Positions 1 through 64,000 of a DNA stretch of 64,000 bases are shown piece by piece (positions within the stretch are counted from its first letter, which is position 1; each line of letters starts with the position of its first letter). A program made the position numbers and the translations under genes. The DNA is from Chiloscyllium plagiosum (lineage: Eukaryota): positions 13,988,485 to 14,052,484 of the forward strand of contig NC_057753.1 in assembly GCF_004010195.1 (NCBI RefSeq), written 5' to 3'. The notes under the pieces are model-generated. The model did not search any database, was not told the origin of the DNA, and was given only the letters and a program-made list of their open reading frames with translations.

Positions 1-3000
1 GGACCTTCTGGTTAATTAAATTAAAAGTAGGAGAAATGGCTCTTCAAATTGCTAAAGAGGTTCTCTGGTTTCAAGATGGTTTTCAAAATTACTAAGAAAG
101 TTTAGAAGGAAATAAAAAGGCCATACCTTTAGATTTTGCAAATAAAAAGTCAAGTTTGTGTTTAACAATGGCAAAAGTAAAGCTGAAGATTTGAGGGAAA
201 TACTCAAACACTCAGGTATGTCAGAGAAACAGAGAAGTACAGTTGGAAAAAAAATTAAATTGCAATTGAGGAAAATTTAGTTAGAAGATGAACAAAGAGA
301 GAGAGAAAATAGAGAGTGGGAGAGAAAGAGGGAGGGACGAGAGAGAGGGAGGACAAGGAGAGAGAGAAGATTCTTAGCTGAGCAAAGAAAGAGAGATGAA
401 AGGGAGAGAGAGAAGAGAGAGAGAAAAGAGAAAGAGAGATACGTTTCTTAGCTGAGCAAAAACAGAGACAATTTGACCTTAAGAAATTGCGACTTAGTCA
501 GCAAAGTCAGTTTAACAGAATGGAGTTAAAAGAGAAAATAGTGATATACACAAATATGTCAAAACTCTGTCCCACTTTGAGAAGAAAGATGTTGAAACCT
601 TCTTTATTTCATTTGTAAAATTGGCTCGGCAGATGGAGTGATGAGAAGATTGATGGGTAATGCTAGTTCAGACTGAATGGTTAGCAGAGCTCGTGAGGTA
701 TTTGTCCTGCTGTCAGATCAGGGGTCTTGAGAATATGAAGTGGTCAAACAGGTTATTTTAATTGCTTATCAATTTGTTTCAGAAGCATGCGACAGCATTT
801 CAGAGACAAAAAGTTGGAAGCACGTCAGATTTATGTTGAGTTCGAAAGAATTGTGCAGAGTATTTTTGATAGATTGGTACGGCTTTAGAAATAGATAAGG
901 TTAATGAAGCTTTAACAGAGATTATGTTGCCGAAGGAGTTTAAAAAAAACCTCACTTCCAGAGATGATAAGAATTCTCGATTGGGAACAGAAATTTCAGG
1001 AAGTGAGAAGGGCAGCACAATTGCAGAGCTATACATGCTGGAGCAGAAGACCAGTTTCCAGCCAGAATTTCGCCGTGTGATGGACAGAAGATTGGAGAAG
1101 CGAAGATCGTATGCTACTAAGGAAAGAGTAGAGAACACTGGGAACAGGTTACCACAGTTTAGAAACATGTGCAAGGTAGGGAAATGAGGTGAAAGGCCTC
1201 ATGTGTTCACACTGTGGTGAAGTGGGGCACCTAAACTCACAATGCTGATTGGTAAATAAAGGCATTGTGGGAGAAGATGTGGTAAAAGATGCTAAGCCAG
1301 TGGAGTTAGTGAAAGTTGGAAAGGAAACCCCAAGAAGAGTCGCAGAGTTGCAGGAGAGTCCATAGGCGCGGCAGGGGCTATGTATGGAAGTAATATCTGA
1401 CCTCTGTAAAGAATTAGCCTGTGTGGGCGATGCTTACTCAGAAAGAAAGGGGGAGAAAGGCAAGAAGTTATGTTTTTGATAGAGAAAGGATCTAACCAGT
1501 CTTTGATAGTACAACAAAGCGAATTTGCACTCTTGCTGATTTGTTAACTGAGAGTATTGTAATTTGTAAGCGACATGGACAGAAGCTTAGCGTTTCCCTC
1601 TCGATTGCCAACTCAAGGCCCTATGTATAAGTAACAGTGGGAGTAATAGACAGAGTTTCAGTTCCAGCATTCCAGTTTGCTCATGTGAATAATTTAGTAG
1701 GGTAAAGGTGGGAGTGGCATTCCTTGTTGTGAGAAGCCCAAGGAAGACAAAGAAACTGAGGAGTTAAATAGAAATATTCTGGTATTTTCACAGACTGTGT
1801 CATAAACAGATCCCACTATCATAAATCAAAGCACGAAGCAAAAACTAAAGATAAATATGAAAGGTTTCTGGGTCAGTTAGCGGACACCCCGCTTGATGCA
1901 ATAGTGCAGGAAAACCTGGACAGGCCAAGAGTTAGACAGAAGTGTTTCGTCCTGAAATGCTCAGGAACTTGCAACAGCAAGACCGTATCATAAAAGATAA
2001 GTATGTGGATGCGTACTCCGAATGAAGACAGAGAATGTTCCGGAGGGTTATGACCTGAGAGATGGCATCTGCAGAGGGAAATGGAGACCACAGTAGGTTA
2101 GTGCAGAGGGGAAATGTGTCTAAGTGCAACAGACTATATTGCCGGTAGCAGACAGACAGGAAGTCTTATAGAAGTGCATGTAAGTAGTCAGCTACGGGGT
2201 ATGAAAGACTCAGGCTAATGTATAACAACATTTTTTATTGATCTGGAATGCACAAGAGTGTATTTAGTTTTGCCAATCGCTCCCTACATGCCAAAGGGTA
2301 GGTGGGCCACTGGTGGTAATAAAACCAGCACCTTTGTTGCCACTTCTCTCATGTTCGGAACATTTCATACAGGTTATGATTGGCTGTGTTGATACTCTCC
2401 AAGAACTGGAGAGAATGAATTGGACAAAAAGGTGTTAGCTACTGCTCTGCAGAGTGATGAATCAAGTCCAGATTGTAAGGACTTTGACATGCCTCAAAAT
2501 ATGTTATAAAGTGAGGAAGTCCTTGAGCATTAGGGGAGGTTAGTTAGCTATCTGTCTCAGGAGCATAGAACACAGCTGAAAAGTTTGCTACTTCAGTATG
2601 AGGATATATTAAAGAATCAGATGGGGAGGAATAACGCGATTATACATGAGGCTGACGGAGGGAATATTGGCCCATTAAAACAACACCCTTATCAGCATAG
2701 TCCTTTCAAAGTCAGACATATCTAGACGGAGGTGGAGGCCATGCTCAATGAGGATATCAGTGAGGAGGATAAAGTGAGGCCTGCAGAAGCTGGGGATCAG
2801 AATCGAGATGTGGTGTTGGAAAAGCACAACAGGTGAGGCAGCAATGGCCGAGCAGGAGAATCTACGTTTTGGGCAAGAGCCCTTCATCAGGATTGGCTTT
2901 TTATCTAACCAAAGCGAATTGCGTTTGTTGATTGTCTTAGTTCCCAACTGGAGGGGATTCAACAATATTTTCTGCATTATTGGTCCACGTCCTTACAAAA

Positions 3001-4183
3001 TTGGACTCATATCCAAGTTTGCAATACTGAATCAAGGATGTTGGACAGACCAGTATATCACCAATTTAGCGATTCCTCTTGTTTACTGGCAGGTAAATTT
3101 AACACAGACGTTGGAAGCAATTTCTGCATTTGTAACCCCAATTGGGTTATACCAATTTAAAGTGATATCTTTCGGAATGAAGAATGCACCGCCAGATTCC
3201 AAAGAATCATGAACAGAGTTGTAGCTGGGTTAGCAAAACGTGCAGTCGATTTGTACTACGTCGTGATCTTTAGTAAGTCCTGAAAAGATCACATGGTAAA
3301 TTTGGCAGAGAACTTTGAGTTACTACGAGAAGCAAAACTGGTAATAAATTTAAGCAAAACACAATCCACGAAAGCAGTGGTGGCGTTCTTGAGACATAAC
3401 GTCGGTAATGGAAGTTTGTCACCATAGAGTGCAAAGACGAAGGCCGTCGAGGAATTTCCACATTCAAGAAAGAGGTGCTTCCAGATTTGGCACTCAGTGG
3501 ATTCTATCGGAAGTTTGTTCCAAACTTCAGCCCTGCAGTGGCATTGTTCACCGATTTGCTGAACAAGAACACAATGTTTAGGTGGGCAGAACAATGCTGG
3601 GAGGCATTCGACCATTTGGAAGCAATATTAAACACCGCACCAGTTTTTGCGGCACCAAACTTTTCAAAACCTTTCAACATTGTCATCGACGCTGGTGACA
3701 TAAGCTTTGGAGCTGTACTGCTACAGGAAGTTGATGATCGGTTTGAACTGCCATTTGGTTACTTTTCAAAGAAACCTAACATCCACCGGAAGAAATGCTT
3801 TACTGTCTAAAAAGTACTATTGAGTTTGGTACTGGCCTTGCAACATTTTAATGTGTATGTCACAAACAATGTGCTGGAGAAGGTAGTGTCCAGGATCATA
3901 AATCTCTTGTATACTTGGAACACCTTGAAGACATGAACATGAGACTATTTTTCAGTTATGGTCATTTAATTTTCAAATTGTACATGTTGCGGATCATAAG
4001 AATGCTCTAACTAATAAAGCATAGATAAGATTCATGTCTAATCAATGTTTTATGCATACTTGGGAAAAAGTTGTATGAACTTCGATTAAAGTTACATGTA
4101 ATTCATGATATTCTGGGTCAGGAATAGAGAAAATAACAAGCCAACCTTTCATGTAACGGTTCTTTTTTTGGTCTGGGGAGAGG
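1..4183 (+). mobile_element. Decayed Gypsy LTR retrotransposon internal region (Gmr1-like, PR-INT-RT-RH order), 5' part outside window
   Basis: Gag-like PHFEKKDVETFFISF (~570) and YEVVKQVILIAYQFVSEACRQHFR (~735-805); CCHC knuckle CSHCGEVGHLNSQC (~1203-1244); integrase H2C2/IKPAPLLP remnants (~2170-2400); RT KQHPY and FGMKNAP (~2680-3190); RNase H/connection FYRKFVPNFS...DAGDISFGAVLLQ (3500-3730); purine tract GGGGAGAGG directly before the LTR. Many stops and frameshifts. Confidence 0.85.
2768..2892 (-). mobile_element. Short non-autonomous Penelope-related repeat nested in the Gypsy RT
   Basis: Diverged copy of the element at 18369 and 57883; minus strand reads CTGATGA-A-GGGC-TCTT-GCCC-AAAAC, a hammerhead-like core with GAAA mutated. 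Confidence 0.7.
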
Positions 4184-4923
4184 TGTTATGAAGATGGAGA
4201 TGTGCAATGTGCCTTTAAGAAATTTGAAAAGCCAGCAAGGACTGACAAAGCACAGAGACTTCTGATCAAACTAAGAATCGTTTGATTCTTGGTCCAAAGA
4301 AGTTGCTACAAGTGAATTGCCAAGAAACAAAAACATCTTTAAATTCGGCCAACCAGTTTAAATTATGCCCCAAGAAACCAAAATCGAAACAAATTTGAAT
4401 GCAGTATTTTGATAATACTAAAACTAACGAAACAATTCGATATTTTGGGTAAAAAAAGCAGACATTCTGAACGTTTATGGTAGAATTGCCAAGGACCAAC
4501 ATTTTGACTGCTAACTGAAGAACTCTCTGTAAGGTACCTGTCCATAAGAGGTTTGCAAGCACATCATTGAAACCGACCAAGAGAAAATCTACAGGTGAAA
4601 ATCTACAAAGGAGAATCGACAAAGCTGACTGGTTTTGAAAAAGCAATTTCGTTTTTGTGATTCTTAATCAGGATTTTTTTTTATATCAGACCAGTGTTGT
4701 AGAATGTGAGGTATGAATAGGGTTAGGAGAAAAAAGTTGTAAATAGTTGTTGATTTTAATATTCTCTGTTGGATGCAAAGAATAAAATTGTTAATTTTTA
4801 CTCTAAATAGTGATCTCTGGGATCGGTCTTTGACTCACAAACTTAAACAGATTACAGCATGAGGGAACCTTTTTCTGTGTGGCTGCTGTAAATTAACAAA
4901 GGAGTTTATCCCGTGTCGCAACA
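4184..4923 (+). mobile_element. Gypsy 3' LTR (unit A)
   Basis: Starts TGTTATG right after the polypurine tract, ends ...GCAACA, contains AATAAA (~4781). Confidence 0.8.
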
Positions 4924-5059
4924 ACAATACATAAAAGTTGTTGCTGCATAGAATTCGTCTGATTCTGTTCAGTCTTATACGTCTCATCATTATCATCTCT
5001 CAGAAGATTTTGTAGGTCTCTCCCAATCAGGGTGCAATTGTTCATGCTTCTCAGTGTGA

Positions 5060-5075
5060 TGGCGCCCTCTGGTGA
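5060..5075 (-). promoter_or_regulatory. Candidate CTCF-binding element just 3' of the psiV RSS relic
   Basis: Minus strand TCACCAGAGGGCGCCA matches the CTCF core consensus CCASYAGRKGGCRS except at the first base; ~27 bp from the nonamer at 5103-5111. Confidence 0.65.
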
Positions 5076-5102
5076 TCACTGGTAAGTGGAACTCTCAGGG
5101 TG

Positions 5103-5827
5103 GATTTTTGTATGAGATCCGCTCTATTTGTTAATTTCACTACAGTTCTGACTGGCACATAGACACATGATACTATAGGAGATGAGGATATTCCTAACTT
5201 GTGGTTTAGTTATGTTGGCAGTTTTGTTCGGCTGAGAGGAAAATATATTACTGATGCAATATTCCTTCTGCACACTGCTCCCAGTATGTCGACCCTGGAA
5301 CTGTGGATGCTGCTTGTACTACAATAAGTAATTTTACATAACATCTCTTCAAATCGCAGCTTGGGAGATGTTCTTTCCCCCGTGAACTGTCATTTCAGCA
5401 AATGGCTGTTCAATTGCAAACTGATGACTCCATTTCAACATATGGAAATTAGTTTACATAAAGCGAGAATCTGCGCCAAAATCAGATTGATCAACACAAT
5501 AGCCACATTCACTGTTGTTCGACTAACAATTCGAAATGCAACAATGAGTTCTGCTTCTGATATGGACATAGCTTTTGAGAACGGATACAATGCTGAGCAA
5601 CTGTGAATCACATTTCCACATGTTGATTCCGGTCTCAGTAGATCTGCAGTGATGTAAGTTCGCTGTCAGAGCAGAAATACAGATCCCTGCCACACTTTCT
5701 TGCTGATCCAATCAATGGCGAGATTAGCGTAGCGGCAGAGATCTCCCCAGGAACAAAACATAGCACGAGAGAAGGAGACGGTTGATATCTGAATAGCAGG
5801 AAATGCAAGCCGGGGGCAGGATACCAT
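5103..5827 (-). pseudogene. Antigen-receptor V pseudogene A (inverted)
   Basis: Minus-strand translation across frameshifts: WSHQFAIEQPFAEMTVHGGKNIS..SC...L*YKQ...VRNILISYSIMCLCASQ; nonamer ACAAAAATC (5111-5103); leader-like MVSCPRLAFPAIQISTVSFS from the ATG at 5827. Splice acceptor lost and RSS spacing abnormal. Confidence 0.75.
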
Positions 5828-7329
5828 GCAGTCTAAATTTGACGATGCGTTCGGTAGATCTTCAACGTACACGGAGCTGGCTGAGTGGAACTAATGATGG
5901 TTACTTTTCCAATTTGTGACCTGTTCTGTATACATGAACCAGATTGCCCCTCATGTTTCAATAATCTATTCCTTGCGTTGATGCTACAGGGTGTTGTAAC
6001 ATTAACCAAATGAAGTTTTAATTGGAGGAAATAACATTTTAGGACATAAAGGCCATTTCTACTGTAGTAGATTGGGGAATGAAGAATCGTCCAACAAGGG
6101 CAGAACATCAGAAAATATAACGTCCAGCCTTTCCACCATTTCTGCTCCACACATGGTTACCAGCAAGTATTCAATGCTCCAATTCCAGAACGTAAATAAT
6201 GAATTAAGCAAGAGCAAGACAACATGAGGGAATGTGCTTTTCAAGGGCAAATGGTGGTGTCGTAGTAATGTCACTGCTCCTTCAAATTAAGAAGCTCAGA
6301 CTAAAGTTTCGCAGGCAGAATGCCTGGCACAATGCAAATTCAGGCAGTAAAAATCTGAAATCAGCTAGCCCAAGTAGCGTTCGACGTGCAAGTCTAATGG
6401 GTTTGTTGTATCCTGACACCATTTAGAGGAAGAATGATGATAAACCTATATTGTGTGGCGTGCATTTGACTGCACATATAGCCAGTGATATTAACTCTCT
6501 TTTGCTCTCTGAGAAGTCTTTGCAAGAACTCTTTTCCAGATGAATACTGTCTCTCACAGCAACATCCTCAACTCATGACGGAATGAAAATAAAAAGAAAA
6601 GTTACCGAATGAAGAACCCTTCTAAATTTTGTTTAAGTTACAGACTGTATTTTAAAACATATCAGCTGTCACTGCAACGTACGTTTTGCCAAACATATGT
6701 CTGTAGCAAAGTGATGAAGGGTCACAGTTCACTAAGAGAAGACATTCTTCCTCGTCTCTGCTTTCCCTTGCGCCTTTTTTTCTGAAACTCTACATTCTAG
6801 ACCTAGATTCTTACATGAATGGAAGCATTCTCTAAGTATTTACTCTGACAATTCCGTAATGGTGATAGCCCCAATCCTATATGTTTGAATAAGGTGACGT
6901 CTCATTACACTGAACTGCTATCTGTACAGTTTAAAATCATTTTTCAGTCTCGGGATCATCCTAACGAATCCTCTCTCAATTGACTCCAATGAAACATTAC
7001 CCTTATTTAAATAAGAGGATCAACAATGCTCCCATAACACCAATTGTGATGCCTCTAGTGACCTGCACAGTTACATTGAAAATTTCCTGCCCTAAAACTT
7101 CAAGCCACTTGACATATTACCTGATTCAAGTAACCACTAACTGTCTGTGTTCCAGACACATGAACCCAAACGTCTCTTAGTTTTGCAAATTTCTGCACTT
7201 TCTGTCCAATTGAAAAAGAACACTGTTGTTTACTCTTCTTTCCAAAATGAATGTTTTCACACTATACTTCAAGTACTAATATATTGCCCACTTGCAAATC
7301 TATTAACTCTCTTCAACCAGTTGTTTTTC

Positions 7330-7790
7330 TCTCAGTTTGTGTTTCTACAATGTTGCATCATGTGTAAATTTGGCTACAATGCATTCACTTTCTTTCTCCA
7401 AGGAATGTATATTTGCATATTGCAAAAAAAAAGAAAAATTCAATCTCTGAATTCTGTTGCATCTCACTAGTTCCAGGAAGCCAGGCTGAAAAAGAACAAT
7501 TTTCCCCACTTGCGTTTTCCTGCCTATCAGCCAAATCTTCATCCACAGCAATGTTTCAATTGCAACACATTGAGTTCTCATTTTCTGACAAACCATTCTA
7601 AGGTACTTTGGCAAAAAAAATCCTGGTACTCCTAAACGACACATATACCTGATATCCACTAATCAGTCGATGTGCATTTGCCTCAAAACACTCTGAAAAA
7701 TTAGTCAGTGATAATTTCACATTCGTGAATCATCACCAACTTTCCAAATGTGCTGGCATACATTCCCTCAAAATCTGTTGCAACAATTTT
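7330..7790 (-). mobile_element. Ancient CR1-like LINE RT fragment, present in all three units (also ~15930-16370 and ~27110-27540)
   Basis: Degenerate RT remnants (VAKFTHDATL resembling ISKFADDTKL; LLWMKIWLIGRK resembling WIxNWLxxRKQ). Confidence 0.55.
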
Positions 7791-9806
7791 CCATATGGGA
7801 AACACAAGTAGAAATGGCTGCAAAAATTCAGCAGATCTGGCAACATCTATGGAAATAGAGCTAATATTGTGAGTCAGGTGACCCTCTGCAGAACAGAATA
7901 TTGGACTCAGAATGTTAACTCTTTCTGTTTTGCTGATTCACCGTGAACACAAAACAGGAAAAGGCTATGTTGAAAGTTTGGATTGAGTTTGCTTTTGAAC
8001 TTTGTTGAGTATTTCCTGTCAGAAAGTGATCGCCTGAAAAACAGGTTTATTCTACTTGCTGGTAAACGTTAGTAAAGAGTCTACAATCGCCCAGCCGCAA
8101 CAAAAACCTTTCACGTGAAGCAGCATCAATTAAAACCCAGTGAAATACGTATCGTGCTTATTATGAACTGTCAGATAGTCGGTTAAATTATTATGAATGT
8201 CAACACGTGGTTTTGTTTTGGTAGAGAAGCTCCCACACTTTATCATGTCATATCTACTGCTCATGAACTGGTATTCCTGCACAGCCTATCAATCAGTCCC
8301 AACTTCAGTGGCACTATATGAGGCAGTCAACTTATTAACGACACCACTGAGTTTAAATCATTATTACAACAGTGATCTTTTAGAGGCCATAATTCATTAC
8401 CTGCCCGACGTTCAAGTGTGTATGCACAGACACGTTAACGGGAATCTTTGGCACTCATAACATCAAACTATGGGCAGTTTCACTTCATTCTGGGCATCTC
8501 CTATATAGAAGCAATTGAATGGATAACATTGAGTTCAACTTCTACCCTTGGCCCTCAGATATCAGGAACTGGAGAATAAACGAACAGTGAGCAGGTGGCT
8601 GTCAGCTGCTAAGTATGTCAACAATTAACCAATCGGCAGAGACTCATGATTTTATTAAATGTTAACTCCATTCTTGAGTGTAACAATTGTAATGTCAGCT
8701 TCCATTATGCAAATTCACATCAACTGCGTCCAAACAGGGACGTTACTTTATTTTCAGTCTTTACAACTTCAGCTCTCAAAAGTGGTAACTTATTATAACA
8801 TCGACATACTTCTCCATCCAGGCATCCCTGACATCCTTTACATGTGTTGTCTGCATATTTTGAAAAAGATGAGTTACCAGATAATACCAGATCAGTTGTG
8901 CAATTGTAACTTTATGCAGGTTCGAAGATGTGCAATCAGCGATAATCAAAAAAAAAATCCTAAAAGTTATTCGAATACGTCAGCTGCACATTCATTGCAA
9001 ATAGATCATAAGAATCGGGATAAAACTCCAATAAGCTTGATTTACATTCCTAACTTGCTCACTTCCGAACTTCGTAACTGGCGATGTTATCAGAGCTGAG
9101 GATGTCTCGATTTTCTGTTTTCTTTGCCTGTTTAAAAAATTGGGGCAATTCTACCAACAGTGATCTGTGGATGCCTGTCAGAACAATATATTACTGAAAA
9201 CTGAGAGTGACAATGACAAGACTCAAGAGGGAGCATCGCACAAAACTACTCCACCTTCGCACAAATTGAACAGCTGAAAGGCTGTGCAGGGAGAAACATT
9301 GACCAGCAATTAACAAAGAGACTGCTTGCTCCTGTGAAACCGAAAAAAAACAATGAACGCGTTTTCCGATGTAAATTAATTCCACAGTGAGCAATTGGCA
9401 GATTAAATATGGTGGAGTTAATAGAACTCGCCTCTAACATACATTGACTATTGCCCATTTTTGTTTTGTTGCTGCTAACATGGAGGGAGAAGGGATAATG
9501 TTTCCCTCGTATGTCACGCATAGTTTATCAGACGACACCACTTTCTAAACTCAACTGACTAGTGCCAGTGAGTGAAAAAGGAATTTCAATTTCAACAAAT
9601 ATATTTTCTTCTTGGAAATGACATATTTCGGACCATTAAGTGGCCAAAATGCTCAGTTTCAGGTAAAATGTCTTTGCTTACTCATTTGATACTCTACTTA
9701 TTACAGTATCCCATTAATTTCTCTTTTCTGACATAGACACAGACTTATGGTTATTGACATCATCAAACTATCAGACTCGAGTCATTCTATCGCATAATCC
9801 TCAGGA

Positions 9807-9816
9807 AATGACATCA
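9807..9816 (+). promoter_or_regulatory. CRE-like decamer in V1 promoter
   Basis: AATGACATCA about 95 bp upstream of the leader ATG; the same position in V2 reads AGTGACATCA and in V3 AATGACATCA; resembles the TCR V-promoter decamer AGTGAYRTCA. Confidence 0.6.
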
Positions 9817-9909
9817 ATTGAACACAGCCAATGCTGTCAATTTTTACTTATCTCACGCTCTGCAATGTTGTGAGGTATTGGAACATCGCTAGCATCAGGA
9901 ACAACAGCG

Positions 9910-9955
9910 ATGAGACTCACCGTCCTCTCTCTAGTGTTGATAACATTTCTTGTTG
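9910..9955 (+). CDS. TCR V1 leader exon (L-PART1)
   Basis: ATG...MRLTVLSLVLITFLV-G|GTAAG: hydrophobic signal peptide, 46 nt, phase-1 donor. Confidence 0.92.
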
Positions 9956-10670
9956 GTAAGAACTGAAGTTTATAAGATGGTTTAGTGTTAGATAAATGCA
10001 TTTTTGAAGCAGAATGATCCAGAATATCCAAGCAGGTTGTGCACTTGGATGTGCATTTTTTGTTTCTTTCTTATCTTTCGGCCTGAGATAAAAGGATACA
10101 TGGAAAACGATTTTTGTGGACGATGCTCGAATTTCGAGAATTTAACAGCCAGAAAATAATATGTAAGCTTCTATTCCATTCCCTACTGGGCAGGAGACTA
10201 TAGAGTAATCAAACTGACGTCTTTACAGTGATCAAAAGATCTTAGGCTATGGAAGGGAATATTGCACTTGAGAAGGATTCCATATTGATACATTTAATTG
10301 AAAAACAATAGCGGCACAAGATGATCCAAAACAGACTTCTAAATAAATTTGTTTATCCGCAGCATGTCTAGAATCTGGCTGTTGTTACCACAAGGACTTT
10401 TTGAGACAATAGGAAAATCGATTTTTAGGCAAGTGGATAAAATGAGGGAAGTAGAAATGATTGGGGATATTTACAGATAGGATTACAGGGAGAAATAAGC
10501 ACGATGCTTTTTACTTTCAGCTATATGAAAATGAGTGTGACGTGCCAAATGGACTTATTGTTACTTTGAATTCGGTCTAAATTTCGTTTACACCGTGAAA
10601 TTCCATCTTCAGTTCAGTTTATTTGCATATTTCTTTACTGATTTCCGTATTCCATAACATTGTCTTCCAG

Positions 10671-10974
10671 ATTTGAGCGATGGAGATTCTGTCACTCAGC
10701 GGGAGCCCTATCTCACACAGACTGAGGGAGAAGATGTCACTTTAAACTGCACCTACACTGGAAGCCCTAATTATGTCTTCTGGTACTTTCAGTATCCAGG
10801 CAGACAGCTCGAGTTCGCAATCAGGATGTATACGAGTACTGATACTGAAACGAAGGCGGATTTCGTTCAGACCCGATTTTCTTCTGCCCTCCAGCATGCA
10901 GGGAAGTTGTACCAATTGACAATTTTCGACGTCCTTCTGTCTGACACCGCAGTATATTACTGTGCAATGACTCT
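10671..10974 (+). CDS. T-cell receptor alpha/delta-type V exon (V1), apparently functional
   Basis: Acceptor tgtcttccAG; in frame with the leader: DLSDGDSVTQREPYLTQTEGEDVTLNC...VFWYFQYPG...LTIFDVLLSDTAVYYCAMTL; Cys23, Trp41 and Cys104 present; no stops. Confidence 0.93.
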
Positions 10975-11013
10975 CACTGTGATGTGAACCAGCTGAAGCC
11001 TCGTACAATAACT
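10975..11013 (+). other. V1 recombination signal sequence (23-RSS)
   Basis: Heptamer CACTGTG (10975-10981), exactly 23-nt spacer, nonamer ACAATAACT (11005-11013). Confidence 0.92.
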
Positions 11014-11834
11014 ATCACAGGTTTCTGGGTCACAGATGCGGCATCTTCAGCGTTGTTCTTAACAGGGTTTCGTGGAACTGTGGTGCATAGCTGTGAGTGA
11101 AAAGTCCCGGAGGACAATCCAGACAAAAGACCATTTAAAATTGCTCTCACCAAATACTGATTCCGATTGGCGCTTCAATCATATGAGGTCCGAAGTCTTT
11201 GCTGTTTATTTGAGGTTCCCTGTAAGGTCCTCACTCATATTCATTGAAAATATAAACTCTGCAATCGGCTTGATACTAAAAATATCCACGTAACTCCGTT
11301 TTATAAGAAGAAAAAGAACAGCTAGCTTTTCGATGTGGAATGCCAGCATGCAATAGTTGCCAGGCGAGGTAATCCTTGGTCATTACAGTAAACTGATTGA
11401 ACACATATCAGTTTTAAAAATACACATATAAAGACTAAGAATCTACAATACAATAAAGTGAAAATGGGATATTTTCACCAGTTGATAGGAAGATCGCCAA
11501 CAGTTCATGACAATAATCTGAAAGAACAGGTTTCATTGGTCAAGAATCCAAACGAATATAAAAGCCGGTTGGATAATTAATATTTGTGCCATAGAACGTT
11601 CGACGCACATTTAGAAATCCGAATTAGTCAGATAACGTTATGCGTGAATAAAAGTAATTGTTTTGTTTTTCTGCACCTTTCCGTGGTGCGATTATGTTAA
11701 CTTTAAATATCATTGAACGATTGGAAAACAATGTCAAGTCAGACATTGAGGGAAGCTATTCTGTCCGCAAGTTTTTAATTTACAAAACCATGCGAATTTC
11801 CTAATAATGTTTTTGAATAATGTTCAGATTAAAT

Positions 11835-12170
11835 CATGGAGTCCCTACAGTGTGGATACTGGCTCCTTGTCCCATCCATTCCTCACCAACCCTCCAAAGA
11901 GAACACCACCCAGACGCGTTTCCCTACAAAGCTGCCCGATATTTGACAAACTAATGCACCTAACCTACACATCCCTGAACAATAACGGCAACTTCAAATG
12001 GCCATTTCACCTAACCTACACATCTATGGATTTTGGGAGGAAACCGCATTACCCAAGACTGGGTGAGAAAGTGCAACCTCTACACAGCCAATTGCCCGAG
12101 GTTGGAATGGAGCCCGGGTCCCTGGTGCTCTGAGGCAACAGTGCTAGACACTGAGCCACTGTGCCATTTG
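11835..12170 (-). mobile_element. Old HE1-type SINE, shared by all units (also ~20655-20990 and ~31335-31680)
   Basis: Diverged match to the young SINE at 23528 (ctacagtgtgga ... gagcccgggtccctggtgctctgaggcaacagtgct). Confidence 0.7.
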
Positions 12171-12505
12171 CTGAGAAGCAAGGATGGAAAAGACAAAACC
12201 TTCCTCAATGCCGCATCTATTAATCTCTTTTGTTAAATATTTAGATACACATCAAATCACAGCTTTTCAAGAATCGTACATGTTGCAGATCATAAGAATG
12301 TAATTGCAGTTGCGTTATTCATCTAACTGATGAAGCACAGATACGATTGGTGCCATTTGAATGTTTTATGTCTATGTGGGAAGAAGTTAATATGAACTGA
12401 GATTAAAATCACATGTATGTCATGACGTTACGGGTCAGGAGTAGAGAAAATACCCAAGCCATATTTCAATTGTAATGGTGTTTTTTGTGTAATTTCAGGG
12501 CGAGG

Positions 12506-13415
12506 TGTTATGAAGGTGTAGATGTGTGCTGTAATTTTAAGACAGTTGAAAAGGTAGCAAAGACTGCCAAAGCACAGAGACTGCTGAACAAAGTAAGAAT
12601 GTAACAGTCGGTCAAAACAAATAGCTGCGGATGAATTTCCATGAAACAAAATCAAATTCAAATTCGGCCAATCATTTTCAATTCTGCTCCAAGACACCAA
12701 AGTGGAATCAATTCTGAACGCTGGATTTTGATAATATTAATGCCAAATAAGCGATCCGGTGTTATGGGGTAGAAAACCGGACATTCTGAACGGATAATAG
12801 GAGAATTGCCAAGGACCAACATATGGGCTGCTAGCTGAAGAGCTCTCTGAAAGATATCTGCCCATAAGCCGTTTGCACAGTACAAAAATGAAACTGACCG
12901 AGAGAAGACATACAGATGAAAATCTGCAAAGGAGAATCGACGAAACTGACTGGTTTTGAAACGTCATTGTTTTCTTTGTAAACTTTAATCGGGATTATTT
13001 TTATCAGACAGGTATTGTAGAGTGGGAGGTATAAGCATGGTTAAGAAAAACACATGCGTAAATAGTTGTTGGCTTTATTATTCTCTGTCGGACTTAAAAA
13101 TAAAGTTTTTAATGTTTACTTTAAATTGTGTTCTCTGGGATCGGTCTTTGCCTCTCAAATTCTGACAGATTACAGCACAAGGGGAACATTTTAGAGTGGG
13201 AGGTATAAGCATGGTTAAGAGAAACACATGCGTAAATAGTTGTTGGCTTTATTATTCTCTGTTGGACTTAAAAATAAAGTTTTTAATGTTTACTTTAAAT
13301 TGTGTTCTCTGGGATCGGTCTTTGCCTCTCAAATTCTGACAGATTACAGCACAAGGGGAACATTTCCTGTCTGGGTAGTTTAAATTAGCAGGGGAGATTA
13401 CCCCGTGTCACAACA
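12506..13415 (+). mobile_element. Gypsy LTR copy (unit B), preceded by pol 3' end and PPT remnant
   Basis: TGTTATGAAG...TCACAACA; homologous to 4184-4923 with the same flanks on both sides. Confidence 0.8.
13018..13365. repeat. 174-bp tandem duplication inside LTR B
   Basis: tagagtgggaggtataagc starts at 13018 and at 13192; copies nearly identical. Confidence 0.9.
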
Positions 13416-13586
13416 ACAATATTCAAAACTTGTTGCTTCGTGAGTAGAACTCACTAATATAAACTAAGTATGCAAGGAAATGTCGTCTGTTTCTGTTCAG
13501 TCTTATGGTCTCATCATTGTCATCTCTCAGAACATTTTGTGGGTCTCTCCTAGTCAGGGTGCAATTGTCCATGCTTCCCAGTGTGA

Positions 13587-13602
13587 TGGCGCCTTCTGGT
13601 GA
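13587..13602 (-). promoter_or_regulatory. CTCF-like element, unit B (one extra mismatch)
   Basis: Minus strand TCACCAGAAGGCGCCA, ~24 bp beyond the nonamer at 13627-13635. Confidence 0.45.
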
Positions 13603-13626
13603 TCACTAACTTGAACTTGAAGGATG

Positions 13627-14357
13627 GATTTTTGTACGAGATCTGCTATATTTGTCATTTCACTACAGTGCTAACTGGCACATAGGTGCATGAAAATGTA
13701 GGAGGAGAGGGTATTTCTGACTTTTAGTTTAATCTCTTACACGTTTCTTTTAAAGCTGAGAGTAAAATGCATTACTGATGCAGTTATATTTCTACACACT
13801 GGTCCCAGTAAGTCGAAAGATGAACTGTGGAGGCGACCTGTACCACAATACATAAGATTTGCATTACTCCTCTTCAAATTGCAGCTTGGGGAGATATTCT
13901 TTCCCTCTTCAACTGTCATTTCAGCAACGGGTTGTTCAATTGTGTACTGCTGGCTCCATTTCAACACATGGAAAATGCCAAATTAAAAAGCGAGAATCTC
14001 CACCAAAATCAGATTGACCAACGCAATTGTCACATTCACGGTGATTCGACCAAAAATAATATTTGATTTGCAACAATGAGTTCTGTTCTGACAAGGACAT
14101 GGTTTTGTCAGCGGATACAATGGTGAGGAATGGCGGAAGGCATTTGCACATGTTGATTCCTGTCTCTGTACATCTGCACTGGTGGATGTTCGCTGTCAAT
14201 GCAGAAATACAGATCCCTGCCACATTTCTTTGCTGATCATATCTGTAGCAAGATTTGTGTACCGGCAGAAATCTCTCCTAGAACAAATCTTGGCCAAAGA
14301 GAAGGAGACAGTTGAGAGGTGAATAGCATGAAATGGAAGCCATGGTGGGGATACCAT
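13627..14357 (-). pseudogene. Antigen-receptor V pseudogene B (inverted)
   Basis: WSQQYTIEQPVAEMTVEEGKNISPSCNLKRSNANL../LWYRSPPQFIFRLTG...KLKVRNTLSSYIFMHLCAS*; CACtgtAGTG, then 25 nt, then ACAAAAATC; leader-like MVSPPWLPFHAIHLSTVSFSL from 14357. Stops and frameshifts. Confidence 0.8.
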
Positions 14358-17300
14358 GCAGTCTAAATTTGATGATGTGTTCGATGAATCTCAGACATAC
14401 TCGGACCTGTTTGATTGGAATTAATTATGTTTACGTTTCCAATTTGTGCCCTATTCTTTATACATGGGCAAGATTACCCCTCATGTTTCAATAATCTATA
14501 TCTTGAGTAAAAGCTTCAAGATAATTTAACATTAACCAGCTGGAGGTTCAATCATTGGAAATACAATTTTAGATAATCGAGGCCATTTCTACTGCACCAG
14601 ATTGGGGAATGAAGAATCGTCCAGTAGAGAGAGAGCATCAGCAAATATAATGTCCGACTATGCCATCATCTCTGCTTCGCAAATGAATACCTCCAAGTAT
14701 TCAATATTTTAATTCCAGAACGTAAATACTGAATTAAGAAATAGCATAACAACATGAGGGAATGTACGTTGCAGGGGCAAACGGTCGTGTTGTAGTAATG
14801 TCACTGCTCCTTCGAATTAAAAAAAGCTCAGGCTGAAGATCGCAGACAGAATGCCTGACACAATGCAAATTCAGTTAGTTAAATTCTGAAATCACGTAGC
14901 ACAAGTAGCGGTCGACGTGAAAGAGTAATGGGTTTGTTGTATACTGACATCATTTACAGGAAGAAGGATGCCAAAATTATCTGGTGAGGTGTGCATTCCA
15001 CTTCATACATAAGGAGTCTGTAATGTGGACTCTCCTTTGCTCTCTGAGAAGACCTGGAAAGAACTCAGTTCAAGATTAATATTGTCTTTCATGGTGACAT
15101 CCTCAATTCATGACGGAATGAAACTAAAAAAGAAAAACGTTACTCAATGAAGGGCCATTATCCTTTGAAATTTTGTTTAAGTTACAGACTATATTTTAAA
15201 ATATTTTAGCTGGCATTGTTAATGAAATTTTGTCCAAATAGCGGTCTATGGCAACGTGCTGAAGAGTAGCACTCACGGAGCGAAGACATTCTTCCTCATC
15301 TCTGTCTTAATTTGAGCTTTTTATTCTGAGACTGTTCCTTCTAGTCCCACACTCTCACATGAATGAAAGCATTTGTCCCAGTGTTTACCCCGAGAAGTCC
15401 TCAATGGTAATGGCCGCAGTCTGATATATTTCAAAAAGATGACCTCTCATTCCACTGAACTGTTATCTCTACTGTTTGAATCCTTTTTTTTTGTTTGTAC
15501 GAAAAATCTCTTCAGTCTCGCGATTATTCTAATGAATTACCTCTGAACTGACTCTCATGAAACTTTGCCTTTATTTGAATAAGTGGGTCAAAATGCTCCC
15601 AGAACACCAACTGTGATACCTGTGTCCTGAACAGTTAAATTGCGAATTCCCTGCTCTGAAGTTTCAAACCTCTTGACGTAGGGCCAACGCTCCGTTATCC
15701 TTCTGATTACCTGATTCACGTGAGCACTATTGACTGTGTTCTGTGCACGTATACCTTAAATTCTCTTTGTATTGCAACTTTCTTCACTTTCAGTCCATTT
15801 GAAAAAGAACACTGCTGTTTACTCTTTCACACGTTTCCACACTACCCGTCAAATGCTAATATATCGCCCACTTGCAGCATCTGTTAACTCTCTTATACCA
15901 GTTGTATTATTTTCAGAGTTTGCGATTTTACTTATTTTTGTATCAATTGCAAATTTGGCTGCAGTGCATTCGTTCCTTTCTCCAAGGTATGAACGTTTGC
16001 ATATTGGAAAATATTATCATCGGATCAGTGATCCCAATGGGACCCCAATAGTTCCAGGAGGCCAAGCTGAAAATTAACTGCTTTCCCCATTCGCTTTTTA
16101 TGTTTATCAGTCAATTCCTCATCCATAGCAATATTGCACTTCCAACAATGGGTTCTTATTTCCTGACAAACCATTCTGAGGTACCTTGTCAAGTGTTTCC
16201 TGGCACTCCAAAATGATACATATGCCTGTTGTCCTCTATCCAGTCGATTTGCAATGGACTCACAATTCTCTGAAAAAATAATCAGTCCTAATTTAGCTTT
16301 CCTGATGAGTAACTGAATTTCAAAATGTGCTGGTATACCTTCCTCCATAACTTATTACAACACATTTTCCATATGTGAAACACAAGCAGAAATCGCTGCA
16401 GAAATTCAGCAGATCTGGCAACATCTATAGAAAGAGAACTAATGTTGAGGGTACGTTGTCCCTCTGCGGAAAAGAATATTGGTTTCAGAATGTTAACTAT
16501 GTTTTTTTTCTGATCCACCATGATTTCAAAACATGCAAGTGCTGTGTCGAAAATTTGGATTGAGTTTGCCTTTGAACGTTGAGTATTTTCTGTTAGAAAG
16601 TATTCGCCTGAACATTAGGTTTTTCTACTTGCTGGTAAACGTCAATAAGGAGTCTGCAATAACCCAGTCACAGTAAATCCTTTCATGTGAAGGAGCATCA
16701 ATTAAAACTCAGTGAAATACATGTCGTGTTTTATTACAAACTGTCAAAGAGACAGTTAAATTATTATGAATGTCAACATGTGTGTTTTTGTTTGACAGAG
16801 CAGCTCCCACGTTTTATAATTACATATCTACTGCTAACAAACCGCTATTCCTACACAGCCGATCAATCAGTCCTAACTTCACTGATACTGTGTGAAGCAG
16901 ACACCATCTTAGCGACATCACTGAGTTTAAATCATCATTATAGCACTAATCCTTTGGAGGCCATAATACGTTACCTGCCCGAAGTTCAAGTGTCTATGCA
17001 TAGACACCTTAATCATTGGCACTCAAAACAACATAGTATGGGCAATTTCACTTCAATCTATGCATCTCCAAGATATAAGTAATTGAACGGATGACATTGA
17101 GTTCAACTCCTGAACTGGGCCCTCTCATGTCAAGAACTGGAGAATAAACGAACAGTGAGCAGATGGCTGTCAGCTTCTAACCATGTCAACACTTAACTAA
17201 TCGGCAGAAACTCGTGATGTCACTGAATGTTAACTCCATTCTTGCGTGTAACTATTGCAATGTGAGTTTGCATTATGAAAATTCACATCAACTGCCTCCA

Positions 17301-18368
17301 AACATGGCTGTTACTTTATATTTATTCTTCGCAACTGCAGCTCTCAAAACTGGTACCTCATTATAAAATTTACACACTACTCCATGCAGGTAGCCCTGAT
17401 ATCGTTTAGATGTGATGTCTGTATAATTTGAGGAAGATGAGTTATCAGATAATGCCAGAGCATAATGATAACCAATTGAAGTTCTGCAATTGTAAATTTC
17501 TGCGTTTGGAAGAAGTGCAAACAGCGATAAGTTTTCAAAATTAATGGTGGCAAATCGTAAAAGTTATTTGAAGATGGCTGCTGCACATTCATTGCAACTA
17601 TATCAGCAGAATCGGGAAAATGCCCAACAAGCCTAAGTTACATTTCTAACTTCCTCACCTCCTAACTTCGTAACTGCTGATGTTATCAGAGCTGAGGATT
17701 TCCTAGATTTTCTGTCTACATCGACTGTGTAAAAAGTGGGGGTAATTTTACAAACAGTGAGCTGTTGATGACTGTCAGAGCAATATATTACTGAAAACTG
17801 AAAGTGACAACGAGAGGACTCAAGCGGGAGTATCACACAAAACTACTACTACGTTGGCAACCAAGTGAACAGCTGAAGGGCTGTGCAAGGAGAAACATTG
17901 ACCATTATTTAACAAAGAGCCTGTTTGTTCCTATCAAACCAAAGAAATGAACGAGCTTTCCGTTGCAAATTAATTCCACAGTTAGCAACAGGCAGATTAA
18001 GTATGATGGAGTTATTACAAGTCCCCTCTAACATACGCTGCCGATTGCCCTCGCTCGCTGTTTTGGTGCTGCTAACACGGAGTGAGTAGGGATAACCATT
18101 CCCTCATATGTCACGCATTGAAGTTTATCAGATGTCACCACTCTCTAAACCCAACTGACGAGTGCCAGTGAGTGAAAAGGAACTTTGAATTTCAACAAAT
18201 ATATTTATTTCCCGTAAATGACATATTTCAGACCATTAAGTGTCTAAAACGCTCAGTTTCAGACAAACGTGTCTTTGCTTACTCATTTGATACGCTACTC
18301 ATTACAATGCCCATTATTGTTTCTCTTCTCTGACATCGACTTAGACATATGGTTATCTACATCATCAG

Positions 18369-18561
18369 GAGAAAGTGAGGTCTGCAGATGCTGGAGATCA
18401 GAGCTGGAAATGTGTTGCTGGAAAAGCGCAGCAGGTCAGGCAGCATCCAGGGAACAGGAGAATCGACGTTCCTGAAGAAGGGCTTATGCCCGAAACGTCG
18501 ATTCTCCTGTTCCCTGGATGCTGCCTGACCTGCTGCGCTTTTCCAGCAACACATTTCCAGC
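18369..18561. mobile_element. Palindromic non-autonomous Penelope-derived insertion in the V2 promoter
   Basis: 15-bp TSD TATCTACATCATCAG (18354-18368 and 18562-18576); perfect 69-bp inverted repeat (18402-18470 / 18494-18562); absent at the equivalent site in units A and C. Confidence 0.88.
18472..18496 (+). ncRNA. Minimal hammerhead-ribozyme-like core
   Basis: CTGAAGA-A-GGGC-TTAT-GCCC-GAAAC: CUGANGA box, 4-bp stem II, GAAA box, as found in Penelope pseudo-LTRs. Activity not shown. Confidence 0.55.
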
Positions 18562-18616
18562 TATCTACATCATCAGACGATCAGTCTCGAGTCATTCTAT
18601 CGCGTAATCCTCAGGA

Positions 18617-18626
18617 AGTGACATCA
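18617..18626 (+). promoter_or_regulatory. CRE-like decamer in V2 promoter
   Basis: AGTGACATCA, 92 bp upstream of ATG 18719. Confidence 0.65.
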
Positions 18627-18718
18627 ATTGAACAAGCCAATGCTGGCAGTGTTTTATTGCCTGACACTCTGCAATGTTGTGAAGTATTGAAACATCGCTA
18701 GCATCAGGAGCAGCAGTG

Positions 18719-18764
18719 ATGTGGCTGTCCGTCCTCTCTCTGATGTGGGTAACATTTCTTATTG
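18719..18764 (+). CDS. TCR V2 leader exon
   Basis: MWLSVLSLMWVTFLI-G|GTAAG, 46 nt, phase 1. Confidence 0.92.
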
Positions 18765-19495
18765 GTAAGAACTGAACTTTTAAACGAGGATTTAATCCCC
18801 AGATGTATGCATTTTTTGAAGCAGAATGATCGCATTAGATAAGTATCTGAGCATTTGTACACTGGGATGTGCACTTCTTGTGTCATTCTTGGCTGTAGAC
18901 CTAAGGTATACAACCGCACATGGAATACGACTTGTGCAGATGATGCTTGAATTTCAAGAATTGAACAGTCAGAAAATAATATCTAAGCTTCTGATCTATT
19001 CCCTACTGGTCACAAGACTATAGGGTAAGCAAACTGACATCTTTACACTGATTAAACGGTCTTAGGTTCTGGACAGAGAAGGGAATATTGTACTTGGGAA
19101 GGATTTCATATTTATAAGTTTAATTGAAAAATAATTAAGTGGCACAAGATCCAAAACAGATTTCTAACTAATTCTTTTTAGATGCAGAATGTCGAGAATC
19201 TGGCTGTTTTTTTCCACAAGGGGTATTTGAGACAACTGGAAAGACGTATTTTAAAGAACGTGCATAAAAATAGGGATGTAGAAATGGTTGGAGATATTTA
19301 CAGATAGAATTACAGGGAGAAGTAAGCAGGCTACTCGTTGCTTTTAGTTGCATGGACATGAGCGTGATGTGCTAAAGGCACTTTTTGTTGCTCTCAATTC
19401 TGTCTGTCCTGTTTACACCATGAAATTCCATCTTCAGTTCAGTTTATTTGCATATTTCATTACTGATTTCCGCGTTCCGTAACATTGTATTCCAG

Positions 19496-19799
19496 ATCTG
19501 AGCGATGGAGATTCTGTCACTCAGCGGGTTCCTTACCTCACACAGACGGAGGGAGAAGATGTCACCTTTAACTGCACTTACACTGGAAGCCCTAATTACG
19601 TGTTCTGGTACCGTCAATATCCAGGCAGGCAGCCCGAGTTCGCAGTCTGGAGGTACACGAATGCTGAGGCTGAAAAGAAGGCGGATTTCGCTCAGACCCG
19701 GTTTTCTATTGCCTTCCAGCGTACAGACAAGTTTTACCAATTGACAATTTCGGACATCCTTCTGGCTGACGCCGCAGTATATTACTGTGCAACGAGTCT
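19496..19799 (+). CDS. T-cell receptor alpha/delta-type V exon (V2), apparently functional
   Basis: Acceptor tgtattccAG; DLSDGDSVTQRVPYLTQTEGEDVTFNC...VFWYRQYPGRQPEF...LTISDILLADAAVYYCATSL; 304 nt like V1; open frame. Confidence 0.95.
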
Positions 19800-19838
19800 C
19801 ACAGTGACGCGAACCAGCTGAAGCCTCGTACAATAACT
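19800..19838 (+). other. V2 23-RSS
   Basis: Consensus heptamer CACAGTG, 23-nt spacer, nonamer ACAATAACT. Confidence 0.95.
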
Positions 19839-21832
19839 ATCACAGGTTTCTGGGTCACAGATGCTGCACCTTCAGCGGTTTTTTTTAACAGTGTTTCATA
19901 AGTGGAAATGTGGTGCAGAACTGTGAGTGAAACGTCCTGGAGGACAATCGAGACAAAATACCATTTCAAATTGCTCTCAGCAAGCACTGATCCTGATTGC
20001 CCCTTCAACCATGTGAGGATTGTTTATTTGAGGCTCCCTGTAAACTCTTCATTCATTTAAAATACAAACTCCGCAACCGTCTTGGTACTAACAATATCTG
20101 TGTAACACTGTTTTAGGAGAAAAAAAGAACAGACAACCTTTTGATGTAAAATTCTGCAATGCAATAGCTGCCAGGTGAGGAAATCCTTGGTAATTACAGT
20201 AAACTAATTGAACACCTCTCAGTTTTAAAAATACACACGTAAACACTAAGAATTTACAATATAATAAAGTGAAAAGGGATATTTTCACGAGACGAAGGAA
20301 TCATTGCGATTATTGTTGTTTATAGCAATAATTTAAAAAGACAGATTTCCGTCCAGAAGCCGATTGAATATAAAAGCCTGTTGGATAATTAATATTTCTG
20401 CCATAAAATGTTAGAAGCACATTTAGAAATCTGAACTCATCAGATAACAGTATGTGCGAATAAAAATAATTGTTTTGTTTTTCTGAACCATTCGGTGGTG
20501 CGATCATATTGTAGTTAAACATTCATGAACGATTGGAAAGGAATGTCATGTCAGACATTTAGGGAAACTACTCTGTCCCCAAGTTTTTATTTAACAAAAC
20601 CGCGTGAATTTCCTAATAGCACATTTTTATAACGTTCAAAAGCTTTTCCGTGTAGATCATACAGTCCCTACAGTGTGGAAACAAAATCTTTGGCCCAACA
20701 AGTCCACGCCAACCCTCTGAAGAGTATGCCACATAGACCTATGTCCCTTCCATATAGTCGCAAACTTATCATAGTAATGCAGCTAACCTACACATCGCTG
20801 AACATTATGGGCAACTTAGCATGGCCAATTCACTTAAGACAAACCATATTTGGATACCAGAACATCCCAGTCAAATCCACGCAGCCACGGGGAGAATGTG
20901 CAACGCCGACACAGTCGCCCGAGGCTGGAATCGAGCCCGGGTCACTGGCGCTGTAAGGCCAGAAATGCTCACTACTAAACCACTGTGCTTCTTGCAAAGG
21001 AGAAAAGATGGAAAATACAAAACGTTCCCCAGTGCTGCATCTATTAAATCTTTTTGTGAAAAAATTGTGTCTATTTCAAATGACAGCTTTTGAAGAATGC
21101 ATTTCCAAAGAGTGTATTTATATGCAGGCTGCACACTTCCCCTTATCTCCATTTGTCCAACGTTGACCAACACTAACAGCATTTTTGAGCGCAGCTCGTT
21201 TGGTTCCTGTAACCGTGTCTCCCAACCCGCAGCAACACACAGATCGTGAAGTTTCCCTCATTTTCAAAGAGTCCAGGGATGCACAAAATCGAGTACGAAC
21301 CCCATTTGCTCTCACAGTATTCCCGTATGTATGGGAATTGCTCTTAATACCCACGTCCACATGGCAAAATTGAAAACATGTGCATTGACTTTGTTCGAAT
21401 AGCTGAAATTAATAATCACCAAATTTCTTCAAATTGTATCACTTTATTCAGCACCTGTGACACCAAATCCGCAAAACTATTGCCTCCAGAAATAGAGAAA
21501 CATAGAACATGAAAAATATGTCACCAAGTTATAGCATGGATTCTAAAACAGTGAAAACAGCAAAAGGGGCGATTTCTATTGCCAAATTATGTAAATGCTA
21601 ACATTTTACAACTCCGAGCTTAACAGTTAAGAGAGCTGCATCAGTATGGTAAGAGTAGATAAAACATGCCTAACCATTTGCAGAGAGAATGTTGGATTTG
21701 AACAAAAGGAGTTGATGATTAATTATTTTAGCTGAGAGACTTAAGTATCTAATCTGATTGGGTCTATTTCCGAAATTGTTACCAGGTTAGACACCTGACA
21801 GCTTCTTCAGACCTCAGCTCATGATGTCAAGG

Positions 21833-22128
21833 TTTTTTTTTAGATTGCTTACAGTGTGGAAACAGGCGCTTCAGCCAAACAAGTCCACACCGACCCGCAG
21901 AAGCGCAACCCACCCAGATCCCTACATTTACTCCTTCACCTAACACTACAGGCAATTTAGTAGGGCCAATTCACCTGACCTGCACATCTTTGGACTGTGG
22001 GAGGAAACCCACGCAGACACGGGGAGAATGTGCAAACTCCACACAGTCAGTCTCCTGAGACGGGAATTGAACCCGGGTCTCTGGCACTGTGAGGCAGCAG
22101 TGCTAACCATTGCGCCACCGTGACGCCC
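21833..22128 (-). mobile_element. Young HE1-type tRNA-derived SINE (unit B only)
   Basis: Reverse complement begins GGGCGTCACGGTGGCGCAATGGTTAGCACTGCTGCC; absent from the homologous site in unit C (~32520). Confidence 0.88.
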
Positions 22129-22726
22129 AAAAAGGTGGTGACCAATATCACATTACGTCAACATCAAGTGGTTCAGGCCCTGGATCTCACTTTTTTTTAA
22201 AAATGATGTACCCCAGCACAATGGGAAGTGCAGACATGCAAGAAGCCAGCTCACCACCATGTTCTCCTTGGCAGATAGGTTGGTCAAAGCCTCACTTCCA
22301 ATTTCTCTGTGACAATGGTTCCCCATGTTGGATAACAGATTGAACCCCTTGTCTCACACATATTTAGTTGAATGGCCTCTGGCTAATGTGTATTTACTGA
22401 TGTAGAACGTGTTGAGATGATGGAAAGCCTTGCAGAGAAGAAGATGAGACTATTTCATTGCATTCTTTGGTTACACACATTTAATATACCAATCGGAAAT
22501 GTTGCAGGTCGTAAGAAAGTAATCACAGTTGTGCTATCGCGGATGTAACTGATGAAGCATAGATACGATTGGTATCATTGGATGTATTATGTATACGTGT
22601 GAAGAACTTAATATGAACTGAGATTAAAATCACATGCATGTCATGAACCTCTGGGTCAAGAATAGAGAAGATAAATAAAACATCTTTTCATTATGATGAT
22701 TCATCTTTTTTTGTTCCAGGGAGAGG

Positions 22727-23451
22727 TGTTATGAATGTATAGAAGCGTACTGTACCTTTAAGCGAGTTGAAAAGCTGGCAAGGACTGACAAAGCACAAAC
22801 ACTTTTCAACAAAGTAAGAAAGTAACAGTTGGTCGAAACAAGTAGCTACAGATGAATTGCCATGAAACAAAAACTAACTGAATTCGACCAATCAGTTTAT
22901 ACTATGCTCCAAGATACCAAAGTGGTATAAAATTTGAATGTAGTATTTTGATAATATTAAACCAATGAGACGATCCGATGTTTTGGCGTAGAAAACTGAA
23001 CATTCTGAACGGTTAGTGGGAGAATTGCCAAGGACCAACATATGGACTGCGAGCTGAAGAGCTCTTTGGAAAGTACCAGTCCATAAGAGGTTTGCACAGC
23101 ACAACATCGAAAACGATCTACAGATGCAAATCTACAAAGGCGTATTGACAAAGCTGACTGGTTTTGAAACGTGATTTTTTTTTGTAAAGCTTAATTGGGA
23201 TTTTTAAGATCAGACCATTATTGTAGAGTGGGAGGTATAAATAAGGTTAAGAGAAAATAAAAGGGTGTAAATTCTTGTTGGCTTTAATATTCTCTGTTGG
23301 ACTTAAAGAGTAAAGTTTTTAATTTTTACATTAAATATTGATCCCTGGGATCGATTTTTGCCCCTCAAAGTTTGACAGATTACAGCACGAGGGGAACCAT
23401 TTCTGTGTGGCTAGTTTAACTTGGCAAAGGAGCTTACCCCGTGTAGGAACA
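22727..23451 (+). mobile_element. Gypsy LTR copy (unit C)
   Basis: GGGAGAGG-TGTTATGAA ... GGAACA; homologous to LTR A and LTR B with shared flanks. Confidence 0.8.
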
Positions 23452-23527
23452 ACAATACAAATAAACTTGTTGCAGGAATGAGTAGAACTCGCTAACACAA
23501 ACGAAGTGCGCAAGGAAAACGCTTCAC

Positions 23528-23846
23528 GGGCGGCACGGTGGCCTAGTGGTTAGCACTGCTGCCTCACAGCGCCAGAGACCTGGCTTCAATTCCCGCCTCA
23601 GGCAACTGACTGTGTGGAGTTTGCACGTTCTCCCCGTGTCTGCGTGGGTTTCCTCCGGGTGCTCCGGTTTCCTCCCACTGTCCAAAGATGTGCAGGTCAG
23701 GTGAATTGGCCATGCTAAATTGCCTGTAGTGTTAGGTAAGGGGTAAATGTAGGGGTATGGGTGGGTTGCGCTTCGGCGGCTCGGTGTGGACTTGTTGGGC
23801 CGAAGGGCCTGTTTCCACACTGTAAGTAATCTAATCTAATCAAAAA
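23528..23846 (+). mobile_element. Young full-length HE1-type SINE (unit C only)
   Basis: GGGCGGCACGGTGGCCTAGTGGTTAGCAC (A box), B-box-like TTCAATTCCC, (TAATC)n tail. Confidence 0.9.
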
Positions 23847-23982
23847 ATTTCTGTTCAGTTTTGTGCGTCTCATCATTATCATCTCAGAAGATTTTTGGGT
23901 TTCTCGCAGTCAGGGTGCAATTGCTCAGGATTCTCAATGTGATGGCTCCTTCTAGTGATCACTAACTGGAACTCTCAGGATG

Positions 23983-25341
23983 GATCTTTTTACGAGATTT
24001 TGACTCCATTTATTCATTTCACTACAGTGCTGACTAGCACATAGGTACGTGACACAGTAGGTGATGAGGATGTTACTGACATTTAGTTTAGTGATCTTGT
24101 CAGTTTAAGATCCTGAGAGGAAAACAGATGACTGATGCGGTTTTCTTTCGGCACACTGTTCCTAACTAGTCAAAAGATGAACTGTAGAGGTTGCCCATAT
24201 TATAACACGTAAGGTTTGCATCACTTTTCTTCAAATTGCAGCTTGAGAAGATATTATTCCATCTTCAACTGTCATTTCAGTAAACGGCTGTTCAATTGTA
24301 TATTGTTGGCTCCATTTCAACACATGGAAAGGAGCAAAGGAAGCGAGAATCAGCGCCAAATTCAGATTGATCAACACAATCGTCACATTAACTGTTTTTC
24401 GATCAAAATATTACTTGATTAGGAACAATTCTGTTCTGATTAGGACATAGTTTTGTGAATGGGCACAATGCTGAGGAATGGCAAAAGGCAATTCCGCATG
24501 TTGAAACCTGTCTCCGTACCTCTGCAGTGTTGGAAATTCGTTGTCAGAGCCGAATGCTTTCTCTTATTGGTCAGAGTATTGAATACAGACGTTGGGAAGT
24601 CATGTTATGCTTGTACAAGACATTGCTTAGGCCACTGCTGAAATATTGCGGGCTATTCTGGCCTCCTTCCTATCGGAAAGATGTTGTGAAACATGAAAGG
24701 TTCAGAAAAGGTTAACAAGGGTGTTGCCAGGGTTGGAGGATTTGAACTATGGGGAGAGGCTGAACAGGCTGGGGCTGTTTTCCCCGGAGCGTCGGAGGCT
24801 AAGGGGTGACCTTATAGTGGTTTACAAAATTATGAGGGGCATGGATAGGATAAATAGACAAACTCTTTTCGCTGGGTTGGCGAAGTCCAGAACTATAGGG
24901 CATAGGTTTAGGGTGAGAGGGGAAATATATAAAACGGACATAAGGGGTAACTTATTCACGCAGAGGGTGGTACATGTATGGATTGAGCTGCCAGAGGAAG
25001 TGTTGGAGGCTGGTACAATTGCAACATTTAAAAGGCATTTAGATGGATGTATGAATAGGAAGGGTTTGGTGGGATATGGGACGAGTGTTGGCACGTGGTA
25101 CAAGATTGGGTTGGGATATCTGATTGGCCTTGACGGGTTAGACCGAAAGGTCTGTTTCCATGCTGTTTCTATGACTCTATGATTCTATAAACACAGATCG
25201 CTGCCACATTGCCTTGCGGATCCAATCAACAGCAAAATTCGCGTAGCGCCAAACATCTCTCCAAGAACAAAACTTGGCCAAAGCGAAGGAGACAGCTGAA
25301 AGGCGAATACCAGTAAATGGAAGCTGTGGCGGGGATTCCAT
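23983..25341 (-). pseudogene. Antigen-receptor V pseudogene C (inverted; CR1 inserted in its intron)
   Basis: WSQQYTIEQPFTEMTVEDG...SCNLKKSDANL...KLNVSNILITYCVTYLCASQ (YLCAS at 24047-24033); leader-like MESPPQLPFTGIRLSAVSFAL from 25341; nonamer and CTCF-like site (23943-23958) further decayed. Confidence 0.78.
24556..25187 (+). mobile_element. 5'-truncated CR1/HER1-type LINE
   Basis: ORF2 C-terminus LPGLEDLNYGERLNRLGLFSPERRRLRGDLI...; tail ctatgactctatgattcta; absent from units A and B. Confidence 0.92.
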
Positions 25342-25786
25342 GCAGTCTAAATTTGATGATGTGTCCAATGAATCTCTGATATACATAGTTGAGTGGAACC
25401 AATGATTGTTATGTTTCCAAATTGTGATCTGTTATTTGTAGACGAACAAGATTAGCCCATATGTTTCAATAATCTATTTATTCAGTAAAAAGCTACAGGG
25501 TGTCGTAATATTAACCAGATCGAGGTTCAATCATTGGAAATACCATTTTAGAACATTAAAGTCCATGCAGTCTAAATTTGATGATGAGTCCAATGAATCT
25601 CTGATATACATAGTTGAGTGGAACCAATGATTGTTATGTTTCCGAATTGTGATCTGTTATTTGTAGACGAACAAGATTACCCCATATGTTTCAATAATCT
25701 ATTTATTCAGTAAAAAGCTACAGGGTGTCGTAATATTAACCAGATCGAGGTTCAATCATTGGAAATACCATTTTAGAACATTAAAG
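25337..25786. repeat. 225-bp tandem duplication over the psiV-C start codon and promoter
   Basis: tccatgcagtctaaatttgatgatg at 25337 and at 25562; copies near-identical. Confidence 0.9.
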
Positions 25787-28700
25787 CTATTTCTGCTGTA
25801 CGAGATTTTGGAACGAAGAATCGTCCAGCAGGGACAGAGCAGCAGAAAATATAATATCCGACCAGTCCACCGTTTCTGCTTTATACATGTATACCAGCAA
25901 GTATTCAATATTATAATTGCAATGCGTTAATAATTAATTAAGCAATCGCAAAACAATATGAGGGCATGTACATTTCAAGCGCAAATGATGTGTCATAGTA
26001 ATGTCACTGCTCTTCAGATTTAAGAAGATCAGACTGAAGTTCCATGGCAGAATTCCTGGCACAATGCAACTTCAGTTAGCAAAAATCTGAAATCAACTAG
26101 CCCAAGTAGCGGTCGACGTGAAAGTGGCACCATCTAATGGAAGAAGGTTGCCAAAATTATCTGGTGTGGCGTGCATTTGACTCCACACATTGTCAGTGAT
26201 GTTGACTGTCTTTTTCTCTCTCTGAGAATACTTTGCAAGATTAATACTGTCTTTCACAACGATATCCTCAACTCATGACGGAATGAAAATTTAAAAACAG
26301 TTAAACAATGAAGGACCATTATGATTTTAAATTTTGTTTAAGCTACAGACTGTATTTTAATACAATTTAGCTGTCACTGTTAATGGAATTTTGCCGAAAT
26401 ATCTATCTGTGGCAAAGTGCTGAAGAGATAGAGCTCACAGAGAGAATAGATTCTTACTCATCTCTGCCCTAACTGGCGCCTTTTATTCTGAAACACTACC
26501 TTCTAGTCCTAAACCCACATGAATGGAAGCATTGTTTCAGTATTTACCCTTCCAATCCTTAATGGCAACCGACCCAGTCCAAGATGTTTCAAGAAGGTGA
26601 ACTTGCATTCCGCTGAGCTGCTACCTGCAGAGTTCAAAATCTGTTTTTTTTTTTGTTTGCACGAAAGTCTCTTCAGTCTCAGGGTAATCCTAACGAATCT
26701 TCTCTGAACTGACTTTAATGAAGCGCTGCCTTAATATAGATAAGTGGATCAAAAATATTTCCGTAACGCCAAATGTGATACCTCTCGTGTCATGTACAGT
26801 TGCAGTGAGAATTCCCAACTCGAAACCTTCAAATCTCTTGACATGGGGCGAACGTTCCCTCCGCCTTCTGAATACCGGATTCACGTGAGCATTGTCTGTG
26901 TGTCGTGCACATGTACCAAATGTTTTATTTGTATTGCAACATTCTGCACTTTCTGCCCATTTGAAACAAAAGCACTATTATTTACTCGTCTTTGCAAAAT
27001 GAACATTTTCACATGTTTTTCACACTACAGTCCAAATACTAATATACCGCCCACTTGCAAATGCTATTAACTATCCTAAACCAGTTGTTTTCTTTTCTCA
27101 GTTTGCGTTTCTGGTATTTTTCCATTATTTGCAAATTTGGCTGCAGTGCATTCCTTTCCTTTCTCCAAGGTATGAATGTTTGTGCATTGTAAAAAAAGTT
27201 GTCATCTAATCATTGATCCCTGTGGGACCCCACTAGTTCCAGGAAGCCAGGCTAAATAACAACTATTTTCACAACTCTCTTCTTCCTGCCTGTCAGCCAA
27301 TTCTTCATCCATAGCAATGCTTCACTTCCAACACATTGGGTGCTTATTTTCTGAGGTACTTTGTCAAAGATCTACTGGTACTCCAAAACGATACATATAC
27401 CTGTTATTCTCTACCCAGTGGAATTGTGATGACCTCAAAATACTCTGAAAGATTAGTCAATGATAATTTCACATTTGTGAATAGTCACCGACTTTTCAAA
27501 TGTACTGGCATACGTTCCTTGAAAATTTATTACAACATTTTTCCATACTTGAAACACAAGAAGAAATTGCTACAGAAATTCAGCAGATCTGTCAGCATCA
27601 ATGGAAAGAGAACTAATATTGCGAGTCAAGTGACCCTCTGCAGAACAGAATGTTGAACTCAGAATGTTAACTCTTTTTGTTTTGCTTATTCACCATGAAC
27701 ACAAAACGGGAAAAAGCTTTGCTGAAAGTTTAGTTTGAGTTTACTTTTGAACTTTGTTGAGTATTTTCTGTCAGAAATTGTACGCCAGAAAACAGATTCC
27801 TTCTACTTGCTGGTAAACATTAGTAACGAGACTGCAATCGCCCCGTCACATCAAATCATTTCACGTGAAGCAGCATCAATTAAAAGTCAGTGAAATAGGC
27901 GTCGTGTTTATTGTAAACTGTCAGATAGGTGCTTAAATTATTATGAATGTCAACACGTGGTTTTGTTTTGGCAGAAAATCTCCCACAGTTTATCAATGCA
28001 TATCTACTGCTCATAAGCCGCCACTCCTGCACGGCCTGTCAATCAGTTCCAACTTCCGTGATACTATATGAAGCAGTCAACTTATTAACCACATCACTGA
28101 CTTCAAATCATCATTACAGCACTGATTTTTAGAGGCCATCATACTTTACCTGCCCAACCTTTAAGTGTCTTTAGACAGACACCTTAACGGGAATCTTTGG
28201 CACTCATAACAGCATACAATGGGCACTTTCACTTCATTCTGTGCACCTGCTAGACAGAAAAATTGAACGAAAAACACTGAGTTCAATTTCTGATCTGAGA
28301 TCTCTGATGTCAGGAAATGGATAATAAATGAACGGCGAGCCAATGACTGTCAGCTGCTAACTCTGTCAACAATTAACCGATCGGCAGAAATGCATGATGT
28401 TACTAGATGTTACCTCCATTCTTGAGTGTAACAATTGCCATGTTAGTTTGCTTTATGCAAATTCACGTCAACTACCTCCAAACATGGTTGTGACTTTACA
28501 TTCATTCTTTACAACTTCAGTTCTCATAACTGGTACAAAACCTACGCACTACTCCATGTAGACATCCGTGACATCGTTTACATCTGCTATCTGTATTTTG
28601 AAAAATATGAGTTACCATATAATGACAGAGCATAATCAAAATCAAGTGAAGTTGTGCAATTGTACATTTCTGCAGGTGGAAGAGGTTCAAACAGTGATAA

Positions 28701-29683
28701 GGTTTCAAATAAAATGTGGAGGCCAATCGGAAAAGTTACTTGAAGATGGCTGCTGCACATTCATTGCAACTATGTCGTCAGATTCGGGATAAAGCCTCGA
28801 TAATCTTGATGTACATTACTAACATTCTCACTTCTGAACTACGTAATTGGTGATGTTATTAGAGCTGAGGATATCCACGACTTTTTGTTAACATTGACTG
28901 TTTAAAAAGTAGGGACAATTTTACCAACAGTGAACTGTGGATGCCTGACAGAGCAAAATATTACTGAAAACTGAGAGTCACAATGACAGGACTCAAGAGC
29001 GAACATCGCACAAATCTACCGCCAACTTGGAATCAAGTAAACAGCTGAAGCCCTGCGGAAGGAGAAACATTGACCAGATTTTAACAAGCGATTGTTCGTT
29101 CCTATCAGCCAAAAACAAGAGTGAAATTTCTGATGCAAATTAATTCCACAGTGAGCAATTGGCAGATTAAATGTCGTGGCGTTATTAACGTTCCACCCTA
29201 ACACACGCTGCCAATTGCCCCTGTTCGCTTCTTTGACGCTGCAAACACAGAGAGAGTAGGGATAATCTTTCCTCATATGTCATATATAGAAGCTTATCAG
29301 ACGTCACCACTCTCTAAACTCATCTGACTTGTGCTAGTCAGTGAAAAAGGAACTTCCTATTTCAACAAATATATTTATTTCATGAAAACGACATATTTCA
29401 GACCACTAAGTGGCCAAAAAAGCTTAGTTTCAGATCAAGCTGTCATCGTTTACTCAATTGATAATTTACTCATTCCAATGCCCCATTAATGTTTCTCTTC
29501 TCTGACACAGGCATAGATTTATTGTTATCGACATCATCAGACTACCAGACTCGAGTCATTCTATCTCGTAATCCTCAGGAAATGACATCAATTGAATACA
29601 GCTAATGCTGTCAGTTTTTACTTGCCTCATGCTTTGCAATTTTGTCAGGTATTGGAACATTGCTAGCATCAGGAGCAGCAGCA

Positions 29684-30478
29684 ATGAACCTCTCTGCCCT
29701 CTCTCTGGTGTGGATAACATTTTTTGTTGGTATGAATTGAACTTTTAAAAGAAGATTTAGTGTTAGATGAATGCATTTTTGAAGCATCTATAAAATTAAT
29801 TTTAAAAAAAACTCAGTGCAGAAAGATGATCCAAAACAGATTTCTAAATAAATTTGTTTACATGCAGCATATCGAGAAACTGGCTGCTGTTACTGCAAGG
29901 AGTATTATTGAAACCGGGAAAGACGGATTTTAAAGAAAGTGGATTAAAATGGGGAAGTGGAAATGGTTGGAGATATCTACAGAGAGAATGAGAGGGAGAA
30001 ATAAGCAGGATAACTATGTTTTTTAGCTGCATGGACATGAGCCTGACGTGCTGAATGGACTTTTTGTTACTCTCAGTCCTGTCTACGTTTTGTTTACACC
30101 GTGAAATTCCATCGTCAATTCAGTTTATTTCCATATTTTATCACTAATTTCTGCGTTCCGTGACTTTGTATTCTAGATCAGAGCGATGGAGGTTCTGTCA
30201 CACAGCGGGAGCCCTACCTCACACCAAAGGCAGGAGAAGATGTCACTTTAAACTACAACTACACGGGAAGTCCTGATACCGTTCTGGTACCATCAGTATC
30301 AAGGCAGACAGCCCGATTTCGCAATCTGGAGGTCCACGATTACTGATGCTGAAACAAAGGCGGATTTCGGTCGCACCCGGTTTTCTGCCGCCCTCCAGCA
30401 TACAGATAAGTTGTACCAATTGACAATTTCGGACATCCTTCTATCTGACACCGCACTATATTATGGTGCAACGAGTCT
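29684..30478 (+). pseudogene. TCR alpha/delta-type V pseudogene (V3)
   Basis: Leader 29684-29729 MNLSALSLVWITFFV-G|GT; V exon 30177-30478 (302 nt, 2-nt deletion before WY); Cys23 changed to Tyr (TAC); Cys104 changed to Gly (TAT TAT GGT); intron shortened to 447 nt. Confidence 0.92.
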
Positions 30479-30517
30479 CACAGTGATGGGAACCAGCTGA
30501 TGCATCTTACAATAACT
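30479..30517 (+). other. V3 23-RSS (intact)
   Basis: CACAGTG + 23 nt + ACAATAACT. Confidence 0.92.
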
Positions 30518-33500
30518 ATGGCAACTTTCTGGGTCACCGATGCTGCATCTTCAGTGCCGTTTTTAATTGTGCTTCATAAAGTGGAACTGTGGTGCATAGC
30601 TACGAGTGAAAAGTCCCGGAGGGAATCGAGAAAAAAAGACTGTTTTAAATTGTTCTCAGCAAGTACTGATTCTGATTGCCGCTTTCACCGTGTGAGGACA
30701 GAAGTGTTTGCTGTTTATATGAGATTCCCTATAAATTCCTCACTCATACTCATTAAAAATACAAACTCTGCAACCGGCTTGGTACTATCAATATCCGTGT
30801 AACGCTGATTTAGAATTTTAAAAAAAATACATTTTCGATGTGGAATTCCAGAATGTAATAGCTGCCCGGTGAGGAAATCTGAGGCAATTACAGTTAACTG
30901 ATTGGACGCCGCACAGTTTTAAAAATACACATATTAAAGACCAAGATTCTACAATAGAATAAAGTAAAAAGGGGATATTTTGATGACGTGATAGAAGATG
31001 GTTAACAGAGATGCTCAAGACAATAATCTAAAAGGACAGATTTCCTTGGTCAAGATGCCCAATGAATATAAAAGCCGGTTTGATTAATAATATTTCTGCC
31101 ATAGAATATTAGAAGCACATTTAAAATCCACGCTCATCAGATAACGTTATGTGCAAATTTTATTTTCTGATTCTTTACATGCGATCATATTGCAGTTAAA
31201 TATTAATGAACGACTGGAAAACAATGACAGGTCAGACAGTTAGGGAAACTATTCTATCCCCAATATTTTAATTAGCAAAACCGTGTGAATTTCCTAATAA
31301 AGTATTTGAATAATGTATCCGGTATAAATTACAGAATATCGACAGTCTGGAAACAGGTTCTTTGACCCAACAAGTCCATACCGACCCTCCGAAGAGTATG
31401 CCACCCAGACCAATATCCCTACGATATTGTCCTATATTTAACCAACTAATGCACCGAACCGACACATACCTGAACACAATGGGCAACTTAGCATACCCAG
31501 TTCACCTCCGCCACACGTCTTAGGATTCTGAGAGGAAATCCGATCACGCAGAGGAAAACCACGCAGCTGTGGGAGAGGAAAACCACGCAACCTCTACATA
31601 GACTTCCGCCCGAGGCTGGAATCAATGACAGTTCACTGGCGCTGTGAGACAGCACTGCTAACAACTGAGGCATTATGCCACGTGCAGAGGAGGAAAGGTG
31701 GAAAAGACAAAACCTTTCTCCAACACCGCATCTATTAATCTCTTCAAGTCACAGCTTTTCAAGAATGCATTTCCAAAGGGCGAATTTAGATGCAGGCTGC
31801 ACACCTCCCCTGACCTCTATTTCACCCGAGCTGACCCGCACCAACTTGTGTGTGCAGTCCTTTGGTTCCTGTCACTGTGTCTGTCAACCGACGGTAGCAC
31901 ACTAATGATGAAGTACCGATAATTTTTAAATGGTCCAGAGATGCAGAAAATCGAGCATGAATGCCAGTTCTCCTCACTCTATTCCACTATGTAGGGATAC
32001 CGTTCACTAATAATATCTGAGTTTCCCGGGTCCTCATGGTAAAATTGAAAATATGTGCATTGTATTTGTTCAAGTAGCTGAAATTAATAATCACCCAATT
32101 TCCTTCAAATTGTATCACTTTATTCAGAGCCTGTGAGACCAAGTCTGCACAATTAATGCCTACAGAAACAGAAAAGCAAATAACATGAATACGGTGACAA
32201 CAAACAATGTCAACAAGTTAAAGCCTGGATTCTAATACATTGAACACAAAGGAGTGATTGCTATAGTCACATTATCTAGGTGCTAACATTTTACAACTCA
32301 CGAACTTACAAGTTAAGAGAGTTACACCACTATGGAAAGAGTAAATATCAAAAATCTGAACGTTTGCAGAGCAAATGGTGGATTTGAACAAAAAGAGTTG
32401 ATGATGAATTATTTCAGCTGAGAGATATTAAACATCATATTTGATTGGATCATTTCAGAAAGTGTTTCCAGGCAAAACATCCAGTCATCTGACAGCTCCT
32501 TCGTTCCTCAGCTCATGACGTCCAGGTGCTGATCAATATCATATTACGTCAAAATCAAGTGGTCCAGAGCCCGGATCTCGCATTTTGAAAAGGATATGAG
32601 TACCTCCGCACAATTGCAAGTGCAGACACGCAAAAGGCCGGCTCACCACCATTTTCACCTGGGCAGTTAGGTTGGTCAAATCCTCACTGTTGCCGACTTG
32701 ATGCCACTGCACAGCCAAATTGTTAAGACCATCAAGAATTAAGTCAGAGAAAGGGCAACAGCAGAATACAACATAAGCTCACAAAGTCAGTGTGAAGACT
32801 AAGAGGTGGTAAACGTGAATCAGTCATTATCTGCTGCCTGATACAAGTAAAAGCAAATGGAGAAAAGAGATCAAGAAGCTACAAGTCATTCAAGCCTAAA
32901 GTATCACCACAGTCAAAACTGTCACCGGGGTATTGAGATTCCAGCTCAGTTTCCCCCCCCACCCATTTCATAGCAAAATTACTTTGTGTACACTCCCACT
33001 CATATCATAGTAAAATTACTTTGTGTGCCTCCATCTGGAGCTAACGGGGGGCTTCCGTTTCATGACGTTTAGAGGTTCAGCTGATCAAATCATACCATTG
33101 TTCATAATACTTTACCTGCAGCATATTCATCTTAACTACAGAAACTTCATCCATGCACTTCGTCAATTTGGGTCAAAGGGATAGGTGAAAGTGGACTTTG
33201 CGAAATTCAAACTTAGAGATATCTCTACTGATGTAGATGTATTCCATTCATTTACCTGCACTTAGAAATCTAAATATTTAAATTCTCTTCTGTCATGGAA
33301 AATCTTGCTTTGGCTCAATATTTGTATCATTACCTCTGATGCTAACATTAGATTCCTGATGTCCTAAATAACATCAACTGTCCTTCAAAAATGCTCTCAT
33401 AGCTGAATGTAATTATCGACAAACACGTAAAATATTTTAGAAATGTTCCCCCTCAGTTACTATGAGAGCATGCAGAATTAGCTGAAGTCTTACCTCAAGT

Positions 33501-33830
33501 GGAGGCATCTCAAATAACTAAATTCCAACGAATCAAACCTCTGAGCGATTGTTCCCTAATCCCTAATCTAAATTACAAACTCTTTCAAATTGGCTGTGTT
33601 TAAACTGGTTTTACTTATCCGAAAGTTCGAAAGTAGACCTTAACAAAAATCCAAGTTGGAATTTCCGAAAAATGGGATGACTTCTGAAATATCTGCAACT
33701 TATGCTGTACCATTGATTTGCCAGCATATGGTAGCAGTGCATCATTATGGTCATAAGACAGCAACAGGATTGAGACGTTGACATTGCAATTCTTTCAAAC
33801 TCAATCCTGACGTATATTCTACTGTGCACA

Positions 33831-36037
33831 GAACAAAGACAAAGAACAAAGAACAAAGATAATTTACAGGAACACGCCCTTCGGTCCTCCAAGCTTCCAC
33901 TGATCCAAATCTACTGTCTAAACCTGTCATACAATTCTGAAGAATCTGCATCCCTCTGCTCCCCACCTACTCATGAATCTGTCCAGACGCACCTTAAAAG
34001 AATCTACCACTTCTGCCTGCCTCTACCACCTCTGCTGGCAACGGATTCCAGACACCGACCACCCTCGGTGTATAGTAAATGCTGTATGTATCCCCCTTAA
34101 ACGTTTCACCTCTCACCTTGAAAGCGTGACCACTCTTATTGAATCCTTCACCCTGGGAAAAAGCTTATCTCTATCTACCATTTCTATACGTTCATGTTTT
34201 TGTAAACCTCAATCAGGTCCCCCCTCAATCTCCTGTTTTCTAATGAAAACAAGCCGAACCTACTCAACCTCTCTTCATAGATAGCACCTTCCATAGCAGG
34301 CAACATCCCGGTAAAGCTTCTCTGCACCCTCTCCAAAGCGTTCACATCCTTTTGGTAATGTGGCGACCAGTTTTCTGCACAGTATTCCAAATGCAGCCGA
34401 ACCAATGTCTTTTACAATTTTAACATGACCTGCCAGCTCTTATACTCAATGCCCCGTCCGATGAAGGCAAGCATACCATATGCCTTCTTGACCACTCTAT
34501 CCACCTGTGCAGCAACCATCAGGGTACAATGGACCTGCACTCCGAGATCTCTCTACTCATCAACTTTTCCCAGTGCTCTCCAGTTCACTGTATAATTTGC
34601 TCTCGAATTAGACTTGCCTAAATGCATCACCTCACATTTGTCTGGATTGAACTCCGTCTGCCACTTCCCCGCCCAACTCTCAAGTCTATCTATATTCTCC
34701 TGTATTTTTTGACAGTCCCTTAAGTTTTCTGCTACTCCACCAATCTTTGTGTCATCTGCAAACGTGCTGATTATACAAACCGTGCCCTCTTCCAAATCAT
34801 TTATGTAAATCACAAGAAAAAGCTGCCCCAGCACAGATTCCTGTGGAACGCCACTCGTCACCTTTCTCCACTTCGAGAAGCTCCCTTCAACCAATACTTT
34901 CTGTCTTCTGTTGCTCAACCAGTTCTTTATCACCCAGCTGGAACACCCTCCACACCATGTGACGTCGCTTTTTCTGCTTGTTTTCCATGGGGTACCATAT
35001 CAAACAAGTTCTGAAGGGCCACATCAACAGCCCTTCCTCATCTATCAACTTGGTCACTTCCTCAATGAGCTCTATTAAGTTGGTAAGGCATGATCTCCCC
35101 AGCTCAAAACCATGTTGCCTATCACTGATAAGCGATTTCCCACCACTGACATCAGACTCACTGGTCTGTAGTTTCCAGAATATCCCTACTACCCATCTTG
35201 TACAGGGGGACAGCGTGAGCGACCTTCCGGTCCTCCAGCACCTCGCCTGTGTTTTAGGATGCCACAAACATATCTGTCAGGGCCCAAGCTATTTCCTCTC
35301 TCGCCTCCCTCAGCAACCTGGGATAGATCGCATCCGTTCCTTGGGATTTGTCCACCTTTATACCCTCTAGCCCTTGTAAAACATCTTCCCTACTTATATC
35401 AATGTGATCCAGAATAAGCAAACTTCTATTTCTAATCTGAACATTCATCATGTTCCTCTCCTCAGTGAACACTGATGCAAATTAATAATTCAGAATCTCA
35501 CCCATTCTCTCAGGTTCGACGCACAACCTTCCTTCATTATCCTTAAGTGGACCAATCTTTTCTCTAGTTACCCGCTTGCTCCTTATATAAGAATAAAATG
35601 CTGTGGGATTGTCCTTAATTCCGCTTGCTAAAGCTATTTAAATGACACCTCTTAGCCTGCTTGATTCCTCGTTTAAGACTGGTCCTACTCTTCTGATACT
35701 CCTCCAGGGCCCATTCTGTTCTTTGCAGCCTGTAACTTATGTATGCTTCCCTTTTCCTCTTGGCTCGTCGTACGATTTGTCCTGTCATCCTTGGTTCACG
35801 AATCTTGCCTTTCCTACCCTTTGCCTTCAACAATTCATGTCAATCCTTCACTATCTTTAACCTATCATTGAAAGACTCCCACATATGAAATGTGGACTTC
35901 CCTTCAAATAGTTGTGTCCAATCTACATTTCTCAGCTCCTGCATAATTTTGGTGTAACTGGCCTTGGCCCAGTTTCGTACTCTTCCCTTAGGACCACTCT
36001 AATTTTGTCGACGAGTATTCTAAAACTTACAGAATTT
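33831..36037 (-). mobile_element. CR1-type LINE, ORF2 (RT) 3' ~2.2 kb
   Basis: VTSGVPQESVLG..IYINDL...STFADDTKIGG, KVDKSQGTDAIYPRLLRE, LSRFGLFSLENRRLRGDLIEVYK; (gaacaaa)n tail. Confidence 0.93.
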
Positions 36038-36039
36038 AT

Positions 36040-36225
36040 ACAAATGAACACACACATACAAACACGCACAGAGACATGCATATGTTAACACAGATACAAA
36101 AACACATTGAAGCTACACACAGACGGACATACACACAAACAGGAAAGCACATACTAGACACTCAGACAGAAATACAAATAGAATGACACCTGCAAGCACG
36201 CATAGGCACACATGTACACATAGAA
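36040..36225. repeat. Degenerate CA-rich microsatellite
   Basis: Runs of acacacatacaaacacgcacagagac. Confidence 0.7.
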
Positions 36226-37473
36226 GCAGAAACTTAAAGGTTATCAAGTCGCCGGCTTGCTTTCAGTTTGTATGTTATCTATTGAATCCATTTCTAAACT
36301 AATTTTATCAGATTCGTTTGTAAACACAAATGAAATGAATAAGTAAATTTTCTTGTGTAGGCAGATTTCAGAATATGTGTGTGTGTGCGTGCGCGAGTGT
36401 GAGAGAAAGCGAATGATTTCGGATAGATCCCCATTAGGTTAATAGTATAATCAATGACCCGTGTTATTCTTCCAGTTGGTATCATGCGCACAATGGAAAT
36501 AAATGCTAACATCATATCATACTGAGGTAACGTAAGGCTGCAAGTGGCAGACTAAGATTTTATGATGAATTTTCAGGTTTTTATCTTCTAATATCAATGA
36601 TAATTAGAGAAGGGAAAAAGTTTTAGTTGTAGTCGGTGAGGGAAATACCCTGAAATAACTGGTTACAGCATTTGAAGTAAATATGCAGATTTTCCAGGAA
36701 AATAATTTTATATGAGAAAGGAGGACATATTTGATGACATGGAGCACGACCGACTGTATATAGCTCCTGGTGAGAAAACGTGCTCACAACTTCCAGAAAA
36801 AGCCATTAGAGGACAGTGTCATTCTGTGCTAAATACTGAACATGTGAATTGGAGATTTCATTACCTGACAGACAGTGTGTGGGGAGGTCAGTGTGAAAGG
36901 CTTTCTATAGAAAGACAAATAGCAAGATGCAGTTTCTTCCGTGTTACTGAACAGACCAGATCCCCGTATAATATTTCAAGAAGTTAGCAAGGAAGCGAGC
37001 TTTCTCTTATTTTAAAGGCAAGTGTAAAGTGCTGTTCTAGAAGCAATAGGACAGTGCTAAATAGTTGATATTGAACAAAGCACAATTTATTCATTTCTTA
37101 TAGTTATCATACCATAAAAGAAAACAACACATGAAATTACCTAACTCCAACAGAAACATTATCATTATTATAGGAATATCAATGATAACGGATTAGCCAT
37201 TTGGACATCCCATGAACAGTGCCAGAAACAGATTGTCTCACATGCAATTCAATAGCAGCAGTAGCAGCAGCAGCAGAGAGAGAAAATGTCAACAAAGAGA
37301 TTAGCAGCCTGGAGACACTTACTGCAATATTCAACACAACGGAGATTCAAAATGTAACGGCTTAAAGCTAAACCTAAAACATTATTTAAAAAAAAAAACA
37401 CGCTAGAAATGCTGGTCTGTCAGAGCTGATCACATCAATCCAGGCTGCTTCCAATGTAACAACTTTGTTCAAA

Positions 37474-37626
37474 CACGGTGGCACAGTGGTTAGCACTGCT
37501 GCCTCACAGCGCCAGAGACCCGGGTTCAACTCCCGCCTCAGGCGACTCTCTGTGTGGAGTTTGCACGTTCTCCCCGTGTCTGTGTGGGTTTCCTCCGGGT
37601 GCTCCGGTTTCCTCCCACAATCCAAA
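37474..37626 (+). mobile_element. 3'-truncated HE1-type SINE
   Basis: cacggtggcacagtggttagcactgctgcctcacagcgccagagacccgggttcaactccc. Confidence 0.88.
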
Positions 37627-37879
37627 AATACACGTCTTCAAATCACAGTATTGCCATATCCATTACTTTAGCAAGAAGGCGGCTCTGTTAGAATTGAAGG
37701 ATTTTTTTTTTACATTTTTGTGCAGACGACAAGCACAGGAACTAAATATGAGAGATACCGGACTTGATAGCATAAATCATAAACAATACATGAAGGAAAT
37801 GAACTGAACTTTATCTTTACATCATTCAATGGATAGTAACACAATCTAGTTGTCTCCAAAACGTTTCCTCAAAGTGAAT

Positions 37880-38360
37880 GATCCGATATAATTACACGAC
37901 TCAGTTGTTCGTTTTCTTGAGATGCAATGTTACTAGATATGCCACGAGAGGACGTTTTAACCTCACTGCCTTAAACTCGATATTTCCTTCTCTTCTTGTA
38001 GACTGCTTCTGCATTCTACACCACTTGCCTTTCCATTATTTTCACGTAATCTGTAAACTTGACAATGTGCATTCCCTTTCTTCGGGCTTTGAGTTGATGT
38101 GCATCTTTGCTCTTTCTGTTCCCATTCGCACTCGGAGAGAAACTGTCCCAAAATGTCTTCTTCAAACTTTCATGGATTGTATTTGGGCGCCGCTCACAAT
38201 GCTGGTACCGATATCTAATGATCCTTGAAAACGTGGCAGTCAGACTGCTTCGTCAGGCACTGCAGTGTTGCTGGTTTAGATACTGTCGTTACATTTGCTA
38301 TGACCCAATCAAAAATAAGAAAATTCGGTTGCTGTTACACCTACTGGCAAATGCAGCAAC
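37880..38360 (+). pseudogene. Possible heavily decayed GPR139-like GPCR relic
   Basis: Out-of-frame remnants in family order: RY(C)HERT resembling KYCTERT, LPFHYF...LDNV resembling NVPFYF...NVPW, DCIWAP, ILENVAVRLLR, DPIKNKKIRLLL. By-eye only. Confidence 0.3.
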
Positions 38361-39630
38361 ATCATTATCCTCTACCGTTTAAATATTTGAAAATGTAGAT
38401 ATGTATTTATCTCATCACTGTGCCCAAATCCCTCAGATCGGCTGCCTGGACTGAAGGGTTCTCTCATAATTAGCGAGCAGCTCTTTAACTATGCGATTCC
38501 AGTTCTGATCCGAGAAAGTCAAGAACTCTGTTCCTTCCATGAGTTTACCGAAAGGCAAATAAACTAGTTAAAAATCAATATTTGTTCAATCTCTGCACAA
38601 AACGCTGTCATCTAGTGAATGCACTTTTCTTCCTTTCTCCTGCGATCGTCTAAAGTTACATTCAAATGTAGCTGATTGGTTGAATTGAAGGACAAAGAAA
38701 TTTGAACTCTATGGCTGCCACTTAATGTCTTTGGCAACTATAAACTTATGGTCAGAGATACAGAAAGAAAAGCCTCTTCCGCAGCTATTCATGAAAACAA
38801 TTGCATCTTAGACTCGCTCTGCTAAAATTTTGCGTGATCTCTGCAAGAATGACGCCCAGACCACTGTTTTTATTCCTCACAGCTGCAGCTGTTCTCATGA
38901 GAGGGGTTAAAACTTCGAGAAATATCTGCTTCAGATCATTGGTAGGAATCACATTTATTTAATCAGTTGCTGAAGAAAGAGAGAGCAATGCATTCTACCC
39001 ATATGAAAATTAGCATTTGGACTTAACACCGACCAACGTTGGGGGTAGTTACTAAACGTCCTCAAGTAAATGACAGCAGAAGAGTTCAGTTGGAAATCCA
39101 TCCAGGATTGCTGACTAAGATGCTCTGACAGCATTTGGAGATTTAATCGCTCTGACTTAAGCAGTTTTACATTAATGCTATGGAGATGAATTGCGAAATA
39201 ACTTCACTAGGAGGTTTGTCTGCTTTTTGAGGGAATTGCATTTAATCATTCAAAGCTCTTTCCCGTTACATACACTGAGTTTTTGAGAAAAAAAGCGATT
39301 CGTGTTTAGTTTCCCTGGTATATGTTAAACGTGGCTGACCATTTCCGGGAACTTTTCGTTATTTTTTCTAGTTCTTGTGTTATTGTTCAAGGTTACAAAT
39401 TGATTGTAGGTAATAAAAATCGTTTAATTGCTTTCTCCAATTTCTGTTTACTCCTGGTTTTTACCGTACGTTGTTGAGGAGATTCCAGCACACAGACACC
39501 AGCTTCAAAAACAGTGTTTGAGAGAGATGATGCCCAGTTTTTCTGTAATTACACGACAAGCACCGCTCCTTACCTTTCCTGGTATTCTCAAAATTCAAGC
39601 GAGCCCATGGATTTTTTTTATTACAGTGAA

Positions 39631-40730
39631 ACCAATACCGTATGTACACAGAGTTAATTCCACGAGACAGATTTTCCTCGTGTTTGATCATGTGAATCAC
39701 ACAGTGAAGCTGGAAGTATTAGAAGATAGAACATAGAACATAGAAAAGTATAGCACAGGACACGCTCTTTGACCCACGATGTTGTGCCGAGATTTAATCC
39801 TAATGTAAAATATAGTAACTTAACCTACGCACCCCTCAACTCACTGTTATCCATGTGCATGTCCTGCAGTCGCTTAAATGTCCCCAATGACTCTGCTTCC
39901 ACCAATACAACTGGCAACAGCATGCCATGCATTCACAACTCTCTGCGTAAAGAACCTACCTCTGACGTCTCCTTTATACCTTCCTCCTAATGTCTTCAAA
40001 CTATGACTTCTCGTACCAGTCAATCCAGCGCTAGGGAAATGTCTCTGGCTACTGATTCTATCTATTCCTCTCGTTATTTTGTACACCTCAATCAGGTATC
40101 CTCTCGTCCTCCTTCTCTCCAGAGAGGAAAATCCAAGCTTTTTCAACCTTTCTTCATAAGATTAGCCCTCCAGTCCAGGCACCAATACCGTATGTACACA
40201 GAGTTAGTTCCACAAGACAGATTTTCCTCGTGTTTGATCATGTGAACCACACAGTCAAGCTGGAAGTATTAGAAGATAGAACATAGAACATAGAAAAGTA
40301 TAGCACAGAACACGCACTTTGGCCCACGATGTTGTGCCGAGATTTAATCCTAATGTAAAATATAGTAACTTAACCTACGCACCCCTCAATTCACTGTTAT
40401 CCATGTGCATGTCCCGCAGTTGCTTAAATGTCCCCAATGACTCTGCTTCCACCAATACAACTGGCAACAGCATGCCATGCATTCACAACTCTCTGCGTAA
40501 AGAACCTACCTCTGACGTCTCCTTTATACCTTCCTCCTAATGACTTCAAACTATGACTTCTCGTACCAGTCAATCCAGCGCTAGGGAAATGTCTCTGGCT
40601 ACTGACTCTATCTATTCCTCTCGTTATTTTGTACACCTCAATCAGGTCTCCTCTCGTCCTCCTTCTCTCCAGAGAGGAAAATCCAAGCTTTTTCAACCTT
40701 TCTTCATAAGATTAGCCCTCCAGTCCAGGC
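39631..40730. repeat. 550-bp tandem duplication spanning a CR1 3' end and its flank
   Basis: accaataccgtatgtacacagag at 39631 and 40181; paired near-identical ORFs in the track (39769/40319, 39874/40424). Confidence 0.92.
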
Positions 40731-41000
40731 AGCATCCTGGTAAAACTTCTTTGCACACTCTCCAAAGCCTCTGTATCTCTCCTATAGTAGGGCAACCAGA
40801 ACTGGACACAATATTCCAAGTGTGGTCTCACCAGGGACTTGTAGAGCTGCAGTAAAACCTCGCAGCTCTTAAACTCAATCCCACGTTAATGAAAGCCAAA
40901 ACACCATATGCTTTCTTAACAACCCTATCCATTTGGGTAGCAACTTTGAGGGATCTGTGTACATGCACACCCAGATCCCTCTGTTCCTCCACACTGCCAA
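39726..41000 (-). mobile_element. CR1-type LINE 3' fragment(s)
   Basis: KKLGFSSLERRRTRGDLIEVYK, EEQRDLGVHVHRSLKVATQMDRVVKKAYG; (atagaac)n tail. Confidence 0.9.
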
Positions 41001-42363
41001 TTGAAAACAGCATTGACAGATTCCGCACTCTGAGACCCACGGAGACTCAGATATGTGCTGAGACTGACAGAACGACACTGAACCAGACAGTGCACCAAGC
41101 AGACAGTGAAAGCAGGATTGAATTTGACATTATTCCAGAATTTGCGGTGATATCTTATGCTTCACATTCGAACGCAGAGCTTTATTGGTATGGATGAAAA
41201 GCATTTGGTTTATTTCATACCTTTGAAACGTGCCAAAATGTTTCACTGTTACAACGATGAGGTGATGTGAAAATGCAACAACTGGTTTTGGTCCAGTAAA
41301 CCTGCACAAAAACAGGGGAATACAATACTCGCTTTGAGAGGCATTGACCTGTCACATGATGCTAAGAACGGAACACTCGAGCAATCTGCATTATGTCAAG
41401 CACATGGAGGACTATTGAATAATGTCTCCGTTCCTTCATTTCAGCAGCTGCAGAAAGGCAAGTGATGGATTCACTGATTCAGGATGATGTAGACTTTCTT
41501 TAAAATATCAACGATAAAGACGGATGAAACTCCCGTCTGAAAAACGCTAACCACCTGAAGACAACCAATAGCGGCTGATTAATGAGTCAGAGCAGACACT
41601 GAAATTCTTAGTCACGCGGTGCTGTTGTTTTTTGGCTCGTGGGAGTTGAATACTTTTCACATTCTTTGATTGATTCTTTGCCAGTGGCTTACAAACTTGC
41701 ATTTAAGTTGTGTGAAGAGAAGCCTTTTCTTGTGATATTTAACCGAAACAGAATCCTTTTATGACTTTGGAGAAAGAGAAGGCAATTTGGTTTTTAAAGT
41801 GATCGACTCCTTGGGTTCCGGGGAACTTTAAGTTCTCTTACCAATGGCGTTCCTGGATTTTGAGCCAGTGACACTGAAGATTTATATCATGTTGAAAATC
41901 AGGATTGTGGCTGATTTGTAGGGAAAGGTACAGTTGATTTCGTAATCACAATGTTCGGGGTTTTCTTTTGTATTTGATTTATTCTTCAATCAATACTCAT
42001 CTTGAATAGCATTAGTCTAACCATCTAAACATTGTTATCAGAGGCTGCAGTCAAGTTTTCCTTGTGAGTCAGTGAACTAAGTAATTGAAACTGACAGTCC
42101 ACTTTGTCAGCGTGAGCGACGGAAGTTATAACAATAATGTATGTTGTTCCTGAACAAATAATTAGCGATACTCAACTCTGGTTGTCATTGTAACCACGTT
42201 TAGAGCCCAGATCCGCAACGGTTTATAATTAAAACGATATTCCAGTTCTACGTGCAGTCCTTCACCCGCTTTCTTCCAGGCAAGAATAAATTTAATGATG
42301 CATAGTATTCAGATTTCTGATTTGAAGTGACAGGGAACATAGAGTGCGGTTCCACTCATTTTC

Positions 42364-42985
42364 TCCAGTCCACTTTCATTTGTTCATTGCCACCGAGAAC
42401 CATCCATGACCACCTCTGCCTCCCGAATGATCCTAAGTTCATCCAACTCCAGCTCCAGTTCCCTAACACGGTCTTGGAGGAGCCGGAGATGGGTGCACTT
42501 CCTGCAAGTGTAATCAGCATGGACGACCATGGCATCCCTTACCTCAAACATGTTGCAAGAGGAACATTGCACTGCTTTCACTGCCATCCCTCTAAAAGTA
42601 ACTTTTTAAAAAAAAAAATAGGTCTAAAGCATAGAACAAGCAAAATGCAGCACTTACCTACTTACCACAACGGGTCTTATTATTAGGTTAGAGGAGGGCG
42701 GGTGGGAGGCACTGCCTCTGTAGTGCCTCGGGTTCCTCTCCTGCGCGCTTTTATAGGGAAAAAACCTACCCAGGTAAGCTTGCGCTACACCAGCTTCCGG
42801 GTCCGCTCCGCAATTTTTTTTTAAAATTCAAATTTAAACCGTTAAACAAACGTCACCGAGCCTTCAAACAACCACTGCCAAACAGCCCTTATCTGCTCCG
42901 CTGAGAGAGTAAGGCCTAGGCCTTGGAGCTGAGCGCTTTTATAGGGAAACAAAACCTACCCAGGAAAGCTTGCGCGACACCACTT
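42364..42985 (-). mobile_element. CR1 5' end: 5'UTR plus ORF1 zinc-finger/leucine-zipper start
   Basis: MAVKAVQCSSCNMFEVR...YTCRKCTHLRLLQDRVRELELELDELRIIREAE (42384-42587); UTR motif gcgcttttatagggaaa..cctacccagg repeated at ~42745 and ~42933. Confidence 0.85.
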
Positions 42986-43455
42986 ATCACTTCGCTGTGC
43001 ATTGCTTAATGCCAGCGAGTAACTCTTTTTTTGTGGTAGACTCTGGCACTGATACAACAGTCTACTATTACCCAGAACTGGCCGAAATAGAAAAAAAACC
43101 TGGCCTGTGTTAATTTGCCAGGAGTGGAGATTATGTCTTTAATGTCATTATTCATTACACCAAATAGTAGTGATTATTCTGCTGCATAACATTATCTGTG
43201 CGGCTTCTGTGAACAGCTTTTATTCTGTCCTAGTTGCATTTTATGTGGTCCGGCCTGTTGTGTCAAACTCTTCTTCATGAATGAAATATTGGATTTGGCG
43301 TGAGTGCAGGAAAATGGGTGCGTGGTAACATCAAATCTATTGAACAGAATACTTTCGAAAGACCAAATGGTTTCCATCAATTCCTGTTTCTCCGATTCTA
43401 TTGATGATCTCCAACATGTCCTGAGCTGGAGAACAAACAAGATTAAAACTGATTG

Positions 43456-44094
43456 TATTATGGACTAGGCCAGACCACTCGAAACATTCTTAAGCTGGCA
43501 GCCCAGAGAATAACTTTGCGATTTGTTTCGGTAAGTGTACAATGAATATTACCCAAAGTAACTTCGCTCAGTTGACTACTAGATTTTTAAACACAAAAAA
43601 CTTTATTCCTCCAATTGCACAATGAAACACAAAGAACCCGACAGAAATCAACCCATCCGGCTAGAATTAATGATGATGTTCCGAATACAAACAAAGGTCC
43701 AAATAACCAATCTCCCTTTAAAAAAAACACAATATAAATGCAATACACACTCACAGGTTGAAGTTGAAGGGCTGGAAAGATAGAGAGAGAGTTTCACACA
43801 GTTCCCTGTTTAACTTCCCAGTTTAAACTCAACTACAAACTGCTCAGTTCAGCTAGCTAAAGAGCTTACCACTACAATTTCATTATATAGGTCACTTCTA
43901 AAGCATGACCACTTGGCATATCTCAACTGATTACATATTAACGAAAGGCCTCTCAAAATCCTTTTCAACTCCGGACCAAACCAGACTGATTGGAGTCTGA
44001 CCCAGTTTATTTCCCCTCTGAGAAAAATCAAGGATAGAGTATCCTTGAGACAAGGGACAGCATTGAGAGAGAAAAGGGGACGAGCGTTGTGACA
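43456..44094 (-). mobile_element. Probable solo LTR
   Basis: Plus-strand ends TATTATG (resembling TGTTATG) and TTGTGACA; tttatt (AATAAA on the minus strand) at ~43602; flanks ATTG and ATCA could both derive from an ATCG TSD by CpG decay. Confidence 0.5.
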
Positions 44095-44560
44095 ATCACG
44101 TGTGAGCTATTGTTACTGTGAGTATTTGAAGAAAGGCTGATTATGATGCAGCATTATGTCAAATCCGATAGGAAATATTTCAGATTTAGCTCTGTCTCTT
44201 CAAACCCACAATCAGCTCGGAATTGAAAGAAAAGTTACTCTAATTTTTCCCAGCATCAGGTCAGCACACGTACTGCCTGCTTGACTTAGTTATTTACCTT
44301 TGCGAGCTACTAGATTATCATTGAGACGTTCTCTTACAGTGCTGCATAATATTATCTGTGCGGCTTCTGTGAACAGCTTTTATTCTGTACCAGTTGCATT
44401 TTATGTGGTCCGGCCTGTTGTGGTGTCACTACTGGGTCTTCCCTGCAGCGGCCTGTACACTGATTCCATCTCTATGCATTTGCTGATAACCTTATTGAGT
44501 GAAAACCAGGCTTCCAATCACTCTCCGGTGTGTTTTAATTAGCTTGTCTTGCAGTAGTTA

Positions 44561-45060
44561 NNNNNNNNNNNNNNNNNNNNNNNNNNNNNNNNNNNNNNNN
44601 NNNNNNNNNNNNNNNNNNNNNNNNNNNNNNNNNNNNNNNNNNNNNNNNNNNNNNNNNNNNNNNNNNNNNNNNNNNNNNNNNNNNNNNNNNNNNNNNNNNN
44701 NNNNNNNNNNNNNNNNNNNNNNNNNNNNNNNNNNNNNNNNNNNNNNNNNNNNNNNNNNNNNNNNNNNNNNNNNNNNNNNNNNNNNNNNNNNNNNNNNNNN
44801 NNNNNNNNNNNNNNNNNNNNNNNNNNNNNNNNNNNNNNNNNNNNNNNNNNNNNNNNNNNNNNNNNNNNNNNNNNNNNNNNNNNNNNNNNNNNNNNNNNNN
44901 NNNNNNNNNNNNNNNNNNNNNNNNNNNNNNNNNNNNNNNNNNNNNNNNNNNNNNNNNNNNNNNNNNNNNNNNNNNNNNNNNNNNNNNNNNNNNNNNNNNN
45001 NNNNNNNNNNNNNNNNNNNNNNNNNNNNNNNNNNNNNNNNNNNNNNNNNNNNNNNNNNNN
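44561..45060. other. Assembly gap (500 N)
   Basis: Run of exactly 500 n, typical of a fixed-size scaffolding gap. Confidence 1.
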
Positions 45061-46404
45061 GCATTCACTTACAATTCTCCAGGTTTCAAGGATCAGCTGA
45101 ACACTCGTCCACACTAACATCATTAGTGCGAATAAGTGTGAAAGTATGCAAAACTGTAACTTGGTCAGGTCAATTGCACAGCAAAGGCATTTGAAAAAAA
45201 AGCACTCAGATCTGTGTTTCTGTGCTATCGCTTGAGATTCTGTTCTGTTAATCCTCTCCTGCTAAGTCATGTTAAATAAACTTAGAAAAGTCAAATTTAT
45301 TAAAGCTGGGTGGAGGTTCACAACAGGTTATTCTCAATTCTTCCTTGCTCACTCACCATCCTATTAGAAGAAAAGTTTACTTTTTATTTCAGAACACATT
45401 GCATTTAGGTACTTAATATTGGCACCATAAGACAATAAGAAATGGGAGTTGAATTATGCCGTACGTCCAACGATTGTGTTCTGCCATTTGGTCATAGTTG
45501 ATACGTTTCTATTTTCCTGCATTCTCCACATTCCCCTTAATAATCATTAACCTATCTACCGTTGCCTTAAGAATTCTGAACTTGGCTTGACAAGACAATC
45601 GGTTCCACAGATTCCCCAGCCACTGGCTGAGGAAATAACTTACCACAGTTCTGAGTCTTTGCCTTTTGTTGCTCGACTAGTAGTGGAAAGAAACAGTCTC
45701 CACGTCCATTCTATGCAGACCTTTCAGTATTCCATGTGTTTCAATTAGATTGTCTCTCATCCTTCTATACCCACCGAGAACATAACCAGAGTGCTCAAGC
45801 ATTCCCCGTATGATGTAACACTTTATATACTGAAGTGATTCAGGAAGTTATATTTAGAAATTGTGTTTAAAAAATTGCTTGCTTTTACAGTGATGCATAC
45901 ACGCTAAAACCTAACTTGCTGTTTATTTATATTTCAAAATACACACATATGAAGTAAGAGACCCGTAGGTTTCCTTGGTGGTCTGTAAGCTTTCCATTTT
46001 AATACCCTGTCTTTATGAAATTTATCCCCTTGTTGACTGACAAGGACAGAAATTGAGAATACTCCATTGTCCTGCTTCTGTATCAAGGACCATATTTCAG
46101 TCTGTATCGCAGCGTATCCAGTATAAATCATGCCCTGCAGACCAAATGCATGACTCAAAAAGGTTCCTTCGCGGGAGTTGGGAGCTGCAAACGAAACCTG
46201 AAAATCTTCTGCTTAGTATTCCAACACCAGAATACTTGGCAACTTGTTAGATCCTCCCAGACAGAATATAAATAATTATCAATGAAGCCTGGCTATAAGT
46301 GGCGACCCTTTGTTTCAACATTGCTGGCAGTTGATCGAGTTCTCTATCGACTCCAAGGAATGTCAAGGTGAAAGCTTCAGAAGTTTCAATGATCCTGATG
46401 GAGA

Positions 46405-46895
46405 AAAACTGCTTCACTGCTTTGAGTTGTTGAACATCCGGAACTCTGTATTGGAGAATGGTCACCCGAAGACACGAGGCCGAATTTCCCTGACGTTTGA
46501 AGCATTTACCGACTGGGAAAGAGCATCCCTGTCTGAAGATTGTTGTTCAGTATTCATTCATCCGTTGTCGTAGCGTCTGCTTTGTTACACCCATGTACCG
46601 TACCTCGGGACATCCTCGGCTGCAGTGTAAGTCATATACGACGTTGGCCTAGTCACACGAGTACCTGTTGCACATTTCAGGTGTTTACACCACGTGTAAT
46701 GGTGGAATCCATGTCGATATTCGGACAAGTCGTGCTGTTGCTGCCCTTGATATGGCTGCATGGTGTTGTGGTCCATGTTGACCTGAAGGCTGGACAGTTT
46801 GCTGAGAACAATTATCTGTTTGAGGTTTGGCGATGTTTAATGACGAGAAGTAGAGGCATAGGGAAGGGCTTGGCGAGGTGCTCATCCAACTCTGA
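46405..46895 (-). mobile_element. Decayed Penelope-like element, GIY-YIG endonuclease region
   Basis: Minus strand RYSCD*ANVVYDLHCSRGCPEVRYMGVTKQTLRQRMNEY...CSFPVG...LRVTILQ (VVY...YMG is a GIY-YIG variant); LRVTILQ is shared with the element at 56690. Confidence 0.82.
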
Positions 46896-47419
46896 CTGAA
46901 TTACCTGAGAAGATTAATGACAGTGATGGTCAATTCCAAGTTCCCACACAACGCAATTTGTACACATACAATTTAATGGGTCCACACATAAGGGCTAAGT
47001 TTGCAACATAAATCTGGGCATCATGAAAACAGAGAAAAGACTGGTGTAATATAAACAGGGACAGTACATGATGCAGAATGAAACATTAAGAGGCAAGCCC
47101 AAGTGAAATAGAATTTTTTTTTCAGTATTTGATTATTGCACATCACTCTTAAGCCCAGGATTAATGTCATGGAGAAGGAAGTGATGCGAACAACATTCTT
47201 GAACTGACAAAATCTCTCTGGCACTCAAACAGGTATAGAATATGAATATGAACAGCTCTGCCTGGCAACAGCGAAGAAGGTGCCATATAGGTTTAAGTCG
47301 GGAAGATCTGTCACTTGGAGAAGAGCTTCTTCCTCTCCATATGCAAAGCCACACTAATCCCTAAAGTTAGTGGAGATTCCAGGGACGTTTCTGGAGATTC
47401 CAATGCTGATCGAAAAATG

Positions 47420-47789
47420 CTCGTGAGTTATTGCAACGTGTTTTGTACATGGCATACACTGCTGCTGCTGTGATGTTTGGGAGCATGTTGAAAATAATGA
47501 AAAAAGATATTAATCATATAAATTCCTTATTTTGCAAGGTTTCAACTGCATACGTGCTCCTGAAGGTGAATTCATCAGCTAAGTGAAATGTTTTCTGTCG
47601 CATTCTCGTGAGTTATTGCAACGTGTTTTGCACATGGCATACACTGCTGCTGCTGTGATGTTTGGGAGCATGTTGAAAATAATGAAAAAGATATTAATCA
47701 TATAAATTCCTTATTTTGCAAGGTTTCAACTGCATACGTGCTCCTGAAGGTGAATTCATCAGCTAAGTGAAATGTTTTCTGTCGCATTC
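47420..47789. repeat. 185-bp tandem duplication
   Basis: ctcgtgagttattgcaacgtg at 47420 and 47605. Confidence 0.9.
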
Positions 47790-50419
47790 TTCAGTTTTGC
47801 AGTGCAGATGGGAGGTGGTGAACAGGTAGTCACAGGAAACTAAAGTAGCTACTCACCGCATAGGGCCAAGGTTCTCGTCTGCTTTTTCAGCCACGGCACT
47901 GATATGAATGGACTGTGAACATTTATAGTCAGTGCAAACCCCAGATGTAGAAAGTCATGGATTCAGCTGTGGCAATGCCGTTAAATGAAAATGATGTCCT
48001 TGTGGTATTATTGCAGGACATTTAAAACTACGAACCATGAAATATTCGAATTCCCCACAGCAGATGATTGAAGTTGGATTTGAATTTCGAAAATTTGTAA
48101 ATAAAAGCAGAGGCTGGTTACATTTTCAGAAAATAATTTGACTCCTGGCTGCCCATAGCCATCTCTCTTCTGCAGGCCAAGACTGCGATGCAATAAAGCC
48201 ATCTCGCTGGGATGAGTGCAGGACAAAAAAAAGAAGATGTTTGACGTCATCCAAAACAAAATATCGCATATGATAGGCATCATGTGCAGAAGCAGTCACT
48301 CCCTACACAACAGAGACTGGAAGAATATTTCTGTTGAATTCTGGCACCATTATTTCAGGAATTGCAACGATTATTTGGACCGTTCTGAAAGACTGGGATT
48401 CGCAGCCAGTTTGTAACAGTGAAAACCGTGGTGCAACAGGTTGCTTAAATAATATTTATTGTCCGTTTTCATTATTCTCAGTATTACCTCCAATCTGTTG
48501 ACTAAACAATAAGTAACAATTCTATGAATGAGATTGTCGACATCAAATTTAGGCATGTATAAAATGTAATAGGACTGTGTTTGTAAGCAGATGTCTTGCT
48601 TCACTATTTCACCGAAGCAATATCGGACTTATGTCATGGACACTTTCTGTAATGTCTCTCCCTCCATTTATGTACCTTTGAAGGACACAAATTTTTCAAG
48701 TGGTCTAACGGGGTCCAACCGATGTGTGATTGTTTGGCAATTACTTGGCGAATGACACTTTGGAGGAGATCAGGGTGGTAAGGTGTAGGTACGTGATTAT
48801 TCATGATCATATTGAATCATGGAACTGTCTCAAATATTCGACAGAACTTCCATGTTCATATTTCCCATTTGTGAACGCTTGTGATTTGCGAGTGGACTGG
48901 AAAGATATGATAATCAGTGAATACATATGTTGATCTAAAGATTTGAGCTGATGAAGTCCTTTTACTGGAAAAGATAGAACAAGGACATTACGTCATGGAT
49001 TTCCTTATGAATTATGAAAGGATTCAATGTTATAGGTGTGGAACCACTTTTTGTTTTGAGTGTCAGTCCAGAAGAAAGAACAACCACTAAAGGACAGAAA
49101 TCGGAAAAGAACCCTGGGGGGAGAATATTTCAATATTTGTATACAGTGGTGCATGAGAATTTGGAGATCATAAAGAAGTGGAGTGAACCGAGAAGCAAAA
49201 CTGGAGTAGGAAGAAATGACTGGAGAGGCAAAGGTTCTGATGCCTATATTTCAGTAAAGTTTGAAGGGGGATTCAATCGAGTGGAATAAAAACGCATGTT
49301 GTCTGTTAAATAGACTGACCCTTTTCTGAAAATTGTTGAAGATGTAAAGATCTGTGAAGAACAGGGCCAAACAACACCGAAGACGACAAATCATTTGGTT
49401 TTAGAAAATTGGACTTGCTAGAGATACGTTAGACTTTTGAATAACTATAAAACTACCGTAGAAGTGTATGAAACAGAAAACTAAAGACATCTGACAGATT
49501 TTCGGACAAAGTTGCAAGAGGGAAAATCTTCAACTTCGGGAAAGTAGATGCGAAAAAAGGAGGCAATTTGTTACAAAAATTAAAATGAACATAAAGTTGA
49601 AAAGCACGACCGCCTTCATGCTCAAAAAAAGTATAAATGGATCGAGACAATCAAATATCCTCACGCAGAGAGGAATTTTATTCTTCCATGTTCCCACTGC
49701 GAGATGACATATTCGAAATTTCTAAACTCGATTTGTTCCAATATTTATTGGATTAAATTTTGAAAGTTATCAATGAATCCATATCTGCCTGTATAAAACA
49801 AAATCGATAATCTTCCTCGTGGAATCATGTTACAGTAATGAGTCAGTAAATTTCAAAAGCTCATGTTAAGACAATTATTACGAATAAAGAAAATAATCCT
49901 GAGATTAATGTATTTCCTCTCTAAAATATGAACTATCAGTTTAAAAAATCCTAACAGCAACTTTCAGTTGGAAGTTAGTTAAAGTACGTACTGGAACAAC
50001 AAATGATTCCAGCAGCAGTGGAAAATGTAAGGGCAATGAAATAATTTGATTAGAGCTAGAAACAATGGGATTATACATTATGGCGAGCAGGACATAATTC
50101 TATTCTGTCATATGGTATGATTTCTATTGAAGTCTAATAATATATTGCTTTAAAAAACACACGTCTGAAAACTATGTTACTAATAAATTCCACTCTTCAC
50201 AGAGAAACAGTTTGGAGAAAGAGATGACTGTGAACAAACCTATTGTGCGTGTGCATGTTTTCATTTCTTTGTGCGATGTACACACCACTCACTGAGTCAG
50301 TTTTCAATGTCCATCCATAGCTTCAGTTAAGAAGGTGATGTTGAGCTGCCTTCATAAACCATATGCATCCACTTTGCCAGGAAAGAGCAATTCATTGAAT
50401 TTGACAATAGAAAAATGGG

Positions 50420-50700
50420 GAGTGATTGGTCCATCACGTCCACACTGACATTCCGAAGAGCAGCCCATCCAGACGCACCCTTCCACTCTATGCCAGTAAC
50501 CGTGGATTTCCTATGGAAATCCTCCGAGTCTGCAACACCTATGGACGATTTGTTATGGCTTATTCACCAAGCCTGCACGTCTTTGGACTGTGGCATGAAA
50601 TCAGAGCAAATGCTGGAAACCCACGTCGCCACAGGGTGAATCTGCAAAGGCTACTCCAATAGTCGCCCGAGTCTGCAGTCCAACCGAGGTCCCTCGGTAG
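50420..50700 (-). mobile_element. Old HE1-type SINE
   Basis: gcctgcacgtctttggactgtggcatgaaatcagagca..ggaaacccacg. Confidence 0.6.
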
Positions 50701-51057
50701 ATTATGAGAAGTGAGACAATTGAACAATGGGATGGGAAGAGGAAGGAAATGAGGAAGGGAAAGCTTGAAAAATTAAGGAAGGCGGGGCACTGCAATGAAT
50801 TAATGAAAAAATGATTGAATATGAGACGACAACAATGGGATGTTAAAATAGCTTTTATAACTGATAACATGGTTTGGAATCATATTGAAAAGCGAAGCCG
50901 TTTGCATAGTTCAACAGTCCTTTTGTGTTGGCAACACAGAACTGTCAAAGTGAAGAATGAGCCTAACATAGCTACAATGGTTCAAACTGAATTCAGAAGT
51001 ACTACCAACTGAAGCTAACTGACAGGGAAAGACATCAGGGAACTGTCTCTTCTTGCA

Positions 51058-51956
51058 CTACTTGAAGAAAATTCTGAAGCTGGTGAAGGGATATATTAGC
51101 ACATTTTTAAGCTCCTCACGGAATCTTTTCTGCGCTATGATGTAGATGAACACGTTGTTACAGGAACTGAGCATTTGGAGCATGAAAATGGACTCCTGAA
51201 GGATATACTGCGGGTCTTTGAAGTCCAGTCCACCGAAGTAGACTTCACCTGAAATCTGCACATAAAAGAAGCGGCCAACATACGTGGCCCACAGGAAGAG
51301 GAAACTGAGAGAGATTGCAAAGAGGAGAACAATCGACCTTTTGCGATTGGACATCTCCTGGTCTTCATGATTCTCTTTGCCCCGGATCCTCTTGCGTGCT
51401 CTGCTGGCTGCTAAAATGTTACTTACAGTCAGGGCATTGAGTAGTAGAATGAGAAAGAACGGGAGAAAGGGGACAAAGACATGATGCAGCCAGTCGTAGG
51501 CTTGCCAAATGGGCGAAACATAATAGATTGGCTTGATAATGCACAACCAGGGTATCCCATTCAGTATGTACAATGGGCTAAAGATGAAGTAAAAAGGGAC
51601 ATTCTTGATGAAACTCAGCGTGCACACGATTCCTATCACCACTGACGCAATTTTCTGAGTGCAATACCTGATCCTCAGGCTCTGGTAGCAGATGGCCACA
51701 AAACGGTCGAAGGTGAATGCCACAGTCAACCAGACTGAGCCATCCCGGATTGTATAAATCAGCACGGTGCTGAGCCTGCATGAAAGAGTGGTGGAAAGAG
51801 CACTGTCTAGAAAGTAGATTCGGCCGATCCGATTCAAGATGCACCCATTGATGATAAGAAGGAAATCCGTCACTGCTATTGCCACCAGGTAGTATGTGAT
51901 GCAACAGGAGAGTCCACACCGTCCTCGTAACAGGATTACAATGGCCATCAAATTTG
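51058..51956 (-). CDS. GPR139/GPR142-like class A GPCR, exon 2 (rest of TM1 through TM7 and C-tail)
   Basis: Acceptor cttttcatccttcacAG; NLMAIVILLRGRCGLS..ITYYLVAIAVTD...SVWLTVAFTFDRFVAIC...LLNALTV..ILAASRARKR...RKRSIVLLFAIS...LSSCNNVFIY...RFREEL; open to the TAG at 51058. Confidence 0.92.
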
Positions 51957-54900
51957 CTGTGAAGGATGAAAAGACCTGTGATCACCAATTGTATTTTTCA
52001 GTGAATCTTTAGCAGTAGTCCTCGAACTATCCTCATCCATATTGTTCATGTTCCATACAGGTACCACCTCTAGACTTCATATATTGTGAATGTAAGGCTA
52101 GTTACCTGACATTGCATGTTGGATTAAATATTTGCCAATAGAAGGCACATTGGATTCATTTTCCAGCACAGACTCTTTTCTTTCTTCACAATTCTAAAGA
52201 TTTTGGCTGGTTATCAAACGTAACGTTATCCCAACTGGGAGCTGCCCAGGCCCGTATTCATAAAATCTAACTATTCATTCATAAACCGTACAGTCACTGA
52301 AGTACAATAACGCTCCAATGATTTTCAACCAGGTCTTCATGTTCGCAGTTACATCACAACATTGTGAGTGCAACAATGTTCAGTTGAACATGTACTGCAA
52401 TACTGAAATAAAGTAAATTTACCCACTGGTAGAAATTGGTTCTCACCTATTATCATATTCTTTAGCACCTCACGGATTTTTTTCATTTCTGGGTTATTCT
52501 GGGGAGAAATATTGTAAATTTGTTTTTATTACTATTTTAGACTACACACTGTAGCACGCTGACTATGAGAATATTTTCTCTCACATTTTTATATTAATCC
52601 CAGGAAACAAATACAGAAAACACTTAAAAGACATTTGGTCAGATTATCCACACATCTGCTCGCAATCTCGAGCAGACAGGTTGTGTGTCTCGGCCCCTGT
52701 CCTTTCAATTAAAATCATTCTGCCTACTCTGTTTATTGTTTACCTGCCTTCTCTGAACAATTGTATAGTAATTTCTTTGTCTTAGTAACTACTGTTTGTG
52801 TATGGTCATTGTTTGCCCGAGATCCAATTGTTTTGCCAATGCACTGAAAATTAATGATCAATCTTGGATTGTCAAAATAGCATAAATGTTCAATTTTCCG
52901 AAGAGCACTCATTTCAGAGTTATTGCTATCTGGTCCCTTCTGCCTGATGTCCAGAGATCTCAGTGTGTTGTAATAAGATCCTTCTGATTCCAGGTTATTA
53001 TTTTATATTTAGAAACTTCACAGCTGTTCATATCAGAGCAGAATAGAAACGTCCAGACTTCGGAGGCAGGTAATACTGAGAGTAATATTTCAACTACTCC
53101 AGCATCTCTGAAAGAGTTGATTTAAAATATCGGGAAATATTCACTTGAGTGCTTTTGTGGCGTCGAGGCAGCGTCCCTAACTCTCTTACAAAACATGCAT
53201 ATACTCGCTTGAGACTAAATTTATACCAGTCTACTTTTACAATTCGCCAAGACCCAGGTTACTGTATGGCTCAGATGTAAACCGTCATAACAACACAGCT
53301 CTATCCTTCCACAGCATTGCTGCCAATGCCCCAAATGTCAACCCGTTTATCCCATAACAATATTTCCAAAATTAATTTAGCCATTTAATCTTATTTGCCC
53401 AGTGTCAATTTGCATGTACCTCAGTTAACAATCTTGATAACATTCACAATAAGGTCCTCCACTTTCCATTATCACCAAGCTGCTCACAAACACTCAGCAT
53501 AATCTCTTTCATTATCCTATTGATATATTCGGACCTTCATTATTAATATTCTCTCCCTCCCATTTCACGTTCCACTCCATTACAGAAGAGATATTCTGGA
53601 TTTAGGCACTGCTAGGCAACGCAGATTTCGTTTCTTTCAGGATTTGCTGCTGTAAACACAAACTATTTCCATAAGAATGATGATCCCTATTATTACTCCA
53701 TCTTTCTTTTCACAGTTCTCTTTCCTGGAGAACTTGGCCATGGTGCCTTCGGCAGTTTGCTCATCATTCTTGCGCTTGGCCCTCTCGTCCACTGTGACAG
53801 CAGAAAGCGGTACCTACATGATAAGGGTACTGCTGAGGCACCCGCAAAGCTGGATTCTACATGCTTATCGCAGCTTCACTCTCAGTCACATCCACCTGTC
53901 GAGGAGAGTGATTGACTCCTGAGCAGTGTTAAAGTATGTTTCTCCCTCCCTGATGTGTGGAAGTCCCCTCAAATCATCAACTCTGATCATACAATTTTCA
54001 TTCAGCTGACACTGGTTGCACTGATTTCCTACATCTCAGATTGTGTAGCACATCAACTCCTCAGAGATCTGTATTCAATTCATTAAGTTGGATTTAAAAA
54101 AAAAATTAAACGATGAATCTTTTAACTGTATTCTTCATTTGTATTAACATTTTCTGATTTATACTAATTTGCCATTGGAAAGTAATTGAAGAAACATTCA
54201 GCAATCACCCACCAATTGTAGTGTGATATCACATTTTACCTCTTTTTAGGAATAAACAAGTTAGAACGGTTTGCTGTTCTTTTTTTAAACAAAATTATCT
54301 CCAGTTGTGGCTGTTCTTTCCTCGCAAGTCAACTCTTCTCTTTATAAAGTTGCTGACCTGCTTCCAAGTGAATTGATCAGCTGTTCACCACGTTCTCTCT
54401 CCTGAGCGTTATGAAGCTGCTGTCTCCCATACCCCGTGATATCATTTATATTTGATGAAAACTATACTTTTGCGAATGATGTCAAGTAAACGTCTTGCAG
54501 TAGCTGAAGAAATAGTGATTCCAACTTGTCAACTTGAAGCTAGGAAGTACCAGTAAATATTGACCTGTCAGGGGCAGCCACAATCTGTTGATATTCCAAA
54601 CCATTGCTCCGGAAAGAACAATTTAAAGTGCAAATTGTAGCAGATTAAAGACACAATAACTAGAAATCCTTACATCTTAACGTTCATCTTTCGAACATTT
54701 CCATAGGTAATTGTCAATATCATATTTGTAAAGCAGACTACCCATGAGCGTGCACGAGACTATAATGGGGCTTCCTCCAGAGATCGCATTGTAGCTTAGT
54801 GAAATCTGTGTATAAATTTCATATTAAAACATAACTGGTATAACATTTGCATTGTGTATGATTTTCATCTTTCAATAACAATGCTGCAAGAAAATGCTTT

Positions 54901-55619
54901 TTAGTATAACAATGATACATTTATGTGCTAAATGCACTCAGTTATAATTTAGTATATTATAACAGAACTGAATGCTGAACAACAAAATAAATTAATGTTC
55001 CTACACTGACATGCATTATATCACATAACTGCTGCAACAATGAAGAGCAGCATTCAACCCATTACGTTTGGCTTCCTCTATAATGGGTCATCACTCTTCG
55101 TGCAATTTTTCTAACTTCTCCATATGGCGATGCGCAATGTTAGTTTAAAAATGAACATTTTTTCCATTGTTAAACCCTTACTTGAACCTGTACTGTGCTG
55201 TCAGGTATTGCAATTCAGACTCGCCCACACAATGCATGAATAATTTTTCCTTATATCATTTTTTTCTGCATTCACGAAGTGTTTTATTGCATATTTTCTT
55301 CTGACTTGGCCTTGATAGTTTTATGAATAGGATTGTGTTTTCCTCAGAAATCTAATACACCATGAGCCCATAAATATCTGGCACGATAACATTAAAAGTA
55401 TCTCACAATCGACTTCAAATTAATTTCTAGTAACTCGCCGTTATTGGTCATAAAATGGCATAGCATTGTCAAACAGACGTCTTAATGGTGCAACGTAGTT
55501 GCATTTCTTTACGTCTAGGCAATGAGGAACATCAGCAAAACTATCCTTATCAGCAAATGGAATAGAGAAAGCATCTGAAAATCACAAAGCAGAAAGACTT
55601 TAGTATATCCATTTCTTAC

Positions 55620-55689
55620 CAGGGGCACCAATCGCTGCGAGAATGGGATAGCAAATGGCAACAACAGGTCCATTCGCCGGTGCATGCAT
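55620..55689 (-). CDS. GPR139-like GPCR exon 1
   Basis: MHAPANGPVVAICYPILAAIGAP-G|GTAAG, phase 1; joins exon 2 in frame (YPILAAIGAPANLMAIVIL); total CDS 969 nt = 322 aa. Confidence 0.88.
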
Positions 55690-56656
55690 TCTATTACAGG
55701 AAGTATCGATTTTCCCGAAGCCGTAGACGTCTTCTTTCTGACACATTTAAGTCTTCCTTCATTTATTCAAAGCGAGTGTCTCCAGAGGATGAATTAGTAT
55801 ATTTCAGTTACAACTCAGTGAACAAACAGAACAACTTACTTTCTGTTAAAATATTTGCAGCATGATTGTATTATCGGAGAACAGATTGAGGCTAATTCTG
55901 TGTTTCTCCCCATGCCAGAAGCCATGCATCTCTGCACCTGTTGGTGGGAGATTTTGAGCTGAAGTCTAATCTCAAACTTCAACAAGTTTCTCCTTTCTTT
56001 ACCATCTTCACAAATATTTCTCGCCTTCATTTGTTACGTTAGTTTATGAATAGGATTGATTATTCAGTGATGTCATGTTCAATGGTTTAATAGAACCTAA
56101 ATCTTAAACAGTATCAATTTGAAATATTTGAAAACACTTTGAGGTAAATACGAGGGAAAATGAGGTGGACAACATCCAGTGCATGGGAATACTGGGCCAA
56201 GTCAACAGCGCCAAACATGCTTCCAATAAGGGACAATTACAAGAAAGATCTCACATTTTCATGCCCAGTTTCGAGATTCTGTTGTAATAGCCGTTGACAA
56301 ATGTTCAGATGGAACAAAAACATCCTGATGAAGTAACAGCTGAAACGTGGCCTGGAAAATTGGCTCCAAGTGCACTTACGGCAGTGAAATTGTTATTGCA
56401 ATCTGGAGAAGCAAATGCTTTATTCAATAGGTACTGAGAACTAGCTGTATATGAAGTCAATGAAAATGAAACATAGTCTCGAGCTAGAGCAAGTAAGGCA
56501 CGACTTAGTGCAATCTAAGTACTAGCATATCGACCTCTGTAATGAACGGGGAAATTGATGTGACCAGCATGCAGTACCTGTTAACTAACGCATTTCCAAT
56601 TCATATAGCACCAACGGTAGCATAGAAAACTAACACAATGACTTAAATTATTATTG

Positions 56657-56838
56657 ATTCGGAGATGCCGGAGTTGGACTGGGGTGTACCTTCGGGTGAC
56701 CATCCTCCAAGGTGGACTTCGGGTCAGGCAGCAGAGGAAAGTGGCCGAGCAGAGGCTGATAGCTAAGTTTGGTAAACATCGGGAGGGCCTCAACCGGGAC
56801 CTTGGGTTCATGTCACATTACAGGTGATCACCATTGCA

Positions 56839-56871
<33 letters not shown>

Positions 56872-57607
56872 TATTCCTACACACACACATTCTCACATAC
56901 ACACGGACACAGATACACACAGACGTGCACACAGACACCCACACACACCCTTATAGACACACAGACTCCCACACATGCACCCCCTCACAGACTTAAGACA
57001 ATCTGCACTCACTACACACACACACATGCACACACTTTCTCACACTCACAACCCCCACCCCAGACAGACACACACACACAGACAGACAAAGACTCACGTG
57101 CACACATATATTTTGTGTGGTGATTTTTGTTTGGTACTTTCAGAGTTACATTGCACTTTGCTCAAAAACCACACACATTCATGTAGAACTCTGAGCTCAA
57201 AAACTGCATGAATTTATGTAACACTCTGTTATCTCACTTTTTAGATTGGAATCAATCTAAACATCAGGTCATAGACAGAGAACACAGGGGGCTAACACCT
57301 TCAACATATTGTCTAGCTATCACCATTGTTAACAGCTAACCCGAGAATGCAACATTAAAAAAAGGGTTTTGTGATTTACACATGAAAGAAGTGAAACTAT
57401 CACTGTATTCTAACAGATGAAAGACTTAACAGACAATCAATTCTTCAATGTATAATTTCAGTTACATCACACTGCAAATTTTTGCTATAAATTCTGTGTT
57501 ACGATCGAGCCTTCCACACTCACCTGATGAAGGAGCGTCCGTCCGAAAGCTAGTGTGCTTCCAATTAAACCTGTTGGACTATAACCTGGTGTTGTGTGAT
57601 TTTTAAC
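56657..57607 (+). mobile_element. 5'-truncated Penelope-like element with a probable inverted 5' tail
   Basis: GIY-YIG C-terminus LRVTILQGGLRVRQQRKVAEQRLIAKFGKHREGLNRDLGFMSHYR*; CA-rich 3'UTR; tail CCTGATGAAGG...GAAAGCTAG...CCAATTAAACCTGTTGGACTATAACCTGGTGTTG; 13-bp TSD TAAATTATTATTG (56644-56656 / 57608-57620). Confidence 0.88.
57524..57552 (+). ncRNA. Hammerhead-like core in Penelope pseudo-LTR (degenerate stem II)
   Basis: CTGATGA-A-GGAGCGTCCGTCC-GAAA-GCTA. Confidence 0.45.
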
Positions 57608-57839
57608 TAAATTATTATTGTTCACCATACAGAGTAGCGCAGAAAATATCCATTAAAAATCGCAATTGCAATTTGGACAGCACCAACTGTAGCATAGAAA
57701 ATTAACACAGTCACTTAAATTAGTTAGAGATCACCTTTCAGGGTAGTGTAATAATGCAAAGCAGTACTGTTGTGCATTAATTGTTCAAGATCCTAACATA
57801 ACAGAATAACCGCAGGGACAGGTTACTGGGAATAAAAAA

Positions 57840-58285
57840 CGGAATCCCTACAGTGTGGAAACAGGCCCTTCATCCCAACTAGGAGAAAGTGAGGACTGCA
57901 GATGCTGGAGATCAGAGCTGAAAAAGGTGTTGCTGGAAAAACGCAGCAGGTAAGGCAGCATCCAAGGAGGAGGAGAATCGACGTTTCGGGCATAAGCCAA
58001 TTCTCCTGCTCCTTGGATGCTGCTTGACCTGCTGCGCTTTTCCAGCAACACATTTTTCAGCTCTTCAGCCCAACTAGCCTACACCGAACCTCCAAAAAGT
58101 CATTCACCCCAACCCTACATTTACCACTGACTCATGCACCTAAAATACACGCTTCTGAGCAATGTGGGCAAATGACCATACCCGCACGCCTTCGAGAGAA
58201 AGCCCGGAGGAAACCCACACTATCAGTCGCTCAAGGCTGTGATCGAACCTGGAACTCTGGCGCTATGTGCCAGCAGTACTTATCA
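57840..58285 (-). mobile_element. Old HE1-type SINE interrupted by a Penelope-derived insertion
   Basis: tccctacagtgtggaaacaggcccttc ... gatcgaacctggaactctggcgctatgtgccagcagtact. Confidence 0.7.
57883..58062. mobile_element. Palindromic non-autonomous Penelope-derived insertion (same family as 18369)
   Basis: 15-bp TSD CTTCA(T/G)CCCAACTAG (57868-57882 / 58063-58077); imperfect inverted arms. Confidence 0.85.
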
Positions 58286-58480
58286 CCAAGCCACCATGCC
58301 ACAATGCATGGAAGTGCATGACCTAATGTTATATGCCTCACCAATCGTCTGGTCTTGTGTCGTACAAACTCACACATGACCCAATCTAATGGAAATATGG
58401 TTCATTCAAGGCCTCATCATTTTCTAGAGAACAGGGCCCTGGAAAAGCAAATCTTAGCAGGACTTATACACTTAATAATA

Positions 58481-59210
58481 AGGTCCGAGGGAGTGTTGCT
58501 GAACAAAGAGACCTTGGAGCGCAGGTTCATAGCTCCTTGAAAGTGGAGTCACGGGTAGATAGGATAGTGAAGAAGGCGTTTGGTATGCTTTCCTTTATTG
58601 GTCAGAGTATTAAGTAGTTGGGAGGTCATGGTGCAGCTGTACAGGACATTGGTGAGGCCATGTTGGAATATTGCGTGCAATTCTGGTCTCCTTCCTATTG
58701 GAAAGATGTTGTGGAACTTGAAAGGGTTCAGAAATGATTTACAAGGATGTTGCCAGCGTTGGAGGGTTTGAGCGACAGGGAGAGGCTGAACAGGCTGGGG
58801 CTGTTTTCCCTGGAGCGTCAGAGGCTGAGGGGTGACCTTATAGAGGTTTACAAAATTATGAGGAGCGTGGATAGGATAAATAGACAAAGTCTTTTCCCTG
58901 GGGTCGCGGAGTCCAGAACTAGAGCGCAGAGGTTTAGGGTGAGAGCGGAAAGATATAAAAGAGACCTAAGGGGCAATGTTTCCATGCAGAGGGTGGTACG
59001 TGTATGGAATGAGCTGCCAGAAGATGTGGTGGAAGATGGTACAATTGCAACATTTAAGAGACATTTGTATGGGTATGCGAATAGGAAGGGTTTTTGGAGG
59101 AATATGGGCTGGGTGCTGGCAGGTGGGACTAGATTGGGTTGGGATATCTGTCGGCATGGGCAGACTGAAGGGTCTGGTTCCATGCTGTACATCTCTATGA
59201 CTCTATGACT
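58481..59210 (+). mobile_element. 5'-truncated CR1/HER1-type LINE
   Basis: LPALEGLSDRERLNRLGLFSLERQRLRGDLIEVYKIM; tail ctctatgactctatgact. Confidence 0.92.
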
Positions 59211-62200
59211 TTAATTCCAGGTTGACGTGGTTTACAGGTAATGACTTCTCTAATGACTATACAAAATTAAAGTCCTCGCAGTAAAACTGGGTTGAAGAGT
59301 AAGGAGAGCAACATTCGAACTTCCTCTGTCATTGATGCAGAGCACGTTAGATCCATCTCAACATCAGCTACCTGCATTGTTTCACTTTTTGTAGTTCTCT
59401 TTTTAGCATTGCAAATATATTCATTGTTATGTCAAATAGATTTAAGCATCGATCTCTCAAATTTGTCTAACAAATGAACTTCCTTAGATTCACACCCATT
59501 TCATCGAGAAAACTCTGATCTACATTTGTAAATAGCAAGCACGAATTCTGAGTGTAAACACTTTGATCGAGATTTCCTTGACTTGAAATAATAGTGATGA
59601 TGCCAATATTGCTTTGATCTGAAGAATGTTGTTTATTTTAAAGAAATAAACTCAATCATCACAGGAAAGACTTTGCTAAAACTCTCTGAATAGAATTGTC
59701 AAGTTATTATGGAATCAGTCCCCAAAACACGTGTTTTTTCTTTCCCAAATTGGCAACCACTTCTTAAAGTTAGAATGCAAAGAGATGTGCATACCATTCC
59801 AATCGGAGCAATTAGCGCTTCCCCCCACCCCCACTCGCAATTGCCATGTCGGAGCACGGTTTACATAGCCCAGAAATTATTACCTCAAGTTACTTGTACC
59901 GTTTCTTCATGGTTCACAATGACAGCGAGCATGCACCACTTCCAATGTCTAATTCTCTTATATGAAAGAGAACTCTGAACGTACAAATTAGCAGTAGGAG
60001 TCGGTATTCTGTCTTTTGCACTATGATTGGATAAAATCTTTTTCCTGTTTACGCAAATATACTTTGGCCCAGATGCTGTCACGTTTCTATCACACGCAAA
60101 ATTAAAAATGATCTTGCCTTCACTGCTACCTGGGAAAGAGAATTGAGTGATTCGATGACGAAGAGAGAATGTGTGTGTCTTTGTGAATGTGTATGTGTGT
60201 AAGAAAGAGAGACGATGTGTTGTAAGTGTGAATGGGATGATGCGTATGTGAGTGTATATATGTGTGTTGCGCGCGTTTGTGCATGTGTATGTGTGTGTGT
60301 GCACGCACGTCAGGGAGAGAGTGAGAGAAAGAGACAGAGAGTCTGTCTTATGTCGATCTGAAAAGGGACAGTCACAATTTTTAATTGTATCTGATAGTTT
60401 AAGGCTATTCCTTTCAAATTCTAACGGGACTAACATATTCAACGTTTCTTCATAACATAAGGAGTTTCGGTTCTGAAGACCTTCCGTGAAGTTACATTTG
60501 TTTTGTTCATACAAATCGACAGTCTCACCCTATGATAAACGTTGTCACGTTGCTATGGATAGATTCCTCAGCTCAAATCCTCAGCATATTCAGTGACTGC
60601 ATTCCCTCTAACTCAAATGGAGGAATTCACAGGTGGTTGCACAATGTTTACCTATTACACTTTTTTCAGGTACTGAAACAATCAGACCTGAAATGCAGAA
60701 ACACCAGACAGCATTAAGTTTCGGTTGAATCTCTGACAGGTAACATTCACACCACAGAAAATCTAGGAAATTAAAATCTCCAAAATGGGATCATCAAATC
60801 ATCGCTCCAGGACATTGACAGCATCTTCGATTGGAGCGAGGTTTATAGTGCGATTACTGGAGTTCATTTATGGAACCACTGCAGTTCTTCAAACATATTA
60901 ATCTACATCCTGGTGTACACTCACACGTTCTGGTGTTGTAGATGACATCAATTGCAATGTATGGTATGTTGAAAATGTAACATTGTAAAGAATCAGAAAC
61001 AGAGTGATGGCAGCAATAAAATTGTTATTGCAATATGAAGAGGTAGATGCTCTCGTCAATAAATACTGAGACAGAGCTGTAAAGAAAGGGCAATTACAAT
61101 GAAACATAGTCTCGTGCTGGAACAATTAAGACAAGACTTAGTGTAAAATACGTACTGGAATGTCTACCTCTGTAAGGAAAGGGAAACCAATGTGACCGGC
61201 ATGCAATATGTGCGACCTGCAGTAATTCCAATATGGACAGCACCAAGTTAACAATCACTTAAACTGGTTATTGATCACCATTCAGAGAAATATAGAGATA
61301 TTTCCAAATATAATATGATAAGCACAGATCTACGTTATTGTCGACAAAAATAAAATCTAGCTGACTCTATAGCTGTACATGATCTAATGTTATATCACAT
61401 TAATTGTCTGAATTTGTGTCATATCAAACTGATATGTCAGGTCACCCAATGTAATGGACATATGCCTCATTCAGTGACACTTCATTTTCTCGAGAACAGA
61501 ACCCAGGCAGTTGAACTATAGACGTGGATTACTAATAATTACTTTTCTAATGATTGTACAAAATCAAAGTCAGAGTATTCAAGCTAGGTTCACGAGTTGG
61601 CAGACCAAAATTCGAGTTCTTCTGTCATTTATTCAGATCACATTAGATCCATCTAAACATCAGATTCCTGCATTGTTTCCTGTTTTGTCATTATTTTAGC
61701 ATTGCAAACATATTTATCTTTATGTAAAGTAGATTTACGCATCAGTGACTCAAACCTATCTCACTCGTGAACTTTATCAGATTCACATCTATTTCGTAAA
61801 GAAAACTCTGTGGTCTACATTTGTAAATGACAAACACGAAGTCTGAATGTAAACACTGTGATCCAGATTTTCCAGACTTGGCACCGTCGCAATAATCCTA
61901 AAATTGTCTTCCCTGAATAATCGTGTGCCTTTTAAGTAAATAAGTGTAATCATCACAGGGAAAGCCTTACTCTACATAGAATTGCCAAGTTATCATGGAG
62001 TCAGTCCAAAAGCACGTGCTGCTTTCTTTCCGAAATTGGCAAATAATTATTCAAATTAGGTCACAAAGACAAGTGCATATCATTCGAATCCATAGTACAT
62101 CAATGCACTTAACTTTTCATTCCTCACCCACAATTACCATGTCGGATTAAAGCTTGCTCAGTCCAGAAATCATTCCCTCAAGATCCGTATACGGTTTCTT

Positions 62201-63094
62201 CTTAGTTTGAAATATAAGCCCATGCCGTATACACTATTTCCAACGTCTTGTTCTCTTATGTTAAAGAGAACTCTGATCATAAAAATTAGCAGGAGGAATC
62301 GGCCATTTGGCAGGTTCAAACATGCACCACAATTGGACAAAATCGCAGATACTGTGGAGATGCTTTCACTCTCCATCCGGGTCACACAAAAATAATTTTT
62401 CTCACATGCTGTCACTATTCCATCTCACCCAAAGTTACACGTGAATTTGCCTTCACCCTCGGAAACAGAATTCAGCCATTCAATGGTGTGTGTGTGTGTG
62501 TGTGTCTTTAAAATTATATCAGGACTAACATATTCATTGTCTCCTAATAGATAAGACGTTTCAGTTCTGAAGACGGTTTTGTGAAGTTAGATTTGTTTTG
62601 TTTAAAGAAATCAACAGCGTCACCTAAAGGTGATTTCTTTCCCATTCCTCATTGTGGATTCCTCAGCTCAACCTTTCAGCAGATTCAGTAACTGCGTTTC
62701 ATCTATCATAAGGTCAAGTAGAGAAATTCACAGACGATTTCCCAATGTTTACCCGTTACGATTCTTCATATACTGAAGAAATCTGAGCCTAACTGCAACA
62801 CCAGACAGCATGATGTTTCGTTTGGATCTGTGACAGGTAGTATTCACACCACAGTAGTTCGAGAAAATGGAAATCGCCAATAGGAGATCATGAAAACATC
62901 GCTCCGGGACATTGGCAGACACATGTTTGATTGGAAATAGGATTATAGTGAAATTTCTGGGGTTCATTTATGGCACCCCTGCAGTTCCTGAAACATACAT
63001 CCTGGTGTACACTGAGAATGTAGATTACATCAATTTGGGAGCATTGTATATTGGAAATGTGACACTGCTGAGAACCAGAAAAAATAATGCAGGC

Positions 63095-63820
63095 CAGTGT
63101 ACAAGTCGGCCAGATGGCAGATGAAGTTCAATGGGAGAATGTTTGAGGTGATGCCTTTTCAGACATGGCATATCATGATACAGAACAACATAAGTAGCTC
63201 CAAATTGAAGGAGCAGAGAGATCTGGCTGTCGATGTGTGTAAGTCAGTAAATATGGTAGGATCAATAGAAGTTATTAAAGGAAAGGATATCGCAGTCTTT
63301 AATGGATAAAGGAGCGTGCAGGCAAGAATGTTTGGCTGAAGACGTTAAATAAACTGCTGAGACATCAGCAAGATCTTTCTGCACAGTTTTAGGCGCCACG
63401 CATTGGGAAATATGTGAACGCATTACAGCGTTCAGAACAGTGTATGAGGCATACGTGCAGTGATGAGAAGCGTCATTAAAACAAACAGATTGGCGAAATT
63501 TACGCCTTTCATTTTATTGGGTGGACGACTGATGGGACATTTGATCGTCTTCAAGATCATAAGGGTGTCTGGACAATGTAGACAGAGATAATCTGTTCTC
63601 TCATTTAATAGAGTCAACAAATAAATAGTTCAGTTTCCAGAAAATTTGTAAATTTTTCAATGAGTTATGACAAAAAAATGTTTCTTTTTTCACAGAGAAT
63701 AGCTCGGATCTGAAATTCATGGACAGGAAGCGTGGTAAGGGGAGGCTCAGCGGAGGCAGTCAACAGGGCATTTGGGACTTTTTTTCAATAGAAACAATAT
63801 TAAAGGTTACCAAGAAAAAA
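63095..63820 (+). mobile_element. Old CR1 LINE 3' fragment
   Basis: ARWQMKFNGRMFEVMPF...EQRDLAVDV remnants. Confidence 0.7.
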
Positions 63821-64000
63821 AAAACAAGCACTTCAACAACAAGACGTAATGCTCATTTCGAAAGTCAATCTCGTTCAGGAAATTAATAATACAATGCTCA
63901 TCAAAAACAGTGCAATCGACCAATTCCTATTTGCTAACGTCCTGGCAGTCAGAACTGAAGACAATGGGACCAGCCGTGGACATACTGTAATTCGAAGACC

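Follow-up and report, generated by a model that had tools for sequence, protein, structure and literature searches.

Triplicated V units in a shark TCR alpha/delta-type array, very probably with dead V genes as passengers

Described V arrays and the shark locus

Copying in blocks is an ordinary way for V loci of this kind to grow. In the sections of the bovine TRA/TRD account drawn on here, dead V genes were copied along with live ones (a ‘collateral’ expansion of pseudogenes) in tandem multi-V blocks, gene content differs between copies and matching pseudogenes share one lesion; the bovine authors infer death before duplication (PMC4289303). The shark array described below, which lies within a 64-kb window (the whole stretch of DNA that was analysed), resembles the bovine one in its tandem blocks, its varying gene content and its common lesions, but bovine units span 15-157 kb with 2-17 V, whereas those of the shark span 8-10 kb and hold 3-4 V, in mixed orientation. 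The cited part of the channel catfish TRAD description offers a similar case, with repeats of 5-12 kb holding 1-3 TRAV, for which unequal crossover was proposed; catfish repeats are, however, ~96% identical with all V in one direction, as against ~80% and mixed direction in the shark (PMC8656973).

V genes in both orientations are likewise known from Atlantic salmon TRA/TRD, in which, according to the portion of the source used, an inverted block expresses 13 of its 14 functional V at comparable frequency; salmon has two large blocks, whereas in the shark array orientation flips every few kilobases (PMC8559430). Closer to hand, TCR V models of the epaulette shark lie on the plus strand in 15 and the minus strand in nine of 24 cases (the TCR-alpha C model is on the minus strand, so 15/24 V are opposite C), and those of the great white shark in 13 and eight of 21, with one divergent pair 3.5 kb apart (PMC12227049 Table S1). 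Like our array, these TCR alpha/delta arrays thus carry V on both strands; the table, as far as consulted, holds gene models only and describes no duplicated cassette. Mixed strand orientation would seem usual in shark TRA/TRD V arrays, such that no special mechanism need be invoked here.

Hitch-hiking and mixed orientation are both already in print, and neither is new. We found no published description of this particular cassette, although subscription papers and bioRxiv supplements, which fell outside the scope of the search, may cover shark V orientation. The word ‘orientation’ is not used in the main text of PMC12227049, neither ‘orientation’ nor ‘inversion’ in PMC10322711, and the elephant shark supplement gave no match for orientation terms.

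The window yielded neither J nor D nor C segments (of 16 J-like motifs, none has an RSS; no exact J-type 12-RSS is present), and the locus is therefore assigned by V family only. NAR-TCR and Ig minicluster cassettes repeat V-D-J with each unit; this identity was rejected, as the same search places no D or J inside the units. By eye, V1-V3 (listed below) resemble aV6/aV7 of nurse shark TCR-alpha, and psiB aV10, in the portion of the source data to PMC5931798 Table 1 that was compared; a first motif search of that table returned nothing, and one aV10 motif later gave three matches against 0.01 expected. The 39.5-kb remnant likewise resembles expressed nurse shark V families (aV6/aV7, aV10 and aV1/aV2 compared), whereas no psiA family match appears in the TCR-alpha rows inspected (PMC5931798).

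Three units and eleven V segments

Self-BLAST and three-way alignment reveal three colinear tandem units of 8-10 kb each, sharing non-coding DNA as well as V segments, with gap-free pairwise identities of 80.4, 79.6 and 79.2%; the ‘3x cassette’ of the sequence-only reading is borne out to this extent. Together with alignment of the junctions, they give the following extents (no strand assigned).

3970..12274, U1, with a shorter right end and without psiC
12264..22420, U2, right end approximate
22421..32688, U3, left end approximate

From left to right, a unit can carry psiA on the minus strand, psiB and V on the plus strand and psiC on the minus strand, for an array total of 11 V segments, two intact and nine broken. 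V itself occurs once per unit, intact in U1 and U2 and broken in U3, and is accompanied in each by two or three pseudogenes. Beyond a 500-N gap, the window also holds a GPCR-like ORF.

5103..5621, minus, psiA1, V pseudogene with leader, V exon and broken RSS
8736..9247, plus, psiB1, V pseudogene, nurse shark aV10-like, Cys104 codon TGA, start codon lost
9910..11013, plus, V1, intact TRA/TRD-type V with leader, intron, V exon at 10670-10974 and 23-RSS at 10975 (Pfam V-set E 9e-15)
13627..14151, minus, psiA2, V pseudogene
17304..17844, plus, psiB2, V pseudogene, Cys104 TGA
18719..19838, plus, V2, intact TRA/TRD-type V with V exon at 19495-19799 and 23-RSS at 19800 (Pfam V-set E 5e-15)
21179..21499, minus, psiC2, decayed V pseudogene without the YYC end, with an RSS remnant
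23985..24499, minus, psiA3, V pseudogene
28484..29017, plus, psiB3, V pseudogene, Cys104 TGA
29684..30517, plus, V3, broken paralogue with intact RSS
31841..32174, minus, psiC3, V pseudogene (tblastn E 3e-6 to a mammalian TRAV-type protein)

V1 and V2 have a leader exon, a GT-AG intron and an open V-set exon with Cys23, Trp41 and Cys104, followed by a CACTGTG or CACAGTG heptamer, a 23-nt spacer and ACAATAACT; their named database matches are TCR-alpha V. The live V per unit that had been claimed on the plus strand does correspond in all three units to a V of TRA/TRD type that has a leader, GT/AG sites and an RSS with a 23-nt spacer, but is live in only two of them, V3 having a 2-nt frameshift, Cys23 changed to Tyr, Cys104 changed to Gly and a 288-bp deletion in the intron, and so lacking an open frame with both cysteines. 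A query of sequencing runs with the V2 stretch gave no RNA run among the matches listed, and the ESM Atlas returned generic V-set clusters only.

The minus-strand pseudogene claimed for each unit is indeed there, as psiA, by tblastn, V-profile scoring and alignment. Against an intact horn shark relative, the three copies give E values of 9.6e-16, 2.8e-13 and 1.5e-5 (tblastn), and with frameshift-aware V-profile scoring they reach 41.6, 51.4 and 43.4 bits, as against a null maximum of 24.0 (five null windows); V-set homology covers the whole exon, with a leader and an RSS remnant. Horn shark and C. punctatum have intact members of the family, in the form of unnamed gene models (Heterodontus francisci, Chiloscyllium punctatum). 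One search on psiA gave eight matches, including three shark V models, three repeat proteins and one protein without an Ig match in Pfam. As for the worry that V-set HMMs might fail to recognise the minus-strand segments, Pfam V-set detected none of eight stop-free psiA exon fragments, and recognition comes only through the relatives or through frameshift-aware scoring. Pfam on the psiA upstream pieces yielded irrelevant weak matches in two of three only, PDB sequence searches gave no match for the psiA1 3' piece and a best E of 0.64 for the psiA2 5' piece, and a word-indexed search that used the intact domain of the psiA family produced no candidate.

For psiB and psiC, the assignment as pseudogenes relies on V homology together with an RSS remnant where one is expected, protein-profile scores being weak: 20.5 and 18.2 bits for psiB, inside the null range (maximum 24.0; psiB1 is not among the scores), and 23.9 bits for psiC2, at the null maximum. 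Pfam found no family in the psiC3 piece. The psiB heptamer has an offset of 14 nt, identical to that of V1-V3. All three pseudogene families are distinct from that of V.

The pairing of one dead and one live gene ‘head-to-head’, as the sequence-only reading had it, does not hold up, as psiB sits between psiA and V in all three units and psiC lies past V in U2 and U3. The proposed spacing of 4.1-4.4 kb fits one ATG-to-ATG distance (4289 bp) and falls short of the other two (4568 and 5185 bp, in the sequence as it stands), and RSS-to-RSS facing of adjacent units fails at U2/U3, where the RSS that first faces V2 is that of psiC and not that of psiA. Where RSSs face each other, either both are of the 23-type or they are broken.

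Shared lesions, private insertions and a proposed history

The lesions common to corresponding pseudogenes bear on timing. In all three psiA the AG before the exon start is missing (the start being placed from the relatives' gene models), as is GT at the likely donor; from Lys to Cys104 there are 92-93 codons as against 97-98 in four relatives, with four FR2 residues gone; and the RSS is broken, a heptamer-like site lying 28-29 nt from the nonamer in psiA1 and psiA2, and psiA3 having no nonamer. The missing acceptor and distorted RSS had been noted from the letters alone; the TGA of psiB, which reads TAT TAC TGA at Cys104 in all three copies, is a further shared lesion. That the pseudogenes were dead before duplication, and hitch-hiked, is well supported by these comparisons of the copies.

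Divergence among units is 0.235-0.251 for the psiA exon, as against 0.138-0.162 for the V exon and ~0.20 for the whole unit. Variable sites of the psiA 3' exon are spread evenly over codon positions (23/55, 24/55, 21/56), in a test of low power (V exon 16/101, 24/100, 27/100; psiA 5' part 8/36, 4/35, 11/34). Between V1 and V2, dN is 0.131 and dS 0.236; V3 differs from both by dN 0.157 and dS 0.287-0.288, which is consistent with a later death of V3. A dN below dS shows constraint on V, and says nothing of what fixed the copies. V2 is closest to C. punctatum GCC19778.1 (89 of 101 residues; V1 shares 77 and V3 68) and groups with the C. punctatum V with support of 88/92, from which we infer that the duplications are likely older than the split between the two species.

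Mobile elements mark both the unit ends and later events.

1..4925, plus, decayed Gypsy-like LTR retrotransposon (Pfam RT_RNaseH_2 E 4e-15 for 3481-3807); the ‘Gypsy’ label and LTR ends are our own reading
18367..18561, no strand assigned, U2-only insertion just upstream of V2, presumably Penelope-type, with a 15-bp target duplication
21833..22132, minus, U2-only SINE-like insertion
23528..23847, plus, U3-only SINE-like insertion
24554..25185, plus, U3-only LINE 3' fragment in the psiA3 promoter, which we take to be CR1-like

Every unit begins on its left with the 3' end and LTR of the retrotransposon, with LTR copies near 12498-13421 and 22719-23458. The junctions enter the element at 3916 and 3970, only 54 bp apart, so that a single junction event, later duplicated, likely accounts for both. 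The four unit-specific insertions were found near the positions first reported, each restricted to one unit, but do not order the history as had been hoped: single-unit insertions postdate the duplications and nothing more, and the units lie at nearly equal distances from one another (p = 0.194, 0.203 and 0.205; JC 0.225-0.239), such that the order of duplication is not recoverable from them. On its left side U2 is nearer to U3, on its right side nearer to U1 (z 3.2, permutation p 0.020-0.047); given a non-significant omnibus mosaic test (p 0.14 and 0.28) and the closeness of U1 to U3 near 7400-8300, unequal crossover is weakly supported.

Synthesising these observations, we consider it highly probable that a block of a shark V array of TCR alpha/delta type has been duplicated in tandem to give three copies, with dead V genes as passengers. 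The ancestral block would likely have begun with the retrotransposon end, followed by minus-strand psiA, plus-strand psiB and V, an old SINE and minus-strand psiC; of its four V genes only V would have worked, the others likely being dead by then, and the whole block would have been copied twice, probably via unequal crossing over. A later deletion of ~1.1 kb over the U1/U2 junction likely took psiC out of U1, four mobile elements then entered single units, and the death of V3 would have followed the duplications. Judged by their sequence, V1 and V2 would serve RAG-mediated V-J (or V-D-J) joining through their 23-RSS.

Read in this way, the array offers a clean shark example of V repertoire growth, in which two duplications yielded seven or eight more V segments and one net intact gene. 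It also improves the annotation of a poorly mapped locus, with two V genes that are intact and with three families of pseudogenes, of which other sharks have one in intact form, and its mixing of V orientation on a kilobase scale could allow deletional and inversional joining to be compared once the J side is known.

Orientation and alternative readings

The opposite recombination modes ascribed to psiA and V follow logically only if the psiA ancestor and V were both alive in their present orientations; nor, in our analysis, would they be special to this cassette, as TCR V appear on both strands in the shark tables (PMC12227049 Table S1). A tentative extension, which we think somewhat unlikely, is that the psiB-V block, and not psiA, is the flipped piece, that kilobase-scale inversions reshuffle shark TRA/TRD arrays, and that the triplication amplified an inverted, inversion-joining V. 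Reversing psiB-V gives an all-minus row of C, B, V and A in reading order, with V directly before A, and this same-strand order is fused in the C. punctatum gene model P0017, whose first V belongs to a sister subfamily. Inverted repeats at the supposed breakpoints exceeded the null in none of the three units; one direct match was seen, in U1 only. Were this reading true, one J cluster would be reached by some near neighbours through deletion and by others through inversion.

An orphan V array far from the J cluster, in which V1 and V2 also go unused, is improbable. The lack of J or C in 64 kb, the broken state of 9/11 V segments and the GPCR-like ORF beyond the gap would fit it, as would the shark TCR-type V exons that, in the part of PMC12227049 consulted, also occur between IgH clusters. 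V1 and V2 have, however, kept their frames, splice sites, both cysteines and RSSs over ~0.23 substitutions/site, with a framework dN/dS of ~0.42, and shark V arrays have megabase spans (PMC12227049 Table S1).

We give little credence to retention of the dead genes for a purpose, be it as conversion donors, regulatory sites or RSS decoys. The psiA exon diverges as fast as spacer or faster and U1 has lost psiC, although the psiB exon (0.167-0.186) and DNA near V are slightly less diverged (0.16-0.19 as against 0.21-0.22). Families as distant as psiA, psiB and psiC are from V are too far apart for ordinary conversion. A CTCF-like motif beyond the psiA1 RSS was set aside as chance-level, as 28 of 100 shuffles match and it was scored in one unit only. 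AID does diversify shark TCR-alpha, in the portion of PMC5931798 cited.

Gene conversion could also have produced the common lesions, by spreading them among pseudogenes that died after the duplications, and the closest unit pair does shift along the alignment (chi-square p 0.014, for five blocks picked after viewing the data); it would, however, have had to spread several separate lesions in three genes and yet leave copies 17-25% apart, which makes it a very slim prospect beside passengers that were dead when copied. That the assembler laid allelic haplotypes in tandem is scarcely credible, despite four short tandem repeats (178-554 bp, 96.6-98.7% identical) and one 500-N gap that resemble local assembly overlaps, as units at 79-80% identity are too divergent for alleles (the feared collapse to haplotypes would not be expected at ~20% difference), carry private insertions and private indels, and include a V2 with its own closest relative in another species.

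As a separate observation, 12-spacer RSS-like sites lie at 6328 and at 26060.

Unit architecture and the plus-strand V genes

By self-BLAST, the candidate TCR alpha/delta (TRA/TRD)-type V region resolves into three colinear units, which bears out the triplication proposed by the sequence-only reading. The units and their principal V genes are as follows:

3970-12274, unit U1, colinear with U2 and U3
12264 to about 22420, unit U2, colinear with U1 and U3
about 22421-32688, unit U3, colinear with U1 and U2
9910-11013, plus strand, V1: 15-codon leader, GT/AG sites, open V-set exon, 23-spacer RSS (recombination signal sequence)
18719-19838, plus strand, V2: 15-codon leader, GT/AG sites, open V-set exon, 23-spacer RSS
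29684-30517, plus strand, V3: leader, splice sites and RSS kept, coding exon broken

With 79.2-80.4% gap-free identity and JC distances of 0.225-0.239 (7782 shared sites), these units are old paralogues, not alleles. The picture of a two-gene unit, an inverted dead V head-to-head with a live one, was incomplete: the order is psiA (minus), psiB (plus), V (plus), psiC (minus), with psiB separating psiA from V in every unit and psiC following V in U2 and U3, giving 11 segments of which two are intact. The psiA-to-V ATG distances are 4289, 4568 and 5185 bp. For the most part the units differ less from one another around psiB and V (0.16-0.20; 8000-11800 and its copies) than in the left half (0.21-0.22), possibly through later conversion or constraint.

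A ‘live V’ in every unit holds for V1 and V2, whose frames are open (Pfam V-set E 9e-15 and 5e-15), but not for V3, which has a 2-nt frameshift and has lost both cysteines (Cys23 to Tyr, Cys104 to Gly). V1 and V2 differ by dN 0.131 and dS 0.236; since the dN/dS ratio of V3 against either is similar, albeit on small counts, V3 is likely to have stayed functional for some while after the duplications. By eye, the family resembles aV6/aV7 TCR-alpha clones among selected nurse shark rows (PMC5931798 source data). The best-matching named proteins are from Chiloscyllium punctatum, and V2 groups with GCC19778.1 of that species (89/101 residues the same; support 88/92 in an 18-row tree). Among the matches listed, 14 of 24 runs contained at least half of the sampled words of the V2 stretch, these coming from four studies of one organism, one possibly the source of the assembly. 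An insertion at 18367-18561, with a 15-bp target duplication, lies ~160 bp upstream of the V2 start codon, where it might influence the V2 promoter.

Probable passenger pseudogenes

Failure of V-set HMMs on the minus-strand segments, which the sequence-only reading had held would count against it, is literally what Pfam returned (0/8 stop-free psiA exon pieces), yet the V identity of psiA was recovered through relatives. A full-library search with one piece gave, among eight matches, three shark gene models that are clearly V-set and align to every psiA from promoter through RSS flank. With a frameshift-aware profile, which contains those relatives and is thus not fully independent, the three psiA copies scored 41.6, 51.4 and 43.4 bits along their full length, against a null maximum of 24.0 in one reversed and four shuffled windows.

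All three psiA copies share an exon start without AG, a likely donor without GT, and the loss of four FR2 residues; a heptamer-like site sits 28-29 nt from the nonamer, itself lost in U3. Exon divergence between copies (0.235-0.251) is not below that of the spacer. Together, the common lesions and this divergence favour the earlier proposal, and death before duplication is the simplest reading. Gene models from horn shark and C. punctatum (P0012, P0014, P0016, P0017) show the psiA family in intact form; no match was found among selected nurse shark TCR-alpha rows (PMC5931798 source data), and it may represent a delta-used or unsampled V family.

psiB retains a leader, carries TGA at Cys104 in 3/3 copies, and has an RSS remnant whose offset equals that in V. 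Its protein-profile score falls within the null range; psiB is similar to nurse shark aV10 in part of the PMC5931798 source data, and one aV10 motif matches at these three places and no others (0.01 matches expected). psiC was matched by tblastn (E 3e-6) and cross-matches psiB (E 1.4e-5).

Orientation and joining

Had psiA and V both been alive in their present orientations, joining would have required deletion for one and inversion for the other. None of 16 J-like motifs in the window has an RSS. As to units facing RSS-to-RSS, the signals that face each other are either 23-type or broken. RSS joining pairs 12- with 23-spacer types (the 12/23 rule), so these signals would not be expected to join with one another. 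Sites resembling a 12-spacer RSS at 6328 and 26060 (plus strand), in the psiA-psiB spacer of U1 and U3, are probably chance.

Opposite joining modes would not be peculiar to this cassette. The 24 TCR V rows for epaulette shark, not counting Ig-TCRV rows and the VC model, divide into 15 on the plus strand and 9 on the minus strand, the latter shared by the TCR-alpha C model; the 21 for great white shark, not counting NARTCR, Ig and multi-domain rows, divide into 13 plus and 8 minus and include a divergent pair 3.5 kb apart (PMC12227049 Table S1). For an inverted block in Atlantic salmon, part of PMC8559430 gives 13/14 functional V as expressed. In one gene model each from horn shark (P0012) and C. 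punctatum (P0017), the psiA family and a V next to it lie on one strand, so the psiB-V block, rather than psiA, may have been inverted; breakpoint repeats were sought for this block, and none was found.

History of the duplications and neighbouring features

The cassette is real, was in part misdescribed, and is ordinary in mechanism, best explained by tandem copying of a block with dead V genes as probable passengers. A NAR-TCR or Ig-type V-D-J cassette was rejected because no J turned up in the units. The array works like, and structurally belongs with, bovine TRA/TRD, where part of PMC4289303 describes homology-unit replication, ‘collateral’ pseudogene expansion and common lesions read as pre-duplication death, and the channel catfish TRAD units of 5-12 kb (PMC8656973, in part). 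Selection for the live V may have driven the copying. No published description of this cassette was found in the literature searched, Ott et al. 2021 lying outside that search.

Four insertions of tentative class are each private to one unit, as first noticed; they therefore postdate the duplications and do not give their order, contrary to what had been proposed. A retrotransposon end and an old SINE, present in all three units, predate the duplications. The two unit junctions fall no more than 54 bp apart in the retrotransposon (3916 and 3970), an arrangement which suggests that a single junction was copied by unequal crossover, after which a deletion of about 1.1 kb at short microhomology would have removed psiC from U1. 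Such a history predicts that U2 resembles U3 on the left and U1 on the right; a directional test, of a pattern seen beforehand, gave z 3.2 (p 0.020-0.047; 1428 sites) and an omnibus test p 0.14-0.28 (2114 sites), so that the mosaic evidence for this history is weak.

Outside the units, 39478-41090 (plus strand) holds a further V pseudogene, by eye like aV1/aV2 in part of the nurse shark data (PMC5931798 source data), interrupted by a LINE-like insertion and by a near-identical repeat of 554 bp (profile 49.9 bits; Pfam V-set E 0.014). A second old duplication of about 70-75% identity spans 56381-63081 (59224-60999 against 61521-63081, and nearby pieces), in which no V match above null was found. 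Four short tandem repeats (13014-13365, 25337-25786, 39631-40734 and 47417-47801; 96.6-98.7% identity) look far younger than the units and are likely to be assembly overlaps. Beyond a 500-N gap (44561-45060), the minus strand at 51058-51981 carries a 307-codon single-exon ORF resembling a seven-transmembrane receptor.

Follow-up and report, generated by a model that had tools for sequence, protein, structure and literature searches.

Control of V(D)J recombination by loop extrusion has been dissected almost only in mouse, where the CTCF motif associated with VH segments reads on the VH sense strand and the sites point toward the D, J and C segments (partly after PMC6746451 and PMC5859386). According to PMC6746451, RSS-associated sites lie 17-19 bp behind the nonamer in mouse and 19 or 48 bp behind it in human, occur in 11 of 16 VH families in mouse and in three of eight in human, and are as a rule missing from non-functional VH segments. 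The same paper places further mouse VH CTCF sites 2-3 and 5-6 kb upstream of the leaders and describes mouse VH sites as oriented alike relative to VH transcription (PMC6746451). Mutating the CTCF site on the RSS side of a VH lowers the use of that VH, and repairing such a site raises use (PMC7930373). At mouse Tcra/Tcrd, CTCF sites are placed upstream of V promoters or between genes (PMC5859386 Table 2), 129 of the 144 CTCF sites in the V array face J-C (PMC5859386), and the RSS-near sites listed in that table comprise two at Trbv segments and none at Trav or Trdv segments. The available parts of PMC10772921 and PMC4995090 give no RSS-side CTCF site for Trdv5 or Trbv31. For elasmobranchs, loop extrusion has been deduced from skate TADs with orientation-biased CTCF motifs (PMC10115646), and the loci for IgH and for TCR alpha/delta are described as linked and exchanging V segments in an account whose available text does not mention CTCF (PMC12227049). 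The germline V set of the nurse shark was described as incomplete (PMC5931798). Our literature search, which covered few subscription papers, found no work on CTCF at shark antigen-receptor V segments.

The window analysed here is a 64-kb stretch of genomic DNA from the shark Chiloscyllium plagiosum. It contains a tandem array of V segments and CTCF-like motifs, with the following features:

3970-32700, tandem array of three units, 8-10 kb each: unit A, 3970-12271; unit B, 12264-22300; unit C, 22491-32700
5060-5078, minus strand, CTCF core motif of unit A (19-mer), the top matrix match in the window at 19.9 bits
5088-5096, minus strand, partial CTCF upstream module (6/9), with a 9-nt linker in A and a 6-nt linker in B and C
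5103-5147, minus strand, RSS of pseudo-V A, 23-type and broken: decayed heptamer 5147-5141 and nonamer 5111-5103 with a 29-nt spacer
5148-5441, minus strand, pseudo-V A, TCR alpha/delta-type, of the family of proteins P0008 and P0010-P0014
9910-11013, plus strand, intact V-alpha/delta of another family (V-A): leader 9910-9955, V exon to 10974
13587-13605, minus strand, CTCF motif of unit B, 16.7 bits, identical to the three-copy majority sequence
13627-13976, minus strand, pseudo-V B with broken RSS: nonamer 13635-13627, 28-nt spacer
18719-19838, plus strand, intact V of unit B (V-B): RSS 19800-19838; 88% identical to C. punctatum protein P0001
23943-23961, minus strand, CTCF motif of unit C, 13.5 bits, one high-information base gone
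23983-24323, minus strand, pseudo-V C with broken RSS: nonamer 23991-23983, 31-nt spacer
30167-30517, plus strand, frameshifted V of unit C: RSS 30479-30517

The three units are ~80% identical over 7,682 well-aligned columns, and each pairs a minus-strand pseudo-V with a V on the plus strand. The three Vs on the plus strand are V-set domains whose RSSs, all with a 23-nt spacer, lie at 10975, 19800 and 30479, the RSS of V-A occupying 10975-11013. Because their best relatives are Chiloscyllium punctatum proteins and one rearranged V-J record, we infer that the window is part of a shark TCR alpha/delta V array. A search of the window for D, J and C segments found none, nor any J-like segment. The nonamer ACAATAACT is present in all three plus-strand copies (11005-11013, 19830-19838 and 30509-30517), and relatives P0002 and P0004 stop at the matching place, so this variant nonamer looks family-wide; the tails of these two proteins end at the nonamer and place the flanks outside their reach. 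A 12-spacer RSS-like string on the plus strand (26060-26087, 1+2 mismatches) has a paralogue near 6329 and no adjoining J-like exon; it sits in what is presumably a SINE remnant and is probably a chance occurrence. Two near-perfect (98%) two-copy tandem duplications, at 13014-13365 (174 bp, unit B) and 25337-25786 (225 bp, unit C), are either recent or assembly artefacts.

Beyond the units, the window holds a fourth, unrelated V-alpha-like pseudogene on the plus strand (38849-41076), with its leader near 38849, its exon beginning at about 39470, and its 3' end and decayed RSS near 41038-41076. A LINE-like insertion with a tandem duplication of 550 bp (39631-40734) interrupts this exon. The leader is preceded, 230-500 nt upstream, by two weak minus-strand CTCF-like matches at 38332-38350 (14.3 bits) and 38603-38621 (10.4 bits), a placement like that of mouse Trav sites that fits the Tcra/Tcrd pattern better than the motif at 5060-5078 does. 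Past this last V and a gap of 500 N (44561-45060), a single-ORF GPCR of the rhodopsin family (51058-51981, minus strand; PF00001, E 3e-20) could be the boundary of the V array on one side. An older duplication, 59224-60999 versus 61521-63081 (about 70% identical), together with 56381-56614, shows no V-like coding match.

The minus-strand pseudo-Vs belong to a different V family from their plus-strand neighbours. Pfam searches of their single-frame translations returned an Ig family for none of the three copies. Frameshift-aware alignment recovered a full V domain from each; with an intact V as reference the scores were 47-65 (null 24.9 +/- 3.7, highest of 40 controls 40), and with the family member P0010 they were 116-172, which overturned the idea that the pseudo-V is not a V at all. 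An assignment to TCR-beta, hinted at by a 'CAS' end, was rejected; the intact relatives end in 'CAM/CAL', as is alpha/delta-like. Pseudo-V A carries frameshifts, a stop and, in common with B and C, a deletion of ~12 nt (about four residues) after the conserved Trp. Their heptamer-nonamer spacers are 29, 28 and 31 nt in A, B and C, or 26, 25 and 28 nt in the other heptamer register, against a norm of 23. The pseudo-V exon and its RSS were dead before the ~9-kb unit triplicated, and with spacers that depart from 23 nt and exon damage in every copy, the motif here cannot serve its own RSS. The pseudo-V had been described as inverted, a term that applies only by comparison with the plus-strand Vs; the window yielded no J-like segment.

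CTCF motifs were scored with a 19-column matrix (JASPAR MA0139.1 counts). Copy A is the strongest match in the 64-kb window (19.9 bits, p about 1e-7), and copies B and C rank second (16.7 bits) and fourth (13.5 bits). The unit A 16-mer (5060-5075, minus strand) starts 27 nt beyond the final base of ACAAAAATC, the nonamer at 5111-5103, and shares its strand with the adjoining pseudo-V, all of which agrees with the sequence-only reading. The variants that this reading quoted for units B (13587-13605) and C (23943-23961) were likewise confirmed; both lie 24 nt behind their own nonamers. Among simulated order-2 Markov windows, 2 of 400 attained the 19.9 bits of copy A and 24 of 400 the score of copy B. 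With three independent RSS classes, the chance that a same-strand site of 16.6 bits falls at most 100 nt 3' of any one is ~1.5e-4, and a site of such strength, nearness and V-strand orientation is expected in about 1.5e-4 to 1e-3 of cases. Agreement with a consensus is less special than the matrix score: CCASYAGRKGGCRS at no more than one mismatch has a single match in the window, as it does in 28 of 100 shuffles. Copy A differs from the published genome-wide CTCF consensus by one mismatch, from the published human VH-CTCF consensus by two, and from the mouse VH consensus by three. The CTCF-like motif is real, in position and in orientation. A search for ChIP runs that include 4400-14399 listed none, which bears on CTCF occupancy in neither direction.

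The plus-strand Vs differ in this respect. None of the three, which represent one family, has a CTCF site in the 1 kb 3' of its RSS, the best match there reaching 2.8 bits, and within about 1 kb of the RSS of the fourth V the only listed CTCF match has 6.3 bits and is about 470 nt away. In the window as a whole, seven minus-strand and three plus-strand matches reach at least 10 bits, with ~2.9 expected by chance; three of the seven are the paralogous motifs themselves, and a strand bias of CTCF matches was rejected as a sign of locus polarity. A transposon-borne origin of the site was also rejected, its flank matching only units B and C within the window.

Conservation within the window is unexceptional. 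The 19-mer is identical among A, B and C at 16 of 19 positions, a value matched by 15% of 7,034 19-column windows outside the intact exon, against a background near 70%. When neutral decay was simulated from A, copies B and C as strong as those seen arose in 9% of runs. At the C4 position, each window copy carries T. Copy C is the odd one out in 765 columns, compared with 661 and 672 for the other two (p 0.009), so the G of copy A at position 12 looks like a gain; P0011 likewise has A but P0012 has G at this position, so the better base of copy A may have been either gained or kept. Retention of CpG in the motif was set aside as a sign of selection, with 103 of 374 CpG columns kept in two or three copies. 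A 9-mer resembling the CTCF upstream module (reference 9-mer from bioRxiv 2023.12.05.569896) accompanies the motifs, and is weak evidence since a match of at least 6/9 is found at 1.3% of window positions. A 3-nt insertion in copy A shifts this 9-mer and lengthens the linker from 6 to 9 nt, outside the 2-7 bp range given in PMC12885311; the module is optional, occurring in 13-15% of CTCF sites (PMC12885311 and bioRxiv 2023.12.05.569896). The proposal that the unit A site had stayed near-perfect to serve neighbouring live Vs is not borne out by this ordinary identity and displaced 9-mer, nor by its geometry: its direction is the reverse of that of the intact Vs, and 5.9 kb separate it from the V-A RSS.

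Intact members of the pseudo-V family are present in other sharks. A HMMER search of representative proteins with a profile of pseudo-V pieces matched four, from which P0008 and P0010 (Heterodontus francisci) and P0011 (C. punctatum) were kept, whereas P0009 (6450 aa, eight short stretches), probably an artefact of repeats, was not retained. A second search added C. punctatum P0014 and the ENA record P0012, whose identity to P0013 of Scyliorhinus torazame is 76%; a word-index search with the pseudo-V fragment alignment gave no match. The six family proteins are 52-76% identical to one another and 31-41% identical to the plus-strand family. Their best PDB matches include human V-delta1 and TCR-alpha chains, and one relative is named TCR alpha-like. 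P0008 (XP_067869829.1) joins a member of the pseudo-V family to a V that is 49% identical to V-B and on the same strand. This co-orientation, as opposed to the opposite orientation in the window, suggests a local inversion before the triplication.

Gene models that run through a V exon keep the RSS and 3' flank as protein, and so offer a rough view of the flank across species. Three of the six family proteins, P0010, P0011 and P0012, continue past the RSS into the 3' flank, no two of them in the same frame; P0008, P0013 and P0014 splice or stop before the site and were left out of the site analysis. Manual reading of the codons is compatible with a heptamer and a nonamer 23 nt apart in P0011, and with a spacer of 22 or 24 nt in P0010 and P0012. 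Protein read-through conceals third codon positions, so all bit scores obtained in this way are upper bounds, and in P0010 four of the eight most informative bases are invisible at the protein level. A small intron could also be concealed in gene models of this kind. In all three proteins the top best-case forward CTCF window of the tail falls at the homologous position, with best-case scores of 17.3, 13.2 and 9.9 bits among 228, 81 and 96 windows (P0010, P0011 and P0012, respectively) and random-peptide frequencies of about 2e-4, 1e-3 and 4e-3. The site is 24, 24 and 25 nt behind the nonamer, compared with 24 nt in window copies B and C. Frameshift-aware alignment maps the window flank onto the tails unaided for P0011 (copies A and B) and P0012 (copies B and C). 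Where copy B reads SPEGA, the tail of the horn shark protein P0010 reads SAEGA; the underlying change, from C to G, falls on position 7, at which both bases are tolerated by the matrix. P0012 has T at the near-invariant G13, and P0011 has three off-consensus bases. Up to 6-8 of the nine upstream-module bases are possible in the three relatives, with up to 8/9 in P0011 and P0012. For comparison, one of the 141 windows in the spliced tail of P0014 reaches 12.0 bits by chance, which shows that a single best-case score around 10-13 carries little weight unless the position matches too.

With the homologous spot CTCF-compatible in three of three informative tails, the CTCF-like motif appears to be a trait of the V family that predates the pseudogene, and the view that the site is older than the duplications in the window is upheld. 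We infer that the site arose once, before horn sharks and carpet sharks split. These lineages separated ~200 million years ago.

The case for selection on the site is suggestive only. Under a neutral retention model, with divergence calibrated on flanking codons, the probability of retention is 0.012-0.20 for P0010, 0.15-0.23 for P0011 and 0.15-0.26 for P0012, and 0.09 for copies B and C given A. Fisher's method combines these into p 0.007-0.09, which is optimistic, as the lineages share branches. P0010 differs from copy B by at least three base changes in the seven motif codons, five in six upstream codons and 11 in eight downstream codons, and its sole change in the core falls at the C/G-tolerant position 7. 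Overall, differences from B affect 3 of 27 determinable high-information positions versus 14 of 45 low-information positions (one-sided p 0.046, again with shared branches), and one of the three high-information differences goes toward the consensus.

The explanation that we favour, with a probability of about 0.5, is that the motif is a CTCF element on the RSS side, particular to this V family, that probably works in intact members by making extrusion stall, is a relic in this window, and is convergent with the mouse VH sites. In working members of the family, CTCF likely binds the motif in the 3' flank of the V. Bound CTCF would stall cohesin loop extrusion and hold the adjacent RSS at the RAG recombination centre, and by analogy with mouse VH81X-type sites the use of the adjoining V would be raised. 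The copies in the window are probably relics, remnants in slow decay next to dead Vs. Neutral carry-over could produce much of the same pattern: the motif could have arisen once by chance near the ancestral V and been duplicated neutrally in slow-evolving shark DNA, with no role in recombination. The ordinary 16/19 three-way identity, shared by 15% of windows, speaks for such a history, as do a nonamer-to-motif flank that is also alignable in the relatives, damaged versions of the motif in two of them, a conservative combined neutral p of 0.09, and a one-mismatch consensus match in 28 of 100 shuffles. We nevertheless consider this history less likely, given that the strength, closeness and V-strand placement of the site together are expected in only about 1.5e-4 to 1e-3 of cases, that changes shun the high-information columns, and that the horn shark motif is better preserved than the DNA just 3' of it.

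Two further readings assign the site a wider role. The unit A site may have been kept or improved after its V died, anchoring loops or insulating for the neighbouring, oppositely oriented intact Vs. Such co-option fits best if D and J segments lie at lower coordinates, where the minus-strand sites would face the recombination centre and the plus-strand Vs would join by inversion. Copy A is indeed the strongest CTCF match in the 64 kb, seven of the ten matches of at least 10 bits are on the minus strand (three being these paralogues), and the site is 4.8 kb upstream of the V-A leader, with mouse VH sites lying 2-3 and 5-6 kb upstream (PMC6746451). Each of the three pseudogenes also retains a site, while mouse pseudogenes are usually without an adjacent one (PMC6746451 and PMC7930373). 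However, there is no excess conservation (joint neutral retention 0.09), the V of unit B is intact too yet its site is weaker, the upstream-module spacing of copy A is disrupted, and the site is opposite to the intact Vs, in contrast to mouse VH sites that share one orientation relative to VH transcription; we judge co-option improbable. Less probable still, and in our view very doubtful, is descent of the V-RSS-CBE arrangement from a homologous module of the gnathostome ancestor that is shared with mammalian D-proximal VH segments, perhaps through ancient linkage of IgH and TCR alpha/delta. The site is on the same side of the RSS and at a distance of the same order as in mammalian VH, it is old within sharks, and the elasmobranch loci for IgH and for TCR alpha/delta are linked and exchange V segments (PMC12227049). 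Against such descent, the shark family is TCR-V-like by its PDB matches and the name of a relative, the other V family in the window lacks the site, RSS-side sites are found in only 11 of 16 mouse VH families, two Trbv and no listed Trav or Trdv, and the mouse distance is fixed at 17-19 bp where the shark has 22-25.

What appears to be new here is a V family, with intact members in other sharks, in which three of six gene models read past the RSS and all three carry a CTCF-compatible spot at the homologous position. A family with a fixed RSS-side motif and with intact members in at least two named species, together with a sister family without the motif, provides a direct test of whether CTCF is coupled to the RSS. 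If the element is functional, this coupling must have originated on two or more occasions, or else date back more than 400 million years.

Among mouse TCR loci, Tcra/Tcrd is of the same kind as the shark locus, with many CTCF sites scattered among its Vs, but the shark motif is on the RSS side, not upstream of promoters or intergenic. The two RSS-near sites of mouse Tcrb indicate that TCR Vs can gain RSS-side sites singly (PMC5859386 Table 2), although the shark site is in another locus. The closest resemblance is to the VH sites. As in mouse D-proximal VH segments (7183, Q52, S107 and others) and in human VH, the core is a few tens of bases 3' of the nonamer of a 23-RSS, immediately behind it and on the strand of the V; it is also bound to one V family rather than to all Vs, and was passed on with the V at duplication. 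Copy A alone passes the two-mismatch test against the human VH consensus (PMC6746451). The distance to the start of the mouse consensus is 22 nt in B and C and 25 nt in A, as opposed to 17-19 in mouse, and to the start of the human consensus it is 23 nt in B and C and 26 nt in A, as opposed to 19 or 48 in human. Unlike the mammalian sites, the shark motif is predicted from sequence and belongs to a TCR alpha/delta V rather than to IgH, and its window copies adjoin pseudogenes with dead RSSs, whereas mouse non-functional VH segments typically have no site and the mammalian class is defined by functional Vs with working RSSs. In this small sample, the three plus-strand Vs and the fourth V do not have the arrangement expected of a general shark module. 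The sequence-only reading had likened the geometry to that of mouse D-proximal VH segments and suggested a module dating to the gnathostome ancestor; the likeness holds, but the ancestral module is not supported, given the three plus-strand Vs without a site, the TCR alpha/delta locus and a spacing of 22-25 versus 17-19. The resemblance of the shark site to the mouse VH sites is most likely convergent.
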